A DNA stretch of 64,000 nt. It comes from a bacterium. Its GTDB lineage: Bacteria; UBA8248; JACPRG01; G963555815. Within the stretch, counting starts at the first letter, position 1. Each line of letters begins with the position of its first letter. The notes beneath the pieces were generated by a model. It ran no database searches. It was not told where the DNA came from and was given only the letters and a program-made list of their open reading frames with translations. The stretch spans positions 128,001 through 192,000 of the forward strand of contig CBDHDG010000002.1 of the NCBI GenBank assembly GCA_965261595.1, given 5' to 3'. Positions 1 to 64,000 of this stretch are shown here, piece after piece. The position numbers were made by a program, and so were the translations under genes.

Positions 1-1050
1 GGCCTGACAAGGATCTCTTCGACGAAGCCGCCGAAGAAAATCCATGATCAATCCATCCCCGTTGCGCCGTTAATCGACAATAGGCCCCCGGGACCTCGAA
101 TTCGCAAATTCGCCGTCAACGGCACGGTTTCGATCCAGAGCGAGTTGAAGGGGGATCTCTATCTGGATAACAAGGAGCTTAGGATTCGCATCGAACCCAC
201 CGAGAGGGTGGACATCAGCGATCTCCCGGTCGGATGGCACGAGATTGTGGTTCGTGGGGGAGGTGTCAGCGCTTCTGAGAGTGTCAAGCTATTGGAAAAT
301 GAAGTCGTAGAAGTTTTGTTGAAACAATCTCTACCTGAAAACATTATCGATGAAAAAGATCGCGCCCCGATGGTGCTTGTCCCCGCGGGGGAATTTTTGA
401 TGGGAAGCGATAAGCTTGACTGGAATGTCAAGAAAAACGAGCGCCCCCACCGCCTGATTCACCTGGATGGTTTTTATATCAACAAGTATCCTGTGACGAA
501 CAGGCAGTATGTGAAATCTGTCAATGCCACAAAGCACAGGAAACCCCGTTTTTGGCGGGACCCTCAGGTGAACGGCCCCGATCAACCCGTCATCGGCGTG
601 ACTTGGACCGATGCACGCAGTTACTCCGAGTGGGCGGGGAAGCGTCTATGTACGGAGGCTGAGTGGGAGAAGGCGGCCCGCGGGACGGACGGCCGTTTAT
701 ATCCTTGAGGGAATGTCTGGGATCCCGCCAAGCTCATTTGGCGCAAAAACAGCCATGGCCGGCCGCATCCGGTGCGACGGAGCGATCTCACCCACCGCAG
801 TCCCTACAACGTTGTCGATATGGTGGGGAACGTCATGGAGTGGTGCCAAGACTTCTACAGCCTTGATTATTACCCCAATGCTCCGGAGCGGAATCCGAAA
901 GGACCGGAAGGGGGCTCTTGGCGCGTTTTGCGGGGCGGAGATTGTTCCATGGAAGATCCCAACCAATTCCGGGTCGCGAACCGGGAATCCGCCTTGGCGG
1001 ATTCCAAGGTCACCCTTGTCGGGTTTCGTTGCGCGAAGTCAGTCCCATAA
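1..1050 (+). pseudogene. FGE-sulfatase (SUMF1/EgtB/PvdO-like) domain protein, 5'-truncated by the window edge, with in-frame TGA at 706-708
   Basis: Frame open from base 1. Motifs MVLVPAGEFLMGS, PVTNRQY, RLCTEAEWEKAARG, DMVGNVMEW, RVLRGG and GFRCA. TGA sits at the Trp of YPWG and the frame continues to TAA at 1050. Confidence 0.75.
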
Positions 1051-1450
1051 ATTCTGAATCCCTGGGAGAATCAGGGGGACGCCATACTTATTTCTCCCGA
1101 TGCCCCTTTTTCGTCCCGGCTTCCGCCGTCGCGGGATACGCCCCGATGGGTCTTCAAGCTTGTCCAACAAACCCGTCATTTCCCAAGGGTCTGCGCAAGA
1201 GCATAAGGTCAGATTTGACAGTCTAACATTTTACAGAGATCCCGCAAGGTTTGAGAAAGATGAAAGCGATCAACAATTTCATTTTATAACCAAGCCGAAT
1301 TTCTCACCAACGTTAGAGCCCGAACGGGGTAGGTCGATTGAACCGGTTGGCTTTCAATCATTGACCCAACGGACGGGCGCCGACCAAGTTCGAGGATTGT
1401 CTTCCCCAGCCTCCCCCGCTCTAGGGTTTTGTTGGACACTCGATTGATCC

Positions 1451-1864
1451 ATGATTCATGGAGAAAGGGGTGTCGCGATGAACGAACAAAAGCAAGAGGG
1501 GGCTTTGGCGGAGGGCGCCCGCAGGGCGAACGGAGCCAAGGCCCCAGGGCATCGCAGTGAGCGGGGTCGGTTCTCCTGCCAGCGCAAGCGGGAGGCGGTC
1601 CTGCGTCTTTTGCGGGGCGAGAGCCTGGAGACGCTCTGCCGCGAGTTGGGCACGACAGCGGCTCGGCTTTCCGCCTGGCGCGAGGCGTTCCTTCGCGGGG
1701 GCGAGGCGGCGCTCAAAGCCCGCCCGGCGGATGAGCGGGCCGAGGAGAACGCCCGGCTCAAGGCCAAGGTGGGCGAACTCACGATGGAGGGCGAGGTCCT
1801 GCGGGAGAAGATCGACCGCCTGGAGGCCGGCCGCCCTTTAGCCGGCAGGAGGTGGAGGCGATGA
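1451..1864 (+). CDS. IS transposase OrfA (HTH)
   Basis: KREAVLRLLRGESLETLCRELG HTH followed by a coiled coil; ATGA overlap with OrfB. Confidence 0.85.
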   Translation: MIHGERGVAMNEQKQEGALAEGARRANGAKAPGHRSERGRFSCQRKREAVLRLLRGESLETLCRELGTTAARLSAWREAFLRGGEAALKARPADERAEENARLKAKVGELTMEGEVLREKIDRLEAGRPLAGRRWRR

Positions 1865-2769
1865 GTCAGGCCCGCTTCACCTCCACGGGCAGAGCCTACG
1901 GCCTGAAGCGGGTGTGCGCCCTTTGGGGCTTGGCGCGCTCCACGGTCTACGCGCAACGGCGGCGAGAGGCGGTCCCCGTTCATGAACGCCCCACGCCCAA
2001 TAAGCGCGGCCCTGTGGGCCCGTGCACCGATGCGGAACTCCTCGGCCACATCCGGCAGGTCCTGGAGGACTCTCCCTTCCATGGCGAGGGCTACCGCAAG
2101 GTGTGGGCGAGGCTGCGCTTCGCGGGCATCCGCACCAGCAAGGAGCGGGTGCGTCGCCTGATGCGGGAGGCGGGGCTTCAGGCCCCCCACCGGGTGGGCA
2201 AACCCCGAGGTCCCAAGGCCCACAACGGGACCATCCGCACCGAGCGGCCCGACCGAGTGTGGGGCACGGACATGACGACGACGGTGACCACCGAGGAGGG
2301 GATGGCCTCGGTGTTCGTGGCGGTGGATCACTGCTCGGTGGACTGCGTGGGGATCCATGCGGCCAAGAGCGGCAACCGCTTCGAGGCCCTGGAGCCGATC
2401 CGGCAGGGGGTCGCCGAGCGCTTCGCCGGCTTGGAGGCGGACGTCGCCGAGGGGCTTAAAGTTCGTCACGACCACGGCCCCGCCTATCTGTCCGATGACT
2501 TTCAGCGGGAGATCGCCTACCTGGGCATGACCAGTTCGCCCAGCTTCGTGCGGGCGCCCGAGGGAAATGGCTACTGTGAGTGGTTCATCCGCATCTTGAA
2601 GGAGAATCTCCTGTGGGTGCGCTCTTTCGCCACCGTAGAGGAACTGCGGTGGGCGCTGCTTGAGTTCAAGAACCTGTACAACCATCATTGGATTCTCGAG
2701 GGCTACGGCTACCGAACGCCGGCCCAGGCAAGGCAGGAAAAACTCGCTCAAGTTGCGGAGGCCGCATGA
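1861..2769 (+). CDS. IS transposase OrfB (DDE integrase core)
   Basis: WGTD...RHDHG...NGYCE catalytic motifs. Confidence 0.9.
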   Translation: MSQARFTSTGRAYGLKRVCALWGLARSTVYAQRRREAVPVHERPTPNKRGPVGPCTDAELLGHIRQVLEDSPFHGEGYRKVWARLRFAGIRTSKERVRRLMREAGLQAPHRVGKPRGPKAHNGTIRTERPDRVWGTDMTTTVTTEEGMASVFVAVDHCSVDCVGIHAAKSGNRFEALEPIRQGVAERFAGLEADVAEGLKVRHDHGPAYLSDDFQREIAYLGMTSSPSFVRAPEGNGYCEWFIRILKENLLWVRSFATVEELRWALLEFKNLYNHHWILEGYGYRTPAQARQEKLAQVAEAA

Positions 2770-3058
2770 GGTCGAATACCCTCACCCGAGTGTCCAATAA
2801 CCCAGGGGCGGTCCAAGCCTCTCGATTGCGCGGATGGTTCTGGAAAGAGACCCGGTAAATTGTGGTGCTTTCACGTCACATAGGGTGCGGTTCGGTGGGT
2901 GTTTCGTGGTAAAAATTACAGTGAAGTGGTCGGACGCTGCGGTGGTGCTGAAGGAATTCCGCAGGATCGCGCGGGGGGCCTCCTGAATCCGGGGGGGGGA
3001 GGGCGGGGGCGTTGTGTTTCAGGCCGTCCCAACCACATCGCATTGCTCTGGAGGGGTG

Positions 3059-3874
3059 ATGATCCGCAGGGAGTGGGAAGACGACTGGGTTCTTTTTCCC
3101 CAGCCGGAGCACGCCCGAATCTCCGGCGTCCTGGCCGAGGCCTGGGGCTCCAGCGATTTTTCCCGGCCCGAGCCGTGGGACGACGTTCTCCGGGCGACGT
3201 ACGAGCATGACGTCGGCTGGACGGATTGGGAGAAGGCGCCCACCCTCAACGCGGACCGCCTGCCCGCGCACTTCACCGAAACCCCCGTGGATGTGAATCT
3301 CGATATCTTTCGCGAGGGCGTCCAGAACGTCTACAGCCGGGGATATCCCCATGCCGCCGCCCTGGTCAGCCGACACGCGGGCAACGTCTACCGCGGGATC
3401 CTGCAGCGTGCGGGGGCCCGGCCTTTGTCGCCCGAGGAAGAGGACAAGATCAGGGCCTACGTCACCGAGCATGATGAACGGCAGGCCGAGATCTGCCGGG
3501 AGATCAACGAGGGGGCGGGGGGGGCGGGCAAGGATGAGGTCGTCACCCTGGAGGACGTGCATCGGAACGGCAGATTCGTGACCACGCTTGACACCTTCTC
3601 GCTCGTGCTTTGCAACGGCTGGACTCATCGGAAACGTTTGCAGGAGGCGCCGGTCGGCCCCTCGGAGGAAGACGGTTTCACGGACATCGCCCTGGATCTC
3701 ACGGACCCGTTCTCCCTCCGAGTCTCCCCCTGGCCGTTCTCCCGGGACTGCGTGGAGGCGACCGCGCGGGGCCGCCGCATCCCTCGAGAGCCGTTCGATT
3801 CCGATGAGGACCTCCACGCCGCTCTCCGGGACGCTCCGCTGTTCGAGATGACCTACCGTCTCATGCCCGGCTAG
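3059..3874 (+). CDS. DUF3891-like family protein
   Basis: MIRRE..QPEHARISG.LA..WG, HDVGW..WE and PWPF motifs; family assigned from memory. Confidence 0.7.
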   Translation: MIRREWEDDWVLFPQPEHARISGVLAEAWGSSDFSRPEPWDDVLRATYEHDVGWTDWEKAPTLNADRLPAHFTETPVDVNLDIFREGVQNVYSRGYPHAAALVSRHAGNVYRGILQRAGARPLSPEEEDKIRAYVTEHDERQAEICREINEGAGGAGKDEVVTLEDVHRNGRFVTTLDTFSLVLCNGWTHRKRLQEAPVGPSEEDGFTDIALDLTDPFSLRVSPWPFSRDCVEATARGRRIPREPFDSDEDLHAALRDAPLFEMTYRLMPG

Positions 3875-5569
3875 CCTGGATATCTCACAAAGAAAGAGAG
3901 CCAAGCCGGTTTTTTTCGGGTAAACTCTTTTTGATCAACGGGTTGCCCGAAGAAAGGAGACCGACTTGACTCGCACACAGTGTATCGCAGAACAGATGGA
4001 ATTCCAAGGGTTGGGTTCTCGGCGTGTGATCGCCACTTCCAACGGCGGGGCGATCACCTCTGATGCGGGCGGTCTTTTGCTACGCGACACCGAGGGGCGG
4101 GTGAAGCTGATCGCAGGCTTCGCGGCCTGTTTTGAGGACGGTCGGGACGCGAGGCGGGTGGAAGATGAGTTGTGGGCGTTGTTGCGGCAGCGGGTGTACG
4201 CGCTGGCGCTTGGCTATGAGGACGTCAATGACCACGAGCGGCTTCGCTTTGACCCGATGCTCCAGATCCTCTCGGGCAAGCTGGAGGCCACGCGGCGCAA
4301 GGGGGGTCCGGCCCTTGCGGGCAAGAGCACGCTGAACCGTTTGGAGCGTCTTGCGGGCGATGGCGATGAGCGCTACCACAAGATCGCCTACCGAGGCGAG
4401 GCGATCGACCGGCTGTTGGTGGAGGGCTTCCTTCGGTCGCAGAGGCGGGCGCCGGGTCGGATCGTTTTGGACATCGACGCCACCGACGACCCGGTGCACG
4501 GCTGTCAGGAGGGGCGTTTCTTCCACGGCTATCACGGTCATTACTGCTACCTTCCGCTTTACATCTTCTGCGGGGATTTCCTTTTGTGCGCTCGGCTTCG
4601 GCCCTCCAATATCGACGCCTCCTCGGGGGTGGTGGAGGAGTTGGAGCGGATCGTTGCCCAGATTCGGGCACGCTGGCCGCAGGTGTCGATCCTGCTTCGG
4701 GCGGATTCGGACTTCTCGCGCGAGTGGATCATGGCCTGGTGCGAGGCGCAGGGGGTGGATTACGTGTTCGGCCTGGCCAAGACCTCCCGGCTGCAGGAAG
4801 CGGTGAAGGACGAGCTGGCCGAAGCGAAGGCGCGTCATCAGAGCACGGGGAAGGGGGCGCGGTTATTCCGGTCGTTTCCTCACCGGACGCTTACATCCTG
4901 GAGCCGGGTGCGGCGGGTGGTTGCCAAGGCCGAGCACCTGGCCAAGGGCGCCAATCCGCGCTTCATCGTGACTTCGCTGGACGAGGAGGCGATCGACGCG
5001 AAGCCTCTGTACGAGCGCATCTACTGCGCCCGGGGGACGATGGAGAACCGGCTCAAGGAGCAGCAGCTCGACCTGTACGCGGACCGGACGTCGTGCACGC
5101 GGATGCGCTCCAATCAGTTGCGGCTCTACCTGTCGGCGGTGGCCTATGAACTGATGCATGCGTTGCGTCGGCTAGGCCTTCGGGGGACGGCGTTTGCAAA
5201 GGCAACGTGTGGAACGGTGCGGACGCGGCTGCTGAAGATCGGGGCGCAGGTTCGGGTGAGCGTGCGGCGAGTGCACGTGGCCCTTGCGACGGGTTATCCG
5301 TACATGAATGTGTTCTTCCACGCCTGGCGGAACCTGCGCGCGGGGCCGGAGGGAGAGCCCGCCGTCTAAGACAGATTGCAAAATGAACGCGCAGGGAGTC
5401 GAGGCAAACGTGCGTGCGGAGCCGAGCCAAATCGGCCAAAAAGCCCCTCTCACGGGTCAACTCCAACCACCCACCGGCCCTGGTTCCACCGTAAAAGCGA
5501 CAGACAGGAAAAAACACTCCAATTCACACCCGATAATCCATCCGCCGAGTGGGGGGTGAGAAATGCGGG
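3875..5569 (+). mobile_element. IS1380-family element
   Basis: Ends CCTGGATATCTCAC / GTGAGAAATGCGGG, CTAG TSD (3871-3874 and 5570-5573), single transposase. Confidence 0.9.
3966..5369 (+). CDS. IS1380-family transposase
   Basis: TSDAGGLLL, GYEDVNDH, LDIDATDDPVHG.QEG.FFHGY, LRADS and RGTMENRLKE motifs. Confidence 0.93.
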   Translation: MTRTQCIAEQMEFQGLGSRRVIATSNGGAITSDAGGLLLRDTEGRVKLIAGFAACFEDGRDARRVEDELWALLRQRVYALALGYEDVNDHERLRFDPMLQILSGKLEATRRKGGPALAGKSTLNRLERLAGDGDERYHKIAYRGEAIDRLLVEGFLRSQRRAPGRIVLDIDATDDPVHGCQEGRFFHGYHGHYCYLPLYIFCGDFLLCARLRPSNIDASSGVVEELERIVAQIRARWPQVSILLRADSDFSREWIMAWCEAQGVDYVFGLAKTSRLQEAVKDELAEAKARHQSTGKGARLFRSFPHRTLTSWSRVRRVVAKAEHLAKGANPRFIVTSLDEEAIDAKPLYERIYCARGTMENRLKEQQLDLYADRTSCTRMRSNQLRLYLSAVAYELMHALRRLGLRGTAFAKATCGTVRTRLLKIGAQVRVSVRRVHVALATGYPYMNVFFHAWRNLRAGPEGEPAV

Positions 5570-5642
5570 CTAGGCGGGATTTCTCATAAAGGGATTCTTC
5601 AATCTCGGATGGGCAGGTCACCCGTCCCCGCCCGAAAAAAGC

Positions 5643-5665
5643 GCCGGGCAGGATGCCCGGCCTAC
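5643..5665 (-). repeat. GTAG-type REP-like palindrome
   Basis: Minus strand reads GTAG-GCCGGGCATCCTGCCCGGC; related copy at 27354. Confidence 0.7.
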
Positions 5666-5698
5666 CCGTACGCAGAAGGTCTATCTCCTAACACCCCC

Positions 5699-6958
5699 TG
5701 GAGTTGACCCGGTTTGATGGACACCTGATGATTTGGGGGTAAAGGAGGTGTTCACGATGCCACAGACTCACCCACGCTATCCAATGGAGTTCCGCTGCCA
5801 GATGGTAGAGTTGGTCCGGGCGGGACGCACGCCCGAGGCGCTGGCGCACGAGTTCGAGCCCTCGGCGCAGACGATCCGCACCTGGGCCCATCAAGCCGAC
5901 GTTGACGAGGGGCGTCGCAAAGACGGGCTCACGAGCGATGAGCGGGAGGAGTTGCGCCGACTTCGCCGCGAGAACCGACAGCTCCGCCAGGAGCGGGAGA
6001 TCTTAGCAAAAGCCGCGGCCTGGTTTGCTCGGGATACCGATTCGATCCCGTCCGGATCTACGGGTTCGTGAGGGCGAACCAGGCCATGTATCGGACCGCC
6101 ACCATGTGCCGGGTGCTGGGCGTCTCCTCCAGCGGCTACTACGCGTGGCGCAGGCGCGCGCCGTGTGCCCGCTCGTGTGCCGATCGGGCGCTCACCAAAC
6201 GCATTCAGGCGATCCACGAGCGTTCTCGGGGGACTTACGGCGTGCCGCGCGTCCATGCCGAGTTGGAGGCTGAGGGAGTGCGTGTGGGCCGCAAGCGCGT
6301 CGCCAGGCTGATGCGTGGGGCGGGACTTGCGGGCGTCAGTCGGCGCAAGGGAGCGCGCACGACGCAGCGCCGGCAGGAGGCGCGGCCGGCCCCTGATCTG
6401 GTGGACCGCAACTTCACGGCCGAGGCCCCCGACCGGCTGTGGGTGGCCGACATCACCTACGTTCCGACATGGGCGGGGTTTTTGTATCTGGCCGTGGCGC
6501 TCGATGCGTTCAGCCGGCGCATCGTGGGGTGGTCGATGGCCACACACCTGCGGGCCGAGTTGGTGCTCGACGCGCTCGACATGGCGCTGTATAAGCGCCG
6601 TCCCCGGGCCGTCATCCACCACTCCGACCAGGGCACGCAGTACACCTCGGTCGCCTTTGGGCAGCGCTGCCGGCAGGCGGGCGGGCGTCCCTCCATGGGT
6701 TCGGTCGGGGACTGCTACGACAACGCGCTGTGTGAGAGTTTTTTCGCCACGCTGGAGTGCGATCTCCTCGCTCGCCACAGTTTCCGCACCCGGGCCGAGG
6801 CGCGCATGGAGGTGTTCGGGTTCATCGAGGGCTTCTACAACCCGCATCGTCGGCACTCCTCCATCGACAACCTGTCACCCGTTAACTACGAAAGGAGACA
6901 ACAACGCACACCCTGAAAACCCAAGTGCTTAACTCTCCACGAAACCGGGGTAAGTCCA
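5699..6958 (+). mobile_element. IS3-family element B, copy 1
   Basis: TG...CA ends with IRs TGGAGTTGACCCGGTTT / AAACCGGGGTAAGTCCA. Inverted copy at 42379-43641. No 3-bp TSD at this copy. Confidence 0.93.
5757..6916 (+). CDS. IS3 transposase OrfA (5757-6071) / OrfB (to 6916), probable -1 frameshift fusion
   Basis: OrfA HTH; AAAAG slippery motif in KAAAWFA; OrfB WVADITY, HHSDQG and CYDNALCESFF. Confidence 0.9.
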
Positions 6959-7592
6959 CCGGACCCGGATGCGGCCGCCGGGGATTTTTTGAATTTTAGT
7001 TGATTTCGTCTTAATTTCGTTTATATTCAAGAATAAAAACTCAATTTTCCAGTTGGGAGGATAATCCGTGAATGTCGCTTTCAAGAACGTCGAAGCCGAT
7101 TCCCCCCGACATGCGGGTCCGCGCCCCCTTACGGCCTTCCCCGATCCCGAGGGCGTCAGCGAATGAAAAAGTACGATCCAAAGCCAAAGGCGGAATCCAA
7201 ATAAGATCAAATGGGTTTGTATTTTGGAAGGAAGAAAAATAGGGTTTTTCGCTCAGATCGCAAGAACCGTGAAGTAAGGAGCGGCCCATGCGTCGAGAAT
7301 TGCGGGGCGAGATCCCTCGCTACGGTGTGTCCTCCGGCTTTTCAGTAGATCGTGCCCGTCGCTCGGGATGACAGATAGCTGGAAAGACACCCTATCGATC
7401 GGACGACGCAACTTAACTTATCAGGAAAGTGTGGGACTGGCGGCTGGTCCGCCAGCGCCGCCCCATTTTTGCCCCACAGGGTCTGATCGGCTGGACAAAA
7501 TGGACGCGGCGGACCCCCCTGGGACTTCCCGAATAACCTGCTAAACTATCCATCATGTAATTTTTTATTCCTGCCCTTGGGAGACGCGCCGC

Positions 7593-9461
7593 ATGTACGG
7601 TTACGCCGGGAAGATTCTCTACATTGACCTGACGGCGGGGAGGACCCGCGAGGAGGCGGTGGACGAAGGGGGGGGGGGAATGGCCCGCCGGTTCATCGGG
7701 GGCAACGGGTTCTGCGCCCGGCTTCTCTACGACTTGATCGGCCCCGATACGGACCCCCTCGGCCCGGAGAACGCCATCGCCTTCGCCGTCGGACCGCTCA
7801 CCGATACGGCGATCCCCAGCACGAGCCGGGCATGCGTCGCGACCAAGTCCCCCCTGAACGGCCTGTTCTTCGATTCCACGTTCGGCGGCTCGTGGCCCAC
7901 CAGCCTCAAGCGGACGGGCTATGACGCGTTCGTCGTCACGGGCCGGGCGGATGAGGCGGTCTATCTCTCCATCACCGACGAGTCGGTCGAGATCAAGCCC
8001 GCGAAAGATCTCTGGGGGAAGTGGATCCGCGAGACGTGCGACGCGGTCTGCGAGCGCGAGGGCGGAAAGGCCGACGTGATCGCCATCGGCCCGGCGGGGG
8101 AGAACCTCGTCCGGTACGCCGCCATGGCCCATACGTGGCGAAAGAGCCGGGACGGGATCGCCGGGCGGGGCGGGATGGGCGCGGTCATGGGCTCGAAAAA
8201 CCTCAAGGCCATCGCCATCCGGGGGCGGCGGAAGACCGAAGTGGCCGATCCCAAGGGATTGAAGGCGTTCGTTTCCGGCTCGACCGGGGATGTCCGGACG
8301 GGGACCAAGGCCCTCAACGTTTATGGGACCCCGGTCCTGGTCCGGATGGTCAACGAGCTGGGGGCGCTGGGGACGCGGAACCTCCAGACCGAGACCTTCG
8401 AGGACTGCCTGCCCATCAGCGGCGAGCAGATGAAGGAGGAGATCTGGGAAAAGGACACCACCTGCTTCAAGTGCCCCGTCGCCTGCGGAAAAAACTACAG
8501 CATGACGGAAGGCGAATTCGCCGGGACGGCGTGGAAGATGCCGGAGTTCGAGACGATCTTCGCCCTGGGGACGATGCTGGACCACCGCGACCCGGGCGCG
8601 CTCCTGAAGGCCAACCTCCTCGCGGACGAGCTGGGGATGGATACGATCTCCCTGGGCCTCACGATATCGTTCGCCTTCGAATGTTACGAGAAGGGATTTC
8701 TCAAGGAAGACGATGTGGGCTTCCCCCTGAATTGGGGCGATTACCGCGCGATGCTTCGGCTCGTCGAGGACACCGCCCACCGCCGGGGGTTCGGCGACCT
8801 CCTGGCCGAGGGCTCATGCCGGCTGGCCGAGCGGTGGGGGGGGGAGACGGAGGAATTCCTCTACGCCGCCAAGGGCCTCGAGCTCCCCGCCCACTCCGCC
8901 CGGGCGCTCAAGGGCATGAGCATCGGCTACGCCACCGGCACCCGGGGCGGCAGCCACCACGACACCCGCCCGACGCTCCAGTACGCCGGAGACTTCGATA
9001 ACCGCTCGGTCGAGGGAAAGCCGCTCTTCGCCGTCCGGACGCAAAACTTCACCGCCCTGGACGATTCCATCACCCAGTGCCGGTTCACGAGCGAGCGGGG
9101 GTACGGGGCGATGGTGAATGAGAACTACGCCCGGATGCTGGAGCTCGTCATGGGCTGGGACGTGACGGTGGATGAGCTGGAGCGGACGGGCGAGCGGATC
9201 TGCAACCTGGAGCGCGCCTTTCACGTGCGGGACGGGGTTCGGCGAAAGGACGATTCGCTCCCCCACCGCGTGCAACACGTCCCGATTCCGGAAGGTCCCC
9301 ACAAAGGGATGCACTGCCCGCCGGATGAGTTGTCGGCGATGCTGGATGAGTATTACGACCTCCGGGGCTGGGACGCCGACGGCGTCCCGACGGAAGAGAG
9401 GCTTCTTGCGCTGGACCTGGATTTCGTCGTCGAAGACCTCGCCGCGCGGAGTCGAGCGTAG
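7593..9461 (+). CDS. aor: Aldehyde ferredoxin oxidoreductase family (tungstoenzyme)
   Basis: MYGYAGKILYIDLT, KSPLNG, IGPAGEN, GRGGMGAVMGSKNLKA, CFKCPVAC, PEFET and DELGMDTIS. Confidence 0.93.
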   Translation: MYGYAGKILYIDLTAGRTREEAVDEGGGGMARRFIGGNGFCARLLYDLIGPDTDPLGPENAIAFAVGPLTDTAIPSTSRACVATKSPLNGLFFDSTFGGSWPTSLKRTGYDAFVVTGRADEAVYLSITDESVEIKPAKDLWGKWIRETCDAVCEREGGKADVIAIGPAGENLVRYAAMAHTWRKSRDGIAGRGGMGAVMGSKNLKAIAIRGRRKTEVADPKGLKAFVSGSTGDVRTGTKALNVYGTPVLVRMVNELGALGTRNLQTETFEDCLPISGEQMKEEIWEKDTTCFKCPVACGKNYSMTEGEFAGTAWKMPEFETIFALGTMLDHRDPGALLKANLLADELGMDTISLGLTISFAFECYEKGFLKEDDVGFPLNWGDYRAMLRLVEDTAHRRGFGDLLAEGSCRLAERWGGETEEFLYAAKGLELPAHSARALKGMSIGYATGTRGGSHHDTRPTLQYAGDFDNRSVEGKPLFAVRTQNFTALDDSITQCRFTSERGYGAMVNENYARMLELVMGWDVTVDELERTGERICNLERAFHVRDGVRRKDDSLPHRVQHVPIPEGPHKGMHCPPDELSAMLDEYYDLRGWDADGVPTEERLLALDLDFVVEDLAARSRA

Positions 9462-9473
9462 AGGCGCAAGATC

Positions 9474-9630
9474 CCAGGGGGGACATTTTGAAAACTGTCC
9501 CCCCTGGACCCCCCTCGAAAACTTTCGTTTCGCGAAAGAGGGCGGTCCCTTCAGGGACCGCCCTCTTTCGCAGGAAATCAGGGGGTATAGGAGGTTTTGT
9601 CTTCGTAGGGGCCGGGCTCCGTACCGGCCC
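9474..9630. repeat. Cluster of palindromes between convergent genes (possible bidirectional terminator / REP array)
   Basis: Hairpin CCAGGGGGGACA..TGTCCCCCTGG; perfect 18-bp stem at 9532-9571; GTAG-GGGCCGG..CCGGCCC at 9605-9630. Confidence 0.75.
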
Positions 9631-9704
9631 GTCACACTCGCATCGGGCAATGTTTGGAAAGGCAACCAGTTCGCCGGCCCGTCGCTTTGGTCCATGGGGG
9701 TTGC

Positions 9705-10193
9705 TTATTTCAAAGAAGCCACGCTGAAGATGACGCTGAACGATTTGCACCAGATGACGATGCTCCCCGACTTGGATAGGTCCGCGCTCGCCGGAATCGG
9801 ATAATTCTGGTTTCCGATGTTCCCCTTGAGGGGACCGAGGTCGACAAACCCCTTGTCCTTCACGTCCGCGCTTTTCCTGGGGTCGGGATGGGAGGCGAGG
9901 TAGACGCGCAGGTCCGGGCCGTTGGTGGATTTGAAGTTCTCCAGCCTCAAAAGGCGGGCGCCGTCGGCCAGGCGGTGGATGACCGCCTGCCCGCTCCCCT
10001 TGTGGAACGAGTCCCCGTTTCGGAAATTCCCGGACTTGAGCTTGGATGCGGACGCCGAGGTCCCGGCCTTGGGAAATGTTTCCTGGACCGTCCTGTCGAT
10101 AAAGAGCGGGGAGAACAGCCACCAGGCGATGGGCGCGCCGATGACAATGACAATCGCCCCGAGGATTTTCCATTTGGTCTTCATGCGGGCCAT
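9705..10193 (-). CDS. DM13 domain protein with N-terminal membrane anchor
   Basis: WWLFSPLFID, H.GSG.A, LRLENF.STNGPDL.VYL, LKGNIGNQNY and IWCKSFSVIF. Confidence 0.9.
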   Translation of the reverse strand: MARMKTKWKILGAIVIVIGAPIAWWLFSPLFIDRTVQETFPKAGTSASASKLKSGNFRNGDSFHKGSGQAVIHRLADGARLLRLENFKSTNGPDLRVYLASHPDPRKSADVKDKGFVDLGPLKGNIGNQNYPIPASADLSKSGSIVIWCKSFSVIFSVASLK

Positions 10194-10348
10194 GGTTCCA
10201 TCCTTTCGATTCGGTTGAGCCAATCGTTGGGATTCTCCCATTTCGGGTGCGCCGTTGCCGCAAGATGAATTATATGCCCGATTGGATGGGCCGGCTTCCT
10301 CTCTCTTCACGCCGCTCCCCGGCAGGCCCCGGCCGCGCCCGGAAACCG

Positions 10349-11320
10349 CTACGCCCCATGCCGCGCAAGCGCGATGGCCGTTACCCCCAGGACAACAAGG
10401 ACGGCGCCGCCGACCACCCGGACGCTCAGCCGCTCCTGCTTCCGCAGGAATAGATAACTCAGGACCAATGTGAACAGGGGGGCGGCGTGAATGGCCGCCG
10501 TGACGAAAACGACCTGGCTGCCGTGCAGGGCGGTGAACATGGAAAAGTAAGCGTTCACGTAGAGCAGCGACGCGATGCAGAAACCCGGCAGGGCCTTTCT
10601 TTCCAGACGGTATCGAAAGGGATCGTTCCGGATAAAAAAGAGGCACGAGAGAAGAATGGCGGCGATGGTCGGCACCAGGGCGGCGGCGACGAGCGGCGAG
10701 GCGAACCCCTGCACGCTGAACCGGCCGACCACGTCCCGCGCCCCGAAGCAGATGGCCGCGAAGAGGGCGAAGGTCAGGTGAATCTTTTTCCAGTCCGTCC
10801 GGGGGAGCTTCTCGTACACCAGGAGGACCACGCCGCCCGTCGTCGACAGCGTCCCAAGCGCGATGGGAACCGACAACGGTTCTCCCAGAAAAAGGATCGC
10901 CAGAATCGTGGCCCAAACCGGCGAGGTGCCGGCGACGACCGTGGGTCTCGCAAGCCCCAGCCGTGAATACGCCATGTAGAGCGAAATCCGGGCCAGAAAG
11001 GGGGAGAACAGCGCGGCGGCCGAAGCGCCCAGGATGAGCCGCCCGGTGAATTCCGGCATGGGGTTCGAAAGGGCGATGAGCCAGAGGATCAGGCCGCTGG
11101 CCCCTGACGTGAACCAGGCGGCGGTCGTGGCGTTGGAGTAACGGAGGGATTGGCTGATGAGGGTCTGGCCGATAGAAAAAGATACGGCGGCCATCAGGCC
11201 CCAAAGGATCGGCAAGTTCGGATTTCCTTTCAGGGCGCCGGTCGCGCCGCGCCGTTCACACTGTGACAGAGGGAGGCTGTCGAGACAAGGTGGGTCTCCA
11301 CCGATGGAAATTTCAACCAT
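10349..11320 (-). CDS. DMT/EamA family transporter
   Basis: About 10 hydrophobic segments in two repeats; LAILFLGEPLS and LFLRKQERLS. Start uncertain. Confidence 0.85.
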   Translation of the reverse strand: MVEISIGGDPPCLDSLPLSQCERRGATGALKGNPNLPILWGLMAAVSFSIGQTLISQSLRYSNATTAAWFTSGASGLILWLIALSNPMPEFTGRLILGASAAALFSPFLARISLYMAYSRLGLARPTVVAGTSPVWATILAILFLGEPLSVPIALGTLSTTGGVVLLVYEKLPRTDWKKIHLTFALFAAICFGARDVVGRFSVQGFASPLVAAALVPTIAAILLSCLFFIRNDPFRYRLERKALPGFCIASLLYVNAYFSMFTALHGSQVVFVTAAIHAAPLFTLVLSYLFLRKQERLSVRVVGGAVLVVLGVTAIALARHGA

Positions 11321-11324
11321 CCCA

Positions 11325-12437
11325 TCACAGGGCGGCGGGTCCGCCGATTCTCTCCAGGATAGACCGTAGCCCCCAGGCGACGCCCGCGAGGGCGTCCCAC
11401 CCGGAGGAATGCCCGTGTCGGGCCAAATCCCGGACGGCGCTTTCCAGGACGCCCGGCCCGGCCGGCCCCGTCCCCGACAGGATGGCGGTGAGCAGGCGGT
11501 GAACGGATTCCGCGGAGGCGCCTTCCACGGCGCGGCGCAGCAGGGCCTCGCTGATCAGGGGGGTTCGGCCGGCGGCCAGGGTAAGGATCTCGACCGCGGC
11601 CCGATCCAGCTCGCTTGTCTCGAATCCCCCCCCCTCATAATTCGCGCATCGCAGAGCGGTCAGGCATCCGCCGAGAAAGTCGTCCCCCGAGGGCGTCAGG
11701 CCCGGACCCAGGCCGATCAGGCCCTTCGCCCCTTTCCGCACGAGGTCCATCTTCCCGCTTTCCATGCCCGAGGAAAGGGCGCGGGCGGAGGGAAGCGCCC
11801 GCGCCGCGAGCGGGGAGAGTGCGGACGCGGCGTCCACCGAACGGGCGGCCAGGGCGGGAAAGGCGAGGCTTCCAAGCCCCGGCGGGTCGGGATGGGATTC
11901 AATCGCCCGGGCCAGGGAGCGGATGCGAAGGCGGGTCGTCTCGGCGTCGGTCCTGGCGGGCGCGGGCATTTCCGGCGTCCAGATCTCCGCCCCGTCCAGA
12001 AGGACGCGAAGCCCCCCCCCCTCCCCCCCGCCGAGCGTCAGCGATCCGCCGGATTCCCTCGTGAGCGGATCCCCTTTTCGCAGGCCCAGTTGTCCAAAGT
12101 TTGTCCCCGGAGGCAAATCGACCAACAGGTTCAGGGGGCCCCGGCCGATCTCCGGAAGACCCAGGCACAGGAGGAGGTCGGGGCCGGACCCCGCGTAGCA
12201 GGACCGTTCGAAAACCGCCAGGACTTTCGGCGCCGGGACGCGGGAGGTCCCGCTCCCGGGGATCTCATCGCGGGTGCGGACCGGCGTATCCGATAGCCGG
12301 TCCAACACCCGGAGGGCCCAGGGCGTGATGGTCAGGGCGTGTATCCAGCGATTGGCGATGATTGGACAGGGCCTCCTCGTAACATCCCGTTTGTCCGGAA
12401 TCGAGCGCATTTTCATCGGCGCGACGGTTCCCGTCAA
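11325..12437 (-). CDS. DUF2877 (YlbF/AllH-like) protein
   Basis: GLGPGLTPSGDDFLGG and GHSSGWD motifs. Start uncertain. Confidence 0.8.
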   Translation of the reverse strand: MTGTVAPMKMRSIPDKRDVTRRPCPIIANRWIHALTITPWALRVLDRLSDTPVRTRDEIPGSGTSRVPAPKVLAVFERSCYAGSGPDLLLCLGLPEIGRGPLNLLVDLPPGTNFGQLGLRKGDPLTRESGGSLTLGGGEGGGLRVLLDGAEIWTPEMPAPARTDAETTRLRIRSLARAIESHPDPPGLGSLAFPALAARSVDAASALSPLAARALPSARALSSGMESGKMDLVRKGAKGLIGLGPGLTPSGDDFLGGCLTALRCANYEGGGFETSELDRAAVEILTLAAGRTPLISEALLRRAVEGASAESVHRLLTAILSGTGPAGPGVLESAVRDLARHGHSSGWDALAGVAWGLRSILERIGGPAAL

Positions 12438-12535
12438 CGCATGGATCCCTTGGCCACGCCGGGACTCATGAAATTCGGAAAGAGGAACGATAGGGGAAAA
12501 GATGTTAAACTCATGCAGAGTTTACCGCGCGGAGG

Positions 12536-14103
12536 GTGATTCCGCGTCGCCGCGAGAGAAAAGCTCCCCCCTGTCAGAGTAGCCACGTGTTGAAGCCAAG
12601 CCTGGGTCTCATCCTCCAGCCCGTTGTTCTCTTTTTCCTTGTTTCGATAATGCCGCCTCCGGTTTCAGCCGGGGGCCACACCGCCGTGCGCGTCGTGACG
12701 GTTTCCGATCGGCGGGCGGCTGAAACCATCCTGTCCCGATTGGCCAAGGACGCCCCTTTGGCCCTGGGGGCGAGAGGGATTGCCAAGGTGCGGACGTTGT
12801 TGGAAAAGCAGATCCGCGCGCTTCCGTCTGAAGTCAGGAACGATTTGGCCGATCTTCCCATGGGGGGACATACGCGGATTGTGGCCGACGGGGAGGCCTA
12901 CTCGATTTATCAACGGTCCACGTTTGATTTTTACCGCCAGGCCTGGGCGTTGCACAAAGCGGGCAAGAATGGCAAAGCGCTCCGCAAGGTGGAAAGAGAC
13001 TTGATTCTCAATCCGGACCACGCAAAGGGTCTGGCCCTGATCGGGAAGATCTATGAACAACGCCGTGAATACCGGCGGGCGTCGGAGGCCTATCAGCAGC
13101 TCATCGGGTTTCATCCCAATTCCAGTCTCGGCCATCGGATGATCGGACGGATTTTTGAATTGGAGAAAAGGTGGGACAAGGCCATCAACAGCTATGAATT
13201 CGGCCTTGAGCTGAACCCCCGGCAACACGATGTCCTGAATAATCTCGCATTGCTGTATGCCGTGCGGCAGGGTGATCCGAAAAAGGGTCTTTCGTTGATT
13301 GAAAGGGCGTTGGCGCTGCGGCCGAAGACGGCGGAGTATCTTGACACCCTCGCGCAAATCCGAAAGAAGCTCGGGTTGAAGGGAGACATTCGGACCGCGA
13401 AGTTGAAGGAAGCTTTAAACGGAAGCGCGAAGGCCGGGGCCGCGAAGGGATTGAAATCGGCGAGTTCGGCCGCCCCCCCCCCTCCCCCTCCCCCTCCCCT
13501 CTTCCCCCCGCGCGGAATGGGAAAAAGGAGGCCCCTTCGCCGAAGACCGGTTCGCTTCCGCCCCCTCCCCGGGTTTCGCCCGATGATTGGCCGCCGCCGA
13601 AGGCCCTGCCGGGGTTTCCGGCGTCCCCCCCTCTCATGGTCGGGCCAAAACGGCGAAAACCGAAGCCGCGGGCGGCGCCGCGGAAAAAACCGCTCATCAG
13701 CCGGCAGCTTTTCGTGATGAATCCCGCTTTGAAGAAGGAGGGCTGGGGGGAGCGCCCCCCGGCGGCCGGGGCGTCGCGGTTCGCCAAAGCCGGAAATGGT
13801 GCCTCGGCGAAAACGGCGTCCGCCTCGGAGCGCATTCAGATTTTGGACGGCAGCGGCAATATGTCCAATGCGCGCCGGGTGAAGACCCTTTTGACCTCGA
13901 AGGGGTTTCGGATTGCGCGGATCGGCAAGAGTGATAAAGGGCTATGGAGACGGACGGTCCTTTATTACAAGAAGGATTCCGCGCGGCGCGCCGAGCAGGT
14001 GGCCGGCGCAATCCCGGGCCGCCGTCTACTCCCGCGCCCCCTGAAATGGCGCTCCGTCTACGACATCATTCTGGTGGTGGGGAAAGACCGGGCCGCGCCT
14101 TGA
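12536..14103 (+). CDS. TPR-repeat protein with Pro-rich linker and LytR C-terminal domain, frameshifted in the C-rich tract near 13472-13509
   Basis: TPR motifs (LNNLALLYA, YLDTLA). The second frame gives a Pro linker then IQILDGSG...TVLYY...DIILVVGKD. Confidence 0.7.
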
Positions 14104-14208
14104 CCCATGAACCGTCCCACGCGCGAATGCCTGCGCGGCATACTTGAAACTTACGGATTTTGAATTAGATAGAGTGTTTGGTTTGGTCCTGAAAGGAAGG
14201 GGATCGGG

Positions 14209-15267
14209 GTGGGGAAGCGCGTCAAAGACTGGAAAGATCGGGTTGCCGTGGTGGACGCGTCCCTCTTGAAGCTGCTGGAGAAGCGCGCGGCCATCCTGCG
14301 GACCGTTTCGGCTGAAGAGTTGCCTCGGGATCTCAATCAGCTTGGACAGCGCGCCCTCAAGAATCATCGCGGAGTATTGCCCGAGCGGGTCGCCCGGAGA
14401 GTCTTCGAGGAGATCGATCAAGGCGCCGCCTCCATCGTCGCGGAGCGCTCGGTCGCTTTCCTCGGGCCGGAAGGCACGTTTGCGCATCAGGCCACCCTGG
14501 CCCGGTTCGACGACTCCTGGGAATTGGCGCCCTGTGACGGGCTCGAAGAAATCTTTCACCGGGTGGAGACCGGCGGGGCGTTGAATGGGGTTGTGCCGGC
14601 GGAGAACACGATCGAAGGGATCGTCAGCCACACGCTGGATCTTCTCCTCGAAGCCGCCCTGGAGATTGTCGGGGAGGTCGTGATCCCCATCGATCATTAC
14701 CTGTTGTCGCGCGGGGAATCCTTGACGCAGGTGAAAGAAGTCTTCTCGCATCCCCAGGCCTTCGGCCAGTGCCGGCCTTGGCTGAGGGCCCATCTTCCAA
14801 AGGCGAAGCTGCGGGAATCCTCCAGTACGGCCGATGGGGCCGCCCGGGCCCGGCGATCCAAGCAGGCGGCCGCGATCGCGTCCACCTGGGCGGCGAGGCG
14901 GTACGGCCTGTCGATCCTGGCGTCCAAGATTGACGGAAGCTCGGGGGCCGGACAGAACATCACGCGCTTTCTTGTCCTGGGCCGCGAGCCGGCCGCCCGC
15001 ACGGGCCGGGACAAAACATCCATCGCTTTTTCCGTGCGGCACGAAGTCGGCGCCCTTTTGCGGATGCTCGAACCGTTTTCAAAGCACCGGATCAACCTGA
15101 TGAAGATCGAATCGCGCCCCGGCCGGGAAAAGCCATGGGAGTACACTTTCTACGTTGACCTGGAGGGGCATGTCGACGATCCGCCCGTCAAACGGGCGCT
15201 TCGGGAATTCAAGAAGTCTTCCCGCTTTTTCAAACACCTGGGCTCTTATCGGAGGGCCGAATTGTGA
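14209..15267 (+). CDS. pheA: Prephenate dehydratase (P-protein) with divergent chorismate mutase domain
   Basis: FLGPEGTF, PAENTIEG, SHPQAFGQC, NITRF and ACT-domain IESRP. Confidence 0.93.
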   Translation: MGKRVKDWKDRVAVVDASLLKLLEKRAAILRTVSAEELPRDLNQLGQRALKNHRGVLPERVARRVFEEIDQGAASIVAERSVAFLGPEGTFAHQATLARFDDSWELAPCDGLEEIFHRVETGGALNGVVPAENTIEGIVSHTLDLLLEAALEIVGEVVIPIDHYLLSRGESLTQVKEVFSHPQAFGQCRPWLRAHLPKAKLRESSSTADGAARARRSKQAAAIASTWAARRYGLSILASKIDGSSGAGQNITRFLVLGREPAARTGRDKTSIAFSVRHEVGALLRMLEPFSKHRINLMKIESRPGREKPWEYTFYVDLEGHVDDPPVKRALREFKKSSRFFKHLGSYRRAEL

Positions 15268-16355
15268 GCGCTCCGATTGCCGCGGCCAAGACCCGGGACA
15301 TCATTTTCTACGACGCCGGAAAGCCCATCGGCGAAGTCGAGCGGGAGCTCGGGATCTCCGGGTCCGTCAAACTGGCGTCCAACGAGAACCCTTTGGGGCC
15401 GTCTCCAGAGGCGTTGAAGGCCGTCAGGGGCGAGCTGGAGGGACTGAACCGATACCCGGACGGCGGCGGTTATCACCTCAAGCGGGCCCTGGCGGACCGG
15501 TTCGGGCTTTCACCCGAGAATTTCACGCTGGGCAACGGCACGAACGAAGTGTTGGAAAACATCGGCAAGGCGTTTCTGGACCCTGGGGACCAGGCCGTCA
15601 TGGGGGACGCCGCTTTTATCGTGTTCCACATCGTCCCCCAGCTCTGCGAGGCGGAGCGTATTGTCGTTCCCCTGAAGGACTTCGCCAACGATCTCGAGGA
15701 AATGGCCGAGCGGATCACCCCTCGCACCAAAATGGTTTTTCTGGCCAACCCCAACAATCCTACGGGAACGGCCGTGGACGAGAAGCGGCTGGGCGCGTTC
15801 CTGGCGAGCGTCCCCGACCGCGTCACCGTCGTTTTGGATGAAGCCTATGCGCACTATCCGACGATGTCCGGCTACCCCGACGGGTTCCGGTTCATTGCGG
15901 ATTTCCCCAACCTCTTTGTCCTGAGGACTTTTTCCAAGGCTTATGGACTGGCGGGGATCCGCGTGGGGTTCGGCGCGGGTCACCCGGATTCCATCAAGGC
16001 GGTGGAAAAGCTGAGGGAGCCCTTCAATGTCAACAGCCTGGCGCTCGTGGCCGCCCTGGCGGCCTTGAAGGACGTCAATCACATTGAAGAATCAGTCCGG
16101 CTCAACGCCGCCGGCCTCGAGTTCCTCTACGGCCGTCTGGACGAAATGGGAATCCCCTATGTGCCCAGTCAAGCCAATTTCCTCCTCGTCGAAGTGGGCG
16201 ACGGGGTCGAGGTGTTTGAAAAACTCCTGAGAGAAGGCGTCATCGTCCGGCCGGTCAAGGGGTACGGCCTGCCCGCTCACGTTCGCGTCACCGTCGGTCT
16301 GCCCGATGAGAACGAGCGGTTCATCGAGGCCCTGGCCCGCGTTTTGGACCGCTGA
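15264..16355 (+). CDS. hisC: Histidinol-phosphate aminotransferase
   Basis: KLASNENP, NPNNPTG, DEAY and RTFSKAYGLAG.R.G. Confidence 0.95.
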   Translation: MSAPIAAAKTRDIIFYDAGKPIGEVERELGISGSVKLASNENPLGPSPEALKAVRGELEGLNRYPDGGGYHLKRALADRFGLSPENFTLGNGTNEVLENIGKAFLDPGDQAVMGDAAFIVFHIVPQLCEAERIVVPLKDFANDLEEMAERITPRTKMVFLANPNNPTGTAVDEKRLGAFLASVPDRVTVVLDEAYAHYPTMSGYPDGFRFIADFPNLFVLRTFSKAYGLAGIRVGFGAGHPDSIKAVEKLREPFNVNSLALVAALAALKDVNHIEESVRLNAAGLEFLYGRLDEMGIPYVPSQANFLLVEVGDGVEVFEKLLREGVIVRPVKGYGLPAHVRVTVGLPDENERFIEALARVLDR

Positions 16356-16390
16356 CGCGCTCCCACCCTCTTTCTCCCGATTGCGGGAAA

Positions 16391-17359
16391 ATGCCTGATC
16401 CGTCGCATCCCGAAACACCGCGCCGTTTTGACAGGCTCGCCCTTCTGGGCGTGGGCCTCATGGGTGGATGTTTTGCCCGGGATCTTCGGGCGATCGATGG
16501 GGTGGACGAGATTGTCGGGTGCAGCCGAACGACTGAATCCCTGTCCAAGGCCCGGGACCTGGGGGTGATCGACCGGGGAGAGCCCGACCCGGAAAAAGCC
16601 GTTGAGGGCGCGGACCTGGTCGTGATTTCCTTCCCCATGGGCGTGGCCGCGGAGCTCACCTTGCGGATCCTTCCCCGATGCCCGGAAGGGGCGCTGGTGA
16701 CCGACATGGGAAGCGTCAAGGGGGCTTATGTGCGCGCGGTCGAGGGGCGCGTCCCCGAAGGCGTCGGGTTTATCGGCGGCCACCCCATCGCGGGCACGGA
16801 GAATTCAGGTGTGGCCGCTTCGTTCGAGGGCCTGTTCCGAAACGCGCGGTGCGTCCTGACGCCGACCCCGAATACAGCGGCGTGGGCGGTCGAGGCCTCC
16901 AAGGCCCTGTGGAAAGCGTTGGGCGCCGACGTCATTTTGATGGACCCCGACCGGCACGACGAAGTCCTCGGCGCGGTCAGCCACCTTCCCCACGTTCTGG
17001 CGTATTCGGCCATGAACGCCCTGCCCGAAGATGTTTTGCGGGGATTTGCGGGCGGGGGATTCCGCGACTTCTCGCGGATTGCTTCAAGCGATCCGGGGAT
17101 GTGGAGAGATATCTGCCTGTCGAACCGTCAGGCGATTCTTGAGTGGATTTCGCGGTATGAAGAGACGCTGCGTGAAATGAAAGACCTGATCGACCGGCGC
17201 GACGGCGAAGGTCTCAGGGAGGCGTTCAGCCGGGCCAAGGCGCGAAGGGACGCCCTCATCGTGTTGGAAAAGAGCGCAACGCGGTCTCCCTCCGGCGCCT
17301 CGCGGCCAGACGAGGACGACGAGGCCCGATCAACAGAGGGGGGCCGGTCCGGTGGGTGA
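16391..17359 (+). CDS. tyrA: Prephenate/arogenate dehydrogenase
   Basis: GVGLMGG, TDMGSVK, GGHPIAG, HD..LG.VSHLPH and GFRDFSRIA. Confidence 0.93.
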   Translation: MPDPSHPETPRRFDRLALLGVGLMGGCFARDLRAIDGVDEIVGCSRTTESLSKARDLGVIDRGEPDPEKAVEGADLVVISFPMGVAAELTLRILPRCPEGALVTDMGSVKGAYVRAVEGRVPEGVGFIGGHPIAGTENSGVAASFEGLFRNARCVLTPTPNTAAWAVEASKALWKALGADVILMDPDRHDEVLGAVSHLPHVLAYSAMNALPEDVLRGFAGGGFRDFSRIASSDPGMWRDICLSNRQAILEWISRYEETLREMKDLIDRRDGEGLREAFSRAKARRDALIVLEKSATRSPSGASRPDEDDEARSTEGGRSGG

Positions 17360-18050
17360 GGAAGCCCCGGTCGTTGCGGTGGACGGCCCGGCCGGCGCCG
17401 GAAAGAGCATCGCCAGCCGCCGCTTGTCCCTTCGCCTGGGGTATCGATACTACGATTCGGGTGCCCTCTACCGGGCGCTTGCCTGGTCCGCCGGGAAATC
17501 GGGCGTGGGCCGGGAAGGCCCGGATGAAGCCTTGACGGCTCTGTGCCGGGATCTGGTTCTGGAATTCAGGAAGACCGGCGAATCCGGGGACGATTGGCGG
17601 GTTTTGGTCAACGGCTGTGAGTTGACGCGGGAGTTGAAGGGCGAGGAGATTGGCGAGGAGGCATCCATCATCTCGGCCCGGCCGGCGGTGCGGGATGCGC
17701 TGTTGGACCTTCAGCGTCGTCAGGCGACGCCGCCCGGCCTTGTGATGGAAGGCCGGGACGTGGGAACAGTCGTCTTCCCCGGGGCGGCGGTGAAATTTTT
17801 TATCACCGCCGATGCCGATGAGCGGGCGAAACGCCGCTGCCTCGAAATGCGGCGGCTCGGGCGGGAGGCGGACCTGGAATTGATTCAGCGGGAGATGCGG
17901 ACGCGCGATGAGCGGGATCGAAACCGTGAGACGGCGCCGCTGGTTCAAGCCAAGGACGCCGCGCGCATCGACACGACACAAATGAAAATTGACGAAGTTG
18001 TTGAAAGTATGGTAGATATAACACTTCAGCGCTTATCCGCCCGGATGTAA
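17352..18050 (+). CDS. cmk: Cytidylate kinase
   Basis: AVDGPAGAGKS, DSGALYR and MEGRDVGTVVFP. Confidence 0.95.
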   Translation: MGEEAPVVAVDGPAGAGKSIASRRLSLRLGYRYYDSGALYRALAWSAGKSGVGREGPDEALTALCRDLVLEFRKTGESGDDWRVLVNGCELTRELKGEEIGEEASIISARPAVRDALLDLQRRQATPPGLVMEGRDVGTVVFPGAAVKFFITADADERAKRRCLEMRRLGREADLELIQREMRTRDERDRNRETAPLVQAKDAARIDTTQMKIDEVVESMVDITLQRLSARM

Positions 18051-18167
18051 GAGCCGTCAATACGGGACGGCCCCGTGGAGGGGCCGGTCTCCGCTGGCGC
18101 GGGAACCCTCCATCCGTGTCAGCGATTTGCGTTCGGGTCCATCCACCCCCGGGGGAAGAGAACGAGC

Positions 18168-20342
18168 ATGTCAGAAGACTTGGAAAAATCACCAACTGAT
18201 GCGGCGGATGTGGAAGAGACGGCGACGGACCCTTCTCCTTCTGAATCCACACTGGTTGCCGAAGCGAACGATGAAAAGGTCTCTCCGGCCGTTGAATCCG
18301 GAGAATCCGGCGATTCCGTAGCCGAGACTGAACCGGCCGATAAAGCGCCGGAAGACGGCCCGGCCGCCGCGTCCGAGGATTCCGCGCCGCGGGTTCAGAT
18401 GCCGGAAATCCCCGATGACCTGGACTCCCTCGATGAGGAGACCCTCGCGAAGATCTATGAGGCGTCTTTGGAGACGATCAAAGAGGGGCAGGTCATTAAG
18501 GGGACAGTGCTTGCGCTGGATCGGGACCATGTGCTGGTGGACGTAGGTTACAAATCCGAGGGGTCGATTTCCCTGAGTGAGTTCCCCAATCATGGCCGGG
18601 ACATGAAGGTCGGGGACGAGGTGGACGTCTTCCTCGAGACGAAAGAGGACAACGAAGGCCAGATCGTCCTTTCCAAGGAAAAGGCCAACCGCATTAAGGT
18701 CTGGGACAAGATCAGCGAGGCCTACGACCAGAACGAGATGGTGACCGGAACGGTCATCGCCCGGATCAAGGGCGGGCTGACCGTGGATGTGGGCGTGCGG
18801 GCCTTTCTTCCGGGCTCTCAGGTGGACCTTCGTCCCGCTCGGAACCTGGATCAGTATCTCGGCCAATCGCTCGAGATGCGAATCATCAAGTTGAACCGGA
18901 ACCGGGGGAACATCGTCCTCTCTCGCCGCGTGCTGCTGGAAGAAGAGCGGGCGACGCTGAAGACGAAAACCCTGGAGACCCTGGAAGAGGGACAGATGGT
19001 CGAGGGTGTGGTCAAGAACATCACCGACTACGGGGCCTTCATCGATCTCGGCGGATTGGACGGTCTGCTTCACATCACCGACATGTCCTGGGGCCGGGTG
19101 GGGCATCCTTCCGAGATGTTCAAGATCGGCGACACGGTGAAGGTGATGATCTTGAAATTCGACCGGGAGCGGGAGCGGGTGAGCCTCGGCCACAAGCAGA
19201 TTACGCACGACCCCTGGGAGGATGTCGACACCAAATTTCCCGCCGGAACCCGCATCGATGGACGGGTGGTCAGTATCGCCGATTACGGTGCCTTCATCGA
19301 GTTGGAAGAGGGGGTGGAAGGTCTCGTCCACGTGTCGGAGATGACCTGGTCGAGGCGGATGCGTCATCCCTCGAAGATCGTGACGGTGGGCAATACCGTG
19401 GAGGCCGTTGTCCTCAACGTGGACAAGGACAACAAGCGAATCTCCCTGGGCATGAAGCAGACGGGCGAGAACCCCTGGCTGAAGATTCAAGACCGGTATC
19501 CGGTCGGGGCCACGGTCCAAGGGCGGGTCCGCAACATGACCGATTTCGGGGCGTTCCTGGCCCTGGAGGAGGGCATTGACGGCCTGATTCACATCTCCGA
19601 CATGTCCTGGACCCAGCGGATCAGGCACTCTTCGGAAATCCTGAAGAAGGGCCAGGAGGTGGAAGCGGTTGTCCTGAATATCGACATCGAGAACGAAAGG
19701 CTCTCTCTCGGTCTGAAGCAGGCGGGCGAGAACCCCTGGGACAACATCGATGATCACCACCAGGTCGGCAACAACGTTCCCGCGAGCATCGTCAAGGCGG
19801 TCAATTTCGGCGCTTTCGCCGCCCTCGAGGACGGGCTGGAAGGTTTGATTCACATCTCCGAGCTGGCCGAAGGGAAGGTCGAGCGTTCTGAAGACATCGT
19901 GGCCGTGGGCGAAGAGTACATGGTCAAGATCATCAAAATCGACAAGGAGGAGCGCAAGCTCGGCCTCAGCCTCAAGGCGTATATGGACGATCACGGCGAG
20001 CCGGAGGAATGGAAGGAGCGAAGGGCGCGGCGTCTGGAAGCGGAAGCCAGCGGTGTCGTCCAGGAGGACGCCGCCGTCTCGGATTCAGCCAAACCGGAAG
20101 AAGCCGATGACACCGCCGCCGCCGTCCCGGGTAAAGCCAAACCGGAAGAAGCCGGGGACATCAGAGGCGGTGACCCCAAGACGGTGATGGAGGCGGCGAT
20201 GGAGGCGGCGATGGAGGCCGAAGCGGCGCCCGAAGTGAAGGCCGAATCCGACGAAGGCGTCGAGGTGGCGGAAGACGCCGGGGAGGCGGAGGCGCCCGCG
20301 GGCGAACCGCCCGAAGCATCCGAAGAGGAGCCGGTCTCCTAG
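18168..20342 (+). CDS. rpsA: 30S ribosomal protein S1 with acidic terminal extensions
   Basis: DVGYKSEG, AFLPGSQVD and repeated YGAF..L..G..GL.H.S S1 domains; follows cmk. Confidence 0.96.
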   Translation: MSEDLEKSPTDAADVEETATDPSPSESTLVAEANDEKVSPAVESGESGDSVAETEPADKAPEDGPAAASEDSAPRVQMPEIPDDLDSLDEETLAKIYEASLETIKEGQVIKGTVLALDRDHVLVDVGYKSEGSISLSEFPNHGRDMKVGDEVDVFLETKEDNEGQIVLSKEKANRIKVWDKISEAYDQNEMVTGTVIARIKGGLTVDVGVRAFLPGSQVDLRPARNLDQYLGQSLEMRIIKLNRNRGNIVLSRRVLLEEERATLKTKTLETLEEGQMVEGVVKNITDYGAFIDLGGLDGLLHITDMSWGRVGHPSEMFKIGDTVKVMILKFDRERERVSLGHKQITHDPWEDVDTKFPAGTRIDGRVVSIADYGAFIELEEGVEGLVHVSEMTWSRRMRHPSKIVTVGNTVEAVVLNVDKDNKRISLGMKQTGENPWLKIQDRYPVGATVQGRVRNMTDFGAFLALEEGIDGLIHISDMSWTQRIRHSSEILKKGQEVEAVVLNIDIENERLSLGLKQAGENPWDNIDDHHQVGNNVPASIVKAVNFGAFAALEDGLEGLIHISELAEGKVERSEDIVAVGEEYMVKIIKIDKEERKLGLSLKAYMDDHGEPEEWKERRARRLEAEASGVVQEDAAVSDSAKPEEADDTAAAVPGKAKPEEAGDIRGGDPKTVMEAAMEAAMEAEAAPEVKAESDEGVEVAEDAGEAEAPAGEPPEASEEEPVS

Positions 20343-20373
20343 GCGGTCCTTTTCCTCCCGGAGGATGTGATCG

Positions 20374-21267
20374 ATGGAAGCTCCAGCCCGTTGGAAGAAG
20401 CGCCGGGGCCGGACGGTCATCTGGACCGGAGTCCTCCTTCTCCTGGCGGCGGGCCTGACGATGTTTCTCGCCGGTGAATTCACCGGGGTCCGCTCAGCGA
20501 AGAAGGTGGCCCTGATTCGGATCGAAGGACCGATCCTGACGGGCGGCCGGGTTGTCCGCCTGATCGAGCAATACGGGGAGGATCCCGCCATCCTGGCCCT
20601 GGTTGTCCAGGTGAACAGCCCCGGAGGGGGGGTGGCCGCCTCCCAGGAGATCTACCACGCGCTCCTTCGGTTCCGGAAGCGGGGAAAAGTAGTCTTGACC
20701 TCGATGGAAGGGGTCGGCGCCTCGGGCGGATACTACGTCGCCCTGGCATCGGAGAAGATCTACGCAAACGCTGGAACCATCACGGGAAGCATCGGCGTGA
20801 TCCTTCAGGTGGGGAATATCGAGGGCCTTCTGAAGAAGGTGGGGCTGAAGATCGAGGTGATGAAGAGCGGAGTGCTTAAGGACGTCGGCTCGCCCTTGCG
20901 TCCGATGTCCGCCGGGGACCGGGCGATCCTCCAGCAGGTCATTGACGATGCGTACAAGCAGTTCGTCCGGGCGGTTTCCGTGGGAAGGAAGATGCCGGTG
21001 GAGGCGGTGAGAAAGATCGCCGACGGAAGGATCTTCACGGGCGAGCGCGCCAAGGGGCTGGGCTTGATCGATGAGATCGGGACGCTGGAAGATGCAATCC
21101 GCGAAGCCGGCCGGATGGCCGGCATCAAAGGGCGTCCCCGGGTGCACGAAGAGCGTCGTCGCCTTCGGGGATGGATCGAGCGCTTGTTGCGAAGCATCCG
21201 GCCGGCGGGATGGGTTTCGGACGCCCTGCCCGTCGCGCGGGGGCTTCAGTATATCTGGACGTATTAG
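20374..21267 (+). CDS. sppA: Signal peptide peptidase SppA
   Basis: NSPGG, ASGGYY, TGSIGV and ADGRIFTG. Confidence 0.94.
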   Translation: MEAPARWKKRRGRTVIWTGVLLLLAAGLTMFLAGEFTGVRSAKKVALIRIEGPILTGGRVVRLIEQYGEDPAILALVVQVNSPGGGVAASQEIYHALLRFRKRGKVVLTSMEGVGASGGYYVALASEKIYANAGTITGSIGVILQVGNIEGLLKKVGLKIEVMKSGVLKDVGSPLRPMSAGDRAILQQVIDDAYKQFVRAVSVGRKMPVEAVRKIADGRIFTGERAKGLGLIDEIGTLEDAIREAGRMAGIKGRPRVHEERRRLRGWIERLLRSIRPAGWVSDALPVARGLQYIWTY

Positions 21268-21364
21268 TCGGGTGGAGGCCCGGACTCGGGTGGGAGTGGG
21301 GAGTCCCGAGATTGCGGCCGCCGCGGGGGAGCGAGGCATGGCGGGAGTCGGGAGGTAAATCGGT

Positions 21365-21706
21365 ATGACAAAGGCGGAGTTGGTGGAGCAAGTCGCCGAA
21401 CAGATAGATCTGACGAAGAAAGAAACCGAGAGAATCGTGAATATCGTCTTCGGCTGCGTGGTCGACGCGCTTCGCCAGAGCGATAAGGTCGAGTTGAGGG
21501 GGTTCGGCAGTTTCCGGGTTCGTCACCGGGAGCCCCGCAACGGGCGAAATCCGAAGACAGGAACGACGGTCCAGATTCCGGCGAAGAAGGTGCCGTTCTT
21601 CAAGGCCGGAAAAGATCTCCGCGAATTGGTCAACGTCGCCCTCGAGCCCTTGGAGCGCGACACGGAGGCGGTTCCGGATCGATCCGTCGCGGAATCCGTT
21701 CCGTGA
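21365..21706 (+). CDS. ihfB: Integration host factor beta / HU family
   Basis: MTKAELVE, ELRGFGSF, GRNPKTG and FKAGKDLRE; synteny with rpsA. Confidence 0.88.
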   Translation: MTKAELVEQVAEQIDLTKKETERIVNIVFGCVVDALRQSDKVELRGFGSFRVRHREPRNGRNPKTGTTVQIPAKKVPFFKAGKDLRELVNVALEPLERDTEAVPDRSVAESVP

Positions 21707-22215
21707 GCCCGAACCCGCGGCCCATCGGCCCGGTTTCGCGCGGTGCGTCCGAAGACGCATAGGTTCCGATAGCCCCGTTCGGCATTCATCGTGATTCTTC
21801 TCTCTCCGATTCGCCTCGGCCGGTCCAGGGACCTGTCTCCGGACCGGTGAAGGCGGGGGCGCTTGCGCGCCGGCCGAACCGCGGATGGAGGGGGTCGTGC
21901 TCGTGATAACCTCTCCGGCGCACGGCCCTCCGAAAGTCTATCCCGGATTTCCCGCCAACCATGTACCCAAGGGGCGCCGGGGAGGGGGAGGGGGGGGCGA
22001 TGTTCAAGAGTGGGTCCACCCATTCGCGGGAGCGGTGGAGCGCGAAGAGGGTCGCAAACCCTAAGCCCCAGCCTCCTTGCTACACCGCCATTGAATCCGG
22101 CGCCTCCGTGAATCGCGGGGTGTCCAGGCCGAGCCCTCTCTTTTTTTTCGACAAGTGGTTCTCGCAAAACGAGCCGGCCGGATGAAGGAAAGCCACCCTT
22201 TCCCTTTTGTGAGAA

Positions 22216-23271
22216 ATGCAGGCTGACATCCATCCACTGAAGCGATTCATCGTGATGCCCGAAAAACCGGAGCCCCCCCCCCCCCTGGTCGGCGTCCTGG
22301 GCGCCACCGCGTCGGGAAAGCATGACCTGGCCCTCGCGTTGGCGCGTGAGTTTCCGGTCGAGGTCGTGTCGGTGGACTCGATGAAGGTGTACCGGGGGAT
22401 GGACATCGGGACGGCGAAGCCGAGCCGGGAGCGGCGCCGGGATCCGCCCCATCACATGATCGACCTGGCGGATCCGGATGAACCCTACACGGCCGCGCGA
22501 TTCGGCCGCGAGGCCCGGACGGTTATCGAGGGGATCCGCGCGCGAGGCCGGATTCCTCTGTTGGTGGGCGGCAGCGGGCTTTATTTGCGGGCCGTTCTGG
22601 GGTGGATCTTTCCCGGCCCGGAGGCCGATCCGGCCCTGCGGGACCGGCTTCGCCTGGAAGCCGACTCGGGAGGCGTCGAGCGGCTTCACCAGCGCCTCGC
22701 CGGGGTGGATCCCGAGACCGCCGCCGAAGTGGGATTGAGGGATCTCAAACGGATCGTCCGCGCCCTGGAGGTATACGAGAGGATCGGCGTTCCCATCTCC
22801 CGTCTTCGGGCCGAACACGCGCGGGGGCCTTCGCCGTTCCCGGACCCTCTGCTCCTTTGTCTGCGCTGGAGGCGTGAGGCGCTCTATGACCGGATCGACG
22901 GCCGCGTGAGATCGATGATGCGGGCGGGATGGATAGCGGAGGTTCGCGGCCTGCGCGGAAAGGGATATTCACCGGACCTTCCGGCGTTTCGGGCGCTCGG
23001 CTATGCTACGTTGTGGAAGGTCCTGGAGGGCGGGCTGGGACCCGAGGAAGCCGTCGAGATCATCCAGCGGGGGACCCGGCGGTTTGCCAAGCGTCAGATG
23101 GTCTGGTTCCGCGGGATGCCCGGGATCCAGTGGGTGGACGTTCCGGACTCGGGCCGGCGGGGCTGTGTCTCGGTTGTGTCGGGGCGCATCGCGGAATGCC
23201 TGGCGCGGCGCGGAGGGGATCTGTCGCGGAAGAAGATCTCTTCCTGTTCCGCTTCGGAGAGGGAATGGTGA
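22216..23271 (+). CDS. miaA: tRNA dimethylallyltransferase
   Basis: GATASGK, DSMKVYRGMDIGTAKP, VGGSGLY, RALEV and FAKRQ. Confidence 0.94.
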   Translation: MQADIHPLKRFIVMPEKPEPPPPLVGVLGATASGKHDLALALAREFPVEVVSVDSMKVYRGMDIGTAKPSRERRRDPPHHMIDLADPDEPYTAARFGREARTVIEGIRARGRIPLLVGGSGLYLRAVLGWIFPGPEADPALRDRLRLEADSGGVERLHQRLAGVDPETAAEVGLRDLKRIVRALEVYERIGVPISRLRAEHARGPSPFPDPLLLCLRWRREALYDRIDGRVRSMMRAGWIAEVRGLRGKGYSPDLPAFRALGYATLWKVLEGGLGPEEAVEIIQRGTRRFAKRQMVWFRGMPGIQWVDVPDSGRRGCVSVVSGRIAECLARRGGDLSRKKISSCSASEREW

Positions 23272-23834
23272 ACCTGATCCTGGTGGGCCCGAAGGCGTGC
23301 GGCAAGTCCACCGTCGGCAGGATCGCGGCGCGGTCCCTCGGGGCGTCCTTTCGGGATTCGGACAAAGTTCTGGAGGATGTCCACCGTGAACGGACGGGCG
23401 AACGAAAGACCTTTCGGGAAATCTACCGGGAGCGGGGGGAGGAATACTTCCGGGACCTGGAGCGGGAGGCCCTGGAGCGCTGTCTTCGCGGCGGGGACGG
23501 GGATCGCGTGGTGGCGCTGGGAGGCGGGACGCCCGTCCGCTTCGCGGTCGAGGGATCGATCGAGGGGTCGGGATTCATCGTCTATCTGGACCTCCCGGAG
23601 GAAATCCTCTGGGAGCGGATGAGCCGGCAAGGGCCGCCGGTCTACCTGGACCCGGCGGACCCGCGGGCGGATTTTCGAAGGAGCCTCGAAGAGCGCGGAC
23701 CGGTGTATGAGCGGATCGCGGACATTCGGGTGGATGCGGACGGACGCCCCGAGGCGATCGCGGCGGAGGTGGTCGCCCGATTCAGGGCGCGTCCCGAGAA
23801 AGCGCCGAGCGGGCGGCCGGCGGAGGAGGTGTGA
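23265..23834 (+). CDS. aroK: Shikimate kinase
   Basis: GPKACGKSTVG, GEEYFRDLE and ALGGG. Confidence 0.9.
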   Translation: MVNLILVGPKACGKSTVGRIAARSLGASFRDSDKVLEDVHRERTGERKTFREIYRERGEEYFRDLEREALERCLRGGDGDRVVALGGGTPVRFAVEGSIEGSGFIVYLDLPEEILWERMSRQGPPVYLDPADPRADFRRSLEERGPVYERIADIRVDADGRPEAIAAEVVARFRARPEKAPSGRPAEEV

Positions 23835-24941
23835 TTGAGCGGAAGCACGTTTGGTGAGCAGTATCGGGTAACAACCTGGGGCGAGTCGCACGGACCGGGC
23901 CTGGGGGCCGTGGTGGATGGTTGTCCGCCCGGAATGGATCTCTCCGCGTCCGACATTCAGCCCGACCTCGACCTGCGCCGGCCGGGACAGAGCCGGGTGA
24001 CCACCCAGCGGAAAGAAAGCGACCGGGTCGAGATTCTTTCCGGGCTGTTCGAGGGAAAGACCACGGGCGCCCCGATCTCAATGGTGTTTCAGAACGAAGA
24101 CGCCGATTCCTCGAAATACGACGAGATTCGGGACCTCTTCCGTCCGGGCCACGCCGACTACACCTATCTCGCCAAGTACGGCCTGCGGGACCATCGGGGC
24201 GGCGGCCGGTCCAGCGCCCGCGAGACGGCCGCCCGGGTCGCGGCCGGGTCCATCGCGCGCCGGTGTCTGGGCTTGCGGGACGTCCGCACCACGGCCTTCA
24301 TCCGCCGGATCGGAGATATGGTCTGGGACCCCCCGGAAGAAACCGCTTCCCTGGACCGCGCGGCGGTGTATCGGAGCATCGTCCGGTGCCCGGATGAGGA
24401 GATCTCGGCGCGGATGGTCGAGGCGATCGACGCTGCCCGGCGGGGCGGCGATTCCCTCGGCGGAATCGTCGAAGCGCGCGCAACGGGCGTTCCGCCGGGG
24501 CTGGGGCGTCCGGTCTTCGACAAGCTGGACGCCGACCTGGCGAAAGCGATGATGAGCATCCACGCCGTCAAGGGCGTGGAGATTGGCGCCGGGTTTCGCG
24601 CCGCCTCGATGACGGGTTTTCAGCACAACGACTCGATGTTCAACGACGGCGGCAAGCTCGGCTTTCGGTCCAACTCGGCCGGGGGCGTCCTGGGGGGGAT
24701 CTCCTCGGGGCAGGACATCGTCGTCCGCATCGCCGTCAAGCCGGCCTCCTCCATCCTGAGGGAGCAGGAGACGGTGGATGTGAATCTGGAGCCTCGGACG
24801 ATCCGCGTCGAAGGGAGGCACGATCCCTGTGTCTGCCCGCGCGCGGTGGTGGTCGCGGAGGCCATGCTGTGCATCGTCCTGCTGGATCACTGGCTGCGCC
24901 GCTTCGGCGAGCGGGGCGGCGCCGAGGGAAGGGCGGTCTGA
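23835..24941 (+). CDS. aroC: Chorismate synthase
   Basis: GESHG, RPGHAD, RSSARET and GRHDPC. Confidence 0.97.
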   Translation: MSGSTFGEQYRVTTWGESHGPGLGAVVDGCPPGMDLSASDIQPDLDLRRPGQSRVTTQRKESDRVEILSGLFEGKTTGAPISMVFQNEDADSSKYDEIRDLFRPGHADYTYLAKYGLRDHRGGGRSSARETAARVAAGSIARRCLGLRDVRTTAFIRRIGDMVWDPPEETASLDRAAVYRSIVRCPDEEISARMVEAIDAARRGGDSLGGIVEARATGVPPGLGRPVFDKLDADLAKAMMSIHAVKGVEIGAGFRAASMTGFQHNDSMFNDGGKLGFRSNSAGGVLGGISSGQDIVVRIAVKPASSILREQETVDVNLEPRTIRVEGRHDPCVCPRAVVVAEAMLCIVLLDHWLRRFGERGGAEGRAV

Positions 24942-24942
24942 G

Positions 24943-26217
24943 ATGAGGTTGGAGGTCTCGAAATCGGACCTCATGGGGACGGTGGCCATTCCGCCCAGCA
25001 AGTCGCACACCATCCGCGCCGTGGCCCTGGCCGCGCTGGCGGACGGCACGTCGGAAATCCTGAACCCGCTGGAGTCGGAAGACGCCGAGGCGGCGGCCCG
25101 GCTCTACCGGGCGTTGGGCGCGAAGATCCACAAGGAAGAGGGCCGGTGGATCGTAGAGGGGGCGGGGGATCGGCCGGCGGCGCCGGATGACGTCATCGAT
25201 GTCGCCAACTCGGGGACGACTTGCTGGATCGGGATGGGTTCGGCGGCGCTGTGCCGGGGCTACTCCGTCATCACGGGCGATGAGCAGACCCGCGGGCGTC
25301 CGATGGAGTCTCTGTTGAGCGCCCTGACCGACCTGGGGGCGGAGGCGTTCAGCACCAGGGGAAACGGCTGCCTGCCGGCCGTCATCTGCGGCCGGATGAA
25401 GGGGGGGGAGACCACGGTGGAGGGCGTCACCTCCCAGTTCCTCACGAGCCTGTTGATCAACTGTCCGTTGGCCCCCGAGGACACCATCGTCCACGTTTCC
25501 GGATTGCGGGAACGGCCGTACATCGACATGACCCTGCGCTGGCTGGAGAAGCAGGAGGTCATGCCGAAGAACGACAACTATGAGACCTTCACCATCCCCG
25601 GGGGCCGCTCGTATCTCCCCTTCCGGGAGGTGGTCCCGGCGGACTTCTCATCGGCGACGTTTTTCCTGTGCGCGGCGGCCATCACGAATTCGGGGATCAT
25701 GCTCCATGGCCTGGACATGGAAGACACCCAGGGCGACAAGGAGGTCGTGAACTTCTTGATCGACATGGGCGCGGACATCGACATCACGCACAAGGGCGTT
25801 CGGGTCCGGGGCGCGGACCTTCAGGGAAGGGAGCTGGACCTGAGCGACACGCCCGACGCTTTGCCCGCCCTCGCCGTCGTGGGATGCTTCGCCTGGGGGG
25901 AGACCGTCCTGAAGAACGTCGCGCACGCCCGCATCAAGGAAACCGACCGCATCGCGGTCATGGCCGAGAACCTCCGGCGCATGGGGGCGGACATCGAGGA
26001 GCTGTCCGACGGGCTGGTGATCCGGCGGAGCGATCTCCACGGCGCGGCCGTGGACGGCGCCGGGGACCATCGCGTCGTCATGGCCCTGGCCGTCGCGGGC
26101 CTGCGGGCGCGCGGCCTGACGCACATCACCAACGCCGAGGCCGTCAACGTCACCTTCCCCACCTTCCCGGATCTGATGAACGAGCTGGGCGCGAACATGC
26201 GGCTGGTCCGGGGGTAG
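24943..26217 (+). CDS. aroA: EPSP synthase
   Basis: PPSKSH, NSGTT, SQF, KETDR and DHR. Confidence 0.96.
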   Translation: MRLEVSKSDLMGTVAIPPSKSHTIRAVALAALADGTSEILNPLESEDAEAAARLYRALGAKIHKEEGRWIVEGAGDRPAAPDDVIDVANSGTTCWIGMGSAALCRGYSVITGDEQTRGRPMESLLSALTDLGAEAFSTRGNGCLPAVICGRMKGGETTVEGVTSQFLTSLLINCPLAPEDTIVHVSGLRERPYIDMTLRWLEKQEVMPKNDNYETFTIPGGRSYLPFREVVPADFSSATFFLCAAAITNSGIMLHGLDMEDTQGDKEVVNFLIDMGADIDITHKGVRVRGADLQGRELDLSDTPDALPALAVVGCFAWGETVLKNVAHARIKETDRIAVMAENLRRMGADIEELSDGLVIRRSDLHGAAVDGAGDHRVVMALAVAGLRARGLTHITNAEAVNVTFPTFPDLMNELGANMRLVRG

Positions 26218-26332
26218 GCGGGGATTTCTCGCCCAACCAGCGACGAAAGGGGGAGGGTGGCGGACCGACTCCCTCAGGGTTGAGGGCCATGCGCCGAGCG
26301 GCCGCTTTGACGCCTGCTCCCTCTTTTCTCCC

Positions 26333-27129
26333 TCACAGCAAATCGTCGAAATCCGATTCCAGCAGGAGCGCGCGGGAGATCTTGTTGTCCACGCAGAAGT
26401 GCTTGACGAGGAAGACCACCTCCAGGACCCCCTTCTCGCTCAGCCCCAGCCGGCGGACCTCCCGCATGTGGAAGTCGATCCCTAATCCGACTTGGCGGTC
26501 ATGGACGCCGCCAGCGCCAGGATCTCCTTGGTGAGGCGGTCGAGCTTTCGGCCCGTGAACGCGGTCTTCACGTAACTCCAGTGGTCGCCCAGGTAGCCGG
26601 GGTCGTTCGCCATCACGCGGTGGACCCCCGGGACGAAATCCATCTCGTAGAAGCCCTTGATGTCGTCGAAGACCTCTTTGACCTTCCCGGCGGCCTTGGC
26701 CTCATCCACCAGGGAAACAAGGGGTTTGCGGATGCCTGGGTCGTTGAAGGGCAGGGGGACCCACACGCCGTCCGCCACAGCGTTGATCCCATGGACGGTC
26801 CCGACCGTGTAGGCCAGCTCGTACCAGATGTCGTCGTCCTTCAGGCCTTGCTGCTTCCCGGCAGCGGTGTGCGAGGCCGTTCAGTAGGGGCAGACGTTGA
26901 TGGCGCTGACCGCCGAGGCGATGAGCTCCTTCGTCGTCCGGGGGAGCGCGCCCGGGGAGAGCGCCCGCCGGGTGCACCGCCCCTGGCCGGCCCGGAACTC
27001 CGGGTAGTGGCTCAGGACACGAACCATCTTCGGGACGAAATCGATGTTGAAGAACTCCTTGACGTGCTGGAACTGCTTTTGCGTCTCTTCGGGAAATTCG
27101 GATTCGTCCCGAATGCGGACGGTCTCCAT
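26333..27129 (-). CDS. Tandem carboxymuconolactone decarboxylase/AhpD-like protein, putative selenoprotein (CPYU), with an apparent 1-nt deletion near 26482
   Basis: KELIASAVSAINVCPY-TGA(26881-26883)-TASH continues in frame into a second CMD repeat KEILALAASMTAKSD[Y]GIDFH...LL-stop. Span is 797 nt, one short of 266 codons. Confidence 0.8.
26844..26878 (-). promoter_or_regulatory. Candidate bacterial SECIS hairpin
   Basis: GGCCT..GCTGC-CGGGAA-GCAGC..AGGCC directly 3' of the UGA. Confidence 0.65.
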
Positions 27130-27265
27130 GGGTCACCTCCTCAGAGATGGAAAATTCCGGAGAACTCCCGGGCTGTATGGCCTTCAGCCATTCGCCGTGT
27201 GGAACGTTCCCTGGTGCGGCGCCTTGAAAATCGCATTACTTATCGAGACTCGAACTGTCCTTTCG

Positions 27266-27376
27266 GGCCGGGCAAGGGGTCAACCGACCCGAGGGGTCAA
27301 CCGACCCAAACGCCCGGCCTGCCGGTGGACGGAAAGCCGGGATCTTCAGACAGGTAGGGCGGGCATCTTGCCCGCC
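27266..27376. repeat. REP-like doublet
   Basis: GGCCGGGCA-(AGGGGTCAACCGACCC)x2-...GCCCGGCC, then GTAG-GGCGGGCATCTTGCCCGCC. Confidence 0.75.
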
Positions 27377-27448
27377 TTCTCCGCAATTCGTGAAGGGTCA
27401 GCTTATTTTCGAGACGTACCATGAGCTTCCGGGAACCGCGCCTTGATT

Positions 27449-28168
27449 TCAGCGGGCCGCGGACAAAGACCGGAGCGCTTCAGGCGCCTCCCGGAAATGC
27501 CGGATCAGGACGTCCGGCGCCGCTCTCGCAAGCCGCGCTTCGCTGTTGTAGCTCATGGGCCAATCGACGGCGATCGTCATGACGCCCGTCTTTTGGGCCT
27601 CTCGAATGTCTTTTTCCATGTGCCCCGCGTACGCGCAAGTCTCGATGGGAATTTCATTCTCGGACAGGATATGCAGAATCCCGTGGGCCTTTGTTCTGCC
27701 GATGTGGTCGGGATTGAAGACCGTCGTCCACTCCCGCGCCGCGAGAGAGACGCGGGATTCTGGGAAAAATTTCCCCAACCCCAGACGCTCGATCTCCGCG
27801 CGGACGAATTCTCCTCCTTTCGATGTAATGATGGAGCAGGTCACGCCGTCCCGACGCAACTCTTCGAGCACCTCGGCGGCGCCCTCACACAGCTTCCCCT
27901 TCGGCTCGCCCTTCGTGGCGCGGACCAGCTCCGCCCGCAGCACCTCCCGGTCGTAACCCGGCATGAATTCCGGAATGATGAACTCGTCCAGCGTCCCCTC
28001 GGTGACGTCGCGAAAGTGATCGAACGTGATTTCGCTCAGGCCGTGCAGGACCAGGACCTTATTCGTGATCGAAAACGCGACGCGCACGTCGTCGTAAAGG
28101 ATCCCGGGAAAGCTCAGGATGAGGTGATCGATGGGCCGGGCGGACGCGGCGTCCCGTGATGCCTCCAT
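27449..28168 (-). CDS. HAD-fold protein with degenerate catalytic motifs
   Basis: AAGGAG RBS. HAD/PGP-like layout (IITSK, D..AQKTGV, APDVLI), but motif I reads SFPG and motif IV reads GH. Confidence 0.7.
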   Translation of the reverse strand: MEASRDAASARPIDHLILSFPGILYDDVRVAFSITNKVLVLHGLSEITFDHFRDVTEGTLDEFIIPEFMPGYDREVLRAELVRATKGEPKGKLCEGAAEVLEELRRDGVTCSIITSKGGEFVRAEIERLGLGKFFPESRVSLAAREWTTVFNPDHIGRTKAHGILHILSENEIPIETCAYAGHMEKDIREAQKTGVMTIAVDWPMSYNSEARLARAAPDVLIRHFREAPEALRSLSAAR

Positions 28169-28254
28169 GCTGTCCGCTCCTTTTCGGGACCGATGGGCCC
28201 GGTCTTCTCCGGCCCCGGACCATCGCCGGGAACGGGGCCGCGGTGTGAGGGGGT

Positions 28255-28869
28255 TCATGAAGTCCCGGGCGTCTCTCCGATGCGGACGCCTTCGAGCCCG
28301 AGCATCCGGGCTTTGGTCGAGACGCCGCCGGGCGCCGAGAATCCTCTCAGGTCCCCCCGGGACCCGATGACCCGGTGTCACGGAACGGCGATGGGAAGCC
28401 GGTTTTTGGCCATGACGACGCCCACCGCGCGGGCGGCCCCGGGCGAGCCGGCCGCGGTCGCCACCTGGCCGTACGTCCGGACCCGTCCCCAACCGATTTT
28501 CCGGGTCACGCGCGTCACCCGCCGGGAGAAGGGAGAAAGGTCCGAGAGGTCGAGGTCGAAGCTCAGCGTGACCGGTTTGCCTTCAAAGTAATCTTCGACC
28601 GATTGGATGACCCGTCGAAGAAAGGGGTTGGGGGGATTGCTCAACCGGGCATCCAAATCCCTCAACTCGGCCTCGACTTGTCCCCGGCTGTCGAGATGGA
28701 GGATCAGGCGGCGGAGACCTCGTTGGGTGGCGGCGGCGCCTGCCCAACCGAAGGCCGTCCGAAAAGCGGCGCCTTCGAGTCCGGAAGGAGGTTGGGGCCC
28801 CGGACCGGCTTTCGCATTTCGAGGGGGCTGATTGCGGCCGTTCGAAGCGGTCATCGATTTCTCCTTCAC
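28255..28869 (-). CDS. ogt: O6-methylguanine-DNA-protein methyltransferase, putative selenoprotein (PUHRV)
   Basis: GRVRTYGQVA, ARAVG..MAKN.LPIAVP-TGA(28378-28380)-HRVIGS.GDLRGFSAPGG...K..ML.LEG. Confidence 0.9.
28347..28367 (-). promoter_or_regulatory. Candidate SECIS hairpin
   Basis: TCGGGTCCC-GGG-GGGACCTGA 9-bp stem after a 10-nt spacer 3' of the UGA. Confidence 0.65.
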
Positions 28870-28885
28870 CCATAGGTCTTGTGCT

Positions 28886-28916
28886 TGCTACGCTGAAAGC
28901 GTACAGTATATAGTAT
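28886..28916 (+). promoter_or_regulatory. Sigma70-type promoter overlapped by an NrdR-box-like site
   Basis: TTGCTA-N17-TATAGT; GTACAGTATATAGTAT (28901-28916) matches 12/16 of acaCwAtATaTwGtgt. Confidence 0.55.
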
Positions 28917-29149
28917 CTTCGCGAAAGATAGTCTCCTGTCTGGCATGTCGAGTGGAGTTGGTGGTTCGCCCAGAAAGCGGCGGCGGATTGCGCGGATTAC
29001 GCCGGCGTTTCATTTCAAATCGGCCGTCCGTTTGTTTGAGGCGGGTTCGGTCCGTTGGTTTATGCGGACGCATGCAAGGCGCTGAGGTTTCACCGAGATC
29101 GCCGGAGAATCAGTCGGCCCGCGGCGCTTGAAAGGGAGAATGGATCTCC

Positions 29150-30409
29150 GTGAGACGAACACTTGAGGACATCGATCCGGAAATCGCCCGCGTTATCGAC
29201 CTTGAGCAGACCCGGCAGGAAGAAGGTCTCGAGCTCATCGCGTCGGAGAACTTCACAAGCGCGGCGGTGATGGAGGTCCAGGGGTCGGTCCTGACGAACA
29301 AGTACGCCGAAGGGCTGCCCGGCCGCCGGTATTACGGGGGCTGTGAGCATGTAGACACGGCCGAGAACCTTGCGCGCGAACGGGTCAAGGCCCTGTTCGG
29401 CGCCGCCCATGCCAACGTTCAACCTCATTCGGGGACGCAGGCGGTGACGGCCGGATACCTGGCTTTTATCCGTCCGGGCGACACCATCCTCGGCATGAAC
29501 CTGGCCCACGGAGGCCACCTGACCCACGGAAGTCCCGTCAGTATTTCCGGGGGCCTGTTCAACGTTGTCGCCTACGGCGTGGACCCGAAGACCGAGCGGA
29601 TCGACTTCGACGACGTTCGCTCCAAGGCGCGGGAACACCGTCCGGCCATGATCGTCGTCGGGGCGAGCGCCTACCCGCGCGTGATCGAGTTCGATCGGTT
29701 CCGGGAGATCGCCGATGAGGTGGGCGCGAAGGTCATGGTCGACATGGCCCATATCGCCGGCCTGATTGCGGCCGGAGCTCACCCCAATCCTGTTCCCCAT
29801 GCCGACGTTGTCGCCGCCACGACGCACAAGACGTTGCGCGGACCGCGCGGCGGGTTTGTGCTGACCAACGATGAGGAGACCGCGAAGGCGCTGAACAAGA
29901 AAGTCTTTCCGTACCTTCAGGGAGGCCCTTTGATGCACGTCATCGCGGCCAAGGCGGTGGCTTTCAAAGAGGCGGCGACGGAGGCGTTCCGGGACTATCA
30001 GCGGCAGATCGTGCGCAATGCCGCGGCGCTGGCCGACGCCCTGCTTTCGAGCGGAACCCCGCTCATCTCGGGGGGAACGGACAACCATCTCATGCTCGTC
30101 GATTTGCGCAAGAGTCCGGTGGACGGGAAGACCGCCCAGCTCGCCCTGGAAGCGGCCGGGATCACGGCGAACCGGAACGCCGTGCCGTTTGACGAGCGCT
30201 CCCCCTTCGTGGCCAGCGGGGTCCGGATCGGGACGCCCGCCGTGACGACCCGGGGAATGCGGGAAGAGGAGATGCGCCGGATCGGCCGGTGGATCTCGGA
30301 GATTTTGGGCGACGTGGAGAACACCGCCTTGCAGGCCAAGATCCGCGAGGACGTCCGGGAGCTCTGCGGAAGGTTTCCCCTCTATGCGGGAAGCCCGGCC
30401 GCGGCCTGA
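29150..30409 (+). CDS. glyA: Serine hydroxymethyltransferase
   Basis: LIASENF, NKYAEG, GGHLTHG and [12 protein letters not shown]. Confidence 0.98.
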
Positions 30410-30432
30410 GCCCTCCACGGGAGGTTTTTTTC

Positions 30433-30957
30433 ATGAAATGTCCATCGTGCGGCTCGACGGGAACGAAGGTCATCGACTCGCGCTTGACCAAGGACGGCAA
30501 CGCCATCCGCCGCCGCCGCGAATGTGAGAGCTGCGAGCGGCGCTTCACGACGTATGAGCGCCTGGAAGAGGTCTTTCCGCTTCTGGTGAAAAAGGACGGC
30601 CGGCGCGAGCCGTTCGAACGCGGCAAAGTCCTGGCCGGAATCCAGAAAGCGCTGGAGAAGCGCCCGGTGAGCGCGGATGTGCAGGAGGCGATGGTCGACC
30701 GGGTCGGGCGGTACATCCTCGAATCGGGGGAGAAAGAGATCCCCAGCGGGGTGATCGGCGAGCGGGTCATGGCCGCGCTCCGGGAAGTGGACCATGTGGC
30801 GTACGTGCGCTTCGCGTCCGTTTACAGGTCATTCAAGGATCTGGACGACTTCATGGTTCAACTGAAGGAGTTGTTGGCGGAGCATGCACACGGAAACGAC
30901 GCGGTGTCGGCGGACCTCGCGGCCGCGCGTTTCGAGGGGTCCTCTCCCGGCCCTTGA
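30433..30957 (+). CDS. nrdR: Transcriptional repressor NrdR
   Basis: [15 protein letters not shown] zinc ribbon, ATP cone and [10 protein letters not shown]. Confidence 0.97.
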
Positions 30958-31114
30958 GATCGCCCCCTCTCCCTCCCCCCCCCCGGGTCAACCGAAAATT
31001 TACGATTTCCAGACATAACCGGGACATCAGGAATCCGCGCGTGTGGAAGAATGCCTTGCCGTCGGCCGGATTCCGTTCCATGTTGAGCGTGGCGCATGTC
31101 CTGGAGGAATTTCC

Positions 31115-31660
31115 ATGAAGACCTCAAGTCGAAGACTCTGGTGGGTGGTCGGGATCATCGGCCTTGCCCTGGCCTTGTGGTCCCTGTTCCCGACCTGGGT
31201 GCGGGTTTCCGCCGAATCTCTGATTGGCCGGCCGGCGCCGCCCATCCGGAGCAAGACGTGGATCAACTCCGCCCCCATCGAATGGTCCTCGCTTCGGGGA
31301 AAGGTCGTCCTGGTCGAGATGTGGACCTTCGGGTGAATCAACTGCCGGAATGAGATTCCGCAGTTGGCGGTCTGGCATAAGCAATACGCGAAACGCGGTT
31401 TGGTGATCATCGGCAATCACGCCCCCGAGTTCAGCCACGAGAAGAAGCTCGAAAACGTCCGGCGCGCGGTCAAGAGGCTGGGCGTGGAGTATCCGGTCTG
31501 CCTCGATAACGACTTCGCGAACTGGAAGGCCTCCCGGAACCGGTACTGGCCGACCCGGTACCTTGTCGATAAGAAGGGGGTCATCCGCTCCTTCCGGATC
31601 GGCGAGGGGGATCACGCGGCGACGGAGGCGATGATCGAGAGGCTGTTGGCGGAGAGTTGA
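31115..31660 (+). CDS. Membrane-anchored TlpA/DipZ-like redoxin, putative selenoprotein (UxxC)
   Basis: GGAGG RBS, N-terminal TM segment, LRGKVVLVEMWTFG-TGA(31334-31336)-INC...GNHAPEFSHEK...NRYWPT.YLVDK.G.IR...GEG. Confidence 0.9.
31339..31366 (+). promoter_or_regulatory. Candidate SECIS hairpin
   Basis: CAACTG-C-CGGAAT-GAG-ATTCCG-CAGTTG. Confidence 0.65.
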
Positions 31661-31753
31661 GTCCGGACCAGGGTCGAGGCCGGAGGGGGTTTCTCCCCCC
31701 TCCCCCTCCCCCTCCCCCCGAAGTCGAATCCGCCGGCTGGATGATCCGGCCGG

Positions 31754-31800
31754 AAATCCCGATGATTCGGAAGCCCCCGGATCATCGGGATTTTTTCTTT
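31754..31800 (+). terminator. Intrinsic terminator-like hairpin
   Basis: AAATCCCGATGATTCGG...CCGGATCATCGGGATTT followed by a T-tract, between convergent genes. Confidence 0.65.
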
Positions 31801-32156
31801 TTGCGTTTGGGGTTTCGCGGCCGTGCGGATTTGTATCCCTCCGCCCACTGGATTTCCACGGCTTTTTCCGCCCATTCGGCCAGGCGGTCCGGGTCTTCCA
31901 GGACATCGGCGGGCACCTCGTAATAGCTCTTGAGCGTCAACCTTTCGTTGGCCCGGAACGGCCCCATTCCTTGGGCGACGTATTCTTCCCGCGTGACCGC
32001 GTCGGTTTTGAAGTAGAGCCGGCCGTCGGATGAGATCAGGCCGAAGAAGGTCTCTCCCCGGTAGAGTCCGAACCCGCCGAACATGGGACGGGCGTGGACA
32101 TCGTTCATCCCATCCAACTGGTCCAGGACAAACCGACAGAAGTTTTCGTCCCTCAT
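31782..32156 (-). CDS. TfoX/Sxy N-terminal domain protein
   Basis: RPMFGGFGLY, LYFKTD and YYEVPADVLED. Confidence 0.88.
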   Translation of the reverse strand: MRDENFCRFVLDQLDGMNDVHARPMFGGFGLYRGETFFGLISSDGRLYFKTDAVTREEYVAQGMGPFRANERLTLKSYYEVPADVLEDPDRLAEWAEKAVEIQWAEGYKSARPRNPKRKKKKSR

Positions 32157-32182
32157 GGGCGGCGCTCGCTTCGCCGGAGGGA

Positions 32183-32614
32183 TTACACCGGGTTCTTGAG
32201 GCTGTCGAAGCCGCCCTGGAAAACGCCGTTGGCGACCACCCCGCAGATCTCTTCTTCGTTCTCCGGGGGGACGTCGAACTCCGCGGACCACTCGGCGAAC
32301 GTGCGGCCGCCGTCCGTGACGGGCAAAAGGCGCAGCGTGGAGACGTAGTTCTTGATCGGGAAAGGAGACTCGAGAATCGAGTATGTGCAGGATCGCTCCT
32401 CGTCCGAAAATGCCCGGAGCTCCTCGCGGATGACGGCGCCGTCCTCCAAGGTGAGCTTTCGTTTGCAGCCGGCCCGGTCCGCCGGCAGGTCGCCTTCGAT
32501 GATGCTTTCACGGAACGCGGGGTTCCACCCGGCAAGGTCGCCGAAGTCCCGAATGGTCGCCCACACCTGATCGACCGGCCTGTCGATGACTGCGCTGACG
32601 TAGACTTTTGCCAT
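32183..32614 (-). CDS. SRPBCC (polyketide cyclase/MxaD-like) protein
   Basis: VW..IRDFG.L..WNP, IREEL and TFAEWSAEFD. Confidence 0.85.
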   Translation of the reverse strand: MAKVYVSAVIDRPVDQVWATIRDFGDLAGWNPAFRESIIEGDLPADRAGCKRKLTLEDGAVIREELRAFSDEERSCTYSILESPFPIKNYVSTLRLLPVTDGGRTFAEWSAEFDVPPENEEEICGVVANGVFQGGFDSLKNPV

Positions 32615-32905
32615 TTCCGAATTCTCCTCTGAACCGAGCACTCCCCTGAGACCCTCCGCGGGCGACTGACGAAGGCGTTTTTCCGCGGTCTTCAATCCCG
32701 GACGGGGGTCAACCCCGGCATTGCGGCGAATGGGCGCATCCTAGCACGGCGGGCGCGAGAAAGCGGGTCAAAGCCAAATCCGGAAAGCCGACGAAGGTTC
32801 TTTGTTCTACATGGGGAACCACCCAAACCCAGAGATGTAGGCGCGGGGATGAGACGTGGGGGATTCCGTGTTGCGCCGGAAACCAACCCCACCTCCGGTC
32901 TCCCG

Positions 32906-33355
32906 TTACAGAACCCGATCGAGCCGGACCAACGTGCCGTTCCAGCCGTCGGCGTGGGCTTGGCGCGCTTCCTCCGTGGGAAGGAGCTCGTGCGTGACCG
33001 AGATTTCGGTCTGATCGCCTTCCCCCCGAAACTCGACCGTGACCAACGTCTCGCCGATGTCCATACCGCCCTCGGCCCACGACCAGGTGAACACCAGTTT
33101 CTCTCCGGGCGCGACTTCTTTGTACACGCCCGCGGTAGTGTTGCGGTTTCCGTCCGGCGACACCATCACAATCCGGTAGGCTCCGCCGACGCGCACGTCG
33201 GCCTCGGCGGTCGGGATTGTGAAGTCGTCGCTGGGCCCGAACCATCGTTTGAGCGCTTCCGGCTCGGCCCACGCCCGGTAAACCCGGTCCCGGGAGGCCA
33301 CGTATGTCCGTTGAAAGGTCAGGGCCTGAACAGATTCTACGTTGCCTGATGCCAT
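32906..33355 (-). CDS. SRPBCC/AHSA1 domain protein
   Basis: VYRAWAEPEALKRWFGP, DVRVGGAYR, LVFTWSW and H..GW. Confidence 0.88.
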   Translation of the reverse strand: MASGNVESVQALTFQRTYVASRDRVYRAWAEPEALKRWFGPSDDFTIPTAEADVRVGGAYRIVMVSPDGNRNTTAGVYKEVAPGEKLVFTWSWAEGGMDIGETLVTVEFRGEGDQTEISVTHELLPTEEARQAHADGWNGTLVRLDRVL

Positions 33356-33513
33356 GGGTTCTCCTCCTTTTTGTCCGTGAGGGTTCCCGTCCCATCGAGC
33401 CATTTCCTCATCTCTTCCGGTTCCGTCCACGCCCGGAAAATCCTTTCCCTCGGGGCCGGGAACGTCCGTTGGATGGAGACCGCGGTTTCGCGGGCGGTTT
33501 GTCCTCGGGGCAT
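33337..33513 (-). pseudogene. Truncated AHSA1/SRPBCC paralog fragment
   Basis: IQRTFPAPRERIFRAWTEPEEMRKW, after which similarity to the adjacent gene ends. Confidence 0.55.
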
Positions 33514-33881
33514 TGCGTTTCCCCCCCCCTCCCCCCCCCTCCCTCCTCCTCGTCTCGGGTGGTTTCCAGGTATTCGGCCAGGGCGTCCAGGCGCTTCTCC
33601 CAGAATCGGCTGTAACGTCGAATCCAATCGTCCGCGTCTTGCATGGGCTTCGCGTTCAACCGGCAGCGGTGAATCCGGCCGTCCCGCTCCCGCGATAGGA
33701 GGCCCGCCGTCTCCAGCACCCGTAAATGCTTCGAGATGGCGGGAAGCGATATCTTGAACGGCCGGGCCAGCGCCGTCACCGTGGACTCCCCCCGCGCGAG
33801 CCGCGTCAGGATCGCCCGCCGCGTCGGGTCGGCCAGCGCCGAAAATGTGATGTTCAGACGGTCTTGATTATATTTAACCAT
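33408..33881 (-). CDS. ArsR/SmtB-family regulator (C-terminus possibly run-on)
   Basis: FSALADPTRRAIL and SLPAISKHLRVLE.AGL. Confidence 0.9.
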   Translation of the reverse strand: MVKYNQDRLNITFSALADPTRRAILTRLARGESTVTALARPFKISLPAISKHLRVLETAGLLSRERDGRIHRCRLNAKPMQDADDWIRRYSRFWEKRLDALAEYLETTRDEEEGGGGRGGETQCPEDKPPAKPRSPSNGRSRPRGKGFSGRGRNRKR

Positions 33882-33889
33882 ATGGTTAA
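33874..33889. promoter_or_regulatory. Perfect 16-bp palindrome over the ArsR start codon (putative operator)
   Basis: TTAACCATATGGTTAA; TTGACG-N17-AATACT lies just upstream on the minus strand. Confidence 0.7.
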
Positions 33890-34116
33890 GTATTGGGCGT
33901 TTTGGGAGTGTCGTCAATGGGGTTTTTCTCAGGATGTGTTTCTTTTCCGGAAAACCTATGGTATGCGGTCGGAGCCGAAAGGGGACCTGAGCAGGGTCCG
34001 GGGGGGTTGGGTTCCGGCCGCCGTATGGAAGGTCGAACACGGAAATCTTGACGGGCCTTGCCCGTTGGGCGGTTTTCGCGGGGCACCTGAATCCCGCCGC
34101 GGTGGAGGCGATAGAG

Positions 34117-35181
34117 ATGAAGCAAGTCGTGCTTGGCGGGATGGCCCTTCTCTTGGCGGCCGTCCCGGCGCGGGCGGACCTGAAGGCCGGACTGGAGGCC
34201 CTCCGGCGAGGCGGCTACGAATTCGCCCTCTCGGAATTGACGCCTTTGGCCGAGTCGGGAAGCGCCGAAGCCCAATTTCACCTCGGTGAGCTGCACCGTC
34301 ATGGAGAAGGCGTGCGGAAAGACATGGCCGTGGCGGCCGGCTGGTATCGGAAAGCGGCGGAGCAGGGGCACGCCGGCGCCCAATATCGACTAGGCTACAT
34401 GCTCGCCGAGGGTTGGGGCGTGCCCCAGGATTACATAGAAGGGGCCAAGTGGTACAGATTGGCCGCGGAGCAGGGACATACCAGCGCCCATCTCCGACTT
34501 TCGAGCCTCTATCACATCGGCCTGGGCGTGCCGCAGGACTATCGGGAAGCGGCCAAGTGGGTCCGGAAAATTGCGGAGAAGGGGGTCACCGGGGCGGAGT
34601 TTCAATTGGGACACATGTATCACAGAGGCGAAGGCCTGCCGCGGGACCATGCGTTGGCGTTGCGGTGGTATCGAAAGGCGGCCCGGAAGGGGCACACCGC
34701 CGCCGAAGGACGCCTCGGCTTGATGTGCGAAAATGGATGGGCGGTGCGGCGGGACTTCACCGCGGCGGTGAAATGGTACGGCAAGGCCGCCGAGAAGGGG
34801 GAGAGCGGGGCCCAGGTGGATTTGGGCCGCATGTTCGCCCATGGCCTGGGCGTGTCGAGGGATTACACCGAGGCCGTGAAGTGGTTCCGGAAGGCGGCCG
34901 TCAATCGGCGTGACGCACGCGCCCAATATCACCTTGGCTTCATGTATGCCGCCGGTCTGGGTGTGCCGAGGGATCTGGACCAGGCCATCCATTGGTTTCA
35001 AAAGGCGGCCAGGCAGAGGTTCGCGTACGCCAACGTTTACCTTGGCCTTCTGTACGCCGCTCGCCGGGGTCTTTTCGGGCGGGCGAACCTCGATGCCCTG
35101 CGCTCCCGCGCGGGCGCCCCGGAGGTTGTGGAATATTGCGAGAGGCGTTGGTGCGCCCCAGGTCGTCGGCCGGATCGATGA
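34117..35181 (+). CDS. Secreted Sel1-repeat protein
   Basis: Signal peptide and about 7 repeats of AQ..LG.MY..G.GV..D...A..WYRKAA.QG. Confidence 0.92.
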   Translation: MKQVVLGGMALLLAAVPARADLKAGLEALRRGGYEFALSELTPLAESGSAEAQFHLGELHRHGEGVRKDMAVAAGWYRKAAEQGHAGAQYRLGYMLAEGWGVPQDYIEGAKWYRLAAEQGHTSAHLRLSSLYHIGLGVPQDYREAAKWVRKIAEKGVTGAEFQLGHMYHRGEGLPRDHALALRWYRKAARKGHTAAEGRLGLMCENGWAVRRDFTAAVKWYGKAAEKGESGAQVDLGRMFAHGLGVSRDYTEAVKWFRKAAVNRRDARAQYHLGFMYAAGLGVPRDLDQAIHWFQKAARQRFAYANVYLGLLYAARRGLFGRANLDALRSRAGAPEVVEYCERRWCAPGRRPDR

Positions 35182-35208
35182 TCGGCCTCACCCCGGGCAG
35201 TCCCGTTC

Positions 35209-36240
35209 TCAGCGAAGGCCGCCGCCGAGAACCGCTTCGAGCGCCTCCTCCACGTCGATGGCCGCCAAACATGTGTGGCCAGCCCGCTCGCCCCGGGTGC
35301 AGGCGGCGCAGCCGGCGTTGCGGCGGAGGATCACCACACGCTCGCCACGCGGTCCCCAAACCGCCGGTTGCGTCGGCCCGAACAGGGCGACGGTGTTCGC
35401 GCCGCACGCGGCGGCCAGGTGAGTGACGCCCGAGTCGCTTCCCACGTAACCCCCCGCCCTCCTGAGCACCCCGGCGAGGGCCGGCAGGGGAGGGGATTGC
35501 AGGATTTTCAAAAAGGCCCCGCGTGTCAATTGCTGCACCGCCTTTCCCGTCTCTTCTTCGGCCGGACCGAGGAGCCAGACCACCTCTCCCTCCGCCGCCA
35601 GATCCTCCGCAAGGCGGACGAAACAGGACGGAGGCCAGCGCTTCCACCCTCCGCCGCTCCCTGGGTGGAGGACGAAATACGGGTCGTCCGCCCCGATCCC
35701 CAACCGGCTCAACAAACGGCGCGCATCGCGGAGATTTTCGGCCGTCGGACGAATCTCAGGGGCTTCCGGGCCGTCCGATGGCGGGAGTGCGCCCAAGGGC
35801 TTCAGACCCGCCAGAAGGTAATCCACGGCATGGACGGGGCGGGATGAGGCGGGCGGGTGGGGGTCCGCCCGGATGACTTTCCTTGCGAGGACGCCCAGGT
35901 TTTTCTCGAACGCTTCGTCACCGGGAGTCCAGGCGACGACGAGGTCATACGGGGCGTCGCGGGAGAATGCCCGGAAGATTTCCTCCGGGTCGGCGTCTTC
36001 GCGCCTCAGGAGCGAAAGCGCGGGGCCGTCGGCGGAGCGAAGGCGGGGACCGGCGAGGCCAAGCGGCATCACGGGAAGGACGGCGGGGTTTCCCACCCAC
36101 TCAATTCGGGAGGGGGAGGGGGGGGGGAAATGTCGGGCCGCAGCGGCTGCGGCCGGGAGCGCCAACAGCGTGTCGCCCAGTCCCCCGCCCCGGAGGATCA
36201 GGATGTCCCCGGCCGGGCTTTCCATCTCTACGTCATTCAA
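35209..36240 (-). CDS. Glycosyltransferase family 9 (heptosyltransferase-like)
   Basis: GGLGDTLL, HPGSGG.WKRWP, GSDSGVTHLAAA and LFGPT. Confidence 0.9.
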   Translation of the reverse strand: MNDVEMESPAGDILILRGGGLGDTLLALPAAAAAARHFPPPSPSRIEWVGNPAVLPVMPLGLAGPRLRSADGPALSLLRREDADPEEIFRAFSRDAPYDLVVAWTPGDEAFEKNLGVLARKVIRADPHPPASSRPVHAVDYLLAGLKPLGALPPSDGPEAPEIRPTAENLRDARRLLSRLGIGADDPYFVLHPGSGGGWKRWPPSCFVRLAEDLAAEGEVVWLLGPAEEETGKAVQQLTRGAFLKILQSPPLPALAGVLRRAGGYVGSDSGVTHLAAACGANTVALFGPTQPAVWGPRGERVVILRRNAGCAACTRGERAGHTCLAAIDVEEALEAVLGGGLR

Positions 36241-36266
36241 GTCTCAGGCCCGTTCCGGCGGAGCGC

Positions 36267-37715
36267 TCACGCCTGGGACGCGAACCTCGGGCGCAGGAGG
36301 CACACGACGAATCCAACGGACGCGAGGACGAAGAGAGAAAACTCGATCGCCTTCTCCCGGATTTCGATGACACCCTTTTGCGTTAAATAGGCAAGCGTAT
36401 TGATCTTGCCACTGAGGTACGCGATTTCCAATCGGGTCCGCCGGTCAAACGCCTTCGGCAGCCCGGCCGCGGCCGCCGGGGTTGGGGTCCGGTACAGGGT
36501 CGCCGCGCGCTCGAAGTTCTGAAGCGCCTCTTTCAGGTTTCGCTCGCGCATCGTGCCGTTCACTTGTTTGAGGGCGGTCGCGAGATCGTAGTGCAGCCGC
36601 GCGTCGCCGGGCGTCCATCCAATGGCTTCCTTGAACGCTCCCGCCGCCTTCAGGTAGTCCGCCCTGGCCAGGTAGATGTTGCCGATTTCCCGGGCCTTCG
36701 CCCCTCGCGCCTGCCGGTAGGCAAGCCGAGTCTCGTCAAATTTGTCAAGTCCCAACTTGATGCGCCGGCGGAAGGACGCCCGCTCTTTGCCCGCAAAAGA
36801 AGCCGCGCGTTGATTGAAGAGGGCGTCGGCCCTTCGGAAGTATTTGAGGGCCTCCTTTTCACGGCCCTTCAGTTGGCTATAGGCGTCGCCGATGCGAATG
36901 TGAATCCGCGGGTTGTCCGGGGCGTAGCGCAGGGCCTTCTTGTATAGAACGACTGCCTTATCGAACCACTCGCCCTGGGCGTGGTATTCCCCGAGGGTGA
37001 AGAAATTTTGAATCAGCTTCCTGCGGGGGCGCTCGTACGCGGGCGCGACCTCGAGGGCGCGGTTCAGCAGGCGCAAGCCCCCCTTGAGATTATCGCTAAT
37101 CCTTTCCTCCCCGAGCCGCGTCTGCTCCCGGGCCAAGATCAACCGCGCTTCGGGGTCCTTGGGAATTTTCATCTTTCCGTTTTGAAGGGGCGTTCTTTCG
37201 GAGTCCGACCCCGGCGCCCCCGCGTCCGCCGCAACCAGCGGGCCGAGCAGGTTGAAAAGCGCCTCTTTGGGGTTTGAAGGGTTCAGGTTCGCGATCTTCC
37301 GGAGGATGTCGGTCGTCAGCGGGAGACGCTTCAGGGCCTTCAGATAAGTCTCGCGGGCCCGGCCCCTCATGTGAAGGCTTTGGTAATGGCGGCCGAGGAG
37401 CAAGTACGCGATGGCCTCATCGGAGCAGGCGGCGATGGCCTTGCGGATGAGGTTCTCCCGCACGCCGGCCTCGGCGGCGCCCTCCGCCGCGGTCAGGTAA
37501 ATCTCTCCCGACTTCGGGCAGATGTTCTCCTCCGAGGCCCGGGCGAGCCCTGATCCCATCCAGAGTCCCAACAGGGCCGCCGCGAGGCGATAGGACCGGC
37601 GGTTCAACAATCCGCGATTTCTTGACATCGCGTTGGGGTTGAAGCGCCGACATCGCCGCGTCACCCGGCGGGGCTTCCGGCTCATTCGGTTCTTTTGGGG
37701 CGGTGTGAATTCCAT
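36267..37715 (-). CDS. TPR-repeat membrane protein
   Basis: Helical TPR-like repeats, signal-like N-terminus and C-terminal TM segment. Confidence 0.65.
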   Translation of the reverse strand: MEFTPPQKNRMSRKPRRVTRRCRRFNPNAMSRNRGLLNRRSYRLAAALLGLWMGSGLARASEENICPKSGEIYLTAAEGAAEAGVRENLIRKAIAACSDEAIAYLLLGRHYQSLHMRGRARETYLKALKRLPLTTDILRKIANLNPSNPKEALFNLLGPLVAADAGAPGSDSERTPLQNGKMKIPKDPEARLILAREQTRLGEERISDNLKGGLRLLNRALEVAPAYERPRRKLIQNFFTLGEYHAQGEWFDKAVVLYKKALRYAPDNPRIHIRIGDAYSQLKGREKEALKYFRRADALFNQRAASFAGKERASFRRRIKLGLDKFDETRLAYRQARGAKAREIGNIYLARADYLKAAGAFKEAIGWTPGDARLHYDLATALKQVNGTMRERNLKEALQNFERAATLYRTPTPAAAAGLPKAFDRRTRLEIAYLSGKINTLAYLTQKGVIEIREKAIEFSLFVLASVGFVVCLLRPRFASQA

Positions 37716-38254
37716 CCGGCTTCATTTCAAGGAAAGGTTCAACGGCCGCTTCTGGAATAAAGATTGCGGATTCCCCCCCCTTCCGCATCCGACGAGGGGG
37801 ATGAATGATTATTGTCGCGCGATTCGATAACCTCCATCTTATCGAGGATTTAACAAAATCTTACACCGCCCCGGCAGGCCCCGCAAGGCGCGGGCTTGTC
37901 TCGACGGTTCCGTTGAGAGACGGGCGTTGCGGATCCCCCGAAGTCCGTGGACGGCGCCCCCGGCCGGCCAGGGGGGGGCCGGGAAAGGGATCGGTGGGCC
38001 GTTGAGGTGTGAAAGTCGGCAAGCCGCCGCCGAAACGGTCCTGAGCGGCCCCGGGTTGTCAATCTGAGCTCTTTACCTATGGGGAGTGCGGCGTCTTGCC
38101 CGCCATCCGCGCAAGGGCCTGTTGACATCTATGGCCATGAAAAATGTGGTACAAAGAGCGGGAGTGGATGCGGGTCGGCCGGCGGGCCGCCGGGTCCGTT
38201 CGGGCATGAGCCGGAATTCATCCGGCATGGCGCATCCGGGATTGAGGTGATTTT

Positions 38255-40561
38255 ATGGAAGGACTCATCGGAAAATCGGTCCCCCGCGTGGACGGACGCG
38301 AAAAGGCCACGGGGCGGCTCGGGTTTGTGAGCGATTACCTGCCGCCCAAGGCCCTCATCGGGAAGATCTTCCGGAGTCCGATCCCCCACGGACGCATCGT
38401 GCGGCTGGACCTGGAAGACGCCCGCAAGGCGCCGGGCGTGCGCTTGGTGATGGGGTTCGAGGACGCGCCGCGGCATCGATACAACCCCATCTATAACCAG
38501 CAGAACCCCCATTCTGACGTACAGGTCAAGGACGAATTCATCCTGGACGACACCCTCCGCTACATCGGCCAGCCCGTCGCGCTGGTCGTGGCGGAAACCG
38601 AGGATCAGGCCGTGGGGGCCTTCTCGGCCATCCATCTCGAGTGCGAGCCGCTTCCGGCGGTCTTCGACCTGGAAAGCGCCCTGCAGCCGGACGCGCCCGT
38701 GGTCAGGCCGGAGGGGGAGGGAAACATCAGCTTCGGGTTGCGCGACGCCGACCGGCCCATTTACCTGGGCCGGGGCGACGTGGAAAAGGGGTTTGCCGAG
38801 GCGGACGTGGTCTTCGAGGACGAATGGTCCACCCAACGGGTGAACCAGGCGCCCCTGGAGACCCATGTGATCTGCTGCTGGCCCGAGGCGGGGGACCGGG
38901 TGGCGGTCTATTCGACGACGCAGGCCATCTTCGGGCTGCGCGCCCGGTTGTCGGAGGCCACGGGCCTTCCCCTCTCGACGTTTCGCGTCATCCGGCCCGT
39001 GCTGGGCGGCGGTTTCGGCAAGGGGCTGGACCTGGTCGTGAACGAGCCCCTTTGCGCCCTGGCCGCAATGAGGCTGAATCGTCCCGTCCGGATCACTTCC
39101 ACCCCTGAGGAAGAGTTTACGCGGACCGCGAGACACCCCTCCCGGATGTGGGTGAAGACAGGCCTCAAGAAGGACGGCGCCCTGACCGCGCGGCACATGA
39201 GGGCCTGGATGGACTGCGGCGCTTCGGCCAATCACGGGCCTTCGGTCGTCCTGGTGGGCGGCAACATCTTCGTCGGGGCCTACAAGACGCCCCATCATCT
39301 TTTCGAAGGCTTCGCCGTGTACACCAACAACTTCCCCTCGGGCGCGATGCGGGGCTACGGCGCGGTTCAGACCAACTTCGCCGTCGAGTGCCACATGAGC
39401 CGGATTGCCGACGAGATGGGCTTCGACCCGTTCGAGTTCCGGGTGAAGAACTCCTATGAAGCGGGAGACATCTCGCCGATGACCGATCTGAAAATCAACT
39501 CCTGCGGGTTGTCCGAATGCGCCGGCCGGGCCCGGACGCTCATTGGATGGGATGATCCGAAGACGCGGACGCCCCTGGGCCCGAGCGTCAAGGTGGGCGT
39601 GGGTCTGGCCTTCTGCGGGATGAAGAACTCGGGGGTGCACACCGGCAAAGACCTGGCGGAGAAGGTGATCGAGTACTGCGGGGCGATCGTGAAGGCCAAC
39701 GAGGACGGAACCGTCGGCCTCAACATCGCCTCGATCGAGCAAGGCGGGGGGCAGGCGACCGCTTTGAGCCAGATCGTGGCCGACGCCTTGGGCGTGCCCC
39801 TGGAGCACGTCACCGTGGTTCCCAACGATTCGGACTCGGCCCCCTTCGACGCGCCGACGCACGCCAGCCGCATCACGTTCGCCGCCGGCCATTCCGCCCG
39901 TCTGGCCGCTTTGGACGCGCGGGAGCAGATCCTGGAAGCCGCCGGACGGATGATGGACGTGAATCCCGGGGACCTTGAGATATCCGGGGGCGTTGTCTCC
40001 TCCCGGAATTCATCCGGGAAATCCCTCAGCGTGGGGGAAATCGTCGAGACCGCCCATTACAAGGAAATGATTTCGATCATCGGAAAGGCGACGACCCAGC
40101 CGCCGGGCAACCCGCCGGCCTTCGGCGTCCAGTGCGTCAAGGTGGCGGTGGATGAGGAGACCGGGGAGGTCGAGATTCTCGACATGTCGGACGTGCATGA
40201 CATCGGGCGGGTGGTGAACCCGCTTGGGGCGGCCGGACAGGTGGAGGGCGCCTTCGCCCAGGGGATCGGCCTCGCCGTCAGCGAGCACCTTGTCATCAAC
40301 GGGGCCTCCGGGACCGTGGAGAACGCCCAGTTCGGGGATTATAAAATACCCACGACACTGGACGTGCCGCTGAGCCGGGTCGGGTTCGCCGAGGGGGATG
40401 AATCCTTGCAGTCGGAGATGAAAGGGGTTTCGGAGACGACGATGAACTCCCCGGCCGCGGCGATCGCGAACGCGGTGTACGACGCCGTGGGCGTGCGGGT
40501 TCACGACTTGCCGATTACGCCTGAGAAGATCCTCGAAGGACTTCGGGGCCGCTCCGGCTGA
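38255..40561 (+). CDS. Xanthine dehydrogenase-family molybdopterin-binding subunit
   Basis: PRVDG.EKATG, RSPIPHGRI, LGGGFGK, AMRGYG, GQVEG...QG.G and KGVSE. Confidence 0.93.
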   Translation: MEGLIGKSVPRVDGREKATGRLGFVSDYLPPKALIGKIFRSPIPHGRIVRLDLEDARKAPGVRLVMGFEDAPRHRYNPIYNQQNPHSDVQVKDEFILDDTLRYIGQPVALVVAETEDQAVGAFSAIHLECEPLPAVFDLESALQPDAPVVRPEGEGNISFGLRDADRPIYLGRGDVEKGFAEADVVFEDEWSTQRVNQAPLETHVICCWPEAGDRVAVYSTTQAIFGLRARLSEATGLPLSTFRVIRPVLGGGFGKGLDLVVNEPLCALAAMRLNRPVRITSTPEEEFTRTARHPSRMWVKTGLKKDGALTARHMRAWMDCGASANHGPSVVLVGGNIFVGAYKTPHHLFEGFAVYTNNFPSGAMRGYGAVQTNFAVECHMSRIADEMGFDPFEFRVKNSYEAGDISPMTDLKINSCGLSECAGRARTLIGWDDPKTRTPLGPSVKVGVGLAFCGMKNSGVHTGKDLAEKVIEYCGAIVKANEDGTVGLNIASIEQGGGQATALSQIVADALGVPLEHVTVVPNDSDSAPFDAPTHASRITFAAGHSARLAALDAREQILEAAGRMMDVNPGDLEISGGVVSSRNSSGKSLSVGEIVETAHYKEMISIIGKATTQPPGNPPAFGVQCVKVAVDEETGEVEILDMSDVHDIGRVVNPLGAAGQVEGAFAQGIGLAVSEHLVINGASGTVENAQFGDYKIPTTLDVPLSRVGFAEGDESLQSEMKGVSETTMNSPAAAIANAVYDAVGVRVHDLPITPEKILEGLRGRSG

Positions 40562-40579
40562 GGGGCCGGAAGCCATCGC

Positions 40580-40978
40580 CTAGAGCGCGACGTAGACGTC
40601 CCCGTCCCGGATCGTCACCTCGAATGTCCGCAGCCGCACCTTCCCGTTCGTCGGGAGGGCGCCGGTTTCAAGGTCGTACTCGTATCCGTGCCACGGGCAG
40701 ACGATGTGAACCCGGTCGGCCGAATACTTGAAGCCGGCGCTGGTCCCGTCCGGGGCCAAATCCTCTTCCACCCTTTTGAAAATCCGGCCTTGGCAGACGG
40801 GACCGCCCTGGTGGGCGCAGTGGTTTTCGTAGGCGAAGAAGCGCCCCTTGATCCGAAACACGCCGATCTCCAGACCGTCGTGGTCGATGACCTTTCGGCC
40901 GCCCTCGTCGAACTCGGCCTCGTTTCCCACGTAGAGCTCGGGCACGCCGGGTTCCTCCGCTTTCGGTTTGCCGATCAA
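40580..40978 (-). CDS. Rieske [2Fe-2S] ferredoxin
   Basis: CAHQGG...CPWHG motif. Confidence 0.92.
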   Translation of the reverse strand: MIGKPKAEEPGVPELYVGNEAEFDEGGRKVIDHDGLEIGVFRIKGRFFAYENHCAHQGGPVCQGRIFKRVEEDLAPDGTSAGFKYSADRVHIVCPWHGYEYDLETGALPTNGKVRLRTFEVTIRDGDVYVAL

Positions 40979-40988
40979 GGCGGGTCGG

Positions 40989-42209
40989 TCACTTGCCCTT
41001 GGGGTTGTCCAGATTGAACAGCTTCAAGGCGTTCCCGCCCAGGATGTTTCGTTTCGCCCCCTCGCTCAGGAAGGGGAGGTCGTAAATCGTGCTGGGCAGA
41101 TCGAAGTCCTGGTGCGGCCAGTCCGAGGCGTAGAGGAGCTGGCTCTCGGCGTTGATCATCTTGAACGTGAATTCCAGCGCATTCAGGCTGTATTTTTCGA
41201 GCGGCTGGGCGCTGAAAAACATCTCGCGGATATATTCGCTCGGCAGCCGCTTGAGCGCCGGCGCCTCGGAGGTGCGGAGCAGATATTCGTGGTCCAGCCG
41301 CTGGATCATGAAGGGGACCCAGGCCAGTCCGCTCTCGATCCAGATGACCTTCAGGCGGGGAAACCGCTCGGGGATGCCGTGGAGCACCCAATTGACGAGG
41401 TGAACGATGTTCCACAGGACGAATCCCACCGTGTGCATCCCGACGAACCGGCTGAACTGGGTCAGGACCGGCTCCTGCCAGTAATACCCGCTGTGGAAGG
41501 CGATGGGCAGGCCCCGTTCCTGAAGGGTCGCGTACAGCTTCATGTACGGGTTGGCCTGGACCGGTTGGTTCCGGACGCTGGTGACCATGAACCCGATCAC
41601 CTCGGGCTCGCCCGCGAACTCCTCGACCATTTTGATGGACGCCTCCGGATTGCTGAAAGGAAGATAGAGCATCGACTTGAGCCGGTCGTCGGCCTTGAGG
41701 ATGTGATCGACCAGCCAGCGGTTGAACGCCCGCGAGAGCACGACCTCCATGTCGAGCTGCGGGTGCATGCCGACGTGGAGCATCGCCGTGGGAAAGACCA
41801 CCATGTAGTCGATGCCGATGCTTTCCAGGGCCCGGCGGATCAGGACCAGGTTGCGCTCGCCGTCGGATTCCTCCACCGTCTCCCGCCGGTCGGAATCGTG
41901 GGGGATGCGCCCGCCGATGTCCTGGTACCACATTCCCGGATTGGTGTTCAGGCCGTACGCTGGGGCGCCCCCCTTGTTCTTGTAAAAATCCAGGGCGTTA
42001 TCGCGGATGACCGGGTCTTCGATGTATTCGGCGACCTCATGCCAGTTCATCGTCTCGATGATGTGGGAATCCACGTCGAAGATGGGGAAATCCCGATAGC
42101 GGCGCTCCTCGGCCTGCCGTTTGGCGTGCGCGAGGATGTCCCGCGTGTCGGTGTAGACGTCGATCTGCTGGACCGGAACCTCTTTCGTGTCTCCGATTTG
42201 GTGCGCCAT
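40989..42209 (-). CDS. Amidohydrolase_2 family protein
   Basis: DVDSH, IAFHS, ERFP.LK..WIESG, ASDWPH.DFD and ILGGNA. Confidence 0.9.
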   Translation of the reverse strand: MAHQIGDTKEVPVQQIDVYTDTRDILAHAKRQAEERRYRDFPIFDVDSHIIETMNWHEVAEYIEDPVIRDNALDFYKNKGGAPAYGLNTNPGMWYQDIGGRIPHDSDRRETVEESDGERNLVLIRRALESIGIDYMVVFPTAMLHVGMHPQLDMEVVLSRAFNRWLVDHILKADDRLKSMLYLPFSNPEASIKMVEEFAGEPEVIGFMVTSVRNQPVQANPYMKLYATLQERGLPIAFHSGYYWQEPVLTQFSRFVGMHTVGFVLWNIVHLVNWVLHGIPERFPRLKVIWIESGLAWVPFMIQRLDHEYLLRTSEAPALKRLPSEYIREMFFSAQPLEKYSLNALEFTFKMINAESQLLYASDWPHQDFDLPSTIYDLPFLSEGAKRNILGGNALKLFNLDNPKGK

Positions 42210-42378
42210 GCTTTTCGCGGCTCCATCATCGGTTGAGCGCGATCGCCGTGCTTCGGGGCGACCGAGGCAGACCCGCATTATATACCGCTTGCGGGAAGGC
42301 TTCTCCTCGGGAGGGGTTTGAGGCAGGATAGGCGCGATATTTGGACCCACCCTGAGAAGTTGGGAGAGACGCCACCAT

Positions 42379-43641
42379 TGGACTTACCCCGGTTTCGTGG
42401 AGAGTTAAGCACTTGGGTTTTCAGGGTGTGCGTTGTTGTCTCCTTTCGTAGTTAACGGGTGACAGGTTGTCGATGGAGGAGTGCCAACGATGCGGGTTGT
42501 AGAAGCCCTCGATGAACCCGAACACCTCCATGCGCGCCTCGGCCCGGGTGCGGAAACTGTGGCGAGCGAGGAGCTCGCACTCCAGCGTGGCGAAAAAGCT
42601 CTCACACAGCGCGTTGTCGTAGCAGTCCCCGACCGAACCCATGGAGGGACGCCCGCCCGCCTGCCGGCAGCGCTGCCCAAAGGCGACCGAGGTGTACTGC
42701 GTGCTGCCCTGGTCGGAGTGGTGGATGACGGCCCGGGGACGGCGCTTATACAGCGCCATGTCGAGCGCGTCGAGCACCAACTCGGCCCGCAGGTGTGTGG
42801 CCATCGACCACCCCACGATGCGCCGGCTGAACGCATCGAGCGCCACGGCCAGATACAAAAACCCCGCCCATGTCGGAACGTAGGTGATGTCGGCCACCCA
42901 CAGCCGGTCGGGGGCCTCGGCCGTGAAGTTGCGGTCCACCAGATCAGGGGCCGGCCGCGCCTCCTGCCGGCGCTGCGTCGTGCGCGCTCCCTTGCGCCGA
43001 CTGACGCCCGCAAGTCCCGCCCCACGCATCAGCCTGGCGACGCGCTTGCGGCCCACACGCACTCCCTCAGCCTCCAGCTCGGCATGGACGCGCGGCACGC
43101 CGTAAGTCCCCCGAGAACGCTCGTGGATCGCCTGAATGCGTTTGGTGAGCGCCCGATCGGTACACGAGCGGGCACACGGCGCGCGCCTGCGCCACGCGTA
43201 GTAGCCGCTGGAGGAGACGCCCAGCACCCGGCACATGGTGGCGGTCCGATACATGGCCTGGTTCGCCCTCACGAACCCGTAGATCCGGACGGGATCGAAT
43301 CGGTCTCCCGAGCAAACCAGGCCGCGGCTTTTGCTAAGATCTCCCGCTCCTGGCGGAGCTGTCGGTTCTCGCGGCGAAGTCGGCGCAACTCCTCCCGCTC
43401 ATCGCTCGTGAGCCCGTCTTTGCGACGCCCCTCGTCAACGTCGGCTTGATAGGCCCAGGTGCGGATCGTCTGCGCCGAGGGCTCGAACTCGTGCGCCAGC
43501 GCCTCGGGCGTGCGTCCCGCCCGGACCAACTCTACCATCTGGCAGCGGAACTCCATTGGATAGCGTGGGTGAGTCTGTGGCATCGTGAACACCTCCTTTA
43601 CCCCCAAATCATCAGGTGTCCACCAAACCGGGTCAACTCCA
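42379..43641 (-). mobile_element. IS3-family element B, copy 2 (OrfA about 43269-43583, OrfB to 42421)
   Basis: Inverted near-identical copy of 5699-6958 (3 nt longer); 3-bp TSD CAT. Confidence 0.94.
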
Positions 43642-43642
43642 C

Positions 43643-44197
43643 ATGGCGCGGATCCGAGAAGCGGACCCATCGGCCGCTCCGCCGGAAATCCAAAAGATCT
43701 TCGAGGAGCAAACAGAGACTTACGGGGAGGTGTTGAACTCCTATCTGATTTCCAGCCACAGGCCCTCCATCCTCCTCGCCAACCAGGCCTTCGGGGGGGC
43801 GATCGAAGAATCGGGGCTGCTCCCGGTGGGGCTGCGGACGCTTCTGAACGTCCGGGTGGCGCAGATCAACGGATGCCCCTTCTGAGCGGACTCCAATTCA
43901 TTCCGTGGAATGAACAGCGGAGAAGACGCGGAGAAGTTTCTCTCGGTGGACCGGTGGCGCGAAAGCGGCCTCTATAGCCGCAGAGAGCGGCTCGCGCTGG
44001 AGGCGGCCGAGGGGATGACGGTCGCGGAGGTCGATGTGAGCGACGACCTCTTCGGGGAGCTGCGGGCCGAGTTCACCGACGAGGAGCTCGTCGAGCTGGC
44101 CGCCGTGATTGCCCTGGAGAACTACCGGAGCAAGTTCAATCACTTCTTCCGGGTCGAGGCCAACGGGCTCTGCAAATGGGAGCCCCCGGAAGCCTGA
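43643..44197 (+). CDS. AhpD/CMD-like protein, putative selenoprotein (CPFU)
   Basis: LLNVRVAQINGCPF-TGA(43883-43885)-ADSN continues in frame to RERLALEAAE.MT...EELVEL...ENYRSKFN. Confidence 0.88.
43897..43914 (+). promoter_or_regulatory. Candidate SECIS hairpin
   Basis: TTCATTC-CGTG-GAATGAA after an 11-nt spacer 3' of the UGA. Confidence 0.7.
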
Positions 44198-44225
44198 CAC
44201 CTTCGGGGAAGCCGGCCGGGGCGCG

Positions 44226-45068
44226 TCACGGCCGCTCTTTGTAGCGCCGGATGGACAGGACCTTGACATCGCCCAGGGGCTTGGCCCCCGATCCGACCTT
44301 CACATCGCCGATCCGCTCCACGACGTCCATCCCCTTGATCACCTTGCCGAATACGGTGTGCTTTCCCGTGAGCCAGGGGGTGTCCACCAGGTTGATGAAG
44401 AACTGGGACCCGTTGGTGTCGGGGCCGGAGTTGGCCATGGCGATGACCCCCTTTTTCGGGGGGTGCGACCCGCGGGTGTCGTTGTACCGGTAACCCAGGT
44501 TTTGATAAGCCTCCTTCAGGGTGAGGGTTTCGAGCCTCCCCTGTATCTCTTCGATCTTTTGCTTGATTCGTTCTTTCGACCGGATGCCCATGGACCGGAG
44601 CAAGGGAGAGAGCAGGACCCTTTGGAAGTCCCGTTGGTTGCGCACCATCAGAAATCGATGGGGTTGTCCCGGTTGACCGCTGTAGGCCTTCATGTTGTGG
44701 AGGCCGAGGGCGTCGGCGTTGATCTCGTCCGGTATCCGATACCCCGGACCCCCGGTTCCGGTCCCCTTGGGATCGCCCCCCTGGAGCATGAAGTTTTTGA
44801 TGACCCGGTGGAAAATCGTGTTGTCGTAGTAGTGCCCTTTGGCTTTGCCGCCGGTCTTCGGATCCGTGTACTCCTTCTTCCCTTCCGCCAAATCGAGGAA
44901 GTTCGCCACCGTCCCGGGCGTTTCCCGGATGAAGAGCTCCACGTAAATATCGCCGAGACTCGTCCGGATGAGCGCGACGGGATTGCGGGGATCCTCCAAC
45001 TGAAGTCCCGCGGCCGTTCCAGGCAGGGCCGAGAAGAGGAACAGGGCAATCGTCAGGATGAATTTCAT
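44226..45068 (-). CDS. Exported cyclophilin-type peptidyl-prolyl isomerase
   Basis: Signal peptide, FHRVIKNFMLQGGDP, AMANSGPDTNGSQFFI and KHTVFG. Confidence 0.95.
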   Translation of the reverse strand: MKFILTIALFLFSALPGTAAGLQLEDPRNPVALIRTSLGDIYVELFIRETPGTVANFLDLAEGKKEYTDPKTGGKAKGHYYDNTIFHRVIKNFMLQGGDPKGTGTGGPGYRIPDEINADALGLHNMKAYSGQPGQPHRFLMVRNQRDFQRVLLSPLLRSMGIRSKERIKQKIEEIQGRLETLTLKEAYQNLGYRYNDTRGSHPPKKGVIAMANSGPDTNGSQFFINLVDTPWLTGKHTVFGKVIKGMDVVERIGDVKVGSGAKPLGDVKVLSIRRYKERP

Positions 45069-45628
45069 TTTTTCAGGCTCCCGGTTGAGGCCGAGTGGAG
45101 AGCGGCAAATCGGTCATTCGGCGATCGGAGGGCCGGCGGTTTTCCCGCCGGGACCCTTTCATCGGCCCGGCCATGACCGCGCCGTCTAAAATACAGGGAA
45201 CCGGATTGCGGTTCAATCAGGCGCCAGGTCAGCGTAAAGGTTCATTTTCGTCAGGGGATGGTGAAATTCCGGTGAATCATTTCGTTCAAATTTAAAATCA
45301 GATCCTCTCCTTCCACTCGGATTTCAGGAAGAATCGTAAACTTTTGTCAAGGCAGCTCCTGTTCATGGCGAAAATAAAGCAAGCCGCCGCCTCCTTTGAA
45401 TTCCTGGTTAACCGGGAGGCCTGGTTATGGTCTGTTGTTCGAAGGATTTCGAAATCCTGCTAATCTGGAAGGATAGCTTGAATAGGCTGAGAGGACTTAG
45501 AATCGGGTAATACGAGGAACGAAATCCGGCCAGCTTAGAATTCTTCAAGGAGTGAAACGTATGAGCTGACCCCGACCAACTCTTTTCGTCCTTCCGACAA
45601 TCCAGGAATATTCCCCTTAGGGAGGGGT

Positions 45629-47032
45629 TCCCCCGCTCTAGGGTTTTGTTGGACACTCGATTGATCCATGATTCATGGAGAAAGGGGTGTCGCGATGAAC
45701 GAACAAAAGCAAGAGGGGGCTTTGGCGGAGGGCGCCCGCAGGGCGAACGGAGCCAAGGCCCCAGGGCATCGCAGTGAGCGGGGTCGGTTCTCCTGCCAGC
45801 GCAAGCGGGAGGCGGTCCTGCGTCTTTTGCGGGGCGAGAGCCTGGAGACGCTCTGCCGCGAGTTGGGCACGACAGCGGCTCGGCTTTCCGCCTGGCGCGA
45901 GGCGTTCCTTCGCGGGGGCGAGGCGGCGCTCAAAGCTCGCCCGGCGGATGAGCGGGACGAGGAGAACGCCCGGCTCAAGGCCAAGGTGGGCGAACTCACG
46001 ATGGAGGGCGAGGTCCTGCGGGAGAAGATCGACCGCCTGGAGGCCGGCCGCCCTTTAGCCGGCAGGAGGTGGAGGCGATGAGTCAGGCCCGCTTCACCTC
46101 CACGGGCAGAGCCTACGGCCTGAAGCGGGTGTGCGCCCTTTGGGGCTTGGCGCGCTCCACGGTCTACGCGCAACGGCGGCGAGAGGCGGTCCCCGTTCAT
46201 GAACGCCCCACGCCCAATAAGCGCGGCCCTGTGGGCCCGTGCACCGATGCGGAACTCCTCGGTCACATCCGGCAGGTCCTGGAGGACTCTCCCTTCCATG
46301 GCGAGGGCTACCGCAAGGTGTGGGCGAGGCTGCGCTTCGCGGGCATCCGCACCAGCAAGGAGCGGGTGCGTCGCCTGATGCGGGAGGCGGGGCTTCAGGC
46401 CCCCCACCGGGTGGGCAAACCCCGAGGTCCCAAGGCCCACAACGGGACCATCCGCACCGAGCGGCCCGACCGAATGTGGGGCACGGACATGACGACGACG
46501 GTGACCACCGAGGAGGGGATGGCCTCGGTGTTCGCGGCGGTGGATCACTGCTCGGTGGACTGCGTGGGGATCCATGCGGCCAAGAGCGGCAACCGCTTCG
46601 AGGCCCTGGAGCCGATCCGGCAGGGGGTCGCCGAGCGCTTCGCCGGCTTGGAGGCGGACGTCGCCGAGGGGCTTAAAGTTCGTCACGACCACGGCCCCGC
46701 CTATCTGTCCGATGACTTTCAGCGGGAGATCGCCTACCTGGGCATGACCAGTTCGCCCAGCTTCGTGCGGGCGCCCGAGGGAAATGGCTACTGTGAGTGG
46801 TTTATCCGCATCTTGAAGGAGAATCTCCTGTGGGTGCGCTCTTTCGCCACCGTAGAGGAACTGCGGTGGGCGCTGCTTGAGTTCAAGAACCTGTACAACC
46901 ATCATTGGATTCTCGAGGGCTACGGCTACCGAACGCCGGCCCAGGCAAGGCAGGAAAAACTCGCTCAAGTTGCGGAGGCCGCATGAGGTCGAATACCCTC
47001 ACCCGAGTGTCCAATAACCCAGGGGCGGTCCA
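45629..47032 (+). mobile_element. IS element A, copy 2 (OrfA 45668-46081, OrfB 46078-46986)
   Basis: 1404 bp, TSD GGGT. Confidence 0.94.
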
Positions 47033-47075
47033 GGGTCTTTGTAAACCGGTTCAACGAATTGAAGATTTCCGAACT

Positions 47076-47482
47076 ATGTCTTCTTTTACCTACTTGCTAG
47101 CAAGCCTTGCATTTGTGACCCTTTTCGGGATCCTCTTTCTGTGCCGGCCCGACGGACGGCGGGCCATGTGGTCCACCGGCCTAACCATGGCCCCAATGGG
47201 ACCCCTTAGCCAGTATTGGCATATATAAGGATTACTGGGAGCCCATTCACGTTCTTCGTTGGATTGTGGGCGCCTGGCGCTTTGGCATTGAAGACCTTCT
47301 TTTCGCGTTTGCCTTTTCGGGAACCTCGGCCGGGCTATTTATGTGGTTGGTGGAAGGTCGCTCAAAGCGCCCATCCATCCTTCCCACCGGACGCATCAGT
47401 CCCGCACGGATGGCCATGCAGAACAATTGTCTGAAAAATCTGCACCGCTCACCTTCCGGGTTTCAAGGCATCCGTTTGGGCG
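47076..47482 (+). pseudogene. Frameshifted, IS-truncated membrane protein fragment (lycopene-cyclase-domain-like)
   Basis: Hydrophobic ORF with a frameshift at CATATATAAG; second frame reads DYW.P...GIEDLLFAF. Family assignment tentative. Confidence 0.45.
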
Positions 47483-48753
47483 TGACCTGCCCCCCTGAAA
47501 CCGGTCCGGTTTGAGAGTTAGGATTTTCGCACGGCTTTCGGGACTGGATTGGCCTAGAAAGGGGGCAATGATGAGTCGGAAGCGATTCACCGCGGAGCAG
47601 ATCATCCACAAGCTTCGTCAGGCCGAGGTGGAGTTGGCCAATGGGCAGAGGATGGCTCAGGTCTGCAAGACGCTGGGGATCTCCGAGCAGACCTATTACC
47701 GGTGGCGGCGGGAGTACGGAGGCCTGCGCCTGGACCAGGCGAAACGACTGAAGACACTGGAGCAGGAAAACGCCCGGCTAAAGAAGCTGGTGGCCGAGCA
47801 GGCCCTGGATAACGCCATCTTGAAGGAGGCCTCCCAGGGAAACTTCTGAGCCCGCCTGCGCGGCGGCGGGCGATGGAGCATGTGCGGGAGAAGCTGAGCG
47901 TGTCCGAACGTCGCGCCTGCCGGGTGCTGGGTCAGGCCCGCTCGACTCAGCGGCGCTCTGCCCAGGTCCCTGACGATGAGGCCCGTTTGGTGGCGCGGGT
48001 GACAGAGCTGGCGAGCGAGTACGGACGGTACGGCTACCGGAGGATAACGGCTCTGTTGGAAAGAGAAGGCTGGCGAGTGAATCACAAGGGGGTGGAGCGG
48101 ATCTGGCGCCAGGAAGGCCTGAAGGCGCCGAAGAGACAGCCCAAGCGAGGGCGTTTATGGCTGAACGACGGCTCTTGTGTTCGCAAGCGTCCGTCTTATC
48201 GGAATCATGTGTGGTCCTACGACTTCCTGGCCGCGAGGACGCACGATGGGCGGCCTTTACGGATGCTGGCTGTGATGGATGAGTTGACCCGGGAGCGCTT
48301 GGCCCTTGATGTAGAGAGAAGACTCAACTCCGAGGACGTCCTGGACCGCCTCACCGAGTTGTTCGTCCGGCGTGGCCTGCCGGCTTATATCCGCTCGGAC
48401 AACGGGGCGGAGTTCACGGCGAATGCGGTGAGAGGGTGGCTCACCCGTCTTGGGGTGAGAACGCTTTACATCGAGCGGGGCAGTCCCTGGGAGAACGGCT
48501 ATGTGGAGTCCTTCATCGGCAAGCTGCGCGATGAGCTGCTCAACGGGGAGATCTTCTACACCCTGACAGAGGCCAAGGTGTTGGTGGAGAGATGGCGACA
48601 ACTCTACAACCGGGTAAGGCCCCATAGTGCCTTGGGCTACCGGCCCCCGGCGCCGGAGGCCATCGAACCAATGCCTCCGGGCATCCCTACACTTTCGGAT
48701 ATCGGGGAGAAGAGACTAACTCAAAAAGTGGTACAACTTTAGGGGGCGGGTCA
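47483..48753 (+). mobile_element. IS3-family (IS407-group-like) element; OrfA 47568-47849, OrfB to 48742
   Basis: TGACCTGCCCCC / GGGGGCGGGTCA IRs, GGGAAAC slippery site, WSYDF, RSDNG and NGYVESF. No TSD. Confidence 0.92.
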
Positions 48754-48820
48754 CCTCACGCATACTCCTCAACGCAATGATCACTTGGGCGGGAGAATGG
48801 ACCCGCAGCTCAGACGCTGG

Positions 48821-48843
48821 ATTCCCGCCTGCGCGGGAATGAC
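48821..48843. repeat. ATTCCC-N8-GGGAAT palindrome (dRS3/RPE-like)
   Basis: ATTCCCGCCTGCGCGGGAATGAC. Confidence 0.6.
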
Positions 48844-49028
48844 GGCTCGGGGTGGACGTTCCCCTGTTCTCACGATTCCCGGGGCCGCACGGCCGATGAA
48901 AACTGGGGATCACTGGGCAGATCCGATCTGCACACCCTACATTCCCCTGTGTACCACTTCGGCTTGTCCGCCGGTTTGGGGAATGACCGTTTTGGAGACC
49001 CGACCCTCCCCCTCCCCCCCCTCCGGCT

Positions 49029-49862
49029 TCATTTTCCCTGAAACCTCGGCGGCCGCTTCTCGGCGAAGGCGCGCAGAGCCTCGTTCCGGTCCTCGGTGGC
49101 CAGCGTGACGTTGTACGCCGCCTCCTCGATCTCCCAGCCCCGGGACGGCGGTTTCCCCAGGCCGCCGTCGATGGCCGCCTTGGCCTGTTGGAGCGAGATG
49201 GGCGCGTTCGCCGTGATCGACCGGGCGAGCGCCCGAGCGGCCTTTCCCGCCTCGCCGGGGGGGACGACCCGGTCCGTGACGCCCAGGCGATCGGCCTCGC
49301 GCGCGTCGATCCTTCGGGCCGTGAAGATGAGCTCCTTCGCCCGCCCGACGCCGATCCGCCGGGGGAGCGCCTGCGTCCCGCCGGCCCCCGGGATGATTCC
49401 CAGGCTTGTCTCCGTCAGACCGAAGACGGCCGTCTCGTCCGCGATGATGATGTCGCACGCCAGCGCCAGCTCGAACCCGCCTCCCAGGGCGTAGCCGTGG
49501 ACGGCCGCGATGAGCGGCTTCGGAAACTCGGTGATCTTCCGAACCATGGCGATCATCTCCTTTCGGAGCTTCGCCACGTCCGGCATGGCCAGGGCCTTCC
49601 GCTCCTTCAGGTCCGCCCCGGCGCAGAAGGCCCGGTCCCCCGCTCCTTCGAGACATGCCGCCCAGACGCCGTCGTCCCGGGACAACGCCTCCATCGCGGC
49701 ATCCATCCGCCGGATGAGGTCCCAGTTGATGGTGTTCAGGGCCTCGGGCCGGTTCAGGAGAACGCGGGCGATGCGGTCCTCGACGGCGACCTCGATGATG
49801 GACCCCTCACTGATGGGACCATCTCTGATGGGAGCGTCCGGCATGGCGGGGAGGTCCTCCAT
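49029..49862 (-). CDS. Enoyl-CoA hydratase/isomerase
   Basis: AFCAGADLKE, ALGGGFELALACD and LTE..LGIIPGAGGTQ. Confidence 0.95.
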   Translation of the reverse strand: MEDLPAMPDAPIRDGPISEGSIIEVAVEDRIARVLLNRPEALNTINWDLIRRMDAAMEALSRDDGVWAACLEGAGDRAFCAGADLKERKALAMPDVAKLRKEMIAMVRKITEFPKPLIAAVHGYALGGGFELALACDIIIADETAVFGLTETSLGIIPGAGGTQALPRRIGVGRAKELIFTARRIDAREADRLGVTDRVVPPGEAGKAARALARSITANAPISLQQAKAAIDGGLGKPPSRGWEIEEAAYNVTLATEDRNEALRAFAEKRPPRFQGK

Positions 49863-49982
49863 GGAATGGCGCGTCCCGCGGAGACACAGGGTTCGCCGCG
49901 GTTATGGCCCGAATCCCGGCCCGTGGATTATATATAGGCCAGGAGAATTTCCCCCGACCCATCAAATCGCGAGAGGTCCGAG

Positions 49983-50348
49983 ATGAGCATCGACCGATAC
50001 GTCTATCACGAAGAGGATGCGCCCACGTACACGCCCGCCGGCCACGATGGGACCGTCAACCGGCGGCTGATCGGAGAGGCGGAAAACTTCCACCTGGTTC
50101 TCGGGACGCTGGAGAAGGGGGCGGTGGCCCACCGTCATTCCCATTCCGACCTGGAGCAGGGGATGTATGTCTTGGAGGGCCGGGCGCGGATCGAGATCGA
50201 CGGGGAGGCGAAGGAAGTCGGGGAAGGGGGCGTGATCTTCTTCCCGGTGGGTGTGCCGCACAGGATCGAGGCCCTGGGCGATCCCGTCACGCGGTTCCTG
50301 ATCGTCTATTCCCCGCCCCTCAAAGCGCATCCGGACCCGACGCCCTAG
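49983..50348 (+). CDS. Cupin domain protein
   Basis: HSH...EQ..YVLEG and P.GVPH. Confidence 0.88.
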   Translation: MSIDRYVYHEEDAPTYTPAGHDGTVNRRLIGEAENFHLVLGTLEKGAVAHRHSHSDLEQGMYVLEGRARIEIDGEAKEVGEGGVIFFPVGVPHRIEALGDPVTRFLIVYSPPLKAHPDPTP

Positions 50349-50393
50349 CCTCGTGTCTCCAAAATAGAAGGACACTTCACAAATTGCAGAGAA

Positions 50394-50504
50394 GGCGGGC
50401 AAGGGGTCAACCGACCCAAATGCCCGCCCTACCTGTTTTGAAAACACCGCCTTTCCACCGTTCCGGAAGGCCGGGCATTTGGGTCGGTTGACCCCTTGGC
50501 CGGC
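50394..50504. repeat. Inverted REP-like doublet (REPIN-like)
   Basis: Two inverted copies of G(T/A)AG-G(G/C)CGGGCA-TTTGGGTCGGTTGACCCCT-TG.C.G.C between convergent genes. Confidence 0.8.
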
Positions 50505-50571
50505 CGGAAAGGGACAATTCGGGTCTCGATATGTAAAACCATTTACGAGACAATAGCCTCGCGGGCGCCCT

Positions 50572-51522
50572 TCATCCCCCGGCGCTTCCGTCCGCCGTGA
50601 AGAGCTTCCGAATGAACGCGTCCAGCCGCTGGAAATACGCTTCCCCTCCGACGGCGTAGGTGTCGTTGTGTCCCGCCCCTTGGATGACGTAAAACGCCTT
50701 CGGGTCGTTGGCGGCTTCGAACAGGGCCTTCCCCATGGAGAACGGCACAATGTCGTCGCGATCTCCGTGGAGGACCAATAGCGGCAAGCGGATCTTTTTG
50801 ATCTTCGACAGGTTGTCGTATTTCGTTTTCATGTATCTTCCGATCGGAACGACGTAGAGCTTTTTCGCCATCGCCCCGACGGAGGTGAAAGGGGACTCCA
50901 GGATCAGGCCCGCCGCCAGCCGGCGCAGGGTCTCCTCCAGGGCGACCGAGGCCCCGAGGGACCTGCCGAAGTGAACCAGCCGATCCCTGTCCACGTCCTT
51001 GCGGGACAGCAGATACCGGACCGCCCCCTCGGCGTCGCGGTAGGTCCCTTCCTCCGAAGGCGTTCCTTCGCTCCGGCCGTATCCCCGATAGTCGAAGATG
51101 AAGATGTTCGCCGCGACTTTCTGATGAAGAAGGGCGATGTTCTCCACCCTATGGCTGAGGTTTCCGCCGTTTCCGGGGAACCAGGTGAGGGTGGGCGTCC
51201 TGCCCGTCGCCGTCCCGCCCGCGCGGGCGGGGACGAACCAGCCGTGCAGCTTGACGCCGTCCGGGGCCTTGAAGCGAACGTCCTCGAACGCCACCCCCCG
51301 GTCGCCGGGCGTCAGAAAAATCTCGCGCGCGGGGTGGTAGATGAAGAACCGTTCGATCCGCTCGCGACAACTTCCCAGAATCAAAAGGAGAACAACCGCG
51401 TACAACGAGAGGCGGACGGCTGGTTTGCGCCATGAGAAGCGCTTCGCCCCTTTGGGGCGTTCGCCGACGTTCCGCGCGGGGGGGGAAGTGCGGTCCATGG
51501 GTTTTCGGGAAGGGTTTTCCAT
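50572..51522 (-). CDS. Alpha/beta hydrolase (ABHD13/BEM46-like)
   Basis: GNGGN, DYRGYG.SEG, GRSLG, HGDRD and GAGHND. Confidence 0.92.
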   Translation of the reverse strand: MENPSRKPMDRTSPPARNVGERPKGAKRFSWRKPAVRLSLYAVVLLLILGSCRERIERFFIYHPAREIFLTPGDRGVAFEDVRFKAPDGVKLHGWFVPARAGGTATGRTPTLTWFPGNGGNLSHRVENIALLHQKVAANIFIFDYRGYGRSEGTPSEEGTYRDAEGAVRYLLSRKDVDRDRLVHFGRSLGASVALEETLRRLAAGLILESPFTSVGAMAKKLYVVPIGRYMKTKYDNLSKIKKIRLPLLVLHGDRDDIVPFSMGKALFEAANDPKAFYVIQGAGHNDTYAVGGEAYFQRLDAFIRKLFTADGSAGG

Positions 51523-51554
51523 TCGCTTGATCCGCGTCTTCGCAAGGCCATCGA

Positions 51555-52889
51555 CTACAAAAACTCCTCCAGCTTTACATCGTCCAGGAACGGATATTCC
51601 AGGAGCTCGTATTCCGAGCGATCGACGCCCTCCGGAATCGTGGCGTCAATGCCCATCTTGGACGTGATGGGGAGCGCGCCCCTGGGAAGATGGGAGGCCA
51701 TGACGCTCGGATCCAGGTGCTTTCCCCGCGCGCCGGAGACGAAGATCACGTCTTGATCCGGTTGTACGCGGAAGGCCAGGGCCCGCTCGACGGCCTGGGG
51801 ATCGGTGATGTCCACGTCATCGTCCGTCACGATGGCCAGCTTGACGATGCCCAGGGACATCAAGGCCAGGACGGCGTTTTTCCCCTCTCCGGGACGCTTG
51901 CGGATCGACGCGTACAGGTGCCAGCAGCAAGAGCCCGCCGGCGTCGCGTAGACCGCCGTGGTCTGGACGCTGGCCTCCCGAAGCGCCCGCCAGCCGACCG
52001 CCTCGATATAAGGCGCCGCCAGCCAGTAGGTCTCGGCCGGCATGAAGACGGTCTGGAAGATGGGCCGCTTGCGGTGGGTGATCGCCTTGACCTTGAACAC
52101 CGGATTCCAGCGAATGGAGCCCTGGAACCTGGTGAAGTCGCCGTAAGGGCCCTCGTCCTCCTGCCAGCCGACAGGCGTGATCTCCCCTTCCAGGACGATC
52201 TCGGCCGAGGCCGGGACCTCCAGGTCCACGGTGCGGCAGCGCACGAGCCGGACCGGCTCCCCGGACAGGGCGCCCGCCACGGCGAACTCGCCCATCCCGG
52301 CGGGCGCCTTGTACGCGGCGGCCAGGAATTCGGGCGTTGTCATCCCCAGAGCGACGGCGATGGGAAGGGCCTCGCCACGCCCCTGGAACCGCTCGTAGGT
52401 CGTCCGCATGTCCGTGGGGGAAACCAGGTCGATTCCGGTCTCGTTGCGGCTCCGGTACATGAGCCGGTAACAGCCGACGTTTCGCCGTCCCTCCTCGTCT
52501 TTCGACACCACGACTCCGGCGGAGATGTAGGGGCCGCCGTCTTTGCGGTGCTGGAAGGGGAGAGGGAGCTCCGTCAGGTCCACTTCATCCCCGACCTTAA
52601 CGACCTCTTGGACGCAGCCGTCGGGGACGATCTCCGGCGGTATCGGCCGCGCCAATGCCTCCAGGAAGGTCTTCCCCAGCTCCTTTTCATCCGTCGCCAG
52701 CCCCAGGGCCAGGCGGTTGCGCGAGCCGACCAATCCCCCCGCGACGGCAACGTCGTAACCCTCGACGTCTTCGAACAGGACGGCTTTGTCGGACTGGGCG
52801 AGAAGGGTGTTCAAATACCGGGGCGGAACGGGTTTCCGGATCCGCACCAACTCTCCGTTGCTTTCCAGGTGGTCCAGGAGCCCCCGCAT
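51555..52889 (-). CDS. UbiD-family prFMN-dependent (de)carboxylase
   Basis: DGGPYI, NVGCYR, EIVLEG, EGPYGD, DDDVDI and KMGIDAT. Confidence 0.93.
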   Translation of the reverse strand: MRGLLDHLESNGELVRIRKPVPPRYLNTLLAQSDKAVLFEDVEGYDVAVAGGLVGSRNRLALGLATDEKELGKTFLEALARPIPPEIVPDGCVQEVVKVGDEVDLTELPLPFQHRKDGGPYISAGVVVSKDEEGRRNVGCYRLMYRSRNETGIDLVSPTDMRTTYERFQGRGEALPIAVALGMTTPEFLAAAYKAPAGMGEFAVAGALSGEPVRLVRCRTVDLEVPASAEIVLEGEITPVGWQEDEGPYGDFTRFQGSIRWNPVFKVKAITHRKRPIFQTVFMPAETYWLAAPYIEAVGWRALREASVQTTAVYATPAGSCCWHLYASIRKRPGEGKNAVLALMSLGIVKLAIVTDDDVDITDPQAVERALAFRVQPDQDVIFVSGARGKHLDPSVMASHLPRGALPITSKMGIDATIPEGVDRSEYELLEYPFLDDVKLEEFL

Positions 52890-53063
52890 GTCCCGGTAAG
52901 GAAGCCTCGGGCGCGGATCGGACCCGATCTCCCGCTCGACCCCGAGTTTTTCCCTGCCGGTCTCCTTTGCGCGCTCCGCGGGCGCCCCGCCTCCGCCCCC
53001 TTTACGCGAGGGAGGATCGGCCCCGCCCGAGTTACCCTCGCCGGCCGCTTACTTCTTCCAGGA

Positions 53064-54737
53064 TCAGTCGTCGATGGCCAGGATTTTTAGAAACCCCGTC
53101 GGGCGATCGGGCAAGACCAGGTTCCTGCTCACGCCCCAAAGCTCGTCCGTGTGGAGGAGCCAGAGCCGGACCGCGTCCTTCGCCAGGATTTCCTGAAGCT
53201 CGTCGTAGATCCGCTTTCGCTTCTTGCGGTCGAATGTCCGCGCCCCTTGCTTGATCAGGGCGTTCACCTTGGGGTTTCGATACCCGGTCTTGGACCGCCG
53301 GGGGTCATACCCCTCCAAGGCCACGTCAGGCGAGATCATGAGGCTGTTCGGGTGAAGGTGGGAGAAGGCGTCGTATTTCCTCCTGAGATAAAACTTGAAG
53401 TATGCGGTGACGAACGTCAGGCGCTTGAGTTTCACGTCCATCCCCACCGCTTTGAGCATCGGGATGGCGGCCTGGGCGATGATGGCCGACGCCCGGCTGG
53501 ATGCCACTATCCAGGTGAAGCCGAGTCTTTTTCCGTCCTTGACGCGGATGCCGTCCGGGCCCGCTTTCCAGCCGGCCTCCTCCAGGAGCGCCTTGGCCTT
53601 CCCTGGGTTCCCGTCGAAGATGGACACGTTCTTATTGTAGGCCCAAGAGAGGGGGTGGAAGGGGCTGTTGGCGATGGTCCCCCAGCCTTTGAATATATGC
53701 TTCAGGATGGCCTTTCGGTCGATGGCGTAGCTGATGGCCCGCCGCACCCTCACGTCCTGGAAGATGGGGTTTTTCAGGTTCAGGTCCATGTACCAGTTGG
53801 ATTGGCCGGACATGCGGACGCCCCGGCAGCATGCGTCCCGGCTCACGTTTTTGAATTCATCCACGGGCACCGCGGCATAGAGTCCGTTGACGTTCAACGC
53901 CCCCGTCCGCAAGGCGGCCAACCGGCTGAACGAATCGGGTGTGGTCCGCCAGATGACGGTCTCGATCTTGGGCTTCTTTCCGAAGTAGTCCGGATTCCGC
54001 CGAAGGACCGTCCGGTCGCGGGACTTCCAGGATACGAAAGCGTACGGACCGGTCCCGATGGGCTTGTGCGTGAAGGCGTGCTTTCTCATGGCCTTCACGG
54101 GAACGTTGCCGAGAATGTGTTTGGGGACAATGGGATGGATCGTCGAGATCATGAGGAAGGGCGAATAAGGCTCTTTGAGCCGGATCCTGATCCGGTGCGG
54201 TCCCAGGACCTCGATCCCCTTTATCGAATCGGCTTTCCCCGCCCGATATTCGGCGGCGCCCAGAATGCTTTCGTAGTAGCGGGAATGGCCGAAGCCCGCG
54301 GGGTTGTCCTTCTGCATCAGAACTTCGAAGGTGAATTTGACGTCCTCGGCCGTGAAGGGTTTCCCGTCGTGCCATTTCACCCCCTTGTGGAGGTTGAACG
54401 TGTAGGTGAGCCGGTCCTTGCCGACCGTCCAGGATTCGGCCAGGTCCCCCTCCGGCGCCATCATTCCGGCGGGCTTGGTCAGGCCGTTGAAGACCATGTT
54501 CTGCCAGTACGTCACGCTGGAGAGGCGGAAGATGGCCGGGTTGGCGATCCGGAACAGGTCGCTCGCCGAGGCGATAACGACCGTCCCCTTGGTCTGGGCG
54601 GCGGAGACGCCAACGCCGGAGACGCCAACGCCGTAGACGCTCAGGATGGACAAAAGGATCAAACCGAATCGAATGAAGGGCCAAAGACCCCGGTAACCAC
54701 GCTTCATTTCTCTTTTCCTCCCCTCTGATGAGCTCAT
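53064..54737 (-). CDS. ABC transporter substrate-binding protein, family 5
   Basis: DLAESW, VKWHDG.PFTAEDV.FT, PIGTGPY and VRRAISYAIDR. Confidence 0.93.
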   Translation of the reverse strand: MSSSEGRKREMKRGYRGLWPFIRFGLILLSILSVYGVGVSGVGVSAAQTKGTVVIASASDLFRIANPAIFRLSSVTYWQNMVFNGLTKPAGMMAPEGDLAESWTVGKDRLTYTFNLHKGVKWHDGKPFTAEDVKFTFEVLMQKDNPAGFGHSRYYESILGAAEYRAGKADSIKGIEVLGPHRIRIRLKEPYSPFLMISTIHPIVPKHILGNVPVKAMRKHAFTHKPIGTGPYAFVSWKSRDRTVLRRNPDYFGKKPKIETVIWRTTPDSFSRLAALRTGALNVNGLYAAVPVDEFKNVSRDACCRGVRMSGQSNWYMDLNLKNPIFQDVRVRRAISYAIDRKAILKHIFKGWGTIANSPFHPLSWAYNKNVSIFDGNPGKAKALLEEAGWKAGPDGIRVKDGKRLGFTWIVASSRASAIIAQAAIPMLKAVGMDVKLKRLTFVTAYFKFYLRRKYDAFSHLHPNSLMISPDVALEGYDPRRSKTGYRNPKVNALIKQGARTFDRKKRKRIYDELQEILAKDAVRLWLLHTDELWGVSRNLVLPDRPTGFLKILAIDD

Positions 54738-54761
54738 TCATCCTTGCCACTACATACCAGT

Positions 54762-57552
54762 CTAAACGAAATTCTCCAGGAATACCTCTCCCTCGCCCAC
54801 CGGCCGTACCCTCTCGAAAAGCGCCCGGTCGGCGGGTCTTTTCAGGGACGGCTTGGTGGCGTCGATTCCCATGACCCCGGGGCTGTAAGCGTCGGTCACG
54901 CCCGCGCGGTCTTCGCGGCCCGCCTCGGGGGTTGAAGGGTCGAGCTTGTACCCCCGAGTTCCTTCCACGGTGATGATATCCCTGGCCGGATTGACCCGGA
55001 AGCTCATGGCCCATAACACGTCCTTGGGGTCATGGATGTCCACATCGTCGTCCACCACCATGACGACCTTGATTTGGCGATGCAAACCCATGGCCGCCAG
55101 CAGCACGGCCCTGGAATGCCCTTCGAACTCCGGGACCATCTGAACAATGGCCGTCAGCCCCGCCCAGTCCGGGATGTGTACATCGAGGATGCGGGTCCCG
55201 CCGTGAACCTCCTGAAGGTTCCGGTAGGTCCGGACCTCATTGAGGAAGGTGGAAAGGACCTGAAGGTCCGTGAAACGCGATGCGTTGAGGTGGCGGTAAA
55301 TGGCGTCCTTCCGCATCGTGATGGTCTTGACCTCGAAGACCGGGGATTGCCCGATCGGTCCCATGTACCCGGTGTATTCGCCGAAGGGCCCCTCCGTTTC
55401 CCGGACCTTCGGGGGGACGATCCCCTCGATGACGATCTCGGCCCCCGCGGGCACCCGCAGATCGACGGTCTCGCACCGGACGAAATCCACAGTCTCCTCC
55501 AGCAGGGAAGAGGCCAGCTCAAACTCCTCGAATCCGGGGTGCGCGGCGGTGAACGTGCTTGCGATCTCGTAAGCGGGATGGTGGCCGATGACCACGGCCA
55601 TCGGCATGGGCTCGCCCGCCTTCTCGTATTGGGTGTAGTGCGCCCATCCCGTCCGCCTGCCGACGGCGAATCGGGCCCGGTTTCTGCCGGTGACCTGGAT
55701 GCGGTAGAAGGCCTGGTTCTGAATTCCGGTGGAGGGGTCCTTGGTCACGCACATGCCGGCGCCGATGTATCGGCCGCCGTCGCCCTGGCTGTGAATGCCC
55801 ACCTCCCCCGCTCTAGGGTTTTGTTGGACACTCGATTGATCCATGATTCATGGAGAAAGGGGTGTCGCGATGAACGAACAAAAGCAAGAGGGGGCTTTGG
55901 CGGAGGGCGCCCGCAGGGCGAACGGAGCCAAGGCCCCAGGGCATCGCAGTGAGCGGGGTCGGTTCTCCTGCCAGCGCAAGCGGGAGGCGGTCCTGCGTCT
56001 TTTGCGGGGCGAGAGCCTGGAGACGCTCTGCCGCGAGTTGGGCACGACAGCGGCTCGGCTTTCCGCCTGGTGCGAGGCGTTCCTTCGCGGGGGCGAGGCG
56101 GCGCTCAAAGCCCGCCCGGCGGATGAGCGGGACGAGGAGAACGCCCGGCTCAAGGCCAAGGTGGGCGAACTCACGATGGAGGGCGAGGTCCTGCGGGAGA
56201 AGATCGACCGCCTGGAGGCCGGCCGCCCTTTAGCCGGCAGGAGGTGGAGGCGATGAGTCAGGCCCGCTTCACCTCCACGGGCAGAGCCTACGGCCTGAAG
56301 CGGGTGTGCGCCCTTTGGGGCTTGGCGCGCTCCACGGTCTACGCGCAACGGCGGCGAGAGGCGGTCCCCGTTCATGAACGCCCCACGCCCAATAAGCGCG
56401 GCCCTGTGGGCCCGTGCACCGATGCGGAACTCCTCGGCCACATCCGGCAGGTCCTGGAGGACTCTCCCTTCCATGGCGAGGGCTACCGCAATGTGTGGGC
56501 GAGGCTGCGCTTCGCGGGCATCCGCACCAGCAAGGAGCGGGTGCGTCGCCTGATGCGGGAGGCGGGGCTTCAGGCCCCCCACCGGGTGGGCAAACCCCGA
56601 GGTCCCAAGGCCCACAACGGGACCATCCGCACCGAGCGGCCCGACCGAATGTGGGGCACGCACATGACGACGACGGTGACCACCGAGGAGGGGGTGGCCT
56701 CGGTGTTCGTGGCGGTGGATCACTGCTCGGTGGACTGCGTGGGGATCCATGCGGCCAAGAGCGGCAACCGCTTCGAGGCCCTGGAGCCGATCCGGCAGGG
56801 GGTCGCCGAGCGCTTCGCCGGCTTGGAGGCGGACGTCGCCGAGGGGCTTAAAGTTCGTCACGACCACGGCCCCGCCTATCTGTCCGATGACTTTCAGCGG
56901 GAGATCGCCTACCTGGGCATGACCAGTTCGCCCAGCTTCGTGCGGGCGCCCGAGGGAAATGGCTACTGTGAGTGGTTTATCCGCATCTTGAAGGAGAATC
57001 TCCTGTGGGTGCGCTCTTTCGCCACCGTAGAGGAACTGCGGTGGGCGCTGCTTGAGTTCAAGAACCTGTACAACCATCATTGGATTCTCGAGGGCTACGG
57101 CTACCGAACGCCGGCCCAGGCAAGGCAGGAAAAACTCGCTCAAGTTGCGGAGGCCGCATGAGGTCGAATACCCTCACCCGAGTGTCCAATAACCCAGGGG
57201 CGGTCCACACCGGCAGAGCCTGGAGATCGATGTCTTCGCCCCGTATGCGGACCTCCTTCACCGGCCCGTCTTCGACGATGCGGCTTTCCCCGCGCCCCCG
57301 GGCGATCCGGGTCCCCGCGTCTTGGAGCAGCCTGTCGGACGTCGTGCGCAAGGCGGCGGCCTGGAGCTTCCGCGCGCCGAGGAGACGGTCGCAGACCCGC
57401 CAATCGGGATGGCCCTTGATATTCTCGAAGAGGATGGGTCCCCCGCTCTGGGAGCAGAGGGCGCCGAGCTCAGTCAGGGGATCGACCTCCTTATGGATCC
57501 GCAACACCTCGATGTCGATCTCATCGAGAAACGTCCTCAAATCGCTGCCCAT
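54762..57552 (-). pseudogene. Second UbiD-family decarboxylase interrupted by IS A copy 3
   Basis: Removing the IS and one CACC restores ...DLQALPV-GIHSQGDGGRYI in frame; EGPFGE and GIDATKP motifs. Confidence 0.92.
55804..57207 (+). mobile_element. IS element A, copy 3 (OrfA 55843-56256, OrfB 56253-57161)
   Basis: 1404 bp, TSD CACC; WGTD changed to WGTH. Confidence 0.94.
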
Positions 57553-57614
57553 CTTGCGCCCTCCCTCTGTCCGGGGGTCGAACGAATCGCGTCGCGCCTC
57601 GATTTGCTTTTTTC

Positions 57615-57641
57615 ATCTGTGAAATCTGTGAAATCTGTGGA
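57615..57641. repeat. 9-bp tandem repeat (ATCTGTGAA)x3
   Basis: ATCTGTGAA ATCTGTGAA ATCTGTGGA. Confidence 0.8.
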
Positions 57642-57804
57642 TCAATGGTATTGCATTTCGTGGGTCCTTGAAATCCGGCTCTGTACAATTTGTGGATCAA
57701 TGACAGGATTAGAGGGGTCACCGGGTCCAAATTGCATTCCGATACCGCTCGTCTTATCCTGCTACAGGTTGGATTGTGAATCCATCGATAGGAGGAACGA
57801 AAAG

Positions 57805-58371
57805 GTGTCGCGACTGACCGTCCGAAGGGTCATCTCGACGGACCCCGAGACGCTCTGGAAGCGGGTGGAGGGCGGCTCGTTCGCCGGCCGTTGGATTGCG
57901 CCGGGGGGGGGGGAGGAGGAGGCCGGAGAGGGCGCGGGTTCGAGCCCGGGGGCGGAAGAGGCCGCATGGCGCGAATCGTTGCGCGTCGGCCCGTTTTCCT
58001 TCAAGGTCGCGGCGACCTGGGCCGAGCGGGTTCCTTGGGAACGGAGCTTCTGCCTCCTCGATGGGCCTTTGGGCATCCGGATTGCGGAGGAAATGAGGCT
58101 GGAGCGGCTCGCGGCCGGGACGGCGCTCTCCCTGACGGTGGATTTCGCTCTGGGGAGCGGAGGGATCGGGGAGTGGCTGGACCGCGTCTGGTTGTCGGGT
58201 TGGATTTCAAGACGCCTGGAACGCGGGATCGCGAAGCTCGAAGGGGAGTACAAACGACCCGGGGACGAGAAAGACCCGGACGTGGGCGTTCATCTGGAGC
58301 GCCCCGAGGACCGGCCCTGGGGACTGGACCAAGCGGGTCCGGCGCGGCCGAGGCCGCCCCGGCCCGAATGA
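57805..58371 (+). CDS. SRPBCC-like protein
   Basis: AGGAGG RBS with GTG start; weak SRPBCC pattern. Confidence 0.55.
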   Translation: MSRLTVRRVISTDPETLWKRVEGGSFAGRWIAPGGGEEEAGEGAGSSPGAEEAAWRESLRVGPFSFKVAATWAERVPWERSFCLLDGPLGIRIAEEMRLERLAAGTALSLTVDFALGSGGIGEWLDRVWLSGWISRRLERGIAKLEGEYKRPGDEKDPDVGVHLERPEDRPWGLDQAGPARPRPPRPE

Positions 58372-58404
58372 TTCAACGATGAGATGGCGCAAGGGGTTGA
58401 ATGA

Positions 58405-59130
58405 GTGGAAGGCGGCATCGAGCACGATCGCATCCTCGTGATTGCGGCCCATCCGGACGACATCGACTTCACCGTCGCCGGGTCGGTCGCCTTGTGTGCG
58501 AGGGCCGGAAAAACCGTCGGTTATTGCGTCGCGACAAGCGGGGACAAGGGTTTTGACGAAGACCTTCCGGTGGAAGAGCGGATGAGGATCCGGGAGGAGG
58601 AGCAGCGGGCCGCGGCCGCGGTGGTCGGCGTCGAGGAAGTGCGCTTTCTCCGCGAGCCCGACGGCGAGTTGCGGAACACGCCCGGGCTGCGGCGGGCGAT
58701 CGTGGCCGTCATCCGGAAATTTAAACCCGACGCGGTGGTTGTCACCGGAGACCCCGGCTCGACGGAATTCGAAAGCTTCTACGGGTCCCATCCCGATCAT
58801 CGGGCCCTCTCCGAGGCGGCATACGATTCGGTCTATCCGGCGGTCGGGAACCGATTCTACTTCCCCGACTTGTTGGAGTTGGGCCTTGATCCACACAAAA
58901 TCAAAGAAGTCCTTTTCTCCGGCTCTTCCAAGCCCGATTATTTTGTGGACATCGGCGAAACCTTCGACCTCAAAATAAAGGCGCTTCGCTGCCACAAGAG
59001 CCAGGTTTCGGGGATGGACGACCTGGAAGATCGGATGCGGGATTGGGGCCGCAGGAGAGGGGAGCCCGAGGGCATGGCCATCGCCGAGTCCTTCCGGCGG
59101 ATGGAACATCCCGACGGCGGCGGGAAGTGA
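58405..59130 (+). CDS. PIG-L/LmbE family deacetylase
   Basis: AAHPDD, TSGDKG, R.EEQ..AA, HPDH and H.SQ. Confidence 0.92.
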   Translation: MEGGIEHDRILVIAAHPDDIDFTVAGSVALCARAGKTVGYCVATSGDKGFDEDLPVEERMRIREEEQRAAAAVVGVEEVRFLREPDGELRNTPGLRRAIVAVIRKFKPDAVVVTGDPGSTEFESFYGSHPDHRALSEAAYDSVYPAVGNRFYFPDLLELGLDPHKIKEVLFSGSSKPDYFVDIGETFDLKIKALRCHKSQVSGMDDLEDRMRDWGRRRGEPEGMAIAESFRRMEHPDGGGK

Positions 59131-59173
59131 TCGCGCTCCCCCCCTCCCCCTTGACCGTTCGGAGAAAGGCCCG

Positions 59174-59860
59174 ATGACCGAGGACGCCCTGGGCGCGACG
59201 CTCTTTCCGGACTATCCGAAGATTCCCGGCTGGTACGCCCGGGAGGTCGAAGGCCTCACCGACGCCCAACTCGATTTCACCGATGAACGGGTGGAGTGGA
59301 TGAAGTGGGGCGTTCGCCGGCAGTTGAGCCACGCGGCGTTCGTCCATTTCCACTGGCTGGTCAACCAGTGGGCCTCGCGGGTGTTCGGCCCGGACGATGA
59401 GATGCCGGACTTCGACGCCGAGGCCTGCGCGCGGCGGGACCGCCGGTTCGACGAAGAAACCCACCGGACCCCGGACCGCCTTCTGTTTCGGATGGAACAG
59501 GGGGTGAACCTGGTGAAGCTCATCCTGGGCCGGGAAACCATCCGGGAGATGCGTGGCAAGGAATTGGACCGGGTGGCGCCGCCGGGGGCGCGCTATCCCT
59601 CTGGCGATTCGGTCCTTGATTTCTGGCGGGTCGCCGAGCGGATCAACCCCGATATCCGGGTGGACCCGAAAAACGAGAACCGATACCTGATCAATCTTGT
59701 CGGAATGATGAGGCAGATGTATTTCGAGTGCCTGATTCACCTCTACACCATTCAGCGGTTGAAACGGGCGCAGGGACTGGAAGCCGTGGCCGAGATCCCG
59801 AGGGAGGGGTACATGCCTCTTTCGGCCTTTACCGGGGCGGCGGAAGACGCGGCGGGGTGA
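59174..59860 (+). CDS. DinB-like superfamily protein
   Basis: W.VRRQLSH near the N-terminus and ECLIHL..IQRLK near the C-terminus; tentative. Confidence 0.5.
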   Translation: MTEDALGATLFPDYPKIPGWYAREVEGLTDAQLDFTDERVEWMKWGVRRQLSHAAFVHFHWLVNQWASRVFGPDDEMPDFDAEACARRDRRFDEETHRTPDRLLFRMEQGVNLVKLILGRETIREMRGKELDRVAPPGARYPSGDSVLDFWRVAERINPDIRVDPKNENRYLINLVGMMRQMYFECLIHLYTIQRLKRAQGLEAVAEIPREGYMPLSAFTGAAEDAAG

Positions 59861-59882
59861 ATCAGCGGCGGGAGGTTGAGCG

Positions 59883-60435
59883 ATGAAAGTGAGACGACAT
59901 ATCGGGCGCTGGGCCGGCGTGCTGGGAATCCTTGCGGGGGTCTGGTCCTGCGCGCCTCCGCCTCCTCCTCCTCCTCCTCCTCCTCATTCGAAGCCGCCCT
60001 CCGAGATTGCCAATCTGCTCTCGCGCCTGCCGGACGCCCGGTATCGCGCCTCGTTGGTTTACGCGCGCGCGCGGCGCGTCGCATCCCCTGGCCGTCGTCC
60101 TCGATCCCCGGGGCGGAGAGAAGCTGTCCGTCCTTGAGTTGTCGGCGATGGAGTTCTTCACCGAAGACCTGGGCGAGCTCGGCCGGAAGGACCTGATCGC
60201 CCGGCTCGATGGAATCGAGGGCCGGCGGTTCGGAGGCCGGACGCTTCGATACCTGGAGCGTTTTTCCAAGTGGCGGCTGAGGACCCTCATGCGGTTCGGG
60301 GCGCCCATCGGATACCTCATCACCGTGGACCCCCGCCTGCGGTTCGAGCTCCGCGGCGGGACCTCGGGACGGGTCTTCTCGGTGTTTCTGCTTCCCGCCT
60401 CGAACTTCGTGGACAAGATCAGGGGGGAGGAGTAG
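59883..60435 (+). CDS. Putative lipoprotein with poly-Pro tract, frameshifted at a (GC)n run near 60063-60072
   Basis: Signal peptide ending VWSC, then (CCT)n; the downstream frame continues GASHPLAVVLDP... Confidence 0.5.
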
Positions 60436-60505
60436 CCCCCAATCCGGATTTCCGGCGGGGGGCTCGGGCCGTGGGCGACCCTGATTGCGGCGGCGGGAGG
60501 TGACA

Positions 60506-61507
60506 ATGGAAATCGGCATCGGCGGGTTTCCCCAGGAGGCGTTCAGCTCGACGGGGGCGCTGCTCGAAGTTTGCGAGAGAGTCGAGGGTTACGGTTTCGA
60601 CCGGCTTTGGATGGCCGATTCCCAGGGGATCTGGCCCGACCCTTACACCCTGTTGGGCCGGCTCGCCGGAACGACCTCCGGCATTGGACTGGGCGTCGGC
60701 GTCAGCAACCCGAGGACGCGCCACCCGGCGGTTCTCGCGCGCTCGGCCGTGACGGTCGCCGACCTGGCCGGGGAGCGGTTTGTCCTCGGGATTGGCGCGG
60801 GGAACACCGCCTTGCTCCACCTGGGCCTTCCGCCGGGGGGCGTCGAGCTTTGCGGAGAAGTCGTCCGGTGCGCGCGCGCCTTGATTCGGGGCGAAGCCGG
60901 GACGTTCCACGGCGCGGCGGTCCCGGCGTTCAACGATTACCAGCCCCGCGACATCCCGGTCTGGATGGCGGGAAACGGCCCGAAGATGCTCGCCCTGGCC
61001 GGAGAGATCGCCGACGGGGCCATCGTCAGCTCGGGGATCTCGCCGGGGATCTTCGCCTGGGTCCGTGCTCAAATCGAGGTGGGCCTGAAGCGGAGCGGGC
61101 GAAGCTGGAGCGCCTTCACGCTCCTGGCCTTCGTCGGATGCGCGGTCTCGGACGACCGCCCCGGGACCCGGCGCGACATCCGGTCTTGGGTCGCCCGCCG
61201 CCTGTCCATGCCGCTGCCCGATGAGGTCTTCGGCATCCCCAAGGCCGACCGGCTGCGCGCGCTCGATAGCTACCAGTACACGGAGCATTACCGGGTGGGC
61301 GCCTCGCATGAAGGGGTGGTGGATTCCATCCCCGACGAGTGGATCGACCGGTTCGGCATCGCCGGAACGCCGGAAGAATGCGCCGAGCGGCTCTCTTCCC
61401 TCGCGGCCCTCGGCGCGGACGCCGTCTTTATCCTGCCCATCACGGGCGATTCGCACGCGTATCTGAAAACCTTCGCCGAGAAGATCCTGCCCAATGTGAA
61501 GCGGTGA
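60506..61507 (+). CDS. LLM-class flavin/F420-dependent oxidoreductase
   Basis: GFDRLWMADS, VSNPRTRHPAV, LGIGAG, GPKML.LAGEIADG and IAGTPEE. Confidence 0.92.
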   Translation: MEIGIGGFPQEAFSSTGALLEVCERVEGYGFDRLWMADSQGIWPDPYTLLGRLAGTTSGIGLGVGVSNPRTRHPAVLARSAVTVADLAGERFVLGIGAGNTALLHLGLPPGGVELCGEVVRCARALIRGEAGTFHGAAVPAFNDYQPRDIPVWMAGNGPKMLALAGEIADGAIVSSGISPGIFAWVRAQIEVGLKRSGRSWSAFTLLAFVGCAVSDDRPGTRRDIRSWVARRLSMPLPDEVFGIPKADRLRALDSYQYTEHYRVGASHEGVVDSIPDEWIDRFGIAGTPEECAERLSSLAALGADAVFILPITGDSHAYLKTFAEKILPNVKR

Positions 61508-61591
61508 GCCGAGATGAGGAGGGGGGGGCCGTCAGCCGATTCGCGGGTTTTTGAGGGGCCCATCCCGCCGGGAGAAAAAGGGGGAAAGCCG

Positions 61592-62200
61592 ATGTTCGAT
61601 GTGCTGAAGGGAATCCTGGTGCGGTACCGGGAAGCCAAGCGGGTGCACGCGGAGAAGGTCGCGCAGCTCATCGCGGAGCATTCCCGTGAAATCTTCTCCG
61701 ATCCGGACTCCCCCATTGCGGGCAACCCGGAAGGGGACGTTACGATCACCCATTTCCTGGATTATCGCTGACCCCACTGCAAGACCCTCGGTCCGAGGAT
61801 CGCGGAATTCGTGAAGGAGGATACGGGCGTTCGGTTCGTCTTGAAGGAGCTGCCCCTGCTGGGCGATTGGTCCCTGCTCGCCTGCCGGGCGGCGCTGGCC
61901 GCAAAGGCCCAGGGCGCGTATGACCGGATCAACCTGGAGCTCTTCCGCGTCAAGGGCGGGAACCGGGAGCGGAAAGTCATGGACCTGGCGGCGGGGCTCG
62001 GCCTGGATATGGAGCGTTTTCAAGCAGACCTGGAGAGCGCGGCGTCCGACGCCGTCATCGAGCGCAACAAGGTCCTCGCGAAGACCCTCGGGGCCTGGAA
62101 AACCCCTTCCATGGTGGTCGGCGATCGAATCAGGATCGGCGGCGCGAAAGTGAAACACCTCCGGGAAATCGTCGCGGGCTTGCGGGCCGGGCCGGTATGA
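61592..62200 (+). CDS. DsbA/Com1-like thiol-disulfide oxidoreductase, putative selenoprotein (UPHC)
   Basis: GNPEGDVTITHFLDYR-TGA(61769-61771)-PHCK...KELPLLG..S...KTPS.VVGD in one frame. Confidence 0.9.
61777..61805 (+). promoter_or_regulatory. Candidate SECIS hairpin
   Basis: CCTCG-GTC-CGAGG apical stem (GGUC at the loop) with outer CTGC/GCGG pairing. Confidence 0.7.
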
Positions 62201-62323
62201 CCCTCCCGTTTTGTCGGTGATATCCTTCCGCGCGGTTTTGGGGGTTCATCGGATTCGGCGGCGGATTATTTCGGGGAGAGGGGGGGGGAAGGTCGGATGA
62301 CGGAAAACGGCGGTGAAGGGGAG

Positions 62324-63184
62324 ATGGGGCGCATTGGTGTGATCGGCGGGAGCGGGCTTTACGAGATGCCCGACCTGACCGACGTCGAAGAGGTCGCGCT
62401 GGAGACCCCCTTCGGGGCTCCCTCGGATTCGTTCATTCTGGGCCGCCTCGGCGGCCGTCCGATGGCGTTCCTGTCCCGCCACGGCCGGGGCCACGTTTTC
62501 TCTCCCACCGAAGTCAATTATCGCGCGAACATCTTCGCAATGAAGCTGCTGGGGGTCGGGCGCATCCTCTCCATCAGCGCCGTGGGAAGCCTGAAGGACG
62601 AAATTCACCCCACTGAGATGGTCTTTCCGGACCAGTTCATCGACCGGACCTCCAAGCGGGAATCGACCTTCTTCGGCGGCGGCGTCGTGGGACACGTCGG
62701 GATGGCCCACCCCGTCTGCGGGGAGATTCACCGGACCTACGTTCAGGCCGCCGAAAAGCGGGGCGTCCGCCATCACGCCGGCGGCACGTACGTCTGTATG
62801 GAGGGTCCGCAGTTCTCGACGCGGGGCGAATCCTTCCTCTACCGTTCTTGGGGGGCGAGCGTCATCGGCATGACCAACGCGACGGAGGCGAAGCTCGCCC
62901 GGGAGGCCGAGATCTGCTACGGGACGATCGCGATGGTGACGGACTACGATTGCTGGCGCGAAGACGAGGAGCAACACGTCTCGACCGATGCCGTCATCGC
63001 CGTTCTGAAGCAGAACGTCGAGGAGGGCCGGGGGATCATCCGGGAGGCCGCGGCGACCCTCCCCGAGGAAAGGCAATGTGACTGCCCCAACGCCTTGGCG
63101 GGAGGGATTCTCACCGCCCCCGGCCGCATTCCGCCCGAGGCCCTGGAGCGCCTGAGGCCCATCATCGGGAAGTACGTCCGGTGA
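62324..63184 (+). CDS. mtnP: S-methyl-5'-thioadenosine phosphorylase
   Basis: IGGSGLY, RHGRGH, NYRANI, EGPQFST, GMTN.TEAKLAREA and TDYDCW. Confidence 0.95.
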   Translation: MGRIGVIGGSGLYEMPDLTDVEEVALETPFGAPSDSFILGRLGGRPMAFLSRHGRGHVFSPTEVNYRANIFAMKLLGVGRILSISAVGSLKDEIHPTEMVFPDQFIDRTSKRESTFFGGGVVGHVGMAHPVCGEIHRTYVQAAEKRGVRHHAGGTYVCMEGPQFSTRGESFLYRSWGASVIGMTNATEAKLAREAEICYGTIAMVTDYDCWREDEEQHVSTDAVIAVLKQNVEEGRGIIREAAATLPEERQCDCPNALAGGILTAPGRIPPEALERLRPIIGKYVR

Positions 63185-63622
63185 AAAGGTTGATGACGAC
63201 ACGTTCACCGGTTCTTGAAATTGAAGGTGTACGTGCTTCGGTGTCGAGGTGAAAGCCGGAACCGCCCGCTTGTTCACACGGCCTGGAAACGCCCCGTGGG
63301 CTCACTGAAAAGGTCGTACGGGAATCGGGGAGCGGGGAGGAGGGGGCTTCGCCGGTTCATCTTTCGGAAAATCATTTGCCGACATTCCAATAAGAGGTAT
63401 TTGCAGTAAAATACTTTACGGTTTTCCGACTTGGGTCTGTTTCCGATGAGGACCGTGCATCGACAGGGTGACGGTTCGCAGACAGAGGCCGCGCCTTGCA
63501 CGCCTCGGCCGAGTGGCGCCCTTTCCGGCGGCGCCTGAATCCAAAGAGCAACGGGTTGTTCAGGAATTCGGGGTGGGTGACCGGATGTCCTGCTTTTCCA
63601 TAAGGATTTTCTGAGTTCAATC

Positions 63623-64000
63623 ATGGAGTTTTTGTGGGAAGGTCTTTGGGTCGCCGGCCGGCTCCTCCTTCGGGCGGACCCCGAGGTGGTGTCGGCGGCG
63701 GCAACCTCGTTCTACGTCGCGGCCTGGAGTACGCTTGGGGCCGCGTTGTTCGGCCTGCCGGTGGGGTATTTGCTGGCCGTCCGGGAGTTCCGGGGAAAAG
63801 AGACGGCGGTCACGGTGGTCAACGCCCTGTTGGGGCTTCCCACGGTCGTTGTGGGACTGGTGGCCTACGCCTTCCTTTCCCGGCAGGGACTGCTGGGCGG
63901 GCTCGGCCTGCTGTTCACCCCCGCGGGGGTCATCCTGGGCCTGATCGTTTTGGCGACGCCCATCGTGGCCGCTTTCGTCCTGGCCGCGTTGAAGGCGATG
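63623..64000 (+). CDS. tupB: Tungstate ABC transporter permease (runs off the window)
   Basis: Own translation: GLPVGYLLA..EFRGK....NALLGLPTVVVGL..Y..LSRQG.LG.LGLLFTP. Confidence 0.85.
   Translation, partial: MEFLWEGLWVAGRLLLRADPEVVSAAATSFYVAAWSTLGAALFGLPVGYLLAVREFRGKETAVTVVNALLGLPTVVVGLVAYAFLSRQGLLGGLGLLFTPAGVILGLIVLATPIVAAFVLAALKAM

Follow-up and report, generated by a model that had tools for sequence, protein, structure and literature searches.

Five genes interrupted by an in-frame TGA

The window, a stretch of 64,000 nucleotides of bacterial DNA, contains five genes that each carry one in-frame TGA, and direct reading of the codons places all five where the first-pass annotation had put them (Table 1). 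When the TGA is read as U, the genes encode proteins of 215, 199, 181, 184, and 202 residues in their order along the window, and in each protein one Pfam domain spans the U. The four families proposed earlier were recovered as well, namely CMD/AhpD-like (two genes), Ogt, DipZ-C/TlpA-like, and DsbA-like, with each TGA at the reactive Cys. Coding scores are positive both upstream and downstream of the TGA.

Table 1. Coordinates of the genes, TGA codons, and candidate SECIS elements in the window
Feature	Position	Strand	Detail
AhpD1, two-domain CMD/AhpD-like selenoprotein gene	26333..27129	-	CMD 57.2 bits
Predicted Sec codon U83 of AhpD1, motif VCPYU (CxxU)	26881..26883	-	in-frame TGA
AhpD1 stem-loop, candidate SECIS	26844..26878	-	5-39 nt after U of UGA, apical loop CGGGAA, -14.0 kcal/mol
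O6-alkylguanine-DNA alkyltransferase of the Ogt/MGMT family with predicted Sec, 199 aa	28258..28854	-	PF01035, TIGR00589
Predicted Sec codon U159 of Ogt, alkyl-acceptor Cys of PCHRV (motif VPUHRV)	28378..28380	-	in-frame TGA
Ogt stem-loop, candidate SECIS	28347..28367	-	13-33 nt after U of UGA, 9 bp, loop GGG
Membrane-anchored thioredoxin-fold selenoprotein (DipZ-C/TlpA/ResA-like), 181 aa	31115..31657	+	AhpC-TSA, DipZ 2hyx
Predicted Sec codon U74, first position of UxxC (GUINC)	31334..31336	+	in-frame TGA
TlpA-like stem-loop, candidate SECIS	31339..31366	+	5-32 nt after U of UGA, 12 bp, loop GAG
AhpD2, CMD/AhpD-like (YciW-related) selenoprotein gene, 184 aa	43643..44194	+	CMD 42.6 bits
Predicted Sec codon U81 of AhpD2, motif GCPFU (CxxU)	43883..43885	+	in-frame TGA
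AhpD2 stem, candidate SECIS	43897..43914	+	7-bp, invariant CGUG loop, 14-31 nt after U of UGA
DsbA-like thioredoxin-fold selenoprotein gene, 202 aa	61592..62197	+	start uncertain, ATG 61514 or 61592
Predicted Sec codon U60, first position of UxxC (RUPHC)	61769..61771	+	in-frame TGA
DsbA-like stem-loop, candidate SECIS	61777..61805	+	8-36 nt after U of UGA, loop GUC

AhpD1 and AhpD2 belong to the CMD/AhpD family by domain score and core motif (CPYU..SH and CPFU): their CMD domains (residues 50-101 and 46-123, each spanning the U) score above the PF02627 cut-off of 23, and on TIGR00778 they reach 50.1 and 28.5 against 27.8. Known AhpD-like/CMD-like selenoproteins (TIGR01926 / PF02627, review table) likewise have a CMD domain in which Sec takes the second Cys position of CxxC, but AhpD1 has two CMD domains with the redox motif in the first only. 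AhpD1 had been drawn as reaching 26333, and while its TGA-containing part stands, the gene as assembled covers 26485-27129 and ends at TAG 26482-26484, with the remainder of the second CMD domain running on to 26333 only after a +1 frame change. Contigs from three other DNA runs have one extra G behind 26482, which restores the frame, and the same-genus orthologue is intact, reading …TAKSDYGIDFHM…, so the frame break is private to the window's assembly. A contig from an RNA library (26791-27093) covers the AhpD1 TGA.

The protein first labelled TlpA is a member of the TlpA/ResA/DipZ-C group of thioredoxin-like oxidoreductases by fold and motif (AhpC-TSA 44.3 bits against 26, domain 37-159 over U74; Redoxin 30.9 against 26.6). 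The label TlpA is approximate: the protein is not a member of the TlpA equivalog NF047696 (26.4 of 230), and among solved structures its nearest relative is the thioredoxin-like domain at the C-terminus of DipZ (2hyx, 5.2e-41 over 139 residues), where U74 falls on the first of the two Cys in CINC. It shares with Mycobacterium tuberculosis DipZ the thioredoxin fold, an N-terminal membrane anchor, and the motif W-x-x-x-[C/U]-I-N-C, but it stands alone, without fusion to a CcdA-type membrane module, and Sec would replace the first Cys. Known thiol-disulfide isomerase-like and redoxin selenoproteins (cd02966 / PF08534) also have UxxC in a thioredoxin fold.

The DsbA-like protein is assigned to its family by its domain scores (Thioredoxin_4, PF13462, 63.2 bits against 23.2, residues 38-194 spanning U60; DSBA, PF01323, 57.1 against 25.6) and its UPHC motif, and inspection of its N-terminus by eye gave no obvious signal peptide. 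Ogt is likewise an Ogt/MGMT member by its acceptor domain (DNA_binding_1, residues 108-190 spanning U159; PF01035 96.3 bits against 27, TIGR00589 79.7 against 46.4), its PUHRV motif, and an Asn eight residues ahead of U in …KNRLPIAVPUHRV…, a residue whose function in the alkyltransferase is taken from PMC4150793. It matches OGT chains in the PDB (2.9e-20), and in the alignment with chain 4wxc_A, U159 falls on the PCHRV Cys; the match to the N-terminal ribonuclease-like domain PF02870 scores 20.7 bits, where the cut-off is 21.

All five proteins scored below the cut-offs of the NCBIfam models specific to selenoproteins (NF041238, 33.5 of 175; NF053654, YciW-related (seleno)protein, 151.2 of 310 for AhpD2; NF041057, 42.3 of 190 for the DsbA-like protein; NF041054, 19.6 of 300), so they are relatives of these equivalogs, not members. 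Because AhpD1 and AhpD2 lie below NF041238 and NF053654, they form separate subfamilies from the known proteins. The DsbA-like protein differs in the same way from DsbA-like selenoprotein form 1 (PF01323), with which it shares the domain, UxxC, and the occurrence of Cys paralogues, both in its own genome and in those of relatives.

Conservation, decoding machinery, and hairpins

Among the 40 relatives compared, the TGAs are retained in orthologues down to ~40-50% identity, and a same-genus genome has TGA at all five sites. TGA is kept in 35/35 of the AhpD1 matches listed in relatives and in all 35 orthologous TlpA-like matches, where the U..C motif is found in 19 of the 20 fetched regions. C-x-x-U is present in the eight closest AhpD2 loci (8/8), and the relatives also have Cys-form AhpD2 homologues, seen as matches without stops. 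P-U-HRV is found in 12/12 inspected Ogt loci at 39-87% identity, and 35 of the 41 best Ogt matches have the in-frame TGA. The DsbA-like matches divide into six with TGA and 30 without a stop (6/36 and 30/36), the latter being Cys forms that include a paralogue in the same genome (C5:301593), a split that is the classic Sec/Cys pattern.

The genome contains all four Sec genes that were sought: selA (469 bits) with selB adjoining it (390 bits), selD (330 bits), and a tRNA-Sec (72 bits) with the anticodon tca (UCA). The selD gene has one TGA within the loop …KAGGUGSK… near its N-terminus, which suggests that SelD is itself Sec-containing. The four other matches to the tRNA-Sec model that were checked, the next three and one weaker, proved to be tRNA-Ser, -Leu, or -Ile.

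A hairpin lies downstream of each of the five TGAs. The bacterial SECIS expected here is a stem-loop just after UGA, with a G among the first two bases of the loop, at 16-37 nt from UGA. By a strict bSECIS rule, the TlpA-like, DsbA-like, and Ogt hairpins pass and those of AhpD1 and AhpD2 fail, but in this GC-rich genome 477 of 1500 random sense codons (32%) and 133 of 600 terminator TGAs pass as well, and an Rfam search of the window returned no match. The hairpin evidence is therefore weak when taken alone. Compensatory changes were found in two families, and their scores are to be read with the tested structures having been drawn from the same, related and thus not independent, sequences: the AhpD2 stem is paired in 98.2% of cells versus 34-68% when slid, with both-side changes at two pairs and a covariation score reached by 4/500 shuffles, and in 14 more distant TlpA-like orthologues the hairpin lies one codon further on, 87.5% paired versus 40-58% slid, with a score reached by 0/500 shuffles. 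At the Ogt site, a GGG(C)-loop hairpin occupies the same place in 12/12 loci in an alignment judged by eye, with its register shifted in a more distant group, and this use of different registers accounts for the poor RNAalifold consensus of the 12 sequences (-3.99 kcal/mol). The three AhpD1 orthologues were too similar for covariation.

Weighing the readings of TGA

We consider it very probable that the five TGAs are selenocysteine codons decoded by the standard bacterial Sec pathway. The first-pass annotation had argued this from the improbability of five nonsense mutations at catalytic Cys residues; its conclusion is borne out by the Sec machinery, conservation in orthologues, independent assemblies, and hairpins with compensatory changes, and chance is excluded because the TGAs are conserved rather than by counting sites. 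The genome does have genuine nonsense TGAs, at positions where paralogues of 74-98% identity have Trp or Cys, so an in-frame TGA by itself proves nothing. A reading of the five genes as pseudogenes, inactivated through TGC/TGT-to-TGA mutation, could draw on these cases, which include an HsdM-type methylase paralogue with TGA that is 98% identical to a copy having Cys there and several TGAs aligned to Trp in close paralogues, and on the AhpD1 frame break. We nevertheless regard inactivation as highly improbable, as both the TGA and the downstream protein sequence are conserved at the levels of genus, family, and class, coding scores hold up on either side, and the break is confined to one assembly. 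Sequencing or assembly error has a vanishingly small probability: in this assembly, a single-base error or variant is present in at least one place nearby (26482) and a segment is duplicated at 99.2%, but the three TGAs that the comparison covered (AhpD1, Ogt, and TlpA-like, within 26300-31700) read identically in contigs from three DNA runs, belonging to three studies, and the same-genus genome agrees at all five.

If UGA instead encoded a standard amino acid, under an altered code (such as table 4 or table 25) or by way of a suppressor tRNA, the frames would be open, but they are open by construction whenever TGA is taken as sense, and nothing specific favors this reading. TGA is the main stop codon, ending 2189 of 3391 long GC3-rich frames (65%) and four of the five window genes themselves; prfB (RF2) is present (514 bits), the sole tRNA seen with a tca anticodon is tRNA-Sec, and the TGAs align with Cys, not Trp or Gly, all of which leaves ordinary decoding extremely improbable. 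A subtler alternative accepts recoding by the Sec machinery but has Cys often inserted (by the thiophosphate route, under selenium shortage) or translation mostly terminated, with the Sec forms minor. In other systems, Sec codons do receive Cys when selenium is limiting, and to our knowledge SelB-dependent recoding is never fully efficient. However, TGA rather than TGC/TGT is kept in all 35 TlpA-like orthologues compared, which argues that selection sees the Sec form, and we think it very unlikely that the Sec forms are minor.

Under selenocysteine decoding, SelD, itself a probable selenoprotein, would make selenophosphate, SelA would convert Ser-tRNA-Sec(UCA) to Sec-tRNA-Sec, and SelB would bring the latter to a UGA closely trailed by a stem-loop within the coding sequence, while the remaining UGAs would be read as stops by RF2. 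We infer that selenium is inserted into these five proteins. Sec would thus stand in for the reactive Cys at the second position of the motif (CxxU) in both CMD/AhpD-like proteins, at the first, attacking position (UxxC) in the DipZ-C/TlpA-like and DsbA-like folds, and, in Ogt, at the PCHRV residue that accepts the alkyl group. Selection presumably retains Sec for its lower pKa and higher nucleophilicity.

A large predicted selenoproteome and a probable Sec-containing alkyltransferase

A non-exhaustive genome scan, weighted towards families with paralogues, yielded at least 38 and up to ~44 probable selenoprotein genes, a count that is a lower bound. The very large selenoproteome that had been predicted is thus real in kind but not in proportion, as the window is an outlier with five genes per 64 kb versus a genome mean of 0.4, and part of its cluster is conserved synteny. 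The genes are mostly thiol-oxidoreductase-like (CMD, thioredoxin fold, OsmC), and other selenoprotein-rich bacteria likewise have tens of genes, mainly of this kind. The total is lower than in the published top ten (46-63 genes), which are exemplified by the Olavius algarvensis Delta 1 symbiont (57-63) and a Methylomirabilota MAG (63); MAGs labelled Nitrospinota / GTDB UBA8248 (48-54) are among the richest, and the nearest named relative of the present genome is a Nitrospinota-labelled MAG with an Ogt 63% identical. Calling the set hidden was an overstatement, since selenoproteomes of such size are already published and all four families appear in the catalogue of prokaryotic selenoproteins (PMC13188914), to which the window genes add members. 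A review notes that standard annotation commonly misses selenoprotein genes.

The most interesting detail is that no Ogt-family gene other than the Sec-Ogt was found in the genome. Known Sec Ogt/MGMT proteins, predicted computationally, have the same fold, and in them too UGA takes the place of the acceptor Cys in PCHRV; here, PF01035 gave no second match in the genome, and the Sec-Ogt with its TGA is retained in most relatives searched. In the literature searched, we found no biochemical characterization of a natural Sec alkyltransferase, only the engineered human C145U form. In PMC4150793, E. coli with AGT C145U is protected against MNNG, which indicates that Sec is able to work in alkyltransferase chemistry. 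It is conceivable, if unlikely, that O6-alkylguanine repair in this lineage is selenium-dependent and that the selenoether product is dealkylated and the Sec-Ogt reused, as one Sec per lesion seems costly. The Ogt/MGMT family is defined by suicide chemistry, and if reuse did occur, the Sec-Ogt would be the first member of the family capable of turnover.

Such genes are annotated as truncated or are missed unless UGA recoding is considered, so the redox and DNA-repair capacity of the lineage is underestimated. The relatives offer natural, conserved, putative Sec forms of an alkyltransferase and a DipZ-like oxidoreductase, and comparison of Sec with Cys forms could address what is gained from Sec in single-turnover reactions and in disulfide exchange.

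Five in-frame TGA codons and the machinery to read them

The first-pass annotation had placed in-frame TGA codons at catalytic Cys positions of five genes, and all five codons were found. With TGA translated as U (selenocysteine, Sec), the U of every protein is spanned by a Pfam domain scoring above its cut-off. Against solved structures, the U of Ogt lies opposite the Cys of PCHRV in OGT chain 4wxc_A, and that of the membrane-anchored thioredoxin-fold protein lies opposite the first Cys of CINC in the DipZ C-terminal domain (2hyx, 5.2e-41). The earlier label TlpA for the latter protein is thus only approximate: the thioredoxin fold and the U at the reactive Cys stand, but the match in solved structures is to DipZ. 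The remaining three proteins are two of the CMD/AhpD-like type (AhpD1 and AhpD2) and one DsbA-like protein.

The genome holding the window (6.17 Mb in 7 contigs, 64% GC, 96.7% complete, 5.6% contamination) encodes selA, selB, selD and tRNA-Sec. The selB gene adjoins selA, and selD itself has a single in-frame TGA inside its N-terminal KAGGUGSK loop. There is one tRNA-Sec, with anticodon tca; of the other matches to the tRNA-Sec model, the four examined (the three ranking just below it and one weaker) are tRNA-Ser, -Leu or -Ile. We also considered whether TGA is reassigned in this genome. TGA closes 2189 of 3391 long GC3-rich frames, RF2 is present, and four of the five genes themselves end in TGA, and we conclude that TGA is not reassigned.

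In-frame TGA genes of the window and other loci of the genome (C1 to C7, contigs of the genome; L numbers, fetched loci)
Feature	Location	Strand	TGA	Residues	Motif	Sec residue
AhpD1 (two-domain, CMD/AhpD-like)	26333..27129	-	26881	215	VCPYU	U83
Ogt	28258..28854	-	28378	199	VPUHRV	U159
DipZ-C/TlpA-like thioredoxin-fold protein	31115..31657	+	31334	181	GUINC	U74
AhpD2 (CMD/AhpD-like)	43643..44194	+	43883	184	GCPFU	U81
DsbA-like protein	61592..62197	+	61769	202	RUPHC	U60
Grd locus (GrdA and/or GrdB)	C4:332827-334392
Grd locus (GrdA and/or GrdB)	C2:302220-303263
Grd locus (GrdA and/or GrdB)	C5:933333-934337
GrdB-like gene	C5:687630
Redoxin/deiodinase-like gene (L077)	C6:195593-195976				ITUPP
HsdM-type N6 methylase (L097)	C6:28326
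Insertion sequence, example (L109)	C4:446087-447343
Near-identical copies	C7:1-906 and C1:25301-26207

Conservation, independent assemblies and hairpins

To follow the five codons in relatives, we searched 40 genomes (1 from the genus, 5 from the family and 34 from the class); a related-locus search of a collection of genome contigs returned one locus only, too few for comparison. Of 41 genomes, the window's own included, 35 have a best Ogt match with an in-frame TGA; in 31 of these that match contains a single TGA and is free of other stops, and the best matches of the remaining 6 lack a TGA. All 12 Ogt loci inspected, at 39-87% identity, carry P-U-HRV with conserved sequence after the U. The DipZ-C/TlpA-like gene is present in 35 of the 41 genomes (E up to 1e-18), and each of the 35 orthologous matches has one TGA, which is absent from two additional matches at 35% identity. 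Of 20 regions fetched for this gene, 19 show U..C at the homologous position. For AhpD1, all 35 matches listed, spread over 25 of the 41 genomes, have one TGA. The eight closest AhpD2 loci all read C-x-x-U, and most of the 150 CMD-family matches listed in the class have one TGA, the others being Cys forms with none. DsbA-like matches carry a TGA in 6 of 36 cases and no stop in the other 30, one of them a Cys paralogue from the window's own genome; this is the classic Sec/Cys split.

Contigs from three DNA runs of three different studies were compared over 26300-31700, a segment holding the TGAs of AhpD1, Ogt and the thioredoxin-fold gene, and none differs at these three codons. The same contigs bear on the end of AhpD1, which the first-pass annotation had run to 26333. 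In the present assembly one G is missing at 26482-26484, and a TAG there ends the gene after 215 residues and breaks its second CMD domain, although that domain does run on to 26333 in another frame. All three DNA runs have an extra G behind 26482, which restores the frame to …TAKSDYGIDFHM…, identical in the same-genus orthologue. The frame break is therefore private to the present assembly, either as an assembly error or as a strain variant. The AhpD1 TGA is also covered, without difference, by an RNA-library contig spanning 26791-27093; this is only a hint of transcription because DNA carry-over is possible, and RNA-library runs holding small shares of the stretch were left out of habitat or expression claims.

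With the machinery in place, TGA still in use as a stop, the codons conserved in relatives and three of them unchanged in independent assemblies, the five TGAs are very probably Sec codons, as first proposed.

A stem-loop follows each of the five TGAs, starting 5-14 nt downstream. Because the genome is 64% GC, the presence of a hairpin alone is weak evidence. The published bSECIS rule, applied in a strict form, accepted only 3 of the 5 sites, along with 477 of 1500 random sense codons (32%) and 133 of 600 terminator TGAs, so we dropped it as a genome-wide filter. An Rfam gathering scan of the window gave no match, which is uninformative either way since bacterial SECIS elements are poorly covered there. 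In 14 more distant orthologues of the thioredoxin-fold gene, an 8-pair hairpin with an AGAU loop is 87.5% paired, versus 40-58% with the partners slid; C-G becomes G-C at one pair in 6 sequences, and the covariation score was reached by 0 of 500 shuffles. The 7-pair AhpD2 stem, with an invariant CGUG loop in 8 orthologues, is 98.2% paired versus 34-68% slid, and both sides are changed in two pairs (score reached by 4 of 500 shuffles). This covariation is supportive but not decisive, because the structures were drawn from the same sequences and the kin are not independent. Each of the 12 Ogt loci has, as judged by eye, a hairpin whose loop is GGG or GGGC some 22 nt downstream of the UGA; its register differs between two groups, and RNAalifold on the 12 sequences consequently gave a poor consensus.

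Size and composition of the selenoproteome

A codon model was applied to all 51,535 in-frame TGAs with open frames on both sides, and it gave coding signal both before and after the TGA in 768. Alignments of paralogues spanning the TGA were also sought, and 60 hand-picked candidates were fetched and scanned against Pfam with TGA as U. A domain extends across the U in 28: 7 CMD, 7 AhpC-TSA/redoxin (one of them deiodinase-like), 5 DsbA-like, 6 OsmC, and one each of glutaredoxin, GrdA and DUF3179. Four more (3 GrdB, 1 GrdB-like) match the GRDB model, which stops one residue short of the U, and a MetE-like candidate has a Cys-paralogue pair only. The genome scan, the five window genes and selD make 38 probable selenoprotein genes, mostly thiol-oxidoreductase-like. 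This count is a lower bound; the search favours families with paralogues or with a Cys beside the U. Local profiles added two further strong members (DsbA-like and OsmC-like) and three weak ones. A third strong match, C7:626, was excluded since that contig end is a 99.2% identical copy of part of C1. The two copies, in opposite orientation, each show a Prx-like UxxC gene adjoining an AhpD-like CxxU gene, and they point to assembly redundancy (contamination 5.6%) or a very recent duplication.

The other 27 candidates were rejected after Pfam. Some had no family, and some were two separate genes in one frame (for example UbiD + L-PSP; DUF2232 + L9; ProB-like + NadD-like; nested transposases). 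One, the HsdM-type methylase, is a probable nonsense copy: its paralogue, at 98% identity, has Cys at the TGA position. Elsewhere in the genome, several TGAs align to Trp in paralogues at 74-96% identity. All of these appear to be true nonsense pseudogenes, so both kinds of in-frame TGA occur in this genome. Multi-copy insertion sequences with a TGA between two reading frames gave false Sec/Sec pairs and were set aside as repeats; their two transposase frames, rve and then DDE_Tnp_1_4, lie in one frame and are joined across the TGA, and they look like nested or composite elements. The redoxin/deiodinase-like gene has a second in-frame TGA 40 codons past the first, which may stand for another Sec, act as a genuine stop or mark a decayed gene. 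The gene for glycine/sarcosine/betaine reductase selenoprotein A (CFVU motif) adjoins a GrdB gene, and two further GrdB paralogues (…UGTCTRCG) and the GrdB-like gene lie elsewhere.

Among genome matches, TGA was found in 0 of 14 molybdopterin oxidoreductases, 0 of 18 rhodaneses and 0 of 5 thioredoxins, and Rdx/SelW had no match. Formate dehydrogenase, described as the most widespread bacterial selenoprotein, thus does not seem to be a Sec form in this genome.

The first-pass annotation had projected a very large selenoproteome, missed by standard annotation, from the density in the window. A 2026 review does state that pipelines commonly truncate or miss selenoprotein genes (PMC13188914), and the selenoproteome is large. 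The window, however, is an outlier and not representative of the genome: 39 positions give a mean of 0.4 per 64 kb, against which five has a Poisson probability of 6e-5 per window. Part of this density is inherited synteny, because in the same-genus genome all five genes lie on one contig in identical order, and two more family genomes also have Ogt and the thioredoxin-fold gene as neighbours. In the window, by eye, glyA- and nrdR-like frames lie between these two genes. On the minus strand, Ogt, an ORF at about 27240-28150 and AhpD1 follow in succession; Ogt and AhpD1 also share a strand, with about 2.0-2.3 kb separating them, in the same-genus genome and one other of the family, and may form an operon. 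The largest bacterial selenoproteomes have 57 and 63 genes according to the review (PMC13188914), and the BSepDB top ten have 46-63, three of them MAGs labelled Nitrospinota/Nitrospinae, GTDB UBA8248, with 48-54 (PMC13326102). On present evidence, this selenoproteome is large but not record-breaking. The sole named relative retrieved (L051) is labelled a Nitrospinota bacterium MAG, and its Ogt is 63% identical.

Known families and a probable selenocysteine form of Ogt

The 2026 review lists AhpD-like, CMD-like (CxxU), DsbA-like form 1, thiol-disulfide isomerase-like and redoxin (UxxC) selenoproteins as known (PMC13188914), and the last family in its list, the Ogt type, was already counted in a 2007 study of Olavius symbionts (PMC1976440). 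The five genes are therefore new members of known selenoprotein families. NCBIfam "(seleno)protein" models are related to four of the five, but none of the genes reaches a model's cut-off; they are subfamilies separate from those models.

Sec-Ogt is the only PF01035 match in the window's genome, whereas in many relatives it is accompanied by a longer Ogt paralogue of the Cys type. The literature searched yielded no biochemical work on a naturally occurring Sec-Ogt. The engineered human AGT C145U shows activity in vivo and even tolerates loss of an Asn required by the Cys form (PMC4150793). The natural Sec-Ogt retains this Asn (…KNRLPIAVPUHRV…). Since Ogt is a single-turnover acceptor, the Sec form spends one Sec per lesion.

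Follow-up and report, generated by a model that had tools for sequence, protein, structure and literature searches.

The window, by which we mean the whole stretch of 64,000 nucleotides of bacterial DNA that was analysed, carries on its minus strand a gene of the O6-alkylguanine-DNA alkyltransferase (Ogt/MGMT) type, whose reading frame holds a TGA exactly where the alkyl-accepting cysteine is expected (Table 1). We found that the longest frame of this gene, hereafter Sec-Ogt, begins with a GTG at 28869, crosses the in-frame TGA and closes at a second TGA at 28257..28255, in agreement with the extent of 28255..28869 given in an earlier note on this DNA. In translation the first TGA stands in the context ...LPIAVP-U-HRVIGS... 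(flanking peptide ...AKNRLPIAVP-U-HRVIGSRGDLRGF...), giving PUHRV, so that the codon at 28380..28378 occupies the position of the acceptor Cys of the PCHR motif, as had been claimed. The Ogt C-terminus of 40 residues, described in the same note as intact, was recovered as well: exactly 40 sense codons separate the in-frame TGA from the terminal one, and the PF01035 domain is matched over its full length across the TGA.

Table 1. Features of the Sec-Ogt locus, in positions of the window
Feature	Position	Strand	Description and basis
Sec-Ogt coding region	28869..28255	minus	in-frame TGA, then terminal TGA; frame and stops read
Shine-Dalgarno-like AAGGAG	28861..28866	minus	6 nt upstream of ATG 28854..28852; read from the sequence, role putative
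C-terminal alkyltransferase / DNA-binding domain, PF01035	28285..28533	minus	spans the UGA; residues 113-195
UGA predicted to be read as Sec, replacing the alkyl-acceptor Cys of PCHRV	28378..28380	minus	frame reading; same codon TGA in relatives; Sec machinery in the genome
40 post-UGA codons (HRVIGSRGDLRGFSAPGGVSTKARMLGLEG...)	28258..28377	minus	evolving as coding sequence; matched in alignment by the C-terminal end of solved Ogt chains
SECIS-type hairpin	28347..28367	minus	9-bp stem, GGG loop (28358..28356), 10-nt spacer after the UGA; fold

Counted from the GTG, the full product would comprise 204 amino acids. The ATG at 28854..28852 is, however, more likely to be the true start than the GTG, because the AAGGAG lies 6 nt upstream of it; the protein would then be 199 amino acids long, with selenocysteine (Sec) at residue 159. 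Were the UGA a stop, the product would end after 163 residues (158 from the ATG). Gene callers do end Sec-Ogt at codon 164 and this truncated form sits in public protein sets, so that the genome as annotated would seem to be without a working Ogt. Among the 150 best protein representatives, the motif has its Cys in 147, two end one residue before it and one shows no motif. The best two truncated entries (P0003 and P0012) stop exactly at ...VP, and the nearest Cys representatives (P0004 and P0005) are 48% identical to the window protein.

Apart from the acceptor residue, fold and motif are those of the Ogt family. PF01035 (DNA_binding_1) is covered from profile position 1 to 81 of 81 with an E-value of 1e-27, and TIGR00589 (ogt) reaches 79.6 bits where the cut-off is 46.4, while the N-terminal Ogt domain PF02870 gives a weak match (E 6.6e-4). 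A PF01035 profile search of the genome returned a single match (G000:C2:156285-156533, 92 bits, one TGA inside); Sec-Ogt is the only match to this domain in the 6.17-Mb genome (7 contigs, 96.7% complete). The best solved relatives are the Cys-type Ogt chains 4wxc_A and 4bhb_A (E 3e-20 to 7e-20, with 4wxc_A at 3e-20), and further matches comprise 1wrj_A, 1sfe_A (the C-terminal domain of Ada) and 1eh6_A (human AGT). When the TGA position is entered as C, it aligns with the PCHRV cysteine of both 4wxc and 4bhb.

The catalytic surroundings of the window protein read YGQVA...ARAVG...N-RLPIAVP-U-HRV...MLGLEG, and we could recognize Tyr -31, R-A-V-G, Asn -8, His +1, Arg +2 and the C-terminal Glu. The protein thus shares with the Cys-type Ogt/MGMT enzymes its two-domain layout, Tyr -31, R-A-V-G, Asn -8, P-x-H-R-V and the C-terminal Glu. 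It departs from them in the acceptor, which in an Ogt/MGMT is a cysteine and here is specified by TGA, with a SECIS-type hairpin in the codons that follow; the Cys forms mostly lack such a hairpin. Across 103 distinct Sec rows, of which one was unreadable, R -17 and H +1 are each present in 102 and Tyr -31 in 99, and Asn -8 is found in all 43 Sec forms of the window's phylum. Position +13, which we take to correspond to Tyr158 of human AGT, is Phe in 100 of the 102 readable Sec rows, whereas Tyr is found there in 8 of 16 Cys rows. We also considered Phe +13 as a trait specific to Sec forms and rejected it, since Phe is in the majority among the closest Cys-type representatives too (113 F, 24 Y and 10 others, n=147, the 10 others being mostly one-residue shifts); Phe +13 is a trait of the subfamily. 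The roles of the Ogt residues are general knowledge of the family, other than those of four that are specifically documented. These are, in human AGT numbering, N137, C145, H146 and E172 (PMC4150793).

The genome carries what would be needed to insert Sec. A tRNA-Sec was detected (72 bits with Rfam; called tRNA-SeC, anticodon tca, by ARAGORN), together with adjoining selA (550 bits) and selB (390 bits), both free of internal stops, and selD (330 bits), which itself contains one in-frame TGA. All four exceed their curated cut-offs, and as far as genes can show, the organism should be able to read UGA as Sec. A global recoding of TGA was considered and discarded, since TGA also terminates Sec-Ogt, no stop interrupts selA or selB, and TGA is a common terminator in this DNA.

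We then compared the active-site codon across the phylum, reading it at the best Ogt match of each of 51 genomes, that of the window included, which fall into the window's family (f1), a neighbouring family (f2) and f3. TGA was found in 43 of the 51 genomes, namely 7/7 in f1, 35/42 in f2 and 1/1 in f3. Seven genomes have TGC or TGT instead; in G014, the sole match holding the motif is of the Cys type and lies within a long frame of about 356 amino acids. In G049, which is 67% complete, neither an Ogt match nor selA was found. Ten genomes from other phyla gave Cys in all nine that were read; for G058 a match without internal stop was reported. As in the window's genome, the query retrieved a single Ogt-type gene from each of the other f1 genomes (in G005 as two pieces, owing to a frameshift), and most f2 genomes yield in addition a Cys-type match that lies within a long frame (about 350-390 amino acids). 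In the surroundings of the gene, a divergent glyA lies nearby in 6/6 f1 loci. A downstream HAD-type hydrolase was examined as a conserved neighbour that might process methyl-Sec and was rejected; it was found in 3/6 f1 loci, and this comparison covers local synteny only.

Loss of the Sec machinery would be one way to explain the Cys forms, and it was rejected because selA exceeds its cut-off in 7/7 of the Cys-only genomes of the phylum. Since these seven genomes keep selA, Sec is not obligatory at the acceptor. In a quick tree (SH-aLRT), three Cys forms (G019, G022 and G038) are nested in the Sec clade of f2 with a support of 97, and one nested Cys form falls, together with two congeneric Sec forms, into an unresolved group with a support of 99. 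This tree leaves aside five loci that did not pass length filters (L021, L063, L088, L095 and L106) and 14 duplicate rows. From the nesting of Cys forms in the Sec clade we conclude that TGA and TGY interchange, and TGA and TGC have switched repeatedly in the phylum although selA was kept. Such interchange is usual for selenoprotein families.

Downstream of the TGA, the earlier note had placed a 9-bp hairpin. We found it, with nine pairs, one of them G-U, starting 13 nt past the U of UGA and contained in the codons for I-G-S-R-G-D-L. Single-sequence folding was rejected as evidence for this hairpin, since in DNA of 64% G+C it performs no better than shuffles (z -1.32 for 41 nt, with 21 of 200 shuffles folding as well, and z +0.33 for 91 nt). 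Because the fold of the single sequence is not above chance, support for the hairpin rests on the comparison with relatives. Within f1 (6 genomes), 92.6% of 54 cells are paired, no better than shuffles; 7 of the 9 pairs are invariant, and no compensatory change was found among the six sequences. An internal A-C mismatch is seen in 2/6 and an unpaired second stem pair in 2/6, with G004 showing both. As its pairs hardly vary and no compensatory change is present, f1 is uninformative on this point.

For covariation, the evidence stems from the neighbouring family alone. In the 35 Sec forms of f2 (31 distinct), all 217 cells of a 7-bp helix (100%) are paired. Two of its pairs (GC/CG/AU and CG/UA) together hold 13 compensatory cells, every one of which falls on a synonymous site. 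This covariation was reached by 0 of 500 shuffles, partners slid out of register pair in 26-53%, and in 16 Cys forms the same helix columns are paired in 49%. A continuous stem of 7 bp or more, closed by a loop of 3-4 nt and starting 12-16 nt past the UGA, is present in 41/43 Sec forms of the phylum, whereas only 2/16 Cys forms have a stem of at least 7 bp, both with loops of 7-8 nt. The stem sequences differ between families, with GGGUCCC/GGGACCU in f1, CGAGCUC/GAGCUCG types in f2 and GGCCUCC/GGAGGCC in f3; the stem registers of f1 and f2 are offset, and the position of the hairpin is the same in all three. Its loops nearly always contain GG, which fits bacterial SECIS models. Part of the conservation of the hairpin may come from the protein, as these codons also specify a conserved peptide. 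The picture that the earlier note had named as speaking against its reading, with TGY in all close relatives and no conservation of the hairpin, is not what the phylum presents; following the comparison of homologs that it had proposed, we see the TGA in a large majority of genomes, the hairpin retained and, in f2, compensatory changes.

The distribution of Sec-Ogt extends beyond the phylum. We scanned one genome per prokaryote species with the degenerate pattern N-x6-P-TGA-H-R-V-x4-G-x-L-x-G and obtained at least 114 matching stretches, where about four would be expected by chance according to our own estimate. As the Asn and the G-x-L-x-G motif are required, the scan undercounts. Eighty loci of the at least 114 matches were fetched, and in 78 of them an Ogt-like frame flanks the TGA on either side, including two (L088 and L095) for which the contig ends 23 codons upstream. 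Two loci, from Mariniblastus (L104) and Methanolobus (L109), were rejected as Sec-Ogt because they have no open frame and are chance matches. A stem of at least 6 bp follows the UGA in 70/78 of the Ogt-like loci, a count made with a wider search window and without a Cys control. Fourteen fetched loci are identical to loci of the window's phylum and carry the labels Nitrospinota, Nitrospinaceae, Tectomicrobia or simply 'bacterium'. The scan contributed 61 further distinct rows to the tree, under about eight phylum labels: Bacillota (27), Planctomycetota (10), Chloroflexota (8), Nitrospirota (7), Thermodesulfobacteriota (4), Pseudomonadota (2), Myxococcota (1) and Fusobacteriota (1), with one row lacking a label.

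Considering the codon conservation, the Sec machinery and the hairpin of the relatives, all of which support the seleno-Ogt put forward in the earlier note, we are highly confident that the gene encodes an O6-alkylguanine-DNA alkyltransferase of the Ogt/MGMT type with selenocysteine as its acceptor. A different reading would make the UGA a selenium switch, with the full protein made when selenium is available and, when it is not, a 163-residue product without acceptor that has a role of its own, for example in damage binding in the manner of the alkyltransferase-like (ATL) proteins. At the UGA-Sec codons of bacteria, Sec insertion is in competition with termination, the truncated product would still contain the N-terminal domain together with the greater part of the DNA-binding helix region, and since Sec-Ogt is the sole Ogt-type gene, its output would be tied to the supply of selenium. 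On the other hand, nothing in our data suggests a function for the truncated form, which would end one residue short of the acceptor and lose 40 C-terminal residues that are under purifying selection. Moreover, the known ATL proteins are full-length domains that have another standard residue at the Cys position and transfer nothing. They share with the window gene the Ogt fold and the lack of a Cys codon at the acceptor, but the window gene has at this position a UGA accompanied by a SECIS-type hairpin and the Sec machinery, and not a sense codon; for this reason an acceptor is expected in the window protein, unlike in ATL. We therefore consider such a switch very improbable.

We likewise asked whether the gene could be a pseudogene or a truncated gene, in which a nonsense change from TGY to TGA, or an assembly error, stops translation at codon 164 and leaves a decaying remainder. 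TGA is indeed a normal and common stop in this DNA, ending Sec-Ogt itself and, by a rough tally that takes in non-genes, 70 of the window's 93 open frames of 250 codons or more; the two public entries that finish at ...VP would fit a truncated gene, and in one f1 genome, G005, the frame is shifted 9 codons past the TGA, in the G-run of the hairpin. However, the same TGA recurs in 43/51 genomes of the phylum and in 78 of the 80 loci fetched from the at least 114 pattern matches, the Pfam match runs through the stop at full length, no other gene of the Ogt type is found in the genome, and relatives show covariation of the hairpin. Past the TGA, codon changes are also mostly synonymous. Over the first 31 codons that follow it, synonymous changes outnumber non-synonymous ones in 15/15 pairs of 6 f1 genomes (15 against 6 between the window and G004), and in 13/15 pairs the 31 codons that precede the TGA show no larger excess. 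Such a pattern, as judged from the substitutions, is the signature of a coding sequence and not of a decaying tail. A pseudogene is thus extremely unlikely. We give equally scant credence to the idea that near-cognate suppression or a mischarged tRNA-Sec places Cys, Trp or some other standard residue at the UGA, to yield an ordinary Cys-Ogt or an inactive variant: the Cys forms inside the Sec clade do indicate that Cys works in the same scaffold, but the genome has a complete and intact Sec pathway, a SECIS-type hairpin lies at the right distance from the UGA, and TGA has been kept in most of the phylum with a Cys codon one base change away.

The window gene joins a selenoprotein family that has been predicted since 2005, and the family itself is not new. 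A Sec-containing methylated-DNA-protein-cysteine methyltransferase, known as CHY0809, was reported in that year from Carboxydothermus hydrogenoformans Z-2901 by Wu et al. (PMC1287953), who counted it among three novel selenoproteins distinct from the others, whose roles are mostly redox, and regarded the case as unique and recent. This first description concerned the complete genome of an isolate, and the earlier note's view that such homologs are known only from metagenomes has to be given up. CHY0809 and the window gene have in common the Ogt/PF01035 domain, the UGA at the active-site Cys, a stem-loop directly downstream and a host with selA, selB, selD and tRNA-Sec, and both are predicted from Sec/Cys homology. 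They differ in lineage, CHY0809 coming from a thermophilic Firmicute and the relatives of the window being labelled Nitrospinota, Nitrospinaceae or Tectomicrobia. Later survey tables count two Sec-Ogt sequences in the metagenome of the Olavius symbionts (PMC1976440) and, in the GOS data, one against 2,879 Cys homologs (PMC2398784), and two reviews list Sec-Ogt as ABB14497.1 (PMC9312934, 2022, and PMC13188914, 2026). Our literature search retrieved no assay of any natural Sec-Ogt, and for CHY0809 it retrieved nothing beyond PMC1287953. According to a recent article (PMC13326102, 2026), three Nitrospinota-labelled MAGs of GTDB UBA8248 are among the selenoprotein-richest bacteria, with 48-54 such genes each, and the Sec-Ogt genes of the phylum may already be listed in its BSepDB supplements. 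The name of one of these MAGs is also the label of one locus of our pattern scan.

The way in which Sec-Ogt would be made and would act can be outlined by analogy with known systems. As the ribosome arrives, the hairpin starting 13 nt past the UGA would recruit SelB carrying Sec-tRNA(Sec), the UGA would be read as Sec, and translation of the last 40 residues would finish the Ogt domain. The protein would then flip out O6-alkylguanine, and the alkyl group would move irreversibly, in an SN2-type reaction, onto the acceptor, as in the Cys-type Ogt. This acceptor would be a selenolate, already deprotonated at physiological pH and in no need of activation. From the suicide mechanism, it is a fair inference that one protein and one selenium atom would be spent per lesion in a single turnover.

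That a selenolate can serve as the acceptor is shown by an engineered enzyme. In E. coli devoid of ada and ogt, human AGT carrying the C145U change confers protection from MNNG (Haruna et al. 2014, PMC4150793), so that Sec at the acceptor position, as predicted here, works there as an alkyl acceptor in vivo. The same article gives pKa values of roughly 5.5 (Sec) and 8.6 (Cys), and reports that N137A is tolerated with Sec and not with Cys. The engineered protein is artificial in that Sec is inserted at a UAG through an EF-Tu-dependent tRNA without SECIS, whereas the window gene has a UGA and a SECIS-type hairpin. Moreover, Asn137 is dispensable in AGT C145U (PMC4150793), while the natural Sec forms of the phylum keep this Asn without exception.

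A faster or broader alkyl transfer and the recycling of methyl-Sec are speculation. We also considered that the alkyl-selenoether might be a reversible product, or one that oxidation and elimination or a partner enzyme could remove, allowing the protein to turn over or be salvaged, or that the range of alkyl groups might be wider; we regard this as highly doubtful. If it were true, Sec would have been chosen for more than speed, and Sec-Ogt would not be a strict suicide protein, or its selenolate would take a wider range of alkyl groups.

As the family has been catalogued since 2005, the scientific value of adding one member is modest. What is new here is the breadth, with Sec as the majority state of a phylum and present under about eight phylum labels, and the covariation of the SECIS-type hairpin at synonymous sites. 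The view of a unique and recent case, as PMC1287953 expressed it, is contradicted by the 43 genomes of the phylum and the at least 114 pattern matches. Sec-Ogt remains among the few selenoproteins predicted to perform alkyl-transfer rather than redox chemistry. For the organism, since Sec-Ogt is the sole Ogt-type gene found in the genome, the repair of O6-alkylguanine would depend on the supply of selenium.

The gene for the selenocysteine-type O6-alkylguanine DNA alkyltransferase (Sec-Ogt), in which UGA stands at the acceptor-Cys codon, is flanked by glyA in all six of the loci from the window's own family, and a HAD-type hydrolase gene lies beside it in three of these six. The gene after glyA is nrdR.

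A second frame with an in-frame TGA, similar to carboxymuconolactone decarboxylase (CMD) and AhpD, lies 1.1 kb away from the end of the Ogt gene. This frame continues past its TGA, which sits in the context ...VCPY-U-TASH, a CxxU motif, and the Pfam CMD match spans the TGA (residues 50-101, E 1.7e-15). Starting 18 nt past the U of the UGA, we found a 5-bp stem with the loop CGGGAA, nested in an outer 5-bp stem; the RNA fold predicted after this UGA was not better than those of shuffled sequences (z +0.79). In the tables of two reviews, CMD-like CxxU proteins appear as a known selenoprotein family (PMC9312934, PMC13188914). We regard the AhpD-like gene as a candidate for a second selenoprotein in the window.

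Coordinates of the features discussed here
Feature	Location	Strand	Remark
CMD/AhpD-like frame	window 26485-27129	-	in-frame TGA at 26883..26881
HAD-type hydrolase gene	window 27452-28168	-	next after Sec-Ogt
glyA	window 29150-30409	+	divergent from Sec-Ogt
selD (L012, window's genome)	G000:C5:89297-90265		330 bits
Cys-type second Ogt match, neighbouring family	G034:C4:2789626-2790084
Cys-type second Ogt match, neighbouring family	G020:C1:4389920-4390375

Most genomes of the neighbouring family (f2) carry, alongside Sec-Ogt, a second Ogt match of the Cys type; the open frame that holds it is long, about 350-390 aa, and may encode an Ada-like fusion. No second Cys-type match was found in the window's genome or in the rest of its family.

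Three further cases concern single contigs or loci. The Sec-Ogt of G005, a genome of the window's family, is frameshifted 9 codons past the TGA, and the G-run forming its hairpin loop and 3' arm is one G short compared with its relatives, reflecting either a homopolymer error of the assembly or a recent pseudogene. Another copy (L117) lies on a contig from a MAG that bears the title Gammaproteobacteria; a quick tree placed it within the f2 clade, with the G023 copy as its neighbour (support 99, both on branches of about 0.03), a placement that could stem from recent transfer or from wrong binning or labelling. Finally, two contigs from one Bacillota MAG (L088 and L095) each start 45 bases ahead of the match to our degenerate Sec-Ogt pattern and, over the stretch compared, encode an identical peptide with one base different, as would be expected of a repeat, or of a sequence duplicated in assembly, at the ends of contigs.

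Since selD of the window's genome contains a single in-frame TGA, its product is probably itself a Sec-containing selenophosphate synthetase, of an already known type.
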